DNA of 63,864 nt, taken from Rhynchobatus australiae. Its lineage: Eukaryota. The notes beneath the pieces were generated by a model. That model did no database searches. It was not told the DNA's origin and saw only the letters and a program-made list of their open reading frames with translations. A program made the position numbers and the translations under genes. The stretch is from assembly GCA_034780895.1 (NCBI GenBank), contig JAUZTB010000065.1:27636144-27700007 (forward strand), written 5' to 3'. Positions 1 to 63,864 of this stretch are shown here, piece after piece; position 1 is the first letter of the stretch, and every line of letters begins with the position of its first letter.

Positions 1-59
1 CATATTGAAGCCATACTTGCAAGTTATTGACCCAGAACGCATCCGATCACTGTTCAAAT

Positions 60-190
60 GTACAGAGGCTTCCTATCTCCATCACCCTATCAGGTAGTGA
101 ATTCCAGCCCTTAACTCCCTCCTGGTGAAAAAGATTTTCTTCATCTCCCTCTAATCTTTCTATCAATTACTTCACATCTATGCCCCTTTT
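60..190 (-). mobile_element. CR1-type LINE 3' fragment
   Basis: Resembles the reverse complement of the CR1 3' region seen elsewhere in the window (e.g. 3700-3860); degraded. Confidence 0.55.
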
Positions 191-207
191 TCTTTGTTAT
201 TTCCCAG

Positions 208-305
208 CGCAGAGACAAAAACTAATATGTTCCTGTCCCCTGAAGCTATTGAGGCTCAGCAAGTTCAGAACTCAACTGAACAATGATTTACAGCGTCTGC
301 ACAGA
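208..305 (+). other. Candidate exon of an unknown plus-strand gene
   Basis: Strong acceptor ttttctttgttatttcccag at 207 and possible donor AGA|gtgaga at 306. One frame is open (QRQKLICSCPLKLLRLSKFRTQLNNDLQRLHR); another ends at TGA 284-286. No partner exon identified. Confidence 0.25.
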
Positions 306-1143
306 GTGAGACCTGCAGTCTGGCCCTCAAGTCTCCTATGATATATGGCTGTACTCACGCCTTCTGACCAGTTATGCAGACTCTAATGATCCATTTACAA
401 TCTCTTTAATAATATTCCTTCCAGCATCGTCAACAAGAAGAAAGAAACCATTAATCCATTGGGAAACAGGGTCAAAAGTGGATCTGATTGACCACTAAAT
501 AGTAGGTTGGTCTGAATCATTTTATTCAACCAAACTAAGACTGCCTGTTTCTACAAACTCAAAAACGTGTGCCTTAGAGTAAATCAGAAATGTTAACAGT
601 TAAATTGTTGAGGCAGAGGGGTCATTAAATCCTCATGTTCAATATTTAGGCTGCTCTGAGCTGTTGGGTCTGTTCTGACCATATCATAAGAGCTTCTATA
701 ATTGTACATTTTTAAGTGCGGTATGCTGGCATCTGTAAGTGGACTTCAGCTTTCAATTGCCCAAGAGCAGCCCTTTATGAGCAGTTCAAATATTTTCCAG
801 TATGAACTCTTTTAAACAAAATAATGCTTCTTTTTTTGCAGACCAATGGGTATTTAAATATGGAAATGTCTAACCGATGTTGAATATTGCAGGATAACTT
901 TCTGCAGGATAACTTCAAAGGAGCATCTCCTGCTTGAGGAATGAGCCATTGTAGATTATTTTAATGGAGAGTAGCAAGCGGATTCAGGTCTGGTGTTGCA
1001 ATGGGGAGGAGGGTTAAAACTACTGAGCATACATTTGCATCTGGCTTCAACATGACACCTTTTGAGCTTAACTCTGCACATTTGATTAGATGTTCTTCAC
1101 CCCCTCCACTGGTGTGAAGTGATAACTGCATGTATCGCAGCTG

Positions 1144-1420
1144 CAGACTCCTATCATATAACCAATATATCCAACCACAATGTAAGGTTTACGCAGGAGT
1201 ATACCAGATTCCCAGTGAGCTGATGAAATGCTGTCATTCTGTGGCAGTTCACTTTCCCAACTTCTATTGCCTGTGAGTAGACAGACACCTATCATATAAC
1301 CAATATATCCAACCACAATGTAAGGTTTACGTAGGAGTATACCAGATTCCCAGTGAGCTGATGAAATTCTGTCATTCTGTGGCAGTTCACTGTCCCAACT
1401 TCTATTGCCTGTGAGTAGAC
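1144..1420. repeat. 138-bp tandem duplication (2 copies)
   Basis: 1144-1281 and 1282-1419 align with 4 substitutions by eye. Confidence 0.95.
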
Positions 1421-2149
1421 TAGGAAAATGCCCTCTTCAAACTTGGCTAATGGCACACATGAGAAACACATTCAATGAGGCCCAAAAAGGATACTGTAAA
1501 AGCTGTATCATCACTAGAGGGATCATTGACCAAGCCATTAGCATCTCAAAGTAAGATTCTAGAATACCACTGCCTTAAAGATCTATAGACTACAGATTCT
1601 GAATCATGAGGATACCAACAACCTAAAGCAGCTGCTCGGTGGCCAAGGACTCCCCATATATTGGTAAACTTTAATCAGTTACCTTCACTGGACCACCACC
1701 ACAATCACATCCAGAGTTGATTTGATACTTGGCTCAGTTGCCACAGCAGCCGTGGCCCTCAGATAGGTACAAGGTCAGAGTGGAGAATGGAAGGGTAGCA
1801 AAGATATGTTAGGAAAGGCCCTTCATGTATGCTCTTGCTTCTTCTGGCACCATATCAGAGTAAGTTAGAATGAAGAAAGTTATCTTTTAGTTGGTGTCTC
1901 ATTGGGATACAAGAAGAAAAATCTTGAGTAGAGATTAGGCAGGAATTACTTAGGCATTTGCCACCTCAATAGCAAATGCTAGGACACTAACACTTGTTCA
2001 AATGGATGTCAAAATAACCTGATCATATCCTTACACCACGGCACATGACAGAAGTCAGGACAAAGGGTGGATTCTCTGGATAACTTTACTGCTGCCTAGT
2101 CTGGAGTTGCTAGCTAGTCCTTTAGTTGTTGGCTGAGTTTATCTCTTTT

Positions 2150-2960
2150 GTCTTAGGCAGTTACTCAGAGTAGGATGATTTGCTTTCTCTTCAGTTTGCT
2201 TCTACACAAGAAGTTCACAGAAACAAAGTTCATTACAAACTTTTGCAGTGAAGGACTTTTATAGATGGCTGATGTGTGAGTGGCAGACTCTGCCTCTGGG
2301 CAGGAGGTGATGATAGCAGGGGTGGGTGGGTAATTTTGGAAGTCGTGCATGCTTCTGCTGTTTACACTGGGTTCTCAGTGTTATCCCAGATGACCATTTG
2401 AGCAGCCATAAGCCAGGGGTTCCCAAGAGTAAGTGGGAATGTTACTTTTTTTAAAAGGCTTTAAGAGCATTCTTGAATTGTTTCATCTGACCACCTGGTA
2501 TTATCTTGCTGTGATAGAACTCAGAACAGAGCATCTGTTTGAGTAGAGTATCTATTGGGCATATGAATAGAGTATCTATTGGGCATATGAACAGTGTGGC
2601 GCACCCAACACAGCCAGTGAGTGTAATTGGGGTCTTGATGCTGAGGACATTAGCCTGGGAGAGGTCACTAACATTGCTTTGCTTATCCTTCCAGTGGATT
2701 AGGAAGATTTTGAGGAGATAGTGGTGGTATCTTTCCAGTGCTTTCAGCTGGCTGCTTATAGGCTGTCCATACCTCAGAAGCATACAGGAGAGCAGAGATC
2801 ACTGCTGGCTGGTAGATCATGAGCTTTGGGCTGTGTTTGAGGTCCTGAACTTCAAATACACTTTTCCTCAAATGGTGAGAGGGTGTGTTGGAACACTGAT
2901 GGTGGCGTTGGATTTAATCACCAATGTCTGCCTACACTGAAGGATGATTGTCAACCCACT
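2150..2960 (-). mobile_element. RTE-clade (BovB-like) LINE 3' fragment
   Basis: Minus-strand peptides RKSVFEVQDLKHSPKLMIYQPAVISALLYASEVW and LKALERYHH...GGQMKQFKNALKA match the RTE ORF C-terminus. 3' tail at 2150-2187; internal 24-bp tandem at 2544-2591. Confidence 0.85.
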
Positions 2961-3177
2961 GTGATTTTTTTGAAATTCATGTATTTCATATAATCTTATC
3001 GTTCAGCTGATTTAAGTTGGATACAATGGGCTTCTACTGCTGGCAAGACAGATGAATTTAGTGAGGTTGTAACACTGCTGTTACTGATAAAGCATACAGA
3101 AAGTACAGCTAGTCCTTCACTGCAAAAGTTTGCAATGAACTTTGTTTCTGTGAACTTCTTGTGTAGAAGAAAACTGA
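2191..3177. repeat. 67-bp inverted repeat pair (2191-2257 / 3111-3177)
   Basis: 65 of 67 positions are reverse-complement identical by hand alignment. Confidence 0.95.
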
Positions 3178-3537
3178 TGATATTAGCAAGAGGTTATATC
3201 AACTATTGGCATGCTGATGTACTGTTCTGCTGCAGCAACAGTTACAAGATACTGTTCAGTGTTCTTTGCATGCCAAGTTCCCAAGGTATCCTGTGCTAGC
3301 AAACAAAGGCAGTGAATTGAGGCTAATCACTGAAAGTCAAGGGCAGTCTCCATGCAGATCAGGATGATTCCCCACTCTGGGTTATGTTGACTGAAATTGG
3401 CAATTAACGGTTATATCTGGGTCAGAGAGAGGAAACCTTACCAGGATTCCCATGCTATTGCTTCACAATGATTTACACATGAATATTACCTAGTTGGTGT
3501 CCAACACTGGCAGAACTATAATAACCAATGAATCAGT

Positions 3538-4058
3538 ACATAGAACAGTGCAGTACAGGAACTTCTGCCTACAATGTCTGTGCTGAACATGATGCCAAAT
3601 TAAACTAAATATCTTCTGTCTGCACATGATCCATATCCGTCCATTCCCTGCACATTCATTTGCCAGTCTAAGAGCCTCTTAAATACCACTATCATATCTG
3701 CTTCCACCACTACCCCTGGTACCTACCCCAGGCACCTACCACTGTCTGTGTAACACTGTCTCCACACATCACCTTTAAACTGACCCCCCCCCCATCTTAA
3801 ATGCATGTCCTCCAGTATTTGACATTTCTACCCTGGGAAAAAGGCTCTTCTATCATCTCTATGCCTCTCACAATTTTATAAACNNNNNNNNNNNNNNNNN
3901 NNNNNNNNNNNNNNNNNNNNNNNNNNNNNNNNNNNNNNNNNNNNNNNNNNNNNNTCTCCTTGTGCGCATGTCCTCTAATCCAGGCAGCATCCTGGTAAAC
4001 CTCTTCTGTGTCCTTTCCAAAGCCTCCACATCTTTCCTGTAATGGGGTGACCAGAGCT
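3538..4058 (-). mobile_element. CR1/HER1-type LINE 3' end
   Basis: Minus strand encodes VYKIVRGI and a DVEALER/FTRMLPG-like stretch; 3' tail ...ctgtactgcactgttctatg. Confidence 0.85.
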
Positions 4059-4632
4059 AGAAAATTATTCAGAAAATGCAGAATTTCCCACTGCATTTCA
4101 CTGATTTCTGTTGTACAAATAAAGAGAAATACAAAGTGAATAATAAAGGTTATAAGGTAACATCTTGTAGAGACCAAACACTGGTACAAAGTTACTGCAG
4201 TCCACTTTCCTATGTTCACCATGGCTGATGCATTAGAAGCCTTCTCTCTGTATTTTCTGTGAGGCAAGTCTNNNNNNNNNNCTTAGTGGCTGTGGGTCCA
4301 TAGTATGAAAGCACCATCAGTGGGAAAAAATAAATTTTAAGAATTGCTATTTTGTGGTGTGTAAAAAGTGGTTGAAATTACAAACAGCCATACAACAAGG
4401 CCCCAAGTTAAGATCAGTGAAGGAAGCGGTGTTTGCTTTTGCTCTAGAGTCATTCAAAACTAGTCTCATGGGTCTGACCTTACCCATTAAACACAAGTCT
4501 TTCTTTGTTTCAAAGCCCTGAATCATCCTCTACTTCAAATGATTACCTACTTTATCATGAGAATATGCAATGGTCTCTTTCTCCAGCTCCTCCCTGCTCA
4601 ATCAACTCTGTTCCCAAAGGAAACTCTCTGAC

Positions 4633-4672
4633 CTCCATTCTGCAGAATCACACCCAACTCCATCCAAAGTGA
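4633..4672 (-). other. Candidate distal exon of the minus-strand gene
   Basis: Acceptor ttcattctatttccag, donor GAG|gtcaga. 40 nt; phase 1-2 reading (V)TLDGVGCDSAEW. Confidence 0.25.
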
Positions 4673-5437
4673 CTGGAAATAGAATGAATTGTGTGCAGTG
4701 ATGTACATTTTACTCAATATAGTTTTTATGTAAAAGGAAAACAATAAATTATTGTGGTTTTCAATTAATTTTATCTTTGAATTCTGATTCAATATTAATT
4801 TAAAATCTTACTTACCTAAAATGATGCTTTATTTAAGATGACAGAAAGTGATAGTTGTTTCACTGGGTCCAACTATTTTCTTTCCCATTCTAGTTGCTGT
4901 TAACTACCATAATACTGCACGTTAGCTCTTACTGCTGAACTAAATGGTTTGATCTGTTATATTACTACACTGACTTGCATCAGTTGTAATATAGAAAACA
5001 TTTATCTGTATGGTCTTTATAACCGGGGGCATTTCAAAATGGCCTGACAATTTAATTAAACTACTCTAACACTGAATTGAAAGATTATGTTATTGCTGTG
5101 CAGAAAACATGGAATTAGTTACTATAACTTTAACCGCAAGGTTGCTTAACTACCGCTCTGGTAAAGCACTCCTCAGTTGGTGTTTGTGATCTGCCTATCC
5201 CTGAGATATTTTGGTAATTGCTTATTTTGATGTTTAAGGTAGACAAACTAAATTGTTAACTGTCTCCAGTAAGGAGTACGTTATTGACTACTTTAAAATC
5301 TTTGTTTAATTATGTGCACATCCCGAGGACTTCCCATGAGGTGACAGATGTTAATTTAGAACTTCAAAATTGTAGACAATTATTTATGATTATTGAAAAA
5401 ACCTAAGCAATGGGATAATGCAGAACATGCTGAAAGA

Positions 5438-5820
5438 CATGGATTTACAGAGCACCCCACATGATCTCAGGATGCCCCAAAGTACTTCAGTGCCTCTGTA
5501 GTGTAGTCATTGTTGTGATTTAAGAAATGTGATAGCCTATATCCATACACCAAGGCCCAATGAGCAACAGCATGATAAAAATAAAGAAATCTGTTTTTAT
5601 AGTTTTGGTTAAGGGATAAACGTTGGCCACAAATGAGAGCTCCTCTGCTCGTAAATAGAGTCACATGATACTTTAGGGTCTCTTGAGAGGGCAGACAAGG
5701 TCAGGGTTCAATGCCTTCACTGAAAGCAGTTTCTCTGATGCTGCAGCACTCCCTCTGCATCAGAGTCTGCACCAAAAGTTCTAGGGAACATCAGCCAAGA
5801 TTTCTGTGCTGAATTCTGGC
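5438..5820 (-). mobile_element. SacSINE1/DeuSINE-like SINE
   Basis: Reverse complement contains gagggagtgctgcagcatcagag...gtctgccctctcaagag...tttatcccttaacc...aagtactttggggcatcctgag, resembling the Deu domain and L2-like tail as I recall them. Confidence 0.7.
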
Positions 5821-6861
5821 TAGCTCTTTGATACTGCAATTACTAAAGAGAAAAAAAATTCAAGACAAATCAAAGTGGTTAGGTAATATCAATGATGAGG
5901 ATGGCAGCAAAAAGAGACCTGTGAAAGTGGAAAGGAGCTCCTCACAGCACCAGTTACAGTGAAAAAGTGGCCAGGAACTTGTACTGCACCAGTATACGTG
6001 TGCTGCATGGTTATTGCACATTGTGCTAATGACCTTCTCAGTCATGGGCCTGCTGCTGCAATCTTCTGCAGCACCTGACAGGCCATTGGAAAGATAAAGC
6101 TAGGGGATGTGGTTGCAGTGAAGGGAGCAGGTTGGGTGATCGGGTGGGTGTATTATGGTGAGTGATTAGAGAAAGGTTCCGTTGAGGCGTGGGTGGGGAT
6201 GAGGAGAGGTTGGGTGATGAGTGACCAGGAAGTGTCTTCAGTGATCGAATAAGCTTCCAGTTGGGGAGACCGGTGATCAGAGTCGGGCCTGAAGGATTGC
6301 TGATCAGAATCAAAGCCAGGACAGTGGCAGGGTGGAGAAGGCCTGGTTGAGGTTTTGGGGGGAGAGGTAGTGATTGAAGAAGAAATAAGGAGCATTGATG
6401 CTATGATCAGGTTGGGGCCCAAAGGTTTGGGGTGCCTTGGTTTGTTTATCAATTAAAGGCCAATGTATGGTGGGGGGAAGGTCTGGGAGATATATTTAGT
6501 AATGAGGATCAGGATCATGGCCAGGGAGTCAATAATCAGAATATGGTAAGGGGAATGTGGAAACTGAGGCCTCAATCAAGGGCTGGGGAACTGAATGGTC
6601 ATGGAACCAGGGAACTGCTGGATTGGGGAAGCCTCATCAGATTGGAGCATCAGGGACCAGGTTGACTGGGGTTTGGATGCAGAATCACCTAGCTGGGAGT
6701 GGGGGGAAGTGAGAGAAAGAGACGATTAAGTGGGTGAGTAGAGAATCGGTGGCATCGTTGGGGTTCTGTACAATTGAAAGTAACAATAGAACACAACCAG
6801 TGGGTGCCCGCCCAGCGCTGTACTATGAAATACTATGGTCCAGAGAGTGGCCAACAATGGT

Positions 6862-7250
6862 TTCTTGGTATTGGTATTGATTTATTATTGCCACTTGTAA
6901 TGAGGTACAGTGAAAAACTTGACTTGCAAACTGATCATACAGGTCAATTCATTACACAGAGCAGTTACATTGAGTTAGTACAGAGTGCATTGATGTAGTA
7001 CAGGTAAAAACAATAACAGTACAGNNNNNNNNNNNNNNNNNNNNNNNNNNNNNNNNNNNNNNNNNNNNNNNNNNNNNNNNNNNNNNNNNNNNNNNNNNNN
7101 NNNNNNNNNNNNNNNNNNNNNNNNCACAACTCTCTGCAGTTTCTTGCGGTCCTGGGCAGAGCAGTTGCCATACCAAGCCTTGATACAACCAGATAGGATG
7201 CTTTCTATTGTGCATTGGTAAAAGTTGGTGAGAGTCAAAGGGGACAGATC
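6862..7250 (-). mobile_element. Rex1/Babar-like LINE 3' end
   Basis: Peptide LTLTNFYQCTIESILSGCIKAWYGNCSAQDRKKLQRVV; tail aataaatcaataccaatacc. Confidence 0.85.
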
Positions 7251-9299
7251 TTCCAGAACAGCCTGTACTAACTTCTCCAGCAAAGCTCCACTCATGCATT
7301 GAAGGGATTTAAATCAGCTCAATTTTCAGGACTATCATTTTGCTCATTTGATGCATGTCTGGTGCTGAAATCACTGCAAGCAAGCGGGACTCATGTCCGG
7401 AAATTCCTGGCTAAATTTCTGGACTAATGCAAAAAAGCCCTGAAATGGTCACTCTACATACGTTGAAAATGGGCTTTGACCAGAATGAAACCAGTCAAAT
7501 TTCTAAGCTAAAATATTGCAAGAGATAATTAGGAAAGTACTGTTTATACCATTTTTCTAAACTGAACCTTCCATGAATGTGAAAGTGAGAAACACTGACA
7601 ATATCAGAGAAGTGTAATAACAATTGACAGTCAGAAGGAGATGGATCAGAAAAAAATGCTGAAAGCTAGGGCTGAGTGAATGGACTGTAAATAAAAACGT
7701 TTGAAACACTAGACTGAGATAGCCCATCCTCCAAAATGTGAACACTTTTCATACTTGTAACAAAATGGATTGGCTAGGGAATAAGATTTGTAGTGAATGC
7801 AGGGAAAACTAAAAAAGAGTTCAGTGTGTGCATCAAGGGATTTAAATGAGCTTAATTTTCAGGGCTTTCATCTTGCTAGTGCAATGGGAAATGCCTGATT
7901 TTTCTTGCTTTGGTAGTGTGCAAACTAAATTAGCACAGATCAGAAACAATCATGAATACAATCCTGATTCTTGTACAGTTTTGGCTTTTCAATTCAGCAA
8001 TGTAAGTTTGTCACTGTGGGGGATATGGAAGATTTTCAGTACTAATCAGTGTGAGATGCATTGTGGAAATGGTTTCCAGTACTTTACTCCAAAAAGATTC
8101 TTTAACTCCAGCTGTAAAGAACTCAGTGAATATAGAGTCATTAAGTTATACAGCATGGAAACAGGCCCTTCAGCNNNNNNNNNNNNNNNNNNNNNNNNNN
8201 NNNNNNNNNNNNNNNNNNNNNNNNNNNNNNNNNNNNNNNNNNNNNNNNNNCTCTCATTTTCCACACTGACCTCTCTTGGTGAATTTGTTGTGTGAAAGTT
8301 CCAGTTTAATAGTGTTCACTGCTGCAGCATTGGTTTATTGTTGCTGGCCTTTGTTTATGAAGAACTGAATAGATCATGCCCCAAATCATTTCTGATGTAA
8401 TGCTTGCAGCCAGGAGAGAGGTTATGGTCTGGTTTCCCCCTGTATGGTGACAGGATGAGATAGATGGCCAGACCTTGCCCAGACCCAGTCTCTGGAGTCA
8501 GAATAGTTTGCATTTTGGGAAGCAAGAATGAGAGTCACAGATGGTACCATGGAGTATCTGCCTTATTTGGGGTGGAATGTAAATTGTTGCAACTGCTTGT
8601 TGCAAGGAGAAAGACCAAGCATCCTGACCACAGAGAGAAAAGTTTTTTAACAAAACTACATCATTAAATGTTAGAACTTAACAATGTCCTGAAGTCAGAA
8701 GATGCTGAAGCTTTGGTCACCCAATGGCACATCACCCATCCAAAAATGGATGCATAGAGTCGGCAATCACAATGTGGGGCAATGAAGACCTCAGATTGCA
8801 ATCGTTTCTTTCTTCTACCCATGATATTACGCAATTGGAGATGGTAAAGGAATAGAGAACTCCAACCTTATTAGTCTCAGCTGAAATTAAACTGAGCTTT
8901 AAGAGTGAAAGGATGTGTTGTCTCTTTGGTCCAACAAGCTCTCATTGCAATTACAATCTAACCAAGATAAGGATTCCTTTTAAAAAAGCTTTGGCAGAAT
9001 GGAGTATAATTCTACTTTATCAATCCATGTGCATATTAAGAGATTGATGTGGGATATGCGATGTGTTCAGAAACAACACAAGGACTCTCTCAATGACCTT
9101 GTGTCCAGATGAATCATAGGCACACAATGTATGCTCAGAGAACTGTTTTGGCAATGATACAAATTTTCATGGAACATCAGAAGAATAAAATATGTAATCT
9201 CTGAGTAAACCCATATCCTCATAGAAGAGTTCTTGTTCTCTTTATCAAACTATGGGCAAGTAAAGTAAAAAAAGCATCTGGTTAATGCAAATCAAAATG

Positions 9300-10830
9300 T
9301 GTGTGAATGTACCCAATATGTCTTCTGATTTAACCTACCATGGTGGAGATTTATGCTCCTGCTAAAAATGTTCATCACAGCTTAGAGTGGAAACATAACC
9401 TTGTTCATCATTTTGGGGCATATGATGAAGATGTCACTCTGTCTGTGAGCCAGCCTGGGGGAGAGATACTGGAGGAGAAAGACTCAGCAGGGGATTGAGA
9501 GTGCTTAAAAGCAGGGCATATAACACTCCCATTGAAGATGGAGAATTGGTAGGATGGACATGCCTTCCAAAATGGGGTTTGTAGTTGAATACAGATGCTC
9601 TAGATCACCAACAGCATAGTCCAAGTTAATGGATGGGAGATATGTTCTTTGGCAATTGGCCTGACTGATCCTTTGTTCCCTTTGCCAGTTACCTCATGGT
9701 ACTGGGAATATGGTTCAGAGGACCTGGGTATGTGCAAAGAATTACATGAAGAACATAGCCAAGGTGAAACAGGAACTGGGAATGTAAAAATAGCACTCCC
9801 TTTTGAGCCTGGTCATCAAATGTGAAGTGGTCTTGGTGTTGCTACATGTGGCACAGTTGTGGCTCACTTGCCATTACTGAGCTGCAGCAGTCACCTAGAT
9901 CATCTTCCATTTGACCTGGAGACTCAAAATGGATCATGTCCACAGGGATGTGATGCATAAATCTCCAGAGAAAGGGTGAAAAATATTCCCAACATGACCA
10001 TCAACCTGATTGCCCCCTTTGTGAGTAGCTGCACCAAACTTTGCATAGACCCTGGGTACGCAAGCACCCAGTGCCACTGCATAATGAGGTTCTACCTGTC
10101 CCCACTGTTGTAAAGGATGGGCCTGGCCATATTTCTGTGGAAAGTTTCTTTTAGTTGGACTGTGGAGTACCACCCATCCCTTGTAGAAAAACGTATACAG
10201 AAGAACACCATTGACCATAAGTTAGTCAGGCAGTGATATGGACAAAATGACCTTGAGGTCCTGGAATAAAAGGGAAGGGTAGATCCTGTCAGATGCTTTT
10301 CCAAGCAGTTAAAATCATTTGGCAGAGTGCCTTATTACCAAAACTTCCAAAAACACACCAAGACCTTGCTTGACCTGTGAGGAGAGACTCCTCCCCATTA
10401 GATTCTTCATACACAGCAGGAGTCTCAACACCACTGCATGCTGACTTTGAGGTGGCTGCAGTGGGAATGAAACTGTCATCCATCTCCCTCCAGGATGTAC
10501 ATTTGTCAAGAAGGTCTGGAAAAGACTGCAGTGGTCTTTGTCAAGGTTCAACTCATACAGCTGGAAAAAAACAGGACCCCATGCTTTACAAGCTGTTTCC
10601 ATGGATGCAAACTGAAGCCAACATTGAATGCTGCTGGACAATCATCAATGATGTAAGGCACAGTTTGGTCTGTCTGACCTTTGCAGGTCTTCTCATGAAA
10701 GGAGCTCTCTAGAACTGAGCATTGCATCCTGCCACATTCCAAGGTGCATGATTCTGTGCTGAAGTTTGGTGCAACCTCTGCAAAGGCTCAATGGGAAAAG
10801 GCCACAATTTAGAGACCTCCCACCACTGGA
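9300..10830 (+). mobile_element. Degraded Tx1/L1-group LINE ORF2 3' half
   Basis: Frameshifted peptides FFGNWPD*SFVPF, YLMVLGIWF, IAKVKQELG, LVIKCEVVLVLLHVAQLW, IFHLTWRLKMDHVHRDVMHKSPEKG*KNIPN, RFYLSPL. Confidence 0.75.
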
Positions 10831-11023
10831 AGCTAAGAGCATGGAACATGTGTGAAAACTTCTCAAATGTATCTAAAATGTGTAAAAACCTCTCAAATTC
10901 ATTGCTTATGAAATGTTAGGGAAAGAAATATTGATGCCATATTGACATAATGCATCTTACAAGTAAATGTAATGATAGACTAGGAACAGAGAATGAAGAC
11001 AAATGAATATTTGCATGAATCAA

Positions 11024-11401
11024 CTAGTTTGCCTCCACTCATGTTTCTACATTTTTTACCTAAAAATAATTCATTCATAATATTTGAACATGTACAATAA
11101 GGGACATCCATTGAAGACAAAAGATACTGCAGATGCTGGAATGTGGAACAAAAACAGAATGCTGGATCTTGCACTAGGCTTTGGGTCCTTACCCGAAACT
11201 TCATCTGATACCTTTTGCCTCCATTGATGCTGCTTGACTTGCTGAGTTCTTCCAGCATTCTGTTTTTAGTTCCAGTTTCCATCATCTGCAGTCTCTTTTG
11301 TTTTCTGCAAATGCCCCGTGTTGTACATTTTAAAATTTTATGAATTAAGTATATTTTTGGGTGAAAAGAAATTGCTAGAAACATGAGTGGAGGCAAACTA
11401 G
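11024..11401. mobile_element. Palindromic Penelope-like pLTR pair with inverted flanks
   Basis: Inverted pLTR ends at 11116-11170 and 11225-11301 (ctgcagatgctgga / tccagcattctgttttt...atctgcag). Outer arms 11024-11108 and 11311-11401 are also inverted copies. Confidence 0.8.
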
Positions 11402-12867
11402 ATAAACCAGATTCACAATCTTAAGCTTTCAAGTTCTTTCAAAAGTGGTGGCTTGATCACTCCAGAGGAAAATCCCGAGGCAGTGAGGCACTGGAGATAT
11501 AGGATTGCAATCTGTTTCTCTCCTCTGCCCACCAGTATCGACCAGTAGCAGATGGTAAGGGACATAGAATTCTAGCCTCATTAGTATCAGCTGAAATTAA
11601 ACTGAGCTTCCAGAGTGAAAGGACATGTTAGTCTTGTGTTTGAACTAGCTCTCATTACATTGATTGTCAAACATAAGGATTTATTTTCTATATGTGAAGT
11701 GAGTGCAGTGGAAAACCCAGATACAAATTATTAAATTGTTTTATTCTACAGTTAGTAAGTGAACAAGCATACTGACAGCTGTAATAAAATTTTGCCTCAA
11801 TTCAATTAACTTCCTAACCCTCTTTGAGAACAAGATGAATAATGAAAATGCACTACACAGTCCTGATTAGGGCCTCTCTTAATTTTCNNNNNNNNNNGTC
11901 ACCACTTGGTCTCGGTCTGAAGGAATGAATTTCCCCTCATTCAGCCACACTACATTCCCAAAGCCAGCTGGCTAACAGCAGCTTATGAGGCTTTCCTCTT
12001 CTATTCCCGTCTGCATACACACAATGATGTGTTCCCAACTTCTCTATCATTGGCAGCAGTCAAGCTGCAATGTTAGCAAACATCAGAACTCACTTTAATC
12101 AAATCGACCCCATCACAATAGGGGCAAATTGTTTGTAAAACCATCTGAGCAGAGATTTTAAAACTCCTTTACTGTTGGGGCCCNNNNNNNNNNNNNNNNN
12201 NNNNNNNNNNNNNNNNNNNNNNNNNNNNNNNNNNNNNNNNNNNNNNNNNNNNNNNNNNNNNNNNNNNNNNNNNNNNNNNNNNNCTTTAAGTTTACCCCCC
12301 CCCCCCCATTATTTTGGCAATCTTTAGAATGCAGGGCTCTTAATATCTTAAAATCTCTTCTGACAATTGGCTACAGCCTGTGGATTTTCTAAACCCAAGG
12401 GGATTCAATTGTTTTTAAAACTCAATGGTTAAGTTTAACTTATTTTTAAATGCTTTTGGCAGCCATGAATTAATGAAACATGACAGGCCCAGAAAGGAAA
12501 TTTGAGTGTGCAGATAAAACTCCATTTGGTATTATCATTGAATCAGGTTACAAACAGATTAATGTTAAATGGAAAACACAAATCCATTTGTTTCTTTCCT
12601 TGAATAATGGAGCCACAGAGTGTAATGCAGTCTATCCAATAAGGACTTATTTCCATGACTAAATAGCTACTGGAACCCAGGTGAATCAAAGGATATGGTA
12701 TCACTAGCTGAATTCAGTAGTTAAAAAGACTCCAACAGCCACGGTATGGACATTCTGGGTATGCCTCCTGCTGTGTACGAAATGCAAAAAGCAAAGAACT
12801 GTCACTGATATCAATCTATGAACTACCAAATGGGAAATCTGGGAAATTACCAAATGGGAAGTAACAG

Positions 12868-13345
12868 CAGAAAGTTGTGGACACAGCCCAACGCATCACG
12901 GAAACCAGCTTCCCCTCCATGGACTCTGTCTATACCTGTCGCTGCCTTGGTGAAGCAGCTAGCATAATCAAAGACCCCACCCATCTGGATCATTCTCTCT
13001 TCTCTCCTCTCTCATCAGGTAGATACAGGAGCCTAAGGGCACATACCACCAGGCTCAAGGACAGGTTCTATCCCATTGTGATAAGACTTTTGAACAGTTC
13101 TTGACCTTGACCTCATACGGACTCTAGACCTCACAATCTACATTGTTTGACCTTGCACCTTATTGTCTACCTGCAATGCACTTCCCTGTAACTGTGACAC
13201 TTTACTCTGTATTCTGTTATTTTCTTTACCCTGTACTACCTAAAAGCACTGTGTAATGAATTGAGCTGTACAAACGGTATGCAAGACAAGCTTTTCGCTG
13301 TACCTTGGTAGAAGTGACAATAATAAACCAATACCAATACCAAAT
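12868..13345 (+). mobile_element. Rex1/Babar-like LINE 3' end
   Basis: Peptide VVDTAQRITETSFPSMDSVYTCRCLGEAASIIKDPTH...RLKDRFYPIVIRLLN; tail aataaaccaataccaatacc. Confidence 0.85.
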
Positions 13346-13659
13346 CTGAATTCTTGGAACCAATGACACAACCAAATATTATTCAGTTGTCATTGATTTT
13401 AGCAATCTCAGTAGTAACTGGAAATACAACATTATTGATGAAGGTAAACTATTGGTAATAACTTGAGTGAAAACAAACCAGCTATGCCTGATTTGTGACT
13501 TCAAAGATCCAAAGTTCCACCAATGTTGCTAATTAGAAATAAGGCTACAATCCTGACGGTTCTTTTGTCAGCTTCAGCATTGCAGCATTAAACTGCATGG
13601 TGCTCATGCATCCAATCCCACATTCTCAACACCTGCATGGTTCCATCCAGTTGCACACA

Positions 13660-15560
13660 AAATTGTACCTTTCCAATACTGCTTCAATTTCAAGCAGGCA
13701 AACTGGCATAATTTCACAATGTCCCTTGACAAAGCAATGATAGACATCAAACCTCACCCAGAAATCTAGGAACAGTTTGTAAACATGGGAAAATATGCTG
13801 CCAGAAAACATATTTCGCAAGGCCATGGAACAAACTACAGAGCACAATACACTAAAAAGCCGACCACCACTTACATATAAAAATGATCCTCTTGCAGAGG
13901 ATATTATTGCAAAGGGAGAAGAGCTTGTTGTTGGACTGACAGAAGGAGACTTTATGGCAGAAACTGACAGAAAACACAAACATGATACACAATCGCAAGA
14001 AAGTTTGGTAAATAATTAAAAAACAAGTAATAAACCATACATTAACAACACAGCAACATTACCAGATGGCAGACCAACTGCTTAAAAATGGCAAACCTCC
14101 AAATAAACAGCAGAAAAGGAAACTGCAAGGGGACGGGCAGGAATAAGGAAACAATTTTAATGACCACTTCACAGCAGCTGAAATGGAAATAGCCATTAAC
14201 AACTCGAAGACTGGAATAGCTGATGTGAGTTCTTCATACCTATGTGAGGTCTAATGGCTTTATCCAAGATTTGGAGAAAAATACATATCTTCTGAAGCAA
14301 AGTAAAGATCCCTCAGACCCAGACAGCTTTCAGTCATTTTCATTGCTTTGCCATCTTTACAGACTTTAAAACTGCACCATCCTAATCTTGATCCCACCCA
14401 CTCCAGGAAGGCAACTCAATCCCAGACAACCATGCAAGTCATGCTAAATCTGACCCAATGTATTAAAGTTAGCTTTGAGGAAAAAACATCACTGATGTCA
14501 CTTTTATTAGCCCCTCAATAACATTCAATTTTCAAATCTTGCTTTGAAAGATCTACAACATGATGAGGGACCATCGGCTGATGTGTAAGTCTAATAATAT
14601 GTAAAACAACCTCATCAATCATGAAGGAAAATGTCATTGCCAGCACTTGTAAGGTAACAGTCTCCATTAGCACTCCCCACCCTGCCACTCCTCCATCCCA
14701 ACCCCCAGGATGTGTACCTTGCTCTTTACTCTTTAATATTTCTACAAATGACAAACCAATCCTCCACCAATTGTCTTGCAACAGCAATGCAAGAAGAGGA
14801 TTTAGCGCAGATCAAACACATTAACCAGGCAAACAATGCTGTTAATTAACTTCAACTGAACCAAAATAAAAAAGCTTAGAATAATCCACCTATGTGATTG
14901 TGAAGTGAATAAAATGTGGAACATCAAATGGAACAGTGCCCACCTCAATCACTGTTTAAACCCACTTTACCTCTAAGTAACCCCAGACTTCACTCAGTTA
15001 AGGAAATGAGACAGTGATTCATTGAGCAAAACAACCTCATCCAGAAAAAGCTTTGCAAATTCAAAATGAGGGATAGGGAGCACACCAACGCATGACTGGA
15101 ACCTCCATGCTTGCCCTACTTTCCTCCAGTGCCAAGTATCATGGCCTGGTATGACAATGAAGTACCCATGCAAAAAAAAAATCATTCATGTGAGGAATAA
15201 AAGCCACAGAATCATCATTGGCTGCCTTAAGCCAATGAATGTCAATAGCTTGTAATCCCCAGAGATGTGGCCATCCAGGGAGATGGAAATAGCAAACAGC
15301 CATGCTGGGCATCCTCTACATTGCCGCAGCACTACAGAAGAATATCTGAAGTTGTGCAGGAGCTTCCTCACAGTAACACAAGTAGTCAGCACTCCACTAC
15401 AATCACCCCCGAAGAGCTGCAGCAGACGTGACATGCAGACCTCAACAATGAGATCAGCACAGGCAGACCAGCTTCTTCTTGGGGTGGAGAAGAAATGGTC
15501 CAACTGGAATGTCCTAAGCACCCAGTGTACCCAAGGTAGCCAGTCAAGAGCAGACGTGGT
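13660..15560 (+). mobile_element. Degraded non-LTR retrotransposon, I/Jockey-group-like (clade uncertain)
   Basis: Broken peptides FTAAEMEIAINNSKTG, KDPSDPDSFQSFSLLCHLYRL, LLFNISTNDKP, STHAKK, RIIIGCLKP. Confidence 0.7.
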
Positions 15561-15849
15561 GAAATGGGGCTAGACTACAATACTCCAGACTTATGATGAT
15601 GCTGAGAGATAGACCACGCAGGACCTTTTGGTTTGCTCAGTGCTCGGGAATGGGCCATGCTCAGTTCAGGATCATGCCGAGACTAGTTCATGAGCTTTGT
15701 ATTGAACCCATCGATGAAGGAACTATGACTTTGGTGGACGGGCACAAGAGGAAGGAAAAAGGATGTGCAAATCAGATAGAAAAGTTAAGGTGAGGTAACC
15801 CAGCCAAGGAGCCATGAGGCCTACTCCAAAGAAAATTGCAGAATGGTAA

Positions 15850-16100
15850 GAGAACTGTAGGTGGTCATTCGGTCCTTCACGTCCATGTCAGCTCTGAGCA
15901 ATGAAGCTTTATCCCTGAGCCATGCCCTGCCTTTCTTTCAAGTATCAATCTAATCCTTTTTGAAAGCAATACTACAGGTGTGATCAAACCAGAGTTTTAT
16001 AAATGTTCATTACAGTTTCCTCATTTTTATACTTCATGCCTCTACTTTTATGAGGCACAAAATTTCAGAAGCTTTTTTCACCATTTTCTCAAGCTGCCCT
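15850..16100 (-). mobile_element. Old CR1 fragments
   Basis: Degraded similarity to the reverse complement of CR1 3' end and ORF2 C-terminus. Confidence 0.45.
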
Positions 16101-16244
16101 ACTTCCATCAAGAAATATATTCTTGTCAGCTAACTATTTGATCATATGTGTGTTCAAACCATTCCAGTGGTTCATGGGTGCACAGCACAAGATTGTTCCT
16201 AATTTACAAACAAGTCAGTGATCACAGAAACCACAAGAAAATAC

Positions 16245-16417
16245 CTCACACTGCTGTAAAGGAAGCTGACTTTGTAACATCAGATCTGAAAGGCTTTGTG
16301 AAGACACAGGAGTCCAGAGTTAGGAGGCTTTTATATTTCTTAGCATCACCATCTCTTATTTTGACATTCAGAAATGATGCAGGAAGTAATTTAACGGATC
16401 AATTACCATTAGCACTT
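16245..16417 (-). pseudogene. Candidate exon of the minus-strand gene, with in-frame stops
   Basis: Very strong acceptor ttttttatatttttttcttcag, donor GAG|gtattt. Best frame SANGN*SVKLLPASFLNVKIRDGDAKKYKSLLTLDSCVFTKPFRSDVTKSASFTAV*; no frame is fully open. Confidence 0.45.
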
Positions 16418-16577
16418 CTGAAGAAAAAAATATAAAAAAGAATATTGGAAAAGGGACCCGGTTTCAACTGATAAAGGTATAAGTAATGGTAATCAAGAGA
16501 ATAGAGAAAGGACGGACACTCTGAACAGACAATAAAATTAACTTCAGGAAACTTTTAGCAAATGAGAAGATATTTCA

Positions 16578-17173
16578 GGAGAAACGAAAGACTGCAGAAC
16601 ACCTGAGCTCCATCAGCAACAGCAATCTGCATCTCCCTATTGCCAGTCACTTCAATTCCCCCTCCATCACAGATACATCCGTCCTCAGCCTCCTCCACTG
16701 CCAGAAGTCCAAACGCAAATTGAAGGAACAGCACCTCATTTTGTGTCTTGGAACCTTGCAGCCTAACGGCATTGAATTCTCCCACTTTAATCCCTACAAA
16801 CCCCACAATGCCTCTTTTTCCTNNNNNNNNNNNNNNNNNNNNNNNNNNNNNNNNNNNNNNNNNNNNNNNNNNNNNNNNNNNNNNNNNNNNNNNNNNNNNN
16901 NNNNNNNNNNNNNNNNNNNNNNNNNNGGTGGATCTCCTCTCCCCTCCTCCCCCACACCTGCCTATCACTATCTCTTACCTGCATAGACCTATCACCACCC
17001 TGTGCTCACCCTGCCTCCTCTCTTTTGTCCACCTATCACTGCTCTGCTTTTCCTCCTATATATTGGGCTTCCCCTTTTCCTACCTTCAGTCCTGAAGAAA
17101 GGTTCTGACCCGAAACGTTGACTGGCTGCTTTTCTCCACAGATGCTCCCTGACCTGCTGAGTTCCTCCAGCAT
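16578..17173 (+). mobile_element. Penelope-like retroelement 3' fragment (GIY-YIG C-terminus plus pLTR)
   Basis: LPIASHFNSP...KRKLKEQHLILCLGTLQPNG is typical of the PLE GIY-YIG end. It is followed by a pyrimidine-rich UTR and pLTR, and flanked by caaat(t)gagaagatatttca direct repeats. Confidence 0.88.
17087..17124 (+). ncRNA. Minimal hammerhead ribozyme motif (PLE-type)
   Basis: cagtc-CTGAAGA-a-aggttctgaccc-GAAAC-GTT-gactg: stem I cagtc/gactg, conserved core boxes, short stem II, palindromic ACGT stem III. The stem II closing pair is A-C rather than G-C. Confidence 0.75.
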
Positions 17174-17363
17174 CAAATTGAGAAGATATTTCATCCCATC
17201 ATAGCACATTGTACTACACTGTCTAATTTTATTTCCTTTATAGAGTTCTGAATTTCCCTTTTTGTCCTTTTGGAGCAGGGTTTGTTTTGTACCCCTACCA
17301 CCCCACCTACCCACTCCACCTAAATGATGGCTGCACAAGTCCCTGTCAAAGTGTGGGGCTTAC

Positions 17364-17460
17364 CACCAAGGACTGGACAGCCCTGAGAGTGGAAGTTGTT
17401 GCAAAGCACATGCAGACTTTATCTGTAAGTCCACACTGACCATGGGAACTTTGCTGTTGA
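17364..17460 (-). other. Candidate exon of the minus-strand gene
   Basis: Acceptor ttattgttttacag, donor GTG|gtaagc. 97 nt; phase 0 has a TAA while phases 1 and 2 are open, so the frame is unresolved. Confidence 0.45.
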
Positions 17461-17577
17461 CTGTAAAACAATAATACAAAGTAAATTAATATTTCCTTTA
17501 TTCACTTTTACCTAAATTATTTTTGTACTACAATACCATGCATGGCCACTCATTTGCACAAACAGAACTACACTTAC

Positions 17578-17618
17578 CACCATAAGAATACTATTTAAAT
17601 CTTGTTGGTAAGCAAACA
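17578..17618 (-). other. Candidate exon of the minus-strand gene
   Basis: Acceptor cacttctcctcag, donor GTG|gtaagt. 41 nt; only phase 1-0 is open (FAYQQDLNSILMV). Confidence 0.5.
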
Positions 17619-17684
17619 CTGAGGAGAAGTGCAACAAGCTCTGCCAATGTAAATGTTATTAAGAATAATAATAGTGAATATTTG

Positions 17685-17895
17685 GAATGAACTGCCAGAG
17701 GAGGTGGAAGAGACAGTAACAATTACAACATTACAACTTTTAAGAGGCGTTTGGACAGGTACTTAGATGGGAAAGGCATGGAGGGATACAGGCCTAATGC
17801 AGGTAAATGGGATTAATATAGATGGACATTATGGTCGGTGAGCATAAACTGGGCCAAAAGGGCTCCTTTCTGTGCTGTATGTTTCTATGATTCTA
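17685..17895 (+). mobile_element. CR1/HER1-type LINE 3' end
   Basis: WNELPEEVEE...FKRRLDRYLD and tail ctgtgctgtatgtttctatgattctat. Confidence 0.85.
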
Positions 17896-18499
17896 TTCCA
17901 TGATAGGAGTCCCTATATATTACANNNNNNNNNNNNNNNNNNNNNNNNNNNNNNNNNNNNNNNNNNNNNNNNNNNNNNNNNNNNNNNNNNNNNNNNNNNN
18001 NNNNNNNNNNNNNNNNNNNNNNNNNNNNNNNNNNNNNNNNNNNNNNNNNNNNNNNNNNNNNNNNNNNNNNNNNNNNNNNNNNNNNNNNNNNNNNNNNNNN
18101 NNNNNNNNNNNNNNNNNNNNNNNNNNNNNNNNNNNNNNNNNNNNNNNNNNNNNNNNNNNNNNNNNNNNNNNNNNNNNNNNNNNNNNNNNNNNNNNNNNNN
18201 NNNNNNNNNNNNNNNNNNNNNNNNNNNNNNNNNNNNNNNNNNNNNNNNNNNNNNNNNNNNNNNNNNNNNNNNNNNNNNNNNNNNNNNNNNNNNNNNNNNN
18301 NNNNNNNNNNNNNNNNNNNNNNNNNNNNNNNNNNNNNNNNNNNNNNNNNNNNNNNNNNNNNNNNNNNNNNNNNNNNNNNNNNNNNNNNNNNNNNNNNNNN
18401 NNNNNNNNNNNNNNNNNNNNNNNNNNNNNNNNNNNNNNNNNNNNNNNNNNNNNNNNNNNNNNNNNNNNNNNNNNNNNNNNNNNNNNNNNGTGCTGACCG

Positions 18500-18660
18500 T
18501 GGTTCTGACTGTATTCTTATCTCCATCTTAAATTGGTGACCCCTTATTCTAATATTATGCCCCTATATATCTCCACAACGGAAAGCATCTTCTCAGCAGC
18601 CATCCTGACAATCTCCTTCAGAATCTGACATGTTTCATTAACATCACCTCTGATTCTTTT
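18500..18660 (-). mobile_element. CR1 fragment
   Basis: Reverse complement of RGDVNETCQILK-type ORF2 C-terminus, next to a gap. Confidence 0.6.
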
Positions 18661-19200
18661 TAAAGATCTCCTCAGAACACCAGTGTGTATTTTTTTTCAT
18701 GATTATGTATTTAACTGGTGACATTGTCTTGGAGTCAATGGAAGATGATGGAATAATTTACAGGAACATAGTACAATGCGCTCATATTGTTATGCAACGC
18801 ACTTAGCACTACTGATAGAGGTGAATTTCCAGGTGTGTTAGAAAATAGTGTTCAGTGGATGCCTGTGCCCTTGCTGTTTTTATCTCTATTGCCAAAGGAA
18901 CAAAGGTGATAAATAATGTCAACAACTGCCACTTAATCAGCAACACAAGAAAGAAACATTAATTGCAATTCAAAGGACAAAAAGTAATTAATACAGAAAC
19001 GTGATTTTTGTCCAACAAAATATATACTGTAAGCAATATATTGAACACTATGTCAGTTTCTGTTATATTAACATACTTATATTTTCAAAGTCATATAACT
19101 TATTCTTTCACTATGGGGTTAAAATTAAATATTTCTGATGGTTAGATATTTGCCTCCAGTTTCACTTTGAATGCTGTTTTTTAAATGCAATATGGCATAC

Positions 19201-19393
19201 TGGTATGACTTTCTTCGACAGGAATGCCAAATACTTCACCCTGTCATATGTTAACTCTGAATTTAATTATCTCTGAACTACTTTCTTCTNNNNNNNNNNN
19301 NNNNNNNNNNNNNNNNNNNNNNNNNNNNNNNNNNNNNNNNNNNNNNNNNNNNNNNNNNNNNNNNNNNNNNNNNNNNNNNNNNNNNNNNNTCTT
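19201..19393 (-). pseudogene. Candidate exon of the minus-strand gene spanning a gap, with in-frame TGA
   Basis: Acceptor atttatttccatgcag at 19394, donor CCA|gtatgc. If the gap is closed on the shared TCTTCT, phase 1-1 reads EESSSEIIKFRVNI*QGEVFGIPVEESHT (TGA at 19244-19246). Confidence 0.4.
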
Positions 19394-19999
19394 CTGCATG
19401 GAAATAAATGTCAGTTTTCAGATTTTGAAAATGATTTCTATGTATTATTTTCAAGAAAACATCTTTAAAAAACATTTTCATTTGTTATGCAAACATATTT
19501 TGTGGATGTGATAGGAATCATGATACAAATATAAATGACATGAATACAGAATACACTAAAGATTAGCACTCAGTTAATTCCAAATCTTAACTGAATTAAC
19601 TTGGATTTATTTGAATTCTTATGTTGAAATGAGTCTTGACTTTGACCATCCAGATAAGAAGTTAGGGCCTTTCTTAAATTAATGTTGCTGTGAATGTGTA
19701 ATCTTGGACTCTAGAAAGAGACACGCTTTTTGAATTCTAATTTTAGGTTCTGATAGCTGGAAACTGGACTTCAGTTATGAATCAGGACATGTGATTCTGT
19801 ATGTGCACCATCTGAAACAACTCAGGCCAACAGTACTTCAGCTTCTTCACAGGAGTGAACAAAATGTGCATTCTTCTCAACTTCACCTTTAGATCAACAG
19901 GCTCAGTTCCATTACTTTAATGTGTACAATATTAGGTTTCTGCTGCAAAGCAGAAATCCAGTTGGGAATCCAGATGCATGAATCAAGAGCAGTACCTTC

Positions 20000-20330
20000 A
20001 CTTAAGATCATCCAGTAGGGAGAGGGGCTGGTAAACTGAATCAATGGAGGATTTGTAAGTAAGGATGAAAATTTTAAAGTTCAGATGTTGCAGAGCAGGG
20101 AATCAATGAAGTGAGCACAATGTGACGGGAGAACAAATGAACTGCTGCACATAACCTAATTGGGTGATTTCAATGAGTTAAAGAAAAGATGGCCAGGAAC
20201 AGTCCAGTTTAGAATTAACCAAGGCATGAATGAGGATTTCAGCAGCTAGTTGATGCAAGGATGTTGTTGGTTATGGAGGTAGAAATAAGTAGTCTTGATA
20301 GTGGAGGGGATATGTTGTAGGAACCACAGC
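20000..20330 (-). mobile_element. L2-type LINE fragment
   Basis: aacagtccagtttagaattaaccaaggcatgaatgaggatttcagcagc is the reverse complement of an AEILIHALVNSKLD (L2-type) motif. Confidence 0.6.
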
Positions 20331-20514
20331 ACAGTGTCACCAAAATTGTATCCCATCTGCTACTTCTTTGCCCGCTCTCCTGACTTTCCAAATCTTTCTG
20401 CAGACTCCCTGCTTACACAACACCACCTGGGCCTCCACCTATCTTTGTATCATCACCAAACATCGCCACAATGCCATCAGTTCCTTCATCCAGTTCATTC
20501 ACATAGAAAGTGAA

Positions 20515-20961
20515 AAGTTGTGGACCCAACACTGACCCCTGTGAAACTCCACTAGTCACTAGCATCCATCTTGAAAAGACCCCTTTATCCCCATTCTCTC
20601 CCTTCTGTCAGTCAGCCAATCTTCTATCCATGCTAGTATCTTGCCTCTAAGTTGGGCTCTTATTTTGTTTAGCTGCCTTGTATGCGGCACCTTGTCAAAG
20701 GCCTTCTGAAAGTCCAAGTAAATATCGCCCACTGACTCTCCTTTGTTATCTCCTCAAAGAACTCTAATATTTGTCAGTCAAGATCTCCCCTTAATGAAAC
20801 CGTGCTGACCTTGCCCTATTTTATCATGTATTTCCAAGTACTACAAAATTTCATCCTTAATAATGGGCTCTAATATCTTCCCAACCACTGAGGTCAGACT
20901 AACCAGCCGATAAATTCCTGTCACTTACCTCCCTCCCTTCTGAAACATGGGTGGGATATTT
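20515..20961 (-). mobile_element. CR1 reverse transcriptase fragment
   Basis: Minus strand DIYLDFQKAFDKVPH and VTSGVSQGSVLGP RT motifs. Confidence 0.88.
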
Positions 20962-21769
20962 NNNNNNNNNNNNNNNNNNNNNNNNNNNNNNNNNNNNNNN
21001 NNNNNNNNNNNNNNNNNNNNNNNNNNNNNNNNNNNNNNNNNNNNNNNNNNNNNNNNNNNNNNNNNNNNNNNNNNNNNNNNNNNNNNNNNNNNNNNNNNNN
21101 NNNNNNNNNNNNNNNNNNNNNNNNNNNNNNNNNNNNNNNNNNNNNNNNNNNNNNNNNNNNNNNNNNNNNNNNNNNNNNNNNNNNNNNNNNNNNNNNNNNN
21201 NNNNNNNNNNNNNNNNNNNNNNNNNNNNNNNNNNNNNNNNNNNNNNNNNNNNNNNNNNNNNNNNNNNNNNNNNNNNNNNNNNNNNNNNNNNNNNNNNNNN
21301 NNNNNNNNNNNNNNNNNNNNNNNNNNNNNNNNNNNNNNNNNNNNNNNNNNNNNNNNNNNNNNNNNNNNNNNNNNNNNNNNNNNNNNNNNNNNNNNNNNNN
21401 NNNNNNNNNNNTTTTTAGTTGTCCTCTGTGGGTTTTTTTCCTAGTTCTCTTTTGCAATTTTATTTCAAAGTGCAAAATAGTTTAATCAGCAGAACTTTGT
21501 TTGGTAAAACATTTTCTATTGCCACTATGGAACCCTGATAGACCAATCACTGAGAGAAAAGTTTCTCATGCTGCCAGAAAAAAAGCATCCCCATAGAAAG
21601 CTGGGATCCCATCTCAAACTTAGGAAGGCACCAACATGCTCCATTTTCTACACGCTTAACCAATAATACCTACTCTACCTCTTTCTAGGGAACTAATGTG
21701 TTCATGAAGAAAACAAGGTAACCGTAACATTACAGTGGCAGCACACAAGGGGGAAAAGTCAACTCAGAC

Positions 21770-21789
21770 CTCCGTGCCAATAAGAGCAT
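21770..21789 (-). CDS. Micro-exon (candidate exon 8) of the unknown minus-strand gene
   Basis: Acceptor cattttacttcatag, donor GAG|gtctga. 20 nt, phase 2-1, (R)CSYWHG; phase fits both neighbours. Confidence 0.4.
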
Positions 21790-21880
21790 CTATGAAGTAA
21801 AATGCCAAACAATATTCAGCTAAATATGTCACATCACTAAGTAAAACAGAGAAAGCAGAGTGAGGATTGGACAAAGTGAC

Positions 21881-22018
21881 CTGTTAGAACTTCTTTTTCC
21901 CTTTGTCTTCGCATATACAGTAACTGTACTGCAGTCTTCCAGATTTCTAATTTGTATTTTCAGTACATTCAATTTCCAAAAATCCCACACCAGATCTCGG
22001 TCATAAAACCACACACAT
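21881..22018 (-). CDS. Exon 7 of the unknown minus-strand gene (GG acceptor)
   Basis: Phase 2-2 open frame (R)CVWFYDRDLVWDFWKLNVLKIQIRNLEDCSTVTVYAKTKGKRSSN. The polypyrimidine tract ends in GG instead of AG; donor CAG|gtcact. Confidence 0.6.
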
Positions 22019-22204
22019 CCAAAAAAAAAGAACAAAATTTACATCTCATTTTATCATCACCTCTGAACTACTTTCTTTTGAATGTTAATCACTTTGCCTA
22101 GAAGCATGTTGGAATAGAAGCTCCGTGGGATTACTCACTTCCTCAAATCCCTCTGCAACCAAAGTGTGTATTTCAGCACGCCAGCCATGGGGAAAACAAA
22201 TTAC

Positions 22205-22279
22205 CTGTCTGATGAATCAAATGTAATGTTTCCAGGTTCCAAAGCAGCAACGCACCTTTTTGCTTTTGCATGTAGTTTG
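22205..22279 (-). CDS. Exon 6 of the unknown minus-strand gene
   Basis: Acceptor ctttctcaccctaactctag, donor CAG|gtaatt. 75 nt, phase 2-2, KLHAKAKRCVAALEPGNITFDSSD. Confidence 0.72.
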
Positions 22280-24689
22280 CTAGAGTTAGGGTGAGAAAGA
22301 GTTGAGACAAGGATAACTAAATTGGATAGCTCTGGAAATCAGGCACTGGGATCAGGATATGCCCAATTTACCCAGTGCAAGAGCAACGCAGAAGGTTCAT
22401 ATTGTACCTCATTCTTATAATTTAGCAGTCAGGCAGTGTAATCCAAACTGTTGCTGACCTTTGTGCATCATCAGAAGGCCCCGCTTTGTGAGCGATTAAA
22501 CTTCTTCAAGTCAGTCACAATGACTAACCATGTACCTGTACCTATAAAAAGGACAAATTCAGTAGTGCAAATTACTTTACAGGACTATGAAGCCTATTGG
22601 AAGCTACACTGAATGTGGGTATCTGGATTTCCCAGCACAGCTCTGCAGCCTTTGTTGGTAAAGTGAAGAAGAGAAGGGGGGGAATAAAAAACTTTTGAAA
22701 CAAATGCTAAAGCTGGACTGGAGAAGACCATAGACAAATAAAGTCAATGACATCAAATACTATCTCCCAGCAGCAGTGCCCCACAGTCACACATTGCAAT
22801 CCACGTCCATCACTAACAATCTATCAATCAAAAGTTGGACTGAATATTCACATGCCCCTCATAAACTTAGCATTCCTCTATGCTTCATATTCACATTTCA
22901 GAATTTGTTCACAATGCCAGTTCTTTAACTGCGATAAGCACTTCATTCACGCTGCAGGGCACAGACTGATAACTTTTCCCCTCCCTTGCACAATAAGATG
23001 CTCGGTGCATTAATTAACCAGAAAGAAGGTTTTGCCTACAATGGCAAATAGCAGAGTGGAATCCACTGCAACCTTGCACAGGGTTTTACTCAAAGCCTGA
23101 AATATTCTTTCTATGATATAAGTCATGGTCCACACCATTTCAACACTTGTGAGCATTAAGTATCTGATGGCTAAGGTATCCATTTCCATTCTAGCACATC
23201 AGAAGCCACCAACATCAGGGAGCTGTAGTGGAACCACAGATTTCTGTGGTGCAAGCTTCAACTGTTATTATGCAAGGTCAACTTATAGCCTTGCAGATTG
23301 CTGAGATCGTGGCTCTAGCTACCAGTGTTCAAGGAGCTTTGAAGGTATTGGCATTCTAGCAATCTGTCCTTTAAGACTACCCCAGAAGGCTCCTCCCCAT
23401 GAGCATGGCAGGGGCTATCAGGAGCACAACCTGATGTTCTCTCTCAGGATAGTAACATCTGTGTTTCCAAACCTAGCGTTGCATCAACATCCTTGCTATT
23501 GTCTGCCAACCACCCCAGACTAGTGTACCTCATGGACAAATGGTGTATTCCAATACTCAAGCAACAGCTCAGATGACAATATAACAAACATTCACGGTAC
23601 TGAATGAACCCACAACGTGTAACGCACTATCTTTAACAAGAGCTTTCACAGCCAGTATCACACACCACTGGAATCTAATCCATCTGCCCAGCAGAGCTTT
23701 AGTTCTTCTGCTAGGACAGTAAGAGCCATTGTAGTTTCACTGGGGTTATGTTACCATAGACAAAACCCCTTATCTCCTGGAAATGAATTGAAGGGGGCTT
23801 TTTATAAACAAGACTCTATCCACCAGTGGTGTTAGATTATTGGAGAACAGTCCACACCCAGCAGCGTAGAGTACAGAGCCAGTCTGTTCTCAGATAACAA
23901 TTTTACAAACCACATCCTAAAATATAATGACCAGCTTTTTGGCCTCTACTTGGAGCCTGGCAATACTTCCAGCCTTCCCAGACTATTTTATTCTTTGCTC
24001 TCATGTGGTCTTGGATTTTGTTAATAACCACCAATCATTGAAGTAATAAAGGGTTTTCTCTCTTCCTTGACCACACTTGGATAAAGAGTAAAATGATCTG
24101 GCAGAATCCTATCTGCTTTTCATAGTATTTTGACTAACAAACATCTTTTTATAAAGACCCACAATTTTACTGAGCAAGGTGAAATTGTAAACTTTCAAAT
24201 TCAAATTAAAGTTATGGGCGGCAAACTAGTGCCACAAGGAGAACTGCTGCCTNNNNNNNNNNNNNNNNNNNNNNNNNNNNNNNNNNNNNNNNNNNNNNNN
24301 NNNNNNNNNNNNNNNNNNNNNNNNNNNNNNNNNNNNNNNNNNNNNNNNNNNNTCATTGAAAGCTTTCTTCGTGGCAAGCCAGCAGGTCACCAGCTGTCCT
24401 GCAGCCACTGGGGAACATTGTGCAAGAGGACTAGACAGCCAAAACCACATAAAAGGCAGGCCCTCAGGGAATACACTAGTGTAATTAGTTGAAACTTACG
24501 TGTTATTTGTCATGGTCCAATGTATAAATGTGGATAGAAATGTTGATCCAGTGTTGGCTTTTATTCTGGCATTGACACCAGGTGGACACTCTAATGAGCA
24601 GTAAAGGCAAAAAGGTAAGATGCAAACTATCGCAGAATGGGGAATGGGATGCATTTACTAAAATCACAAACAAACAAGTTGATGCCATA

Positions 24690-25630
24690 CTCCCTAGCCA
24701 GAAAGGAGCTCTTGACCTTGTCTTTCTCTTCCTTTTCTTCCTCCTCCACCACTTCTACCTCCTGTCCCATCAAATCCAGTCCCACATAGCATCCACAATA
24801 TGCCTGGGCTGGATCACACATTGGACATCTATAAGTTTGGACACTCACTCTGCTGTGTAATGCAAGTGCCCGCAGAACAGCTCAGGTACAGGAGGCATTA
24901 GTTATAAATGTAAATGGTCTGCTCAGGTTGTAGGTAGCACTATAGCTTTTGTTTAGACAGTTTCTGCTCTTCTGTATGGATTCTGGAGTCAAGAACCAGA
25001 TGACAAAAGGGTAACATTGCATTGTGGCTCATAGATGTAAGGCACTGTGAATAAGATATCAGAATTGTGACTGTTGTCATGTAAATGACTGTCATGACAG
25101 ATGGGATATGGTCACAGAACAGCTGCTCTTTCAGTGAATAAGATCTCAGGATTCAAATTTGGTGGGTTTACCTCAATAAAAAATGGCATCTACACCATCA
25201 GGAAACCCACAATCATTGAGAATGCACACAATCTTTTCAACAGAGAAGAAGATAGGGAGAAAAAGATAAAGTCATTCCTCTGGGATAAAGTGCTGCAAAC
25301 TGTAGTAAATGTGCCTTGAGTCAGCCTGGAAATATCTGGAAGCATAGAAACTGATAACCTTCCTAATCTCCACTGCCATTCGCAATGTTCTTCAGTTGTG
25401 CTTGTGTCTGCAGTGTAGATCCTTTTACTTCTGCTGAATGCAATGTTCTCTGTATATGTTGAACATCCAGCAATCACTGTTCAATTTAACAGCATGAATT
25501 CATATCAGAATTGAAAACACAACCTGTCTACTTTGTAAACTTCTAATATGCACCACCGGTCTTCCCAGAATGAGGGATAGGTAGCACAAACCATACTGCA
25601 AATTATGCAAGCACATCATACAGTAAGTCT
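24690..25630 (-). mobile_element. Degraded PIF/Harbinger transposase (HARBI1-like)
   Basis: Broken peptides MAVEIRKVISFYASRYFQA, QRNDFIFFSL...AFSMIVGFLMV, LHYTAE*VSKLI and an acidic EEEEKEEK tail, in the order expected for Harbinger DDE transposases. Confidence 0.72.
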
Positions 25631-26070
25631 GAAATGAAATGGCTCTCAATGCCCAAAAAATGGAGAGAAAATTCATCNNNNNNNNNNNNNNNNNNNNNNN
25701 NNNNNNNNNNNNNNNNNNNNNNNNNNNNNNNNNNNNNNNNNNNNNNNNNNNNNNNNNNNNNNNNNNNNNNNNNNNNNTCACCAATATATTTTCATGATTC
25801 TTGTTTTAGTTATTAGAAGTCTAAAAATACATTCTCAGCAACTTCTCTTTATCACCATTATAATTACATTCTTCACTCACATGTTAGCCTCACACCTCAT
25901 TATTAACTTGCCATTTTGTCAAAATAATATCTATGTCACATTTGTACCTAACAAGCACAAATTTCAACACAAATTAGATGAACTAATAAAGTCAAGGCTG
26001 CAGTCTCATTAGTTCCACTGAGTTGCTGACTAATATATAGATTGAAGGTAAATAAAATTACCATACTTAC

Positions 26071-26153
26071 AGGAACTCTCCATCTGTACAATAGTTTTTC
26101 CTCATTTTAGATATATCCAACTTCAGAGAGAACTTTTCATCAGAGGACTCTCC
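26071..26153 (-). CDS. Exon 5 of the unknown minus-strand gene
   Basis: Acceptor ccttagtttcctag, donor CCT|gtaagt. 83 nt; only phase 0-2 is open, GESSDEKFSLKLDISKMRKNYCTDGEF. Confidence 0.75.
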
Positions 26154-27514
26154 CTAGGAAACTAAGGCACTGAGTGAAACAGCTTTCCCAGAGAAATACA
26201 ACAAAGTTCTAAGTTACATTTCCCTGGCTGCGATTATTTATTGAGCAAGGTTGTTCACAAAGCATGCTGGAATTTACTGTTTGTAAACCCTTTCCTTTTC
26301 CTTGTCGTTATCCACCTATGTAAAATTGCTTGTGACTCAGGAAAGAGCCTATCACATTTAGGCTGTTTCCCAGTTCTTTTCTGGAATCACAATAACAACC
26401 ACCTTTCACGAAGAATTCAAGTCTTTGTGAAACTGTGAATGGATGCAAAATGCCACAAGATTAATACAATTGCCACTATATGATCCTATCTATTGCAAAG
26501 GGATATGATCCTATCTATCTATTACACCATCCTATTAGTCAGTGTAAAATATTAAGTTTACTATATTTTTAAGAATCACAGTTAAGACCAAACAAACAAA
26601 ATATCAAGAAACTGGCAGTAAAAACATACAAGTCAACAGAGATTCAAACCAAACCAAGCATTTTCTTCAGAACATATTTCTTAAGCAATCTGACAATTTG
26701 TAAAAGCTTTGGATACCAATTTATAGACCTCAGTGGGTGATATTTTTTATTTGAGTGATGCAGTGGTCCTGCAGTGCTAGAGTTCAACTGTCAACTCCCA
26801 AATCACTGAAAATTAATGAAACAGAAAACACACCTAATTCAACGGGCCTCAAAGATAAAATGGAAGGCACAGTGTCAAAGAATTTTTCTTCTGTAGGTCA
26901 AACAATTACATGCTGGAAGAATGAAATATTTTTGGTTGTTCTTTGGCTTTGTTTATCTTTGATTCTTGGTCAACGTATCAAATAACTCCATTCTCAGAAG
27001 AATGCTCAAGTATTTAACAGTTTTCAACAAGGTTAAATATTTCCAAAAGGATTCCTGATGCAATTAACTAGCAATGTAGCAGTGATCATTGGCAATGTGG
27101 GCGATTAATAGTTGCCTCCTCACAAAACTGTCAAACAGATTGCCTTGCTTTTCTATGAAAAGGCAAAATGATTATTTTAATGAACCACAATGAATTTTAA
27201 AACTAACTTTTATCTTTTAAAAAAATATGTATTTCCTTTGTGAGGCATGGAACTCTGCTTTCTGTTACATAGACATTATTCAAAGCAGTTATATTAATTT
27301 GATTTTGGCCCTGCTTACAAAAAAAATGAAATTGTATATGATGTAGTTTTAACAGGAATCCAAGCATAAATTATTATCCTCAAAATGATATTACATTAGC
27401 ATTTTATATGCATGGCAATTGAAACATGATGCTTCAAAATCAGTATTACTTAAATGGAAATGTTTTCTGATGAATTCTGCAAAAAAACAGCCCTAACAAT
27501 GCCCCACTTTCTAG

Positions 27515-27730
27515 CATCATAGAGTCACACAGCAATTCACCTCACCAAATCTGCACCAACCATTTAACCGATTGACTTTAGGGGTGTGGGAGAAAGCCAG
27601 AGCACCAGAGAAAACCCACACGGTTCGCAAAAAGAACATGTAAACTCCACAGAGACAGCATCCGAGGTCAAGAATGAGCCTGGGTCACAGAGCTATGAGA
27701 CAGCAGCTCTACTAGCTGCACCACTGTACT
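27515..27730 (-). mobile_element. HE1-type V-SINE with CR1-like tail (old)
   Basis: tRNA-like head, V-domain-like gtgtgggttttctctggtgctctggctttctcccaca, tail gctgtgtgactctatgat. Confidence 0.75.
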
Positions 27731-27754
27731 GTTAATATTACTCTGATAAGATTT

Positions 27755-28040
27755 CTTTATTAGTTACGTGCACATCAAAACACCCAGTGAAATACATCTT
27801 TTTGCGTAGTGTTCTGGGGGAAACCCACGAGTTGTCACCACGCTTCCGGTGCCAACATAGCATGCCAACAACTTCCTAACCTGTACGTTTTTGGAATGTG
27901 GGAGGAAACTGGAGCACCCGGAGGAAACCCACGCAGACACGGGGAGAATGTACAAACTCCTTACAGACAGTGGCCAGATTTGAACCCAGGTCACTGGTGC
28001 TGTAAAGCGTTACGCCAACCACTGCACTACCATGCCTGCC
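27755..28040 (-). mobile_element. V-SINE, full length, Rex1-like tail
   Basis: tRNA-derived head with B box ggttcaaatc; V domain tctgcgtgggtttcctccgggtgctccagtttcctcccaca; same family as 56603 and 62818. Confidence 0.88.
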
Positions 28041-29079
28041 CCTCAGTGGAATATGGATGAGATTGCATATCATGATGGTCTAACATTTCCTGATGGGAGA
28101 GGTTTCAAAAAGAAGCAAAGATGAAGGCTCCAGAATTCAAAGAGATTCATGGGAGCTGAATTGATTTCCATTGAAAAAATAAAGACTGGAAATTTGGATG
28201 AAATGAGTGTTTTAAAAATCTGTGTACATTTGGGATGTATCGCCTGTACATGTGTTTAATACTGTGTCATTTAATTCTTTTAAAAAGGAAATTGAGAAAA
28301 TATTTTATTAAAGATAGAACTATAATAAGCAAGAGTATAAATGTAAAAGATACTCTCAGGAACACAATGATGTAAAATTCCTCTGTGAATATAGCTAGTC
28401 AGAGTTGAAAAATGTAGCTGGTACCGTTAAATTGACATCCTGAAGATTTGGTTGATTACTTTAGGAGAGTGAAAAAGAAAGTTCACACAGTTCTATGTTC
28501 AGAAACTTTTCCCTCAGGAGAAGTGATTAAGTGTTCCTTGAAATTTTGATCCTGGACTGAGCCACAGTGTGAAAGAGTCATTTGTGGCATTGCTGCAGTT
28601 ATACCTTGGGCTGTCATAAATTTTTCACTTAATCATTGTTTGTCCTCATTCAGGACACTAAGCAACAGTTTAAAATAACTCAGCAAAAAGGTAATAGATG
28701 GTCAATTTCCAATTGTCTCACTCAAAGTAAACAAAATCCACAATGGATTGAGTTATTGGAGATGATATGGTTTGATGCAATTGCTTTTAGTTTTATTCAG
28801 TAGCTGAATGTCCTACTGGACATCTAAAATACCGGATCCTATTTGATTGTGGTATAAAATTTGATTGTGTGCAAAATGTTTCAGGAAATTCTATCTCAGT
28901 CCTCCATGCTTGTAACATTCACAAGAGGCTGCTGGCTTGTGCAAAAACATCAATCGACATGCAACACAAGACCAATATTGTTTTTGCGATAGTGTTCTTG
29001 CAAATTTGCTGCATGTGAACAGCATGGACCTTGACTACAGCAGCAGACCTTAACCAGAGGGCAAAGCTTTGCTCCTATG

Positions 29080-29540
29080 TTACTTAAAAGACCCAAGCCT
29101 ACTTGGCTTGCCACCAGGGAGTCCAACAATGAAGATTCTAGGCTTGCGAACTATGCTGTTAACCTGTTCATTTATTACCCGACCACAACAGCATTGAAAA
29201 CTTCCATTGAAAAAAGAGACATGTGCCCATCCCATCAATCTACTTATCACCATCCTGCTTCTCTACCCCTTCCGTGATATTTCCCCCCCAATCTGAAACT
29301 TGGCAGGATCTCTCCTCAGTCAACACCAGATCATTTTGCTCTCAATCTTCTCATCCCTTACTCCTACCTTGATTTCTCATCTCCAGTCTTTCTCCACATC
29401 CCTCCCCCATGCTTTTGCAGTCTCCACCAGTCACCTTCTCCCTGATTTTTTGGACTTTTGGTTTCCACTAATCATCACCCCTCCTCCATCATCTTTCTCA
29501 GCACTCGATCTCCACGCACAATTAAACTTTTTCCTGTCCA
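29080..29540 (+). mobile_element. Very old L2/CR1-group endonuclease-region fragment
   Basis: Pyrimidine-rich degraded sequence with a TWL-like motif; recognition is weak. Confidence 0.3.
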
Positions 29541-30029
29541 TTGTGGTATGATATTGAGGTCAATCATTTGTTTTTTGCATGAATGTGCTTGCAAGGCCTG
29601 GCATTATTGATTTAACACGCACAACTCTTTTAACGCTCTGCATGTTGCAATCTCAGTGTTTCCTGGCTTTGAACAGAAGTGTTCCGTTGTACTGGTTCTC
29701 CATGTGGTGCTGTTTCTACGTATGCTTTAATGCTTTGATGAATTTCTGAGCTAAAATATGTCTGAACAAGTTAACAGTGGCAACTGCAGATCATGTAGAA
29801 ACCCTTATTACTCAAGTAGTGGTACTTCACAATACTTCACGGATTTCTTTGTATCTGCTTCAAGTAATATTATAGAGCTAATTAAAAATCTAAAACACTT
29901 TAAAGCCTCACAATGCTCCCAAAACCAAAATGTTATCATTTTTAACCAATGTTTTTCAGCTAAATTGATACACTTCAAGCTCATGATTGGCTCTCTCTGA
30001 TATCTGGTCCAAAACATACCACTAAAAGA

Positions 30030-30315
30030 GACATCACATCATTATGTGTGGGATCTTGCTGTGTACCATTTACTTCTATATTCCCTATGTTGACTACGCA
30101 TCAAAAAAGAAATATTTCATTGGCTGTCAAGTGCTATGGGATTTTGTTGAGTACTGACTACAAACTCCAATGAACTGCATGCAGACATCGAGTCTACTAA
30201 CTATTCCATGCTTCAAGCAGTGGAATAGTTTGTCGTATCATTATGAATTTCCTAATTCTGCTCTCCCCACATAAAAAAATTAAGTGCAAGGTACTACATA
30301 AATGCTAGTCTTTTC
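30030..30315 (+). mobile_element. SacSINE1/DeuSINE 3' part
   Basis: tgtgggatcttgctgtg...ttcattggctgtcaagtgctatggga...tacataaatgctagtctttt; homologous to 5438-5600 in reverse. Confidence 0.65.
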
Positions 30316-30497
30316 TTCACTGCTAAAATAAGACACAATGAAGCCCTTCTACTGATATTTTATCTATTGTGGAGTAGTAGCATTGGTATGGCAATGCAAA
30401 ATGTTTTATCCTAGATTTCCTGTACCTAAAAGGCCAGAAACACATATACTCATGTTGAATATATTCTAAACAAGCCTAACCTGCCAACCTTTCCTTA

Positions 30498-30592
30498 CTG
30501 TGTCCAGTTCTGGTGGCCTCATTATAGGAAGGATGTGGAAGCATTGGAAAGGGTGCAGAGGAGATTTACCAGGATGCTGCCTGGTTTAGAGA
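30498..30592 (+). mobile_element. CR1 ORF2 fragment running into a gap
   Basis: VQFWWPHYRKDVEALERVQRRFTRMLPGLE. Confidence 0.92.
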
Positions 30593-31799
30593 NNNNNNNN
30601 NNNNNNNNNNNNNNNNNNNNNNNNNNNNNNNNNNNNNNNNNNNNNNNNNNNNNNNNNNNNNNNNNNNNNNNNNNNNNNNNNNNNNNNNNNNNNNNNNNNN
30701 NNNNNNNNNNNNNNNNNNNNNNNNNNNNNNNNNNNNNNNNNNNNNNNNNNNNNNNNNNNNNNNNNNNNNNNNNNNNNNNNNNNNNNNNNNNNNNNNNNNN
30801 NNNNNNNNNNNNNNNNNNNNNNNNNNNNNNNNNNNNNNNNNNNNNNNNNNNNNNNNNNNNNNNNNNNNNNNNNNNNNNNNNNNNNNNNNNNNNNNNNNNN
30901 NNNNNNNNNNNNNNNNNNNNNNNNNNNNNNNNNNNNNNNNNNNNNNNNNNNNNNNNNNNNNNNNNNNNNNNNNNNNNNNNNNNNNNNNNNNNNNNNNNNN
31001 NNNNNNNNNNNNNNNNNNNNNNNNNNNNNNNNNNNNNNNNNNNNNNNNNNNNNNNNNNNNNNNNNNNNNNNNNNNNNNNNNNNNNNNNNNNNNNNNNNNN
31101 NNNNNNNNNNNNNNNNNNNNNNNNNNNNNNNNCACAGGCTTGCTTTTTGAAAATTTTGGTACAGGCCCATGAAAAGTTAAGGAATGTGCTTGAGGAATTT
31201 TACTCCATCTCAGCGCTGCTCTGAAACAGTTATCTTAATGTTTCAACAATGTTCTTTCTTTCTCCTCCCCTATATCAAGCAGCTGCACTGTTACAATAGT
31301 AATCATAATTAGTTAGTAGAATTCACTGACCTGTAATTCAATAATTGTTGGAGTTATGCAGCACACACATTTTCAGAGACCTTTAGGAAAACAGCTGCTG
31401 GTCCTGTGTGCAGAGTACATAGTGTGCTATGGAAAATCTTGGCCTGCATTGTAGGTTTTAAGCACTAGCTTCGAAGCATGTTTAATGATATTTTCCTGTT
31501 TGCTCTGTTTATTTTGGCAAAAAGTAGCTAAGTTCTACAAGATTGATCTTTGAAGCAGATCTCTGTAAAGTTATATTTATGGTGCTGCAGCCGACCAGTT
31601 TTCAGGATTCTACCCAAATTACAGCAGAGTTAAAATGTGTCTGCTGTGTCAAAAATAGTAAGTTTCATCTCATTTGGGTTGAGAGTCTAACCCCGGATGC
31701 CTGGATGTCACCTATAGTTTGCAGGTCTCTTGTACTCAATTTCTGATCTCTCCTGCCCATATTGAATAAATCCTAGAACAATCTGTTACTCTAAATCCT

Positions 31800-31920
31800 G
31801 AACATCAAAGGAATCAAAGGATATGGAGATTAGGGAAGATGATCAGCCCTCATCCTTGTGAATGACTGAGCAGGTTCAAGGGGCCATATTTCCTACTCCA
31901 GCTCCTTTTCCTTATGTTTT
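31800..31920 (+). mobile_element. CR1 3' end
   Basis: ggaatcaaaggatatggag...gatcagcc...cctactccagctccttttccttatgt tail. Confidence 0.7.
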
Positions 31921-32569
31921 TAAGATTGCCTGCCTCTGTTGGATGAGTCCCAAGAATATCTGCCACTCTAAATTCCCCTGCTTTCATAGGACTTGTTCAA
32001 CTAACTGTCAGATTCTTACACTGAAGAGGGAGCAACAATTCTGCCTACTGTGCCCCAAGAAACACAAATTTCTATATTTCAATTTGGACCTGTCAGACAC
32101 ACGAGTAGAATTATTCTTTAATGTGAATTTCTCATTACCCAGATGCCCAGAAATTACTTGGCTGACTGAATTTTAGTTACAACTGGATTATTCTTTGAAT
32201 GTGCTGGCACAGGCTTCATTGTTTGAACGGCCTCCTGGGGTGCACTGTGATTATTTGCATTTTGCCATTTCCAGAAAGAGGTACCCAAAAATATTCCTCC
32301 TGTAAGATGATTTACTCTTTTGTTTTGTTTCCTAAAAATAAACATCTTACTAATGTGTCTTTCTTGTTGCAGTAAAAACAAATACAGAGAATTTACAGTC
32401 GGGTTGAGAGCTCTTTATGTTCTTATGAGTTCTCAGCAGTTTTAAGAGTCCAGAAAGGTTCCTCAGAAATATGACCAGTATGTGACTTTATTTGTCACGA
32501 TAGTATCATTACAATAACACAATGAGATTATAAATGAGACCAGAAAATTATAGAAATAGCTGTACATCT

Positions 32570-32945
32570 GTAGTCAGGCCAATGCTAATAATCTAAAGAC
32601 ACGAGTTCAAATCCCACCTTGGGAGTCTGTGAATTTGAATACAATTTTGTTTATATCTGGAAAATTAACAAGCTGTCATCACGTCAATATGCCATCTGTT
32701 TCACCAATGTCCTTCAGGGAAAGAAATATATTATCCTTACCTATCTACTCTGTCAAACACAGTTGTAACTCCCCAGGCAAACCACTCAGTTGGAACAGAA
32801 GAATAAAACTGTAAGGATTGTTCAGCTGCAACCAGAGAATTAAAAAACAAAGATTCAGGGCGAACAAAGTCAACTTGGTCAAGTCCTTGCTAACATCTGG
32901 GGACAGGTGCCAAAGGAGGGAGAGCTCTTTCACAGGCTGTGGTAC
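32570..32945 (+). mobile_element. 5' fragment of a CR1-group LINE with tRNA-like head
   Basis: B-box-like gagttcaaatcccacc; body homologous to 40300-40680 (minus) and 44820-45075 (minus). Confidence 0.6.
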
Positions 32946-35900
32946 ATTGGTTGAGTCCAACACTTGAACTTTGGAATATAACATAAACTGTCTTTGACTT
33001 GGAGCAGCACTTGAACATTGTAGCTGCCAACTCTGTAAACTGAAGTATGGTAATAATAACGTTGCTAGATTGAAGCGGGTGATGCAGCTTCTTGAAGTAT
33101 TAGCAACTCCACCAACATTAAACTAATACTATCATTATACATGTATACACAAGGCAGAAACCAATAGACACAGACCAGACTTCTTCCTCTTTAAAAGAAA
33201 ATAAGAACCAACAATCCTGTTTAGATGTGAAGATTTTCACATTAACTCAAAATTCACACTTATTTGCATAAGTTCTTAATGTGGAAATCTTCATTATCTG
33301 TCCAGGGTTGCTTATTTTTTTACAGGTTTGTAACACATGTCAGTCATGAAGTTTAAGGCAAATTACATCCAAGAAACTATATATACATATTATATACATA
33401 ATGTTAATACAATGACTTCAAGGCAATTTTCGGACTTCTTAATCTTAATGCTTTCCATGGCATCATTTTGCCCTGGGTCTCAACTTCATTCTTATTTTCT
33501 TCCTGTTTTTCAGAGATAATTGTCTCAGGATCTTCCCCTACCTCGTCTGTCTCATCTTTGTCAGGTTCACCATTACACCCTGACAGGCGCATTTATTTTT
33601 TTGATCCTGTCCTGGCAACCTTTCATGACAGTGAAATTCATCTCTCTACATCAACGTTTCCTCCAGTCACTAGACCCTCCTGTTCTTGTGCTGTTCCTCT
33701 TCACATTTTTCTCCTTTGAGTTTTATCTAACAGACTTAATATCTGCTTCCCTTGTAGAGGCCTCTCCTTTGGTCTTTTCTTTGCCAAAGTGTCTCAGACT
33801 TGCTTCTGCCATACTTGAGTGATCCTACACTGAGCAGCCACTACTAGTGATATCCCAGTGACCCTCAATCTCCTTAGGGTGAAGTATCTCCAGTTCTAGG
33901 TTCCAATGTTGCTATCATAGTGCTATGCATTCTTCTTGCAACTTGTTCTATTTGCAAATGGTTGACCTCTGTTAGAAATTCCATTATCAGCAACAATCCA
34001 GACAGCTAGTTAACTATTCTACATCCCTTGAGATGGTTGCTGTATTACACTACGGTGATTATCGAGATTTTGCTTTAGGCTTGGTATATGAAAACCAGGC
34101 GTCATTTGCTTTTAATCCAGCCCAGCAGAACTAGCAAAAGTTCATACAGTGGTCTTGCTTTCTGTCTTTCTCAACCCTTCGCTTTCCAAGAGGAATTCTC
34201 TCAGGAAGTACCGTTCCAGAGTCTTGGTCGCTCCCATTTGTCAGATCACTGGTCAGTGCTTTCCTCTGAGTCCTTAATTGGACTTCCTGCCATAAACTCT
34301 TCTCTTACTGAGGCCTTCACTCATGCTTTCATATTGCCATTTAAGTCTCTGTGGTTGTTGCCTCAGTCAAACTGGCTGCCCTCCCCAGCATTTCACTATC
34401 ATTAAACAAGAGCACCTTCTCCAAATGCTGCAAAGCATACAAACCACAACTTTCTTTCAGACAGAATTTTCCCACCCCATGACTCTAACACCGTTAGAAG
34501 AAAGTCTTCAATGTTTTCTTTAAATTTTTGTACCTTTACCTTTGATCAGATTATAAATGAATACTGGAAAGCCGCAGTGATCTGCTCCCATTTCCCTTGG
34601 TACTTTGTTGCTTTTGATGTGCATCTTTATTGATTGGCTCATCATAATCCTCACAATCTGTTAACACAATGAGTGGCAACAAATTGTGAGGATTCTTTCC
34701 TCAAGTTATACAGTGACCTACACAGTACCTGCTTTGTTAGTCCCTGCACTCTCCCATGGGTACTCAATTTCCTGCTGTTGAGTTATGGTTTTGCTTCTAA
34801 TTCCATCTCAGCATGTGCCATTGATTTGGTTAGTATCTGCCTCCTTTCTTCAACATGTCAAATTAAAGATGGGATGAAGGATTCTGGAGGGAAAGGAGAG
34901 CAGGTTGTTTGTTTCTCATCTTCTTCCACTCCATTTGGCACAGAGCTCAATAAAATATTCTAGCCTCAAGTGCTCTAAACCTGTCCCTGCACAACACTGT
35001 CAGTTACCACGTGTGGTCTGCCTTAATTATCGACAGCTTGATTTCCCTGTCATTTTGAGCACACCTCATTTCTTCTAATGCCTTTGGCACTTCTTCTGAT
35101 TATGTACACAGTGGGACATTGCTCTTAGTTAGTGGGACATAGATAAAATTATGTGTGCAGTTGTCTCATCCCCTTAGTAAGCAATGTGTTGCAATTATCA
35201 ATATTCAATACAATATCTGGCCATTCATCTTAAAATTAGTCTTAAATTAATTGCAGAGTTTTCTTCCATCATTGTCTTATAGCATAAGAACTATTTAGTG
35301 TGTACTTCTTTATTTACTTCTCTTGTATTCAAGACACCTCTCTATGTTTGCTTTGAATTTTTGTTCACCTGCTTGTGAGATTTGTGCAAAATGTAGTTCT
35401 CAATATTTTTATGTTCCTGTTGCATTTATGCTTTGGTCACATGGATCACCATACTTAGCTGAGAGGACAGTGAGGTAACAGGTTCCCACATCTGTGCTAC
35501 AGATAGTACTTTGAGTGTCACCCAAAGTGACTAATGTCTCAAGCATAGTCCTGATTTATGCATCAGGACAGAAAAGTTGTGTGAATTTCTTTTTTATCCG
35601 AAACACCAAAACTATTACTACATTAAAAACTTTTGAGGAATGGGTTTAGCTGATTATTCTGCCTCCACAATCTTACTGGGCTGGGCAGCATTTCCATAAT
35701 CTGATTACCCAAACCCACAATGTTTTTTTCCATAGGAATGTCATTCTCCTGCTGGCACTTTGGGAACTTCCTGCTTTTATGCCATCTTTATACAATAATG
35801 TCTGCTACCATCATCTACAGATAAAACAGATCCTTTAAGGGCCTCCTGAAGGATGAATTTAAAGAATATGATTATCCAAGGTTGCTATTGCAAACTTTTG

Positions 35901-36109
35901 AGCCTTTTGTTGCAAAGATTTTTAGATCATTTCAAGGTGCAGATTCTACCAGGGTAGCTCCTTGGCTGGTAATAAGAAAGTTCAGAGCTGCAAAGGTCAA
36001 CAACTTCTGCATCTTAGCAGGGTGCTATTGCATTGAGAGGGTTGTCCTGTCACCAGTGGCTAAAGAAGTAGATCTACATTCTTTGGCACTACGAAGAATA
36101 TGGCTGAGT

Positions 36110-36370
36110 TTTTAAAAACAAATATAAGATCCTGAGGGAACATGACTGGGTCCATGCTGAGATGTTTCCATGAGTGGGAAAACCTCAAAAGAGGGGACAC
36201 GGGCAGGAGGGTGATCATTTAAAACTGAGGTGCATAGGAACTTCTAATGGTGAATCTCTGAAAAAGAAGGGGAGGTGAAGGTCAGAGAAGAGCAACCACA
36301 ATTATATTGAATGGTGTGGGAAGCTTGAGGAGCGTAGTGGCCTACTGTTGCTATTTTCATATGTTCTTTG
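36110..36370 (+). mobile_element. CR1 3' end
   Basis: YKILREHDWVHAEMFP-like coding remnant and ggcctactgttgctattttcatatgttc tail. Confidence 0.7.
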
Positions 36371-36578
36371 CCAGGGCACAGTCTTCTAATGTTGCCATGT
36401 ATGCACAACTGGTCTATGGATGCTCATGGTCCTGGTAACAGGAACTTCAGCTGAACATGGGAGATTACCAGAACTGATNNNNNNNNNNNNNNNNNNNNNN
36501 NNNNNNNNNNNNNNNNNNNNNNNNNNNNNNNNNNNNNNNNNNNNNNNNNNNNNNNNNNNNNNNNNNNNNNNNNNNNNN

Positions 36579-36805
36579 CAAAGATGTGCAGTTTGGTAAG
36601 TTAATAGGCCACTATAAATTGCTTCTAGTGTGTAGGTGAGTGGTAGAATCTGAGGAGTTGGGGGATGGGGGAGAGTTGAAGAAAATATGGGGAGAATTTG
36701 AAAAAATCAGATTAATGTCAGATTAGTGTAAATTGGGTGTGATAGTCAATGCAGACTCAATGGGACTGAAGAGCTGCTTTCCTACTGTATCTCTCTATGA
36801 TTCTA
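36579..36805 (+). mobile_element. HE1-type SINE 3' half with CR1-like tail
   Basis: caaagatgtgcag...taaattgc...tagtgtgtaggtgagtggtagaatctg and tail ctgtatctctctatgattcta; head lost in the gap. Confidence 0.75.
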
Positions 36806-38599
36806 AATGCAGGGAAAATTGTACAAAATGAAGTTGGTTGGCCTTGGCCCTCAATATTGACTTTGGTTAATGAAGTCTCATAACTTGAAATCAAATGTTG
36901 TAGACTATGCATTAAGGGTAAAAGTGAATAAAATATTTCAGTTTTAATTACAGAGGATATCGTTGGTGACTGAGCATGGTGGTCAATGCTGTAGGATGGA
37001 TAGAAAGAGTACTGAACAGTCCAGACAACTGAAGCAGTGTTGGGAAATTTAGAGGCAGAAAAAGTTAGGAAGTGGACGGAAGAGGCAGACAAGTCTAAAT
37101 TGTCCATGATAAGAAGGGATAAGACGCCTGGACAAAGAAGGCTTTAAAAAAACTCAATGACCTTTAGGATTGGGAAAAATATTTAAATGATTATTAGGTG
37201 ATGGGGTTAACCCAGAAGTTATCCCATTGTCAAAGCGTTCCTAAACTAGAAAGAATGGCAATCAACCAATTAAGATCAAAATGATCCTCATCAATCGGAC
37301 CAGTTTAACAGCTCTTTATTGCCACCTACTGATTATAACCAGAAAGTGCATGTTTGGGAGTGCAGTGCTAACAGACCATTAGCAAAACCTGTGAAGAGCC
37401 ATTTCTATTGTTTGTTTGAAATTTCCACCCATCTCCCACTGACGCTCCGGAGGGAAGGAATCATGAATGCCACAAAAATTCCATTCTCTGGTAATGACAA
37501 GACAGTCATTCTCAAATAAACATAACTCCCACTATCCAAGTTCAGAAATGAATAGCAGCCACTTGGGGAAGATCTGGGAACCAGATAAAGTTAGAGTCAT
37601 TCCCTGGCATGTTTCAGATGAGGAGAGGAAGGGCATAAGAGTTGGGGGAAATGCACCTCAGNNNNNNNNNNNNNNNNNNNNNNNNNNNNNNNNNNNNNNN
37701 NNNNNNNNNNNNNNNNNNNNNNNNNNNNNNNNNNNNNNNNNNNGCCTTTGCATTCCATGGCAGTAATTGCTTATGTTAAGCTGATGCAGTTACTATGGTG
37801 ACAATTTAGGCTGTTTTGCACTGTTACTATAATCATGAAAATGAAATGTACAAGGGGAGGGTAAAAGCAGTCTCGGGGGAAGTGTTTATAGAATCTACCA
37901 GCAAAAATTCAGAACACATTTTGGAAGAGAACTGCTGCCATTAAGTCCTCTCTTGCTTAGTCCTTCCTCTAGTAAAATGCAATGTCAACATTACAGTATA
38001 TTGTTTAGGCAATTATAAAGCCATTAACTCAATGCACTTCTGGTCTGATCATTTCTATAATCAAATGAATACTTTTCTTCTATACTAATTCATCTCCATT
38101 TGCGGGCTTGATTATAATTGCAATAACTATTGCAATTCTAGATCATCTTGACTGTGATGCATAAATTTCAATTGATCTGTACTCTAGATTAGTGCATTCC
38201 AGTTGGCTAGTTTGTTGTTTAATCCTGAAAGATAATTTGAGAAAAGCCTGAATTCCTTAATGGGCAATAAAAATGTGCAAAATATTAACTGTTTATAATA
38301 ATCAAAAGGATATAACATCAGAGGGAATTTCAATAGTATTAGCAAATGGACACGGGACTCTCCTTTGTAATTAGCCCAAACCCATTTGACCTGCTGGAGG
38401 CCATGTGGGAAATTGTATTCATATATGATTATCATAATTGGAGCAATCAGGCGGTTCTAATTGTGCTATTGTTGGCTGTAGCACTGAAATGGAGTAGCTA
38501 GCACCCGTACTAGGCAATAATTTAACATAAGGATGCAATCTTAAAGCAGAGGTATTTTGAAGTGATTCCGTAGATTAATTTGAGACAGTAAAGGCCAAC

Positions 38600-40680
38600 C
38601 ATGAAAGGAAGTGAGATCCTGTTTCTCAGATGCTGGTGGAGAGTCATTGGGGTAAAGTGTTCAGAGAACATTTTCACTCCTGACCTTACTATGGAAGGAG
38701 GGTCATTAAATAAGCATCTGAAGATGACTGTAACTAGAATACAGCCCAGAAGTTATCCTGCAACAATGTTGTGGGCTGGGATAATTGGCCTCCAAAAGCT
38801 ACAGTTATCCTTCTTGTTGGCCATTCATTTCAGAGTTACCAGGGCTCCTTGAGGCCGCAGTCTATCAAATGATGTCTTGATGCAAATGCTGTTTAAGAGC
38901 ACTGTGGATGACATCTTCCATCATTTGATAACAATGATAGTAGTTTAATTCAATGGTCATTCGCTGGATTGTCCTGATTTGTGCACACAAGACATATATG
39001 CCCATTTTGCACATTGTCAAACAGATGTCAGTATTGAAACTCTATACTACTGAATTACTCACTTATGTTGTTTCTTTTTGATTATTACATTTTGCACATT
39101 TTTGTTGTCTGGCTGGAGAATGTGGCTATTTCTGGAATGCATCTTTAGTACTACAGCCAAGATCTTGCCTGCCCAGAGCCTTTACTGTATCCTGTGCTCG
39201 ATCATTTTTATATCACATGCTGTGAATCATATTGGCTGAAGACTGGGTTTTCTGATGATAATGACCTCAGCACTAAGGCAAACTAAATCACCAGCTCAAC
39301 ACTGCTGCGTAAAGAGGGTTGTGAATGTTTCAGCTTTGACTTTAACATTGACATGCCAACCTCAACCATCATTAAAAGTGGGGACGTTTATGGAGTCCTC
39401 TTTACCCTTAAGTTGTTTAGTGGTCCACAACTACTTACCATTGGATATAGCAGCTTTGAATCAGTCCATTGGTTGTAGGATCATTTAGTCTTTCTACTAC
39501 ATGCTGCTTTTACTATTTAGCATGGATAAGGTCATGTATTGCTTCTTCATCAGCTTGGCACTTCATATTTAGATACCCCTGCTTCTTTTCTCAGCCCTTC
39601 CACATTCCTCAATGAACCACAGTTAGTCCTCTGACTTGACTGAGGGATGTGCCAGGCCATGCCAGTATCAAACATGGTGAAATATAATACTGCTGCTGTT
39701 TATGGCCCATCCTATTGCAGGTGCTCAGCTTTGAGCTGCATGGTTTGTACAAAATCCATGCCATTTGCCACAATAGTGGTGCCATATAATAACACAGGAC
39801 TGGGCTGTGATCAGTCCTTCCAATATTGTCATGGAGAAGTGGATGTTGGTGAGGATCAGGACTTAAAGGTTTATCCACACACAAACTGTTACAGATCAAG
39901 GAACCATGTGCTTCAGAACTCAGCCAGCTCTTTCAGTGGTAGTGCTACTGAGCCACTGGTGGGCATTAAAATCCCCCCACTCAAGGTAGATTCTGTGCCC
40001 TTTCTGCTCTCAGTACTACTTTCAACTCTTGTTCAACATGGACAAAACTGATTCAGCATGGTGATAATAATAGATGATAGTCAGCAGAAAGCTTCTGTGT
40101 TTGATCTGATGACAGAAAACTTCCAGCTGTCTGAAATCAAAGTCAAAGCTTCCCAGCACCACTCCCTTCAGCTTGTATAGCACTGTTCCAAAATCTCCAT
40201 CAGGTCTGTAATGCCACTGCGATGGGATGCAAACAGAGATGGAAGAACCTTTGGCTAAAAGGTATTATTATATGTGTACAATGATGTCAGGCTATTGCTT
40301 AACTAGTACAAGAGAAAGATCTCCCAATTTGGACACCAGTCACCAGATGTTAGTGAGGAGGATTTTGCAAGTGCTCTGGGCTGGGAATGTCTTTCCTCTA
40401 TCTAAATCCAGTGCTTACATTGATGCTGCATGGTCCATTTTGTGTTTCAATGTTGAAACTGTTCAATTCAACAGTTTAATTTCCTACAACTGAATGACTT
40501 GCTAGGTCACCTCAAGGAACAACTAAGGATCAAACACATAACTGCAGGACTGGAGTCACATACAAGCTAGACCTATACAGATGACAGTTGGTTTTCCTGA
40601 ANNNNNNNNNNCAACCAGTTAGGTTTTTACAACAATCTGACTGATTCATGATTATCATCACCAAAGCTAACATTTTATAA
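38600..40680 (-). mobile_element. Degraded CR1-group LINE (5' UTR, endonuclease, RT N-terminus)
   Basis: Minus strand starts with the same head as 32570 and continues into degraded coding sequence (YKPCSSKLS, AWPGT, LDIKTSFDRL-like RT motif near 38860). Confidence 0.65.
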
Positions 40681-40844
40681 AATGGATAGTTTCAGCAATG
40701 GTAGCACAAAGCTACTGGATTATCATGAAAACCCAACTCTTAATCCTCACACATTTAACATTAGCAATCCCAGCTCATATTTTTCAAAGAACACCAGCTA
40801 TTTAATTCACCCAAATACTTTGCAATATACTCCTTAACACACTC

Positions 40845-40861
40845 CTCTCTCTCTCTCTCTC
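40845..40861. repeat. (CT)n microsatellite
   Basis: Short perfect CT run. Confidence 0.8.
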
Positions 40862-41869
40862 ACAGGACAAGGTGGCACACAATCATAAGCAACAACAGCA
40901 GATTGCAAGGTCATTGTGCCTGCATTGGCTCAGTACTGTAAAGTGAGTTTTTTTAATCCCTTGTAATCATTGTAGATGACCAACAGAAACCATTGTCAAT
41001 TAGCCATTTTCTCATATTCTCTCATATTCTCATGCTCATCCCACAATCTGCAAGATACAGATACTCTGAGCATCCACTTCTTAATTTACCCTTCCCTCTG
41101 CATACTTCCCTTTTCTCCTTTCTGATGTCAAGAAATTTCCACCTGATTGAGAGCTGCTAGTAGAAATCCCATATATTGGGAAGGAAGAAGACACCCCATT
41201 ATCATTTGATTTAATTTTTGCATTCACGAGCTCAGATACTGACATTAGGTGTGATCTTTTACATTGATGTGAACAGGCAGAATGTCATCCAAAAGATGGT
41301 GGGGTAGAAGTTTTAAACAACTACCCAGAAATTGGATTGTGTAACACTGTATTTCCTGCTTTCTTGATTAATCATAACCCAGGTATTTTTGATTACTGTA
41401 AAATTACTGATAGCCCTTAACATGGTTAAGGGAAACATGGTAAAGGAAAGAGTTTTATTTACTAATTTGATACTTTCAATGTAAGAACAACTATCAAAGG
41501 GAAGAATGTTACTGCTGAACATTAGAACATTGTTATACAACTCTTTCACTCAATNNNNNNNNNNNNNNNNNNNNNNNNNNGACAAAACGTTCTTTTATCT
41601 GCCTCCATGATCTATCTTAATCATAAACAATTACACAATAGTTTCTACAGCACCGGTGTGAAGTTCTTCATTTTCCACAGTAATGATTCTTATGTCTTTC
41701 TAAATGAGATCATAGAATTGTGCTATGGACTGAAGGAAACTAGCAACTGAATTGAAATGAGGCCAATTCAATTCAAGTAGCATTGTCATAGTCAGTAGAG
41801 AGTGAAAACCTCATTCTGCGTGGGATAGAACTGAAATGTCTCAGAGGCACAAATGATTGTATTACTCAC

Positions 41870-41926
41870 TCTCCATCCAAACCATTGGAGTTCCAGATTT
41901 AATAAGTGAAAATCGGTAAAATGAAC
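41870..41926 (-). CDS. Exon 4 of the unknown minus-strand gene
   Basis: Acceptor aatctttttcag, donor AGA|gtgagt. 57 nt, phase 0-0, VHFTDFHLLNLELQWFGWR. Confidence 0.75.
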
Positions 41927-42349
41927 CTGAAAAAGATTTGTGATCACTGACGTTGTCCCCCAATTCGGTCCTGAAACTGTCATTATTTGGAAGATCACAA
42001 AGAGAAGTTTAGAGAGTGAAAATGGATAATACTAGAAAGATGCACTGGGTTCACCATTATCTATTCTGATAGTTATAATCTAGTCCTAGCCATCTTCAGC
42101 TGCTTATTCTATGACTTTCCTTCCAAAATAAGGTCAGGAGTGAGCATGTTTTCTGAACTCTCTGCCAGCAGTGCCTCTCCACCAGCATTCTGTGCCAATT
42201 CAATCTGTTGCAGGCTGCACATGAAAAGTGTTGGCAATCAGCCAGTACTGACCATGATAGCCAAGATCTCCATGAGTCCTAGACTTACAAGTGTCAAGCA
42301 TCAGTTTAAGCTAGCTAGCACTGATTGAAAGATACCAGTTTGAGACAGG

Positions 42350-42590
42350 AACTGAAAATAAAACAGACTGCAGATTTTGGAATCCAGAACAAAAAACAGA
42401 ACACTGGAAGAACTCAATGGGTCAAGCAGCATCTGTGGAGGCAAAAGGTGCAAGCCGACATTTTGGGTCCTTGCATCAGGACTCATTACCTAGTTCATGA
42501 CACAGAGTCGCTCTGAAAAATCAACTTAGACCTTTTGTCTCCACAGATGCTGCTTGACCTGTTACATTCTTGCGTTCTGTTTTTGTTGAG
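42350..42590. mobile_element. Inverted pair of Penelope-like pLTR fragments
   Basis: Minus copy 42350-42483 with decayed hammerhead (ctgatgcaaggacccaaaatgtc); plus copy 42510-42590. Confidence 0.75.
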
Positions 42591-42649
42591 GTACCTGTTT
42601 GAAGACACACTTTGTAAATTCTGTAATATCCTTTAATCAAGCAAGCAGA

Positions 42650-44436
42650 GCCCAAGGGTTCATGGGCGAGTAAATTTCTGCTCATTTCCCTCAGTTGCAA
42701 GTGTATCCTTCCATTGGTAGGCAGGCCAGACCTTAGCACAATGTTCCACCGTTAGTCTCACCAGGATGATATATAACTGCAGTATGACATCTCCAATCTC
42801 GTGCTCAAATCTTCTTGCAATAGTAGCCACAATAGTGATTGTTTTCCTAATTGTTTGCTGCACTTTCGTATTAACCTTCAGTGATTCTAGGACAAGGACA
42901 CCCAGTTCCCTTTGAACTTCAACACCTGTTAATCTCTCACTATTTAAAAAAAACACTTTTTGTTTCTTTTACAAAGGCACAAACTTACATTTTTCTGCAT
43001 GATGTTCTATCTGCCATGAACTTGCCGATTCACCTAGCCTGTCTATATCTCCTTGAAGCCATTTTGCCTCCCCCTTGCAGCCCACACTGCCACCAGTGAC
43101 CTAGCCATCAGCAGACTTTGTTATATTATGTAATCCTTCCATCCAGTCTGATTCCTGGGATCACAGGACTGATGTATGAAGAGAGATAGGAATGCTATTT
43201 TTGATATTCACTAGAGGTTAGAAAAATGACAGGGAACCTCATTAAACTTTATAAAATCCTAAATGGACTTAGCAGACTAGATGCAGGAAGGATGTTCTTG
43301 ATGGTGGAGAAGCCTAGCACTAGGGGTCATTGTCTAAGATTATGGGCTAAGCCATTCAAGACTGTGGTGAGAAGAAACAAGCCTCCCAACCTGAAAATGA
43401 CCTAATTCCTAAGTTCTGTTTTCTGTCCATTAATGAATCCTCAATCTATGCCAATATATTATCCTCAATACTGTGTGCTCCAATTTTGTTTAGTAACTTC
43501 ATTTGCAGGAACTAATCAAAGGTCTTTTGTAGGTCTAAATACATGACATTAATTATTTTACCATTATCCATTCTACTAGTTATAGTCACAAACAATTCCA
43601 TTGGATTTGCCATTTCCCTTTCATAAATTCATGTAGCTTTTGCACTTTCTTAGTATTATATTGCAATTCACTTACTTAATAATAGATTCCAGCATTTTAC
43701 CTACTATTGATGTTAGACTATCTGGTTTACTGTTCCTTGCTTTCTTTCACCTTCCTTTCTTAAATAATGAGGTTCCATTTGCCACCTTGCAATGTGTGCA
43801 TCTGTCTTCACAGAAGAAGGGAAGAAAACCTCCTGAAAATAGCAAAAGACTACAGGCCCTCAGTAATGAGGAACTGAAAGAAATTAATGTTGGTAAAAAC
43901 CTGGTACTTTCAAAAGACCTTTGATAAATTGCTGCATGTGAGATTATGATTAAGTTCTCTGCCACTTCTTTATTCCCCACAATGATTTCTCCTGTCTCAA
44001 TCTGTAAAGGATCCACATTAACCTTAGCTAATCTTTTCCCTTTCATATATATATAGAAGCTTTTACAATCAGCTTTTTATGTTCTCATTCGTCCTCTCTT
44101 GAATTCTACTTTCCCTTTTGTTATCTGTGCCTTTATCCTCATTTACTGAATGCTGAAATGTTTCCAGTCCTCAGGTTTACTGTCTTGTTTTGGTGTTGTT
44201 ATAAGCCTTTTCCTTTAATCTAATATTAACTTTTCTTAGATTGACCACTTCTTTTGATTTTTGTTTTGCTTTAGAGTACACATTACCTATAAACTATCCA
44301 TTCATTTTTCAAACATTACTGTCAGATGTCTTATTGCAGTTTCCCAATCTACCATGATCAAATTACACCTCAGGCCTTCTAAGTTTGCTTTATTCAGATT
44401 TAATATGCTAGTTTCAGATTAAATTAAATCTCTTTC
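42650..44436 (-). mobile_element. CR1 ORF2 relic with internal plus-strand segments
   Basis: Minus-strand GVEVQRELGVLV...VILQLYIILVR, KVANGTSLFKKG and KVNVDPLQIETGEII. Plus-strand CR1 pieces at 43140-43380 and 43797-43920. Confidence 0.85.
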
Positions 44437-44739
44437 NNNNNNNNNNNNNNNNNNNNNNNNNNNNNNNNNNNNNNNNNNNNNNNNNNNNNNNNNNNNNNNN
44501 NNNNNNNNNNNNNNNNNNNNNNNNNNNNNNNNNNNNTCAAGCTTCATATAAACGAAATCACTTGAATATGCATTAGGTTCTATGTGTGTACTGGTATCAC
44601 CCAGCTCTAACTGAATATCTCCCTTGATTTCTCCACTGTCTCCACAATGTCAGACTGCTTGTCCAGTTTCCAGTCCTGACTAAGCAGAAACTTCCTCCTA
44701 ATAAAAAGCAGGAAAAAGCCACCACCAACACAGATTTTT

Positions 44740-45075
44740 TATTTATTCATTGACAAAGCCAGCAGTTATTGCCCATCCCCAACTCTCTTTGTGAAGATAA
44801 TGGTGACAACTAGCAAGGCCACTTTTTAGAGTCAACCACAGGGGTGGGTCTGAAGTCCATGTACAATAGACTTGATAAGGATAACAGATTTCCTCCTTTT
44901 AAGGGCATTAGTGAGCCAGAGAGGTTTTGACAACAATCTGATAATTTTTGTGGTCATCATTATCAATATTGCAGATCATTAAATAAATTTAAATTCCACA
45001 GCTGCCGTGGTCAGGTGTGCTAGTCCAGAAATCTGGATTGCTGGTCAAGTGACTTGATCACTGCATCACCACTAT
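44740..45075 (-). mobile_element. SINE-like element sharing its body with the 5' end of the 38600-40680 LINE
   Basis: Same body as 32570-32790, but ending in gggatgggcaataactgctggctttgtcaatgaataaat. Confidence 0.65.
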
Positions 45076-45099
45076 ACCCTGTTCCTTGTCAACAACTTT

Positions 45100-45785
45100 G
45101 TCTCCTCGGAAATTGCCTGATTCTGAACCAGACTACTCACAAACCCGGTGTTGTGTTTGAGTCTGCCATTGTGTGGACTCCATTGCCAACAGTTTTTGCT
45201 TCCACCATCACTCTTCCTCATTTCATCTGCTTCTAAATACTCTTGCTACCTCAAGACTCTGCTTCCATGCACTCTTGGCTGGTCTATCATCTTCATCCTA
45301 CATAAAACTGAGATCATCCAAAACTCTGCTGTTTGAATTATAACCCATTCCAAAAGTCCTGGTTACTCAATCCTTCTGTGTTCAACAACCTGAGCCGAGT
45401 CCTACTCCTCAGGTTTATCATTGTCATGGCCTTATACACTGCCACCCAGCACCCCCCCCCGCCCCACTGCCCCATCTCTATAACCTACAACCCTGCAACT
45501 TGCCATGGTCTTTGCACCTCTCTAAATGCAACCTCTTGACTCACAGTATCATTTGTGTCCATGTTTCTAGCTGCCAAGACCATAAGCTTTGTACTTACCT
45601 CCTCAAAATCACTGCCTCTCTAACACTTTCCCCTCCTTTAAGGCTCTGCTCAAAGGCAACAGCTGGAACAAACCTTTTGCCTATCTGTCCTATTATATAT
45701 ATGATAGGTCAAACTTTGCTTGATAAAGTTCCTTTGATGTGCCTTGTGATATTTTACCACATCATAGGTTCCAAGTAAAAGCCAG
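45100..45785 (+). mobile_element. L2-type LINE 3' end
   Basis: HKTEIIQNSA (KLELIQNSAA-like) motif, pyrimidine-rich body, L2-like tail followed by (GGT/GAT)n. Confidence 0.65.
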
Positions 45786-46879
45786 TTTTGATGGTAGTGG
45801 TGGTGATGATGATGGTGCTTGGAAAATGAGCCCTACTCAGTATAGTGTCTACTCAGTCATATGCTGAAATTAAGAGTGCTTCAGTTCACATATGGTTGCC
45901 TACTAATTTGGAAATACTTTTCTATCAAAATATCTACTAAGAATTGGTTGGAAAATCAAGCCTTAGACCCAGCTCAACAACCTATTAATCTATGGGGACA
46001 AACTGCTCCCAATAGCTTCACAAGCAGGATTTTTGTGAACACATTTACAATATTGCCACACAAGGTGGTCAGAGGAAATCTCTGCTCCCCTATGGCCCCA
46101 CCCCTCAGTTCACATAACAAATGAAATTTGTGTGAAAATGTGAAATGGGCCAAAATCCATTACTCTGCAATTAAAGCCCAAACTCCTGGCCAAAGAATAA
46201 TTTACCTTAAACAAACAGCAGTTGTTTTGATCACAGAAAGTAACTTTAATTATGTGTACAATTGTCTAAATGTTACACTGTAAAACTGCCATTTTTCAAA
46301 GGTAGGAAGGGGCAGGTTAACAGAAGTAATTTTCACAGTGAGTGTGTTTTGAGCGTTTGCCAGTGAATATTATGAACATTTCCCCAGAGAATGCTTTTCT
46401 CTCCCATAAGAGTTTCCAAGCATATACATTTCTCATCACAAGACTGAAAGATCTGGCATCCACTTTAACATCTGTAACTGTTTTAGAATTGCATACAAAA
46501 TAGTCAGGCAGGAAATAGTTTTGAAATGATATGGCAGGAGAAGCACATTTCAGCACTAAATTGCATAGTTTGCTAAATTACTTCTTATAGCAGAGGCCTG
46601 GTGGTGTGGATATCCACACAAAGGAATCTGATATTGGCACTTGAGCCAACAGCACAGTAAAAGTTTTAACTTTGCATATGTCACATGCTTTTAAACCACT
46701 GCATATCCCAAACATTGAGCATATGGGATAATGACAGAAAAATAAATTAGCAGTGCTTTGTTACTTGCACATCAACATTTACATAGGACTAATCAACCTT
46801 TTCCTTCATGTACTCAAGCATCCAAAATAAGGGTCCTGAAAGGAATACTTGCCTTTATCTAACACTTTCACAACCTCTC

Positions 46880-47050
46880 TCACAACATTTAGGAAGCATC
46901 TAGACAGCCATTTGAATTGCCAAGGCATTAGAAGCTATGGACTTAATGGGGGCAAATAATAGGATAGATGAGTACAATGGTCAGCATGGATGTGGTGGGC
47001 CAAAGAGCCTGTTTCTGTGCTCTAGACTCTGTGATTCTCTATAACTCTAT
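46880..47050 (+). mobile_element. CR1 3' end
   Basis: FRKHLDSHLN and gggccaaagagcctgtttctgtgctctagactctgtgattct tail. Confidence 0.8.
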
Positions 47051-47069
47051 TACTCTGTTCACTCTGATA

Positions 47070-47370
47070 GCCTTGGGCATTTCCTACAACTCTGAGCTAG
47101 ATTTTACCAAGAATGTTCCTTGGTTTGCTTTCTGTCTATCTATCCTCATTAATCTATCAACCAGATGGCTTCTTCAACAGCTTATTACCATAGCAACCCT
47201 ATATTCCATTTGCATTACCCCACATTCTCTGCAACTTAAAACTAACTTGTTCTCTTGTCTTTCCCAGTTCTGATGAGGGATCTTGGACGAAGTACGAACT
47301 CTGTTTCTCTTTCCACGGATGCTGCCTGACGTGATGAGGGTTTCTAACACTTTCTGTTTTTTTATTTCTG
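47070..47370 (+). mobile_element. Penelope-like UTR/pLTR fragment
   Basis: cagttCTGATGAgggatcttggacGAAg...ttccacggatgctgcctgac. Confidence 0.7.
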
Positions 47371-47379
47371 TTCACTTGC

Positions 47380-47650
47380 TTCTTTATAAGGAATGTATTA
47401 TGTTTACTACTGCAGTCAATATATGGGAAATGTGGAAGGAAATTTGTGCACAGCAAGGTCCCACAAAAAAATGCAACGATGTTCCTGTTCTAGTGTTGTT
47501 AATTGAGTGATAAATTTTGGCAGGAAAGTCGGAATAACTTCCACCCCCCAAAATAAAGTTTTCCTTCAAAATAATTACAAGGACTCATTTTTCTTACAAC
47601 TGAGAGATCAAACAGGGCCTTTGTTTGACATCACACATGAAAAACAACAC
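47380..47650 (-). mobile_element. SacSINE1/DeuSINE fragment
   Basis: aatttgtgcacagcaaggtcccacaaa is the reverse complement of the tttgtgggaccttgctgtgcacaaatt motif also seen near 30045. Confidence 0.65.
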
Positions 47651-47749
47651 AGTGTACAATTCTATCAAAGATAAATATAGTAACAGTTACATTTGAGGGT
47701 AATAAATATCTCAAGATGTAATGGACACTTTGGATGTTCAGCCAGGGAG

Positions 47750-47970
47750 TGAGGTGACTGTAGATGGTGGAATCTGGAGCAACAAACAATCTGCTGGAGG
47801 AACTCAAGTGGGTCGAGCAGCATCCGTGGGAGGAAAAGAATTGTCAATGTTTCAGAGGGAAACTCTATGCCCTGATGCAGAGTTTCAATCCAAAACATCA
47901 ACAGTTCCTTTCCTCCCACAGATGCTGCTTAACCCACTGAGTTCTTCCAGCAGATGGTTTGTTGCTTCAG
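47750..47970. mobile_element. Inverted pair of Penelope-like pLTRs
   Basis: aatctgctggaggaactcaagtgggtcgagcagcatccgtgggaggaaa / tttcctcccacagatgctgcttaacccactgagttcttccagcagat. Confidence 0.8.
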
Positions 47971-47989
47971 GAAGTGAGAGATTTGGACT

Positions 47990-48540
47990 GTGATTGAAAC
48001 TTGGTTAAAAAAGTGGGTTTTGAGCAAGTTTTTAAAGAATGAGGGAGCAGTGGATAGGCAACATTGTTTAGAAAGAGGATTTTATTGTCTAGGATCACTG
48101 GCTGTGACAAAATGAAAAATATGTACAAAGTCCAGAATAGGAACAACTGGTATAGTTGCAGAGTTAAATGAGCAAGGCCATGCGACTTCTGAAAAACAAG
48201 GGTTAGGATTTTAAATTGATATTATTAGAGCTCAAAGGATAAGTCAGGAAGGACAGGGGCAATAGCTGAATGGAATACACAGCAATGTTTCATGTTTGGT
48301 GGAGGTTTGTAAGTTAGTGTGGAGAGTGCTAAAGTTCTCAAGTAAGGAACTGCAGAGCTAAGAACAAGAATTTCAAAAAACGAGTTGAAATAGTGCAGTG
48401 AGAGATATAAAGGATTTTTTTTAGAGAAGATATGAGACCACACAGTATATCTGGCTGTGAACCATCCAGTTCAGCCTGAGACAATGGCCCAAAGGGTGCT
48501 GTCGCAGATGTAGAGCACGTAGATAAGAAGTTCAAGCTGG
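47990..48540 (-). mobile_element. L2-type LINE fragment (old)
   Basis: Purine-rich degraded sequence resembling 20000-20330 and the reverse of 45100-45785. Confidence 0.45.
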
Positions 48541-49355
48541 CTCTCAGCTGTGATTTGATACTCTGCTGAATTCAAAGCTCTAAGCTATTTCATTCAACTG
48601 CTGAAACATGTACACTGCTATGGTGTTTTTCTAATACATCTTCGCATTGTAATGACACCTACTTGCTTCTTGCTATCAAGACACTATAGGTTGATGACAT
48701 CTAGTGGCCTTGGAAGAGCATTCACTGTGAGTTAATAAAAGGCAAAAGAGAAAAAAAAGTCTGCTAACCTGGAAGAAAAACAGAAAGAGCTGGAAGGGTC
48801 AGAATTTGCTGTGACCAGGCATTTCCTGTTAGTTGACCTTGATCCCTCACCTCACTCCTGGCTTTAGTCATATCACTCCAGAAATTCAACTAAGTACTTT
48901 TGCTGGACAAGTTAGTGTATGTGACTCAGAGCGCTCATTTTTGGGCATTCTTGGGACAACCATATCCCATTACTTTTCTCCACTTCTTTAGGACCATTCT
49001 CACTAGCTTCATACTAATGCTCTCAATTCCCATAGTCCCCAACCACCCCAATCCCTGACATTCCCAATCAGCCCAGACCCCCAACCCTCTCCTCAACACG
49101 CTGACCTCCCACTATCAGGACTTTATGCGCCCCAATATCCCTGACCCCTTGGTTCAACTGGTCCCAAATCCCTACTCCCTACCACTCTGATCAGCCCAGA
49201 CCTCGGCTCTCAACTCCCCAATCACTCTGACACTGCAAACTCCCTGACCTCATATTCACTCCAAATGCCAATGTCCTAAACTCTCCAAATGATGCCCTGA
49301 TTTTTCCGCTCTATGATGCTGAAATCTCCAATTAGCTACCAGTATCGGCTCTCAC

Positions 49356-49476
49356 CCCCAAATCTCCAGGCTGAGGCACTATGTTTTCTTTCACGTCTTC
49401 CATGGCACGCAAAGCGAAGTACAACCGCAAATGAGCCACATCCAAGGCCCACGTTAAGTTTCCAGCTTCAGAAACA
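49356..49476 (-). CDS. Exon 3 of the unknown minus-strand gene
   Basis: Acceptor attattttgtag, donor GGG|gtgaga. 121 nt, phase 2-0, VSEAGNLTWALDVAHLRLYFALRAMEDVKENIVPQPGDLG; locally CpG-enriched. Confidence 0.78.
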
Positions 49477-50429
49477 CTACAAAATAATCACTGGCATTCC
49501 AGAAAGTTACCCTATGGTGAGCCTTTTTGTACACACATTAATTTCTAAACAATTAAATTTTAAATCTGAACTTTCTGAAAACCACTCAAAGAAATGAGGC
49601 ATTCATTAGTTAATTTTGATGCAAGAAGGTTGATTGACAGTTACAGGCAATTATCATGTTGTCAGAAACGACCCATACAATAATTACTAGCTCTTATTAT
49701 CTGCAACTTGTTTACCAAATGAGTCTAAAGTACCTAACCCACAAATACAGTAACATTTATGACATTCAATGCTTATCAATGCAGACAGCAAGATGTTACT
49801 TTCCTAAGCATAGTGGCAGAGCAGAGCAACTCACACAAAAAATTTTGGAAAATTTACCTTTAACCAAACTGCTATTTCTCACTGGAGGTTGCTGTATATT
49901 TATACATAAATAATGGCAAATGTCATAAGTCTCACTGTTACTTCAACTGTAACTTTGACCAAAGAGTTCAGCCAGGTTAAAGAGAAAATTAATACTTGAG
50001 GTTGAGTCCTTAAATAAAATTAATGTATTAGCTCATCATTTAACAGTTGCAGCTTACACTTCTGTAGTCCTCATTATCTGCAGGGAGATAGCTGAGAGTT
50101 GTGGACAAGATGATAGACAGTAAATCCACAGAGGAGAAAGGGGGCTGGAGCTGCCATGGTTGAAGAGATTTCTTTGAAGTTGCTGATGAAAGCAGAAGGG
50201 ACGGTGACAAGACAAAGGGAGACTGCTCCAGAATGCAGGCATATGATGTCTGAAGCACCTTTATGAAGTACAGTTTATGAGTGCTGGAGAACTGGGGATT
50301 CAGTAATTAGACTACCACAGACACAGAACNNNNNNNNNNNNNNNNNNNNNNNNNNNNNNNNNNNNNNNNNNNNNNNNNNNNNNNNNNNNNNNNNNNNNNN
50401 NNNNNNNNNNNNNNNNNNNNNNNNNNNNN

Positions 50430-50474
50430 TGGCACATAACTTAGAGATCTTTCTATTTGGATGTATTAGCAGGC
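50430..50474 (-). CDS. Exon 2 (5' part, runs into gap) of the unknown minus-strand gene
   Basis: Acceptor tactgtttgtag; phase 1 start matches the upstream exon; (G)LLIHPNRKISKLCA, then Ns. Confidence 0.6.
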
Positions 50475-50569
50475 CTACAAACAGTACATGGTCATTATTC
50501 TTTCCATAGCAAGTCAGGCAGCATCTATATGTGGGGAAAAATGGTGTTAACATTCCAGGCTGAAAAAAA

Positions 50570-50790
50570 ATGGTAAATTGGTTTATTACTGTCATATGTA
50601 CGGAGGTACAGTGAAAAACTTTGTTTTGCATGCCATCCATATGGTTCATTTCATCACATCAGTGCATTGAGGTAGTACAATGGAAAACAATAATAGGATG
50701 CAGACTGTGGTATTACAGTTACAGAGAAAGTGCAGTGCAGGCAGACAAAGAGGTGTGAGGTCATGATGAGGTAGATGGTGAGGTCAATGT
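50570..50790 (-). mobile_element. Rex1/Babar-like 3' UTR
   Basis: Reverse complement of 13120-13340. It sits between Penelope-like pLTR pieces (50500-50565 and 50785-50900). Confidence 0.8.
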
Positions 50791-51510
50791 TTCATCAGAA
50801 CTGGGAAGAGTTAATAATTAGAGAAAACAGATTTTAAGATGCAGAGAGAGAAAGGAGGGAGGACTGCCGTGAACAAAAGGGAACGAAAGTGGTTACCCAG
50901 TCTGCATTTGGTCTCCATATTGTATGTGAGACCAGATTGTGATTTGAGGTTGAGGATGATGATGCATGGCAGAGGTCAGTGGGCCTTGACAAGGGAAGAT
51001 ATGTCAGTATGAGTAACTACAATTCTTATTTCAAGTTTTAACAAACATACAATGAAGCCCCTTAAATATATGTTTAATTTTTATTCTTATCCCTTAAGAA
51101 CTTTCACTTTAAAACATTGTTCTTTCACAACTGGGATTTTGGTTGGAAACCGTTGAAAACCTCAGAGTTGAACACATTTAGTCTAACAATGAAACCAAGT
51201 ATAGTGACTGAAATTTGAGTCATTCACCATGTACATTAGGATTTGCATTTAAAAAAAACAAATTTAAAATAAGGGCTTTAGATTACAGTATTTAATAAAT
51301 TCATGCTTAAACATCTGAACTGTGTTACCCTGACAAAAGGAAACATCTTGAGGAGATGTCTATGAGAAGCTTTTGTTTGCTTTTTCAATCTGTCTTTTGC
51401 TTGTCCCACAGCAGCAGCCGTCCCGTCCAGCCACAAACTGTAGTTTAAAGTTAGCAATACACACAATCAACTAACAGCTTGCGGCAGTAAATAGCATAAA
51501 CATAACTCAC

Positions 51511-51637
51511 CTGTACTGCTAGCCTTGTTAAACTCAGATCCTTGTAGTAAATCGGATTTCTTTTGGCACTTCACGATTTGCCTGTATGTTCCACTGTTGC
51601 TTGAACTCGTCTGTGCCATAACTGGCTCCAAAAACAT
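51511..51637 (-). CDS. First recognisable coding exon of the unknown minus-strand gene
   Basis: Acceptor cttatttcccag, consensus donor CAG|gtgagt. 127 nt; only one frame is open, MFLEPVMAQTSSSNSGTYRQIVKCQKKSDLLQGSEFNKASST. Confidence 0.75.
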
Positions 51638-52769
51638 CTGGGAAATAAGCAGTGCCATAAAATAGATTTGTTTGGCCTGCTCGCTGCTGGGACAGTGGAA
51701 AAGGCACGTGACACAGGAAATGATTCAGTGCAATTCCAACCTCAAAAAAAAATTACTACAGCATCCAGCTATTTCTTAGCTGTGGTCTTATACCAAACTT
51801 GCTTTACAAAGATGAACACTGGTCAAAGGATTCATGGCCACAGTGTTTTATTGTTTTTGCTGTCCTGAAGTCTCTTGAACCATGGCCACATTACAACCTA
51901 GTGCCAACTGGATGGACTAAAACATCCAGGTCTAGAAATTTAATCATGCTGTACTTTCTTTTATGTGCTATGTGACCAATTAGAAGCAGAAAATCAGTCA
52001 GAGTGGGCAATGTGAAATTGAACCCTGGACTTCCTGGGCAAGATGTGCTTACTTGTGGAAGTTGTTGAGTGTTGACTAATATTGTCAATCATTTGACTTC
52101 AGTGCTGTGGGATTAGAATGTGTATGTTTGCTGAGGAGACCAATGAGAAGAAGACAGCCTGACTGATTGTAAATTAAAGGGACATAAGTTATCTGAGCTG
52201 CTGTTGGGGAGCCAGTCACTGATGTCAGTTATGAAACCTTCTCTGATGGACTATAAGTGTCCAGGGAAGGCCTTCTTTCCCAGAGTTTAGAGTGTGGCTG
52301 CTCTTATCTCTGATCTACTACTGCTGGTTTGAGTATTCCATTGAAAACCACCTCTGTAAGAACTCTCCCTATGCCAGAAAATCCCATTTATAAGCTTGAA
52401 CTTCCAGCATAAATTTATAACTTGTGCAAGGTTGTTGTGTATAACTGTGCTGATGGCTTAGGATTTGATTATGCGCATGACTCTTAACATATCCTGCTCC
52501 TGAGAAAACTGCTTCTCTGCAGCCCCGCAAGAAATGGGTTCCATGCACAGTTTGATTTTAACANNNNNNNNNNACCCATTTCAATGTGCATTAACATTTC
52601 TAACCCACAAATTCCAGATGTATACAGCAGGCTCATCAGTAATTGGAAAGAAGAAAGGCAGGTCATGTACTAAGGCCTTCTCACCCCTTTAACTTACTCT
52701 AGAATTTAGATGGAATACTCTGTACCTTAACAACATCATAACTTAATAACCTTTGTCTGACAAATACTC

Positions 52770-53105
52770 GAAATTTGAAATAAAAACAAAAAATGCTGGG
52801 CACACACTGTAGGTCTGGCTGTGAAAAAAGAAACAGGTAAAGACCTTTTGTCAGAACTCTGAATTTTATGCATTTTCTGTTTTTATTCCAAAAATCCATT
52901 AACCTCTGTTTCAAAATTTTCAGTTGACCTAATCTTTTGGGGGAAGTTTGCTAGTTTTTAGATTTGTATAAAATGTCCAGAATATGAACTATGGAAAAAG
53001 CTTTTCACCCCAAAGCTTATCTTTTCAAGGCCTGACTGATTTGGTGTGAATTTCCAATATTTTTCTTCCCATTGCAGATTTCCAGAAGCCACAGTTTTCT
53101 TTTCA
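52770..53105. mobile_element. Old inverted Penelope-like pLTR fragments
   Basis: aaataaaaacaaaaaatgctgg...gtcagaact (minus) and gcctgactgatttggtgtgaatttccaatattt...agatttccagaagccacag (plus). Confidence 0.55.
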
Positions 53106-54589
53106 TCACAACTTGTCAAATAGCTATGAAGAAGTCCTTGCAAGATTGTTTCTAGATATCCAAGTCCGGAGAAGACTCTGCAGCACACAGCTGTTATGGC
53201 TAGCTACATAGTAGGAATGTAATCAGTTCCACACTGGGCAATGCTTCCAATGGGTGAATCATTGATTCACAACGAAATATCACTGCCTCAAAAATACCCT
53301 CTAAGTCATGTACAATTTTGATAAAGATATAGATTGCCACCCCTTTGTTGTCACTGATGCTACATATTTGAAACTGGGCTGTGAACAAGACTGGGATTAC
53401 TGATAAATTTTAACTACTATAAAAACTGTAAAATACTACGGTATGTATTTCTTCAAGGATCAGCAAGGCACAATAACGCATGGTTATATATATGATGTAG
53501 TGACACTTTATACCCATGTGATTTATTTACCCATGTGTATAAATATGTCATATTGCATTCCATCTTTAAAACAAGTGTGTAAACACTCTCCCCATATGGA
53601 TATTTTCACTACAGATTCAGTCTACTGACTGTACTGGCTTCCTCAATAATTTGACTTCTGCCGTTATATGCTGGTCTCTGACATTGCATTGACTTTTTAA
53701 ACTGGATGCCATATTGCAACTTAATGTATGAGAACAATCACTTGTTGAGTTGATAAGGAGGTTCTTATCCACATCCAACTAAACATACACCTACAACATA
53801 ACGAATTTGCTGACAAACTTGATTCCTGCCACATGCCTACATAGGTCTTGGGACATTGGCAAAAGATAGCATTCTCGACCAACTGCCTCATTCAAACAGA
53901 CTATCACGTCCGCTTTAGGTAAAACTGCTGTTGGAGTTGCTCACTTGATTTGAATTACTTTTTTTCTAGTTTCATGAACTGTTCTTCCACTTAGCATTTC
54001 AAGGAGTAAAGAACTAGCCTTGCTGTGCAGTAGACTGGTTTAACACAAAACAATCTATTTACATGCCTTGAATCCAGTGATCCCTATATAGATACCTTTG
54101 AAAATGGAATTATATTTGTACAACAGTGTGTGTATTCAGGACACTTGAATACCTGAGTCCCAGTTGTTTCAACCTTGAACAAGATAGGGCACTCCGTATA
54201 TACAGCTACAACCAATGGCAAAATACACTACCATTGTAACATATCATACATTGGTTCTGTCGCAATACCTTCAAAACTACTCATAAATAAGCTTTGAGAC
54301 TGATTATGCTCCTTGCTTAGAGTATGCAACTAAACTTTATATATATCCTTCGCCATAATGGAACGATCTACTTGTGCGTCTATCTGCAATACTAATTACT
54401 TGCCATCAGTAAAGCCTCTGACCTTAAGACTCATCATGAACATGCAATATAAATTAAATTGTGTATTATTTGCATGGGCTATTTGATTGCACAAATTGTC
54501 TATTCGTAACTTTTAATTAGAGAAATTTCTAATCTATGCCAGCGTTGCCACCTGTTATCTCATATGTTGATTTTCTTTTCCTCATTAAC

Positions 54590-55900
54590 AGATCATTCAC
54601 AGCCCTTTGAAGTAAAGGATTCCAAAGATATACAACTCTCTGCAAAAAGCAATTTTTCTTCCTCTTAGTCCTAATGTCTTCTTCTCAAAGTTTGCCCCCG
54701 GTTTGGGCTCCTCACTGAGAAGAAACAGCCATTTGGTACCTGTCAATCTTTGCCTGAACCTTGTGCATCACAATGGAGACACTTGTTTTCTAATTCCATA
54801 GAGCATAGGCCAGTCAGTCAAGCTTCCTCAGTCAGTCTTCATTAGGCATCCTCTCAGGAAATAATCTTTTAAATCTACTCTACAGTAACTCCATTGCAAG
54901 TATATCCTTTCTCAGACATGAAGACCAAAGCTGCACACAGTACTCCAAATGTATCTCACTGAAGTCCTGTACAACCTGAGGAAGATTTCCTTCCTTTTTT
55001 ACGCCTATCCCCTTGTAATAAAGGTCAACAAGCCAGTAATTGTCTCTAATTACTTGTTTTATGTACCTACATGTTTAATTTCTGCATCTCCTAAAACAAC
55101 ACACCAATTTTAGATCTCTATGCCCTAAACTAACGCACCAATTAAGATCTTTGGCATGATGTAAACTTTCTCAATTGACTCCAGTCTGTATCCTCCATTT
55201 TCTCCAGCTCTCCATTCAGCCACAGGTGTTCCCTTTGTTCTCCCTACCCCTCCCCCTTCTCTGCAATATAAAACATGCCTAACTACTAAATGTTCCCAAT
55301 TCTGGCGAGCGGTCCTCAGCCTGACACATAAATTCTATTTCTCTCTTGACAGATGCTACCTAACCTGCTGTGTATTTCCAGTATATTCTCTTTATATACT
55401 GGAGAACTGCAGTACATTGCAGTATACCAGAGTATACTGCAAGCTTCCATTATGCTTTAAATATTTATGTTTCTCATTATTTAACAAATATTCTGTTGCA
55501 TTATTCTTCCTATCAAAGTGCACAACCTTGAATTTTCTCACGTTGTAAACCACTTGCCACCACTTTGCCCACTCTCCTAACTTGTCTATATTCTTTGCAG
55601 CTTCTTTGTGTCTTCCTCACAACTCACTTTCCCTTTTACCTTTGGATCATCACCAAGCTTGGATCCATTGCATTAAGCAAGATTCAGCAGGCTAGTTAGC
55701 ATCTGCAGAGAAAGAAACAGAGTCAACATGTCAAATGATCTTTCATTGGATCTCTAGACACATTGCATGTTGCCTTTTCACCTGAGTCATTGATATAAAT
55801 TATGGAGAGCCAAGGGCGCTGTCTCAATCCCTGTGGCATCCCAATGATAACTGTGTGTCAAGCTGAGGACCCGTTCATTCTTACTCAGAAAGGGTTGGAA
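54590..55900 (-). mobile_element. CR1 relic interrupted by Penelope-like pLTRs
   Basis: gaagaccaaagctgcacacagtactccaaatg is the reverse complement of HLEYCVQLWS. Plus-strand pLTR at about 55190-55390, minus pLTR at about 55680-55750. Confidence 0.7.
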
Positions 55901-56602
55901 TTTAGTTAATGAGCTGCATCACAATGATGGCTAACCAGCGATTCCAGTGTAGTGCTTATGTGTCAGCACATTATAGAGTTCTGTGTGTAATCCGAGATTT
56001 AACACTGTCAACCCATTAATTTGAAAGTCGTTGAAAACTTCCATTCTAAGAGTAAATGAAGCTAAGTAGTTTGATTTGTGATCCTTCATTTTTATTAATA
56101 TTAATATTTAGTTAATTTACATAACAACTACATTCATTAATTTTTATGACAATTTTCCTAATTACTCTAATATATTTCAAATCTTTCCAAATGTCTCTAG
56201 TCATCAGATACACGTAGAAATAAAGGCTGGCTCTCATGGCAGTTTTGGATCACTTGAGACCTAATTTCTGCTTGTAGCCTGTTCCACCTCTTTGGATGGT
56301 CCTAAGAGCAAAGCCTTCAGGATATGAGTCATGGACCAGGTCAAGCAATACTTGGCCCAGTGAAGCAAGTTGGAGTTTGGACTTAAGGGTGTGAAAAGGG
56401 AATTTTAACTTAAGACAACAGCTTAAACAGACAACATCAGACCAACCGCCCATTATGTCTCTCACCCAATCTCTGTTTTGAAACTTATCCTGAAGTTTTA
56501 CGGTGCAAAAGTTAAAATTAATCCAACAATCAAAAACATAAAATGTAGGGAGTACACAGTAGGCCAATCAACATTTGAAAAACCAGAATGATTAATATTT
56601 TA

Positions 56603-56880
56603 GGTTAGCGTAAATCTTTACAGCACCAGCAACCTGGGTTCAATTCTGGCCGCTGTCTGTAAGGAGTTTGTACGTTCTCCTCGTGTCTGTATGGGTTTCC
56701 TCCAGGTGCTCCTGTTTCCTCCCATATTCCAAAGACATACCGGCTAGGAAGTTGTGGGCATGCTATGCTGGCGCTGGAAGTGTGGCGACACATGCGGGCT
56801 GCCCACAGAGTACTCTACGCAAAAGGTGTTGTATTTCACTGTGTGTTTTGATGTACATGTGACTAATAAAGATTTTATCT
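56603..56880 (+). mobile_element. V-SINE, Rex1-like tail
   Basis: B box ggttcaattc, V domain, tail tttcactgtgtgttttgatgtacatgtgactaataaag. Confidence 0.88.
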
Positions 56881-57379
56881 ATAAAGCCAAGTATTTTTTA
56901 TTTGAATAATATGTTTAATTTCTTACATTGTAGTGTGATTTTGTTCCATGGGATGGTCTAAAGTTTAAGTCTGGTAAGACAAGTTTTCCATCCAGTAACT
57001 ACATGTGGAAATGATTAGTGTTATGGAATTTAGATACTGGCAACAGCACAAAGTGTTAGGCAGCCTCAAGAATAAATTGGTTTTGCTATATCCAAATGCA
57101 GATTTAAGGAAACTGATGTGTGAGACTATTAATCTATCATCATTCAATCAATTTGACTTCTTGTTTAGGAGATTTGATTAGTTTTAGCTGTTTAGCCCAC
57201 TGCATGTCTATTGTATACAGGCATCTGTAATTTATAGCATTAGTGAAGTGTTTATGAGGGAAATATTGGACACCCCTTGGTTACTATTATCATACGTAAC
57301 AGAGGCAGTCAGTGCTGCTAGTGTCAAGCAAGGCCATGTCTTTGCCACAACAATATTTTCAATAAATGAAACATGCAGG

Positions 57380-57790
57380 GGAGCAGATGATTAAGAAGAC
57401 AAATGGCAAATTGGTTTTTCCATAGCAAAAGGATTCAAGTACAGGAACAGAGGTGTCTTCCTGCAATTGTACAGATCCTTGGTGAGACCACACCTTGAGT
57501 ATTGTGTGCAGGTTTATTCTCCTTTTCTGAGGAGGGATGTTCTCACTATAGAAGGAGTGCAGTGAAGGTTTACCAGACTAACTCATGGGATGATAGGAAT
57601 TACGTTTGACGAGAGATTGGGATAATTGGGCTTACAATTGCAAGAGTTGAGAAGAATGAAAGGCAATCTCATAACAATCTACAAAATTCTGTCAAGACAG
57701 GATGACTAGATGCAGGATAGATGTTCTTAATGGTGAACTTGTGGAATTTTTTACCATGAAAGGCAGTGGAAGCCAAATCATTCAATGCAA
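57380..57790 (+). mobile_element. CR1 ORF2 C-terminal fragment
   Basis: VFLQLYRSLVRPHLEYCVQVYSPFLRRDVLTIEGVQ*RFTRL. Confidence 0.9.
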
Positions 57791-59208
57791 ACTTGATACT
57801 TATTTGCTCTTCTCAGAATTTAGCATTTAAGATAAATGAATACTTGTGTTAAAACTAGAACACCTATTATCAACAATGATCTCGTGGACCTTGTTTATGC
57901 AAATATCCATGGATCAGAAAAAGCCACACACGGCCATATGTTTCTTTTCAAACAAGTACAAGATGTAATTGTCAAACTACTACAAATTTAGATTGAGTTA
58001 TAACCTGCCAACCCTCCCAAAAGCCTCTCAGGATTTCTGGGATTGTCTCCTAAAGTTCCATGACTCAAATCCAGATTCCAGAAATTTCTTGCTGACAGTG
58101 TCTAGCTGTTCTGTGCAACATCAGAGGATAAATATAGATGAGGAAAGCCAGAAAGCCCATTTTAGCTCATTTCTTCAAAATAAAGAAAGACTTACATTAT
58201 CCTATCATGTAATATATCAGGACAACTACTGGGAATAAAAGGCAAATGTTGACTATTTTTAATTTTAGCATGGTGTTTCCTGTCAACTCATCTAAATATT
58301 CATTTCACTAGTTTCANNNNNNNNNNNNNNNNNNNNNNNNNNNNNNNNNNNNNNNTTATCTAATCTTTATATTTTAAGAACTGCGTTTTGTCTTGCTTTA
58401 AAGGTAAAGATGTCAATTTATAATTTTTGTTAATAACTTAATCATTCGGTGCTATGGCTCAGACTCATAGACCTTTGCTGTACTGTTTTCATTGTTTCCC
58501 TCACCCAACAGAGCATTCAAGGTGACGTCTGACCTGGTTGCTGTTTTAGTATGTCATCACTTGAATGGAATCAACTGAGTAAAAGGAAATATTCCATTTG
58601 TTTTGTTAATTCCTGCTAATAACTATTTTTTGGAAGCAAAATCAGGACAGGTAGCCTACAACAGTCTTTAGCAATGTACTTGAATCAACAGTTAAATTTA
58701 GATCATCAGTTGAGTTTCTATTATTCCCCAACTTCAGAATGTATTCTATCTTTTCTAGAAGTTGTGCTGCGATTCCATAAGACTCTTCTTCAAGGTAATA
58801 ATACAATGCTCATGTTCCTTTTTTGGTAGCTTGTAACAAAGTAGACAAACTTATGAGCATTTACTGTAATTTTCCACCACAGAGCTATTGCCTTCATGAA
58901 AAATGGACTTCTTTAGAGTCAATACAAATGAACCTGGAGACCAGCCAGAAGAAATAGAGAGAGCACAGCTGCTATTTCTTTATCATAGATCTGACATCTT
59001 TTATTCATTAACTCTACTTTCTATGAAAGACTTCAAATGCAATGAGACGAGTTCAATGTTAAGGAATAACAACCTTCAGTAAATTAACAGCCTTATACAT
59101 AACCAAATGTTACAAGGTGTGTCATAGTGCCAACTGAACAGCAAAGATCAGGGGTGAGGAAACAATGACATCTAACGCTCATTGGATGAATTGCAGCTGC
59201 AAAATAAT

Positions 59209-59489
59209 ATAAGCCATCCCTGGGTAATGAACAGGTTCCGATTTTACATACATCCACAAGTCAATTTGTCTGTAAGTTGGAAAATACTCAAATATCACTT
59301 GATATAGTAACTATACCTCCACAGTATCATAATGAATGGCATCAAAAACACAAAAGACAGATAATAATGTATAAGAACTAAAAGTAGAGAGAGAAAGGAA
59401 ATGAATGTCTGACTTTTGAATATTGGGGTAGCTCATCTGTATGTACGGGTGTCTGTAAGTCAGGCGTTTGTAACATGAGGACAGCCTGT
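59209..59489. mobile_element. Tc1/mariner (pogo/Tigger-like) MITE
   Basis: Degenerate terminal inverted repeats: ataagccatccctgggtaatgaac at left and gtttgtaacatgaggacagcctgt at right. Confidence 0.55.
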
Positions 59490-61309
59490 TCATGTTATCC
59501 CTAGATTTTTAAACTAGTTTTATTTTACCATGGGAGAACGGAGAGAAACTAAAGTCAGCATCAGGAAACTGAGTTCAAAATTGTGAAAGGGTTCCACAGA
59601 CATTCACATCTAAGAATAGCTAATTGCTGAAGAACCATGGATTAATAGCAAATGGGACAATTTAAATGGGGTGATGACATTTGTGAACAAGAGAATCAGT
59701 TTTGAGGCTGGGCTAATGACTATTGAAGCCGATGCATGAGTAGGAAGCTCTCACACAAATTTAAAAGGTTCAAGCATCTTATTTGGGGTAAAAGATTGCA
59801 GCTGCTTATGTTCCAAATGCTGACACTTTTCAGAGATTAGAGATAATAACCATGTCACTATCATGTATCACTACTCCCCAATTCCTGCCGTCAGCTGCAA
59901 GACTTTTACAACTGTAAACATTGATTTTATATGGTTTGTGATCTTTTTCCCACATATAGCTTGTGGAGTAACTCATTTAAGTTGTACATTGACAATGTTT
60001 ATTTGTTCCATGGTTTCATTTTAAGGCCGTGTGAATGTCTGCTATGCTACCACTATATTAAAAAAATCAGGGGAAAAAAGGTGCTTTTTCTACTTTTTGT
60101 CTGAGAAACAAATGGCTGCATCTTCCCTGGCCTGATCCAAAAGTGGACCAGGTTTTCTGAAGCAAGTTACAAACAATATTTACACATAATGGTTTTGTAC
60201 TACAGCAAAATTTTAACATCAGTGGTTAACTAAGAGCTGTACCATTGAAGAGAGTGGTATTAAATTGACTGTGCTCCACTTAATCAACACCAAACTTTAG
60301 TTTGGTCTCAGCAAATGACTAAGGAAAGGGGATGGCAGCGAGGGAGGAAAACTTAGAACATGAGCTTAAAACCTTGACTTTTGTTTTCCTATGTTCATCT
60401 CAGGGATTTTGAATCGCCTATGCCCTATTATTGAGCAGGTGATCAAAAAGAGATGTGATGGAGAGCAAATGTTGGATGTCAATATATTTTCTTAAAACTA
60501 TAGGAAAGAGCAAGACTACTGGAGGAATATTGTATAATCAAATATTAAACAATATAGAAATATTTAAGTGGATACAGGGAGATATTTCATTGATGTCATA
60601 AGAACAAACAATGTTGTTCATTGCTTTATCTCAGCAGCCCTGGTGGGGTGAGGAGACAAAAGTAGAATTGGGATAGGATGGTACCTCAGGAAAAATTGTT
60701 ATAAAAATTTCAATCACTACTTTATTTGAAGAATAGTTAGAATTTGGGTGGTTCATACATTTTTATATCAGCTAGGTAAGTACATGAAGAGAAGGGAAAA
60801 CAAACAATATTTTAAGATGAAGTAAGAGAAGTAAAACGGGAAAGGGTTCTTCCTGCTGTCTGGTACAGGGAAAGTCATCATTGTGATCCTACTCAGTTAG
60901 CTTCTCCCAATGGTCAAAGACCTGCACCCCAAGTTGCAATGTGGATTCTGTCCAGCTAGACAGACAACGCCATTTGACATATTTAAGCCATATGACAGCT
61001 CCAAGAGAAATGGAGTCAACTGCATCAACCCTTACACATGTCCTTTTTGACCTCACAGAAGTCTTTCACACTGGCAATCACTGGCTTATCTTTCTCAAAT
61101 TTTACTCCCCACAGGAATTCGCCCCCATCTGATACTTGTTTCACATGGAAGTGCAAGCCATGATCTTAATCACTGGGTTCATATCAGATCTAATCTCAGT
61201 GCAGGCTGCATCACTGCATCAAGCAAGGCTGCATCACTGCTCAATCTTCTTCATTGCACCTTATCAACAGCAAGTTTCCTACTGGTGTAGAACTATTCTA
61301 TAGGACTAA

Positions 61310-61793
61310 TTAACTCTTGCAAATTTCTACAGATGTACAGTGTTGAGCATTCTGACTGGTTGCATCACCATCCAGTAAGGAGGCTCCAATGTGCAGGATT
61401 GAAAGAGGCTGCAGAGGGTTGTAGACTCAGCCAGCTCCATCATAGGCACAACCCTCCCCACCATCAAGGACATATTCGAGAGGCAGTGCCTCAGAAAAGC
61501 AGCATCCATCATTAAGGACCCAGGACATGCCCTCTTCTCATTACTACCATTGGGGAAGAGGTACAGGAGCCTGAAGATCCACACTCAACATTTCAGGAAC
61601 AGTTTCTTCTCCTCTGCCATCAGATTTCTGAATGGTCCATGAACCCATGAACACTGCCTCATTATTCTTCTTTTGCACTATTTATTTATTTTTGTAATTT
61701 ATAGTGATTTTTATGTCGTGCACTGTACTGCTGCCGCAAAACAACAAATTTCATGACATATGTCAGTGATAATAAATCTGATTCTGATTCTGA
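61310..61793 (+). mobile_element. Rex1/Babar-like LINE 3' end nested in RTE
   Basis: TLANFYRCTVLSILTGCIT...KRLQRVVDSASSIIG...AASIIKDP; tail aataaatctgattctgattctga. Confidence 0.88.
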
Positions 61794-62309
61794 ACCCTAC
61801 ATTGCTTTCACTCTAGAAGCAAGGTCATTGTAACTTCAGTCATCCAGCTGCTTGTATGCACTTGTATGTGTGTATATTCAGAGCCAAGCTCAAAATCACT
61901 ATCAACTCTTTCAGTGAGACAATGGGCCTTAGACTTATCATCTGTAAAGGTCTGCTGCCAACCTGCCCTCATTGTACAACACCAACCTCTAAAGCTAAAT
62001 TCCCAAAACATGACCCTGAAGGAAGTGGACCACTTTCCATACCTTAGGAGCCACCCCTCAGGGGAGGCAGACGTCATGAAATTCACCATTGCTTCAATGT
62101 ATCAGCACAGTCTTTGTCTCTGATGAAAAAAGCATTTGAAGATCAAGAGCTCAATCCTGCCACAAAGCTCATGGTCTACTGTTTGGCAGTGATCCCTGCC
62201 ATCTTGTGACATGGACAACTTAGGAAGGCACCCCAGAACAATGAAGAAGGACCTCAAGCACTGCTTCTGCAAAATCTTTCAAATGCATTGGCAGAATAAG
62301 TGTAGTCAC

Positions 62310-62458
62310 GAGAGACCACACATGCTGAACTCTGGAGCAACAACAAAGCGCTGGAGGAACTCAGCAGGTCAGGCAGCACCTAAGGACGGAAATGCATGGT
62401 TGATGTTTTGAGTCGAGACCCTTCATTTGGACCTGCTGGGTTCCTCCAGTGCTTTGAA
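62310..62458 (-). mobile_element. Penelope-like pLTR nested in RTE
   Basis: Reverse complement gtccaaatgaagggtctcgactcaaaacatcaacc (decayed hammerhead), followed by a short inverted piece gacctgctgggttcctccag. Confidence 0.75.
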
Positions 62459-62817
62459 CAGAATAAGTATCATGAATCAGTGGGGATGGAACACTTTTTT
62501 AAGGAGGCTTTAGAACATCCTTGAATTGCTTCCTCTGTTCAGCTGGTAAACTCTTGCCCCAATGGAGTTCAGAGGAGAGTATCTGTTTCAAGAGTCTAAT
62601 GTGATAGGATAGGTGAACCAATGTCAGAATACTCTCATGGGCCGAAATCCGTAGCACTGAGGCCCTGATTACATTCAATTGGCTGGATTACAGGCCAAGT
62701 CATTTGCATGCCTGACACCAGACCCATGGTACAGACACTCTATTCCGAACTCCACCGTGGCAAGAGATTACCAGGTGGCCAGAGGAAACAATTCAAGGAT
62801 ATTCCCAGCGTCTCCTT

Positions 62818-63115
62818 GGGCAGGCACAGTGGTGTAGCGATTAGCGTAACACTATTACAGTGCCAGCGATCCGGGTTCAATTCCCGCCTCTGTCCGTAAG
62901 GAGTTTGCATGTTCTCCTCATGTCTGCGTGGGTTTCCTCCAGTTTCCTCCCATAATCCAAAGACGAAGGGGTTAGGAAGTTGTGGGCATGCTATGTTGGC
63001 ACTGGAAGCGTGGCGACACTTGCGGGCTCTCCCAGGTCACTCTATGCAAAAGATGCATTTCACTGTGTGTTTCGATGTACATGTGACTAATAAAGACATC
63101 TTATATCTTTTTATC
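62818..63115 (+). mobile_element. V-SINE, full length, nested in RTE
   Basis: A-box-like tggtgtagcgattag, B box GGTTCAATTCC at 62874-62884, V domain, Rex1-like tail. Confidence 0.9.
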
Positions 63116-63339
63116 TTATAAAAAAGTGCAGCATACCTACTGATCCGGGGAAGCTCTGGTCCATTATAATTAAAAATGGAGAAGCAACATATGGGGTGAC
63201 ACTGAGAACTTCCAGTGCATGAACTGAAGCCACTCAGAAGCGAAGTACAGATGGCAGAAGGGGCTCACCTCACCATCAGGCACCAGCCCCTCCCTACACA
63301 ATCCTCCTCACAACCCCTACACAATCCTGATCATTTGTG

Positions 63340-63864
63340 GCAGCCTGCGGGCCCCACGGTAGCCTCATCCGCCGTCTCAGAAACAGGAATGGATGCAAGG
63401 TATCCTCGATCCCGGGAGACGGCTTAAGAAGGAGGAGAACAAGGAGCTGAAGGTGGGTTAGAGGCGCCATGGAAATGCAGTTGTTCGTTCCACCAACAGC
63501 CGAAGGTCCCGAATCTCTCCCTGCAATGCGGCTCCCGGCCGCTCTGTGGCGCTGCCTCCGGCCCCCGGTCTGAGCGAGTGCGCATGTGTGGCGCGCGCGG
63601 CGCTTTGTGGGAGAGGGAAAGGTCGGCGGGCGGCTGCTGAGAGGGGAGGTGTTCTGTTCCCGGCCATGGCGTATTCGCTGGTGAGACCGATGCTGTGGAT
63701 TTGGGTGGCAGCTGATGAAAGCGGAGTGGCCAGGGTTGGCCTAGCGAGGGGAGTGAGGAGGGGCGAAGGGGTGGTTGTGTATGGAGAGGGTGAGTGGAGG
63801 AGGGGAGTGAGGGGTGGGCGAGGATAGGGAGGAGGGACCAAGGGGTTGTTGTGCAAGCAGGGGC
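63340..63864. promoter_or_regulatory. CpG island, probable bidirectional promoter
   Basis: The only GC- and CpG-rich segment in the window. It has GC-box-like ggcggg, NRF1-like tgcgcatgtg at 63579 and a Kozak ATG at 63666. Confidence 0.85.
63666..63680 (+). CDS. Probable first coding exon (MAYSL) of an unidentified plus-strand gene
   Basis: gccATGG Kozak context, ATG GCG TAT TCG CTG, then donor CTG|gtgaga and G-rich intron-like sequence. Confidence 0.65.

Follow-up and report, generated by a model that had tools for sequence, protein, structure and literature searches.

Locus and exon structure

The window analyzed here, a whole stretch of 63,864 nucleotides of Rhynchobatus australiae DNA (contig JAUZTB010000065.1), carries a chain of minus-strand exons, E1 to E8, and a CpG island at its upper end (Table 1). 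The joined frame of E3 to E8 is free of premature stops and has 143 codons counted from the ATG of E3, and an AATAAA is located at 21464, about 295 nt past the E8 stop. An earlier note on this DNA had read a minus-strand peptide from eight exons in compatible phases; 25 of 26 short motifs of that peptide were mapped where the note had placed them, the missing one spanning the E7/E8 junction. All eight stretches are present and E3 to E8 do join, but E2 is foreign and E1 and E3 are out of phase. The multi-exon structure is probably real for E3 to E7/E8 and for E1, whereas the N-terminal join is unsupported because exon 2 is an assembly chimera.

Table 1. Features of the locus (positions in the window)
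Feature	Position	Strand	Phase	Details
CpG island	63255-63864	.		GC 0.63-0.64 and CpG o/e 0.80-0.95 at 63401-63800
First exon MAYSL	63666-63680	plus		donor GTGAGA
ORF	from ATG 63470	minus		58 aa, hydrophobic N-terminus
Donor GAG/GTGAGC	near 63267	minus
E1	51637-51511	minus	0 to 1
Foreign segment	50430-50926	.		holds E2 and a high-copy repeat at about 50515-50830
E2 (exon 2 of the earlier note)	50474-50430	minus		ends at gap; inside foreign segment
E3	49476-49356	minus	2 to 0	5 CpG; strong-context ATG at 49403
E4	41926-41870	minus	0 to 0	57 nt; 1 to 1 reading open too
E5	26153-26071	minus	0 to 2	sole open frame; no indel in relative
E6	22279-22205	minus	2 to 2	75 nt, symmetric; acceptor AG
E7	22018-21881	minus	2 to 2	138 nt, symmetric; acceptor GG; weak donor
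E8, coding part	21789-21759	minus		TGA stop 21761-21759

The foreign origin of the exon 2 segment was established with genomic-looking contigs of two runs, X1 and X2, of which X2 comes from a close relative, the two lineages being about 2.4% apart. In contig 10 of the relative, 50329 is joined to 50927 via 91 letters, and its contigs 11 and 15 leave the window past 50430 (796 letters) and 50947 (205 letters); in contig 6 of X1, 104 letters past 50947 do not match the window. Since contigs of both runs place the segment elsewhere, 50430-50926 is an assembly chimera, joined through a 21-nt overlap and lying outside the gene. Draft short-read assemblies can yield false exons via chimeric joins of this kind. 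The gap flanks were also considered as parts of a single Penelope-like remnant, but nothing in the window supported this and the idea was dropped.

Without E2 the phases of E1 and E3 are incompatible, and an in-frame join needs a missing exon of 3n+1 nucleotides. An acceptor precedes the ATG of E1, which is therefore an internal exon; its donor is the strongest among the candidates listed, and it may be non-coding. The E3 acceptor is weak (top 18% of AGs). An alternative E6 acceptor at 22331 was rejected for its wrong phase relative to E5, a 31-nt bridging exon at 51359 for its acceptor score of -4.3, and the extra candidate exons at 32825-32741, 17618-17578 and 17460-17364 were dropped with 0 CpG in 223 nt.

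The CpG island is likely a bidirectional promoter, and it may be linked to the minus-strand exons. For a GPI-anchored or secreted surface protein one would expect a signal peptide and a hydrophobic C-terminal tail on one spliced product. Hydrophobic stretches occur at ATG 63470 and at 21880-21832; the former lacks a strong in-frame donor leading to E1, and the latter requires read-through of E7, with a hydrophobic tail that runs to 21832.

Splice-site strength and exon composition

By itself, splice-site strength in the chain is not beyond chance. The window holds 149 candidate exons (74 plus, 75 minus), among which E1 ranks 2 and E3, E5 and E6 rank 13, 23 and 24, with E4 outside the top 45. 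E3 to E6 together score 20.9, and higher-scoring phase-compatible four-exon chains exist both on the opposite strand (25.5) and on the same one (35.6); clusters of three exons resembling E6 to E8 turn up at four further loci in the window and in 3 of 10 shuffles. PMC3098058 puts decoy exons at about ten times the number of real ones.

CpG retention in the exons, in contrast to splice strength, is beyond chance. The exon set has 13 CpG in 632 nt (o/e 0.52), compared with an o/e of 0.20 in 136 splice-bounded open decoy exons (P=0.0016) and 0.16 window-wide (empirical P=0.005); against its own flanks, which are also above background (22 in 2100 nt), P is 0.018. At least one CpG is present in 6 of 7 exons versus 40% of decoys. 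The signal comes mainly from E1 and E3, E4 to E8 alone having 5 against 2.7 (P=0.16). PMC7275064 reports CpG excess in exons as an outcome of purifying selection. Purine content (0.56, P=0.011) and amino-acid composition (P=0.02) are shifted towards coding and codon-position periodicity is absent (P=0.63), the splice and composition scores being based on approximate frequencies and on exons that had been picked for their coding-like look.

Replication could produce GC skew, which is negative in 21 of 29 kb here. The skew was left unused as evidence for that reason and because strand asymmetries of fish differ from those of mammals (PMC2927911).

Non-AG acceptors and divergence in the relative

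In both X1 and X2 the E7 acceptor reads GG and follows a strong pyrimidine tract; the GG reported by the earlier note is thus genuine, and a sequencing error is ruled out because the relative carries it too. In the relative the E6 acceptor has also changed, from AG to AA. Under neutrality, at least one change among the 8 canonical splice letters has a probability of 0.18.

Coding changes in the relative were counted in E6 to E8, the substitutions of E1, E3 and E5 being left out and E4 uncovered; over 78 codons there are 3 non-synonymous and 1 synonymous (neutral expectation 4.1 : 1.6), of which 2 and 1 fall in E6. From these 4 differences only, the likelihood is 0.063 at omega 1 and 0.007, or 9 times less, at omega 0.15, and omega 0.5 fits equally to omega 1. 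The relative has no indel in E1, E3 and E5 to E8 (E4 uncovered), for which P is 0.23 under neutrality. Over 321 nt of the E7-E8 region there is a single difference (P=0.004, rising to 0.064 once corrected for scanning), a hint that constraint may still be acting.

E6 and E7, both symmetric, can each be skipped in frame, at a cost of 46 residues in the case of E7. Use of the next AG, 23 nt inside E7, shifts the frame and brings a stop after 15 codons; E6 has an in-frame AG 24 nt inside. As a GT-GG intron candidate, the E7 junction combines a U2-like donor in the top 0.6% with a pyrimidine tract in the top 0.3%.

Homology searches

Protein searches were performed with single exons or exon mixtures as queries. 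In a word-indexed set of 5.8 billion proteins (71/80 to 2000 aa, sources including NCBI, UniRef and Logan), where three shared 5-residue words are needed, E7 gave 0 candidates, E3 0 of 7 and an E7 plus E3 profile 0 of 33, in searches run without a positive control for vertebrate content; according to a simulation, this set would usually reveal relatives sharing about 60-70% identity. ESM Atlas returned no usable match for E3 and E7 (recognition 2163 and 1094), a result that speaks neither for absence nor for novelty. Single exons hit no Pfam domain at cutoff, and the longest 290 of 358 stop-free frames (at least 52 aa) yielded nothing beyond retroelement remnants and noise below cutoff. Viral contigs (0 of 144), phages, NCBIfam (0 of 6) and Rfam gave nothing, and single-exon queries found no convincing match in PDB, the best, E1 to a phycobilisome linker (E=0.003), being rejected as the sum of three identical 5.3-bit repeats. 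A metagenome scan gave one 13-residue match, rejected as off-frame inside a bacterial gene, and a prokaryote scan one 13-residue match over the same residues. The failure of the earlier note to match any family is therefore borne out across the word-indexed set, Pfam, NCBIfam, PDB and ESM Atlas for these queries. The literature searched gave nothing on this locus, which has no gene name to search by, so that novelty is beyond its reach.

The single-sequence AlphaFold model of E7 plus its tail (pLDDT 65, pTM 0.40) has two helices and is too weak for a fold search. By eye we take the Cys and Trp spacing of E5 to E8 to be similar to that of the Ricin-B or mannose-receptor cysteine-rich beta-trefoil, although no exon gave Pfam or PDB support, single-exon searches being a weak test. 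Presumed resemblances to CUB, a CatSper auxiliary subunit, class I cytokine receptor and SEFIR found no Pfam or PDB match with single-exon queries.

Interpretation of the exon chain

We give an even chance to E3 to E8, probably with E1, being what is left of a real protein-coding gene of no recognized family, now a young pseudogene or a gene under relaxed selection. Minus-strand transcription would start at the 63.3-63.9 kb CpG island, long past coding selection would have preserved the CpGs, and selection would have been released shortly before the split of the two sampled lineages. E7 is predicted to be skipped now or spliced to the AG inside it, E6 to be skipped as well in the relative, and no full-length product would be expected. 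The ancestral product may, rather doubtfully, have been a small domain of beta type, rich in Trp and Cys and perhaps secreted or anchored in the membrane, judging from composition and the two hydrophobic stretches. The CpG excess, the compositional shifts towards coding, the two non-AG acceptors and the 3 : 1 changes speak for a decaying gene, and the intact, undescribed globular protein proposed by the earlier note becomes the less likely reading, as the GG acceptor is genuine and a second acceptor is lost in the relative. Against decay, a gene that died recently would be expected to have close orthologues among annotated proteins, and none appeared in the protein searches; E3 to E8 also lack a stop, the exons of the relative lack indels and E7-E8 is nearly unchanged.

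The strongest competitor, roughly half as probable, is that the chain was never a protein: either decoy exons lined up from DNA under no constraint, or a divergent non-coding transcript of the bidirectional promoter in which only part of the exons, E1 for example, are real. Equal or better chains on both strands, the need to accept GG, the chimeric exon that had been included, the missing homologue and the missing periodicity all agree with it, neutral change and AG loss would be expected, and PMC4338330 reports high GC and splicing enhancers as retained in lncRNA exons too. It sits badly with the CpG excess over decoys, the compositional shifts towards coding and the AATAAA after E8. An intact lineage-restricted gene, with E7 spliced via a GT-GG intron, E6 and E7 as in-frame cassettes and a start at ATG 49403 (143 aa) or in an exon further upstream, is unlikely. 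The open frame, the symmetric exons, the in-frame AG of E6, the E7 pyrimidine tract, the low E7-E8 divergence and known GT-GG introns such as that of BANP (PMC4176328) speak for it; however, two rare events at neighbouring acceptors would be required, the changes are 3 : 1, and no protein appeared in a set covering NCBI, UniRef and Logan. Slightly less likely still is an undescribed, lineage-restricted Trp/Cys-rich family whose relatives among the searched proteins, if any, stay below about 60% identity, and which would still be expressed from the bidirectional promoter via the GT-GG intron and cassettes while being lost in sister lineages. Most improbable among these is an intact part of a named gene that escaped the searches through length (above 2000 residues) or divergence, and whose further exons would lie in gaps or outside the window; the length and word limits of the searches, 21 assembly gaps and phase-0 introns of 7.4 and 15.7 kb, which could conceal exons, would allow it, but no Pfam domain at cutoff came from the 290 longest frames (retroelement remnants aside) or the exons, PDB gave no convincing match, and the broken acceptors would be left unexplained.

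Comparison with known systems

If decay is true, an unannotated vertebrate gene has been caught during its loss, and it would be worth looking for the unnamed protein that an intact orthologue would represent elsewhere; an intact gene would contribute an orphan protein and, with it, a rare GT-GG intron. No principle is overturned in either case. Among known systems, unitary pseudogenes with splice-site lesions come close; gene-loss screens include PMC5865188 and PMC7319564. Such pseudogenes are similarly multi-exon at their own locus, with canonical splice dinucleotides lost and neutral-looking substitutions, but here E3 to E8 are without stop or frameshift, no functional orthologue was found in the searches above and the lost gene is nameless. 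The BANP intron, as described in PMC4176328, shares the U2-type donor, the strong pyrimidine tract and GG in place of AG; its GG is conserved in most vertebrates and read-supported, whereas the E7 GG is known from two close genomic runs only and the neighbouring E6 acceptor is lost in the relative. In relation to the decoy exons of PMC3098058, the splice scores and open frames of the chain are in the range of other candidates of the window, while its CpG o/e is 2.5 times that of the window decoys.

Exon model and reading frame

The window consists of vertebrate-like DNA with 21 assembly gaps and retroelement remnants, its repeat types pointing to a cartilaginous fish as the probable source, and 25 of the 26 motifs of the peptide reported in the earlier note were found on the minus strand where it had placed them. 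The compatible-phase chain of eight exons (E1-E8) claimed there stands for E3-E8, which join without a stop and are opened by an ATG at 49403 (strong context) giving 143 codons, and fails for E1-E2-E3, where E2 is chimeric and E1 and E3 are out of frame. The E8 stop is followed after about 295 nt by an AATAAA, at 21464. Read-through of E7 would give a hydrophobic tail.

Features of the locus and its surroundings
Feature	Position	Strand	Remarks
First coding exon of the neighbour gene (MAYSL, its first residues)	63666-63680	+	GTGAGA donor at 63680; same CpG island as the minus-strand unit, head-to-head
58-codon ORF	63470-63297	-	hydrophobic, signal-peptide-like start
Minus-strand donor	near 63267	-	inside CpG island
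E1	51637-51511	-	ends in phase 1
E2	50474-gap	-	exon 2 of the earlier note
E3	49476-49356	-	phase 2 to 0; single open frame
E4	41926-41870	-	two open frames
E5	26153-26071	-	phase 0 to 2; single open frame
E6	22279-22205	-	two open frames; symmetric
E7	22018-21881	-	phase 2 to 2; single open frame; symmetric; GG acceptor
E8	from 21789	-	
LINE reverse-transcriptase/endonuclease remnants	20416-20753	-	sub-cutoff Pfam match
	15249-15428	+	sub-cutoff Pfam match

Further candidate exons were also seen on the minus strand. One between E4 and E5 (32825-32741) is strong, splice-bounded, open and Trp-rich, of phase 1 to 2 and incompatible with both neighbours, with 0 CpG and no match in Pfam or PDB. 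A strong pair (17618-17578 and 17460-17364, the latter with one in-frame TAA) could come after E8 via a weak donor, and has no CpG and no matches.

A CpG island at about 63.3-63.9 kb fits a head-to-head promoter, whose tie to E1 we infer. The 58-codon ORF showed no Pfam match and no strong in-frame donor.

Chimeric origin of exon 2

The locus was read in two public runs, X1, which is nearly identical to the window and possibly its source, and X2, a close relative about 2.4% different. In X2, contig 10 links 50329 to 50927 with just 91 letters between, contig 11 carries 50430-50599 followed by 796 letters unlike the window, and contig 15 continues for 205 letters past 50947; in X1, contig 6 has 104 letters past 50947 without window match and overlaps contig 7 by 21 letters only. 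From these contig paths around 50329-50947 it follows that 50430-50926, including E2, belongs elsewhere, and E2 was thus rejected as an exon of this gene, being an assembly chimera. It holds zero CpG. Without it, E1 (phase 1 end) and E3 (phase 2 start) are out of frame and a stop falls inside E3. The unseen 91 letters may harbour a bridging exon; the sole candidate in view is one whose acceptor is very poor.

The X2 contigs also omit 799 letters at 23553-24353 (indel or second misassembly) and close the 100-N gap at 25676-25780 by one letter, so that this gap is overstated.

Exons compared with chance

Splice signals, scored with approximate matrices, do not set the exons above chance. The sum for E3-E6 is 20.9, against 25.5 (opposite strand) and 35.6 (same strand) for the best compatible four-exon chains, and tight three-exon clusters occur at four other loci in the window and in 3/10 shuffles. 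Of the 149 candidates (74 plus, 75 minus), E1 comes 2nd, E3 13th, E5 23rd and E6 24th, with E4 beyond the top 45.

Composition does set them above chance. The seven exons without E2 contain 13 CpG in 632 nt (o/e 0.52), compared with o/e 0.16 window-wide (P=0.005), 0.20 across 136 decoys, i.e. splice-bounded open candidate exons elsewhere in the window (P=0.0016), and 22 CpG in 2100 flanking nt (P=0.018). Purine content (P=0.011) and amino-acid composition (P=0.02) agree with the CpG result, all these tests being biased, CpG least, since the exons had been picked as coding-looking. Codon periodicity (P=0.63) and the CpG excess of E4-E8 alone (P=0.16) were not significant.

Splice sites and substitutions in the relative

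Over 21543-23351 X1 shows 0 differences from the window. At the E7 acceptor X2 departs from it by a single T of the pyrimidine run and nothing else; the GG acceptor claimed earlier is therefore real in both. The E6 acceptor in X2 is AA (22280). The splice sites are probably decaying; loss of one among 8 canonical splice letters has a probability of 0.18 without selection. Substitutions were counted over E6-E8, and among the 40 listed of that contig's 41 differences three coding changes are non-synonymous (22248, 22236, 21944) and one synonymous (22252), the neutral expectation being 4.1 and 1.6 and the likelihoods for omega 1, 0.5 and 0.15 being 0.063, 0.061 and 0.007. The X2 listings give 40 of 109 and 40 of 81 rows and stop short of the substitutions in E1, E3 and E5, and the contigs do not span E4. 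Against decay count the lack of any exon indel in X2 (P=0.23; E1, E3 and E5-E8 compared) and the single difference over 21725-22045 (P=0.004; scan-corrected 0.064).

Homology searches

In a word-indexed set of 5.8 billion proteins (71/80-2000 aa; its vertebrate content without positive control) E7 collected 0 candidates, and 0/7 for E3 and 0/33 for an E7+E3 profile were related; simulation suggests that the search would usually pick up and score a relative sharing about 60-70% identity. No credible match came from Pfam, NCBIfam, PDB, the ESM Atlas or Rfam, nor from collections of phages, viruses, prokaryotes and metagenomes, and single-sequence fold prediction was uninformative. The absence of a family match noted earlier thus holds for queries of single exons or exon mixtures against proteins of these lengths, and the locus is assigned to no protein family. 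Resemblances to ricin-B/CysR, CUB, CatSper subunits, cytokine receptors and SEFIR, taken as leads, were unsupported by the searches. The literature held nothing on the locus, a search limited by the gene having no name.

Elsewhere, 9600-10900 is a stretch that does not recur in the window. Both its strands carry long frames broken by interruptions, the minus strand has many splice-like sites that are compatible, and Pfam gives no match; it is perhaps an old transposon remnant. Short coding-looking frames lie at 18690-18930 (+) in an AT-rich stretch, and a 138-nt unit at 1144-1420 has two tandem copies 97% alike, possibly an assembly duplication. Plus-strand GC skew is mostly negative over 10001-63200 (9/10, 21/29 and 7/11 kb windows) and reverses below 10 kb.

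Interpretation

We put at about even chances that this is a minus-strand gene in decay, from which no full-length product is expected. Such a gene would have been long held by coding constraint, which would have been lost shortly before the X1 and X2 lineages split. A failed acceptor would then lead to skipping of E6 or E7, in frame because both are symmetric, and use of the next AG within E7 would shift the frame and meet a stop after 15 codons.

A decoy or non-coding exon chain is rather unlikely; the splice scores favour it, as does PMC3098058, by which decoy exons in human introns are about tenfold commoner than real ones, and against it stands the CpG excess, in exons a mark of purifying selection according to PMC7275064. 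It is improbable that the gene is an intact orphan with a BANP-type GT-GG intron (described in PMC4176328); an expressed orphan family with such an intron is slightly less probable again. Least credible of all, and very doubtful, is that the exons are part of some known gene that is long or evolves fast, for which the length range searched leaves room and against which the searches speak.

The proposed gene in decay may be compared with known systems. It differs from a unitary pseudogene in having no stops or frameshifts, and its few substitutions suit omega 1 and 0.5 about equally; the locus is a candidate only, which behaves like a young unitary pseudogene in that splice lesions are present in the E7 acceptor and, in X2, the E6 acceptor.
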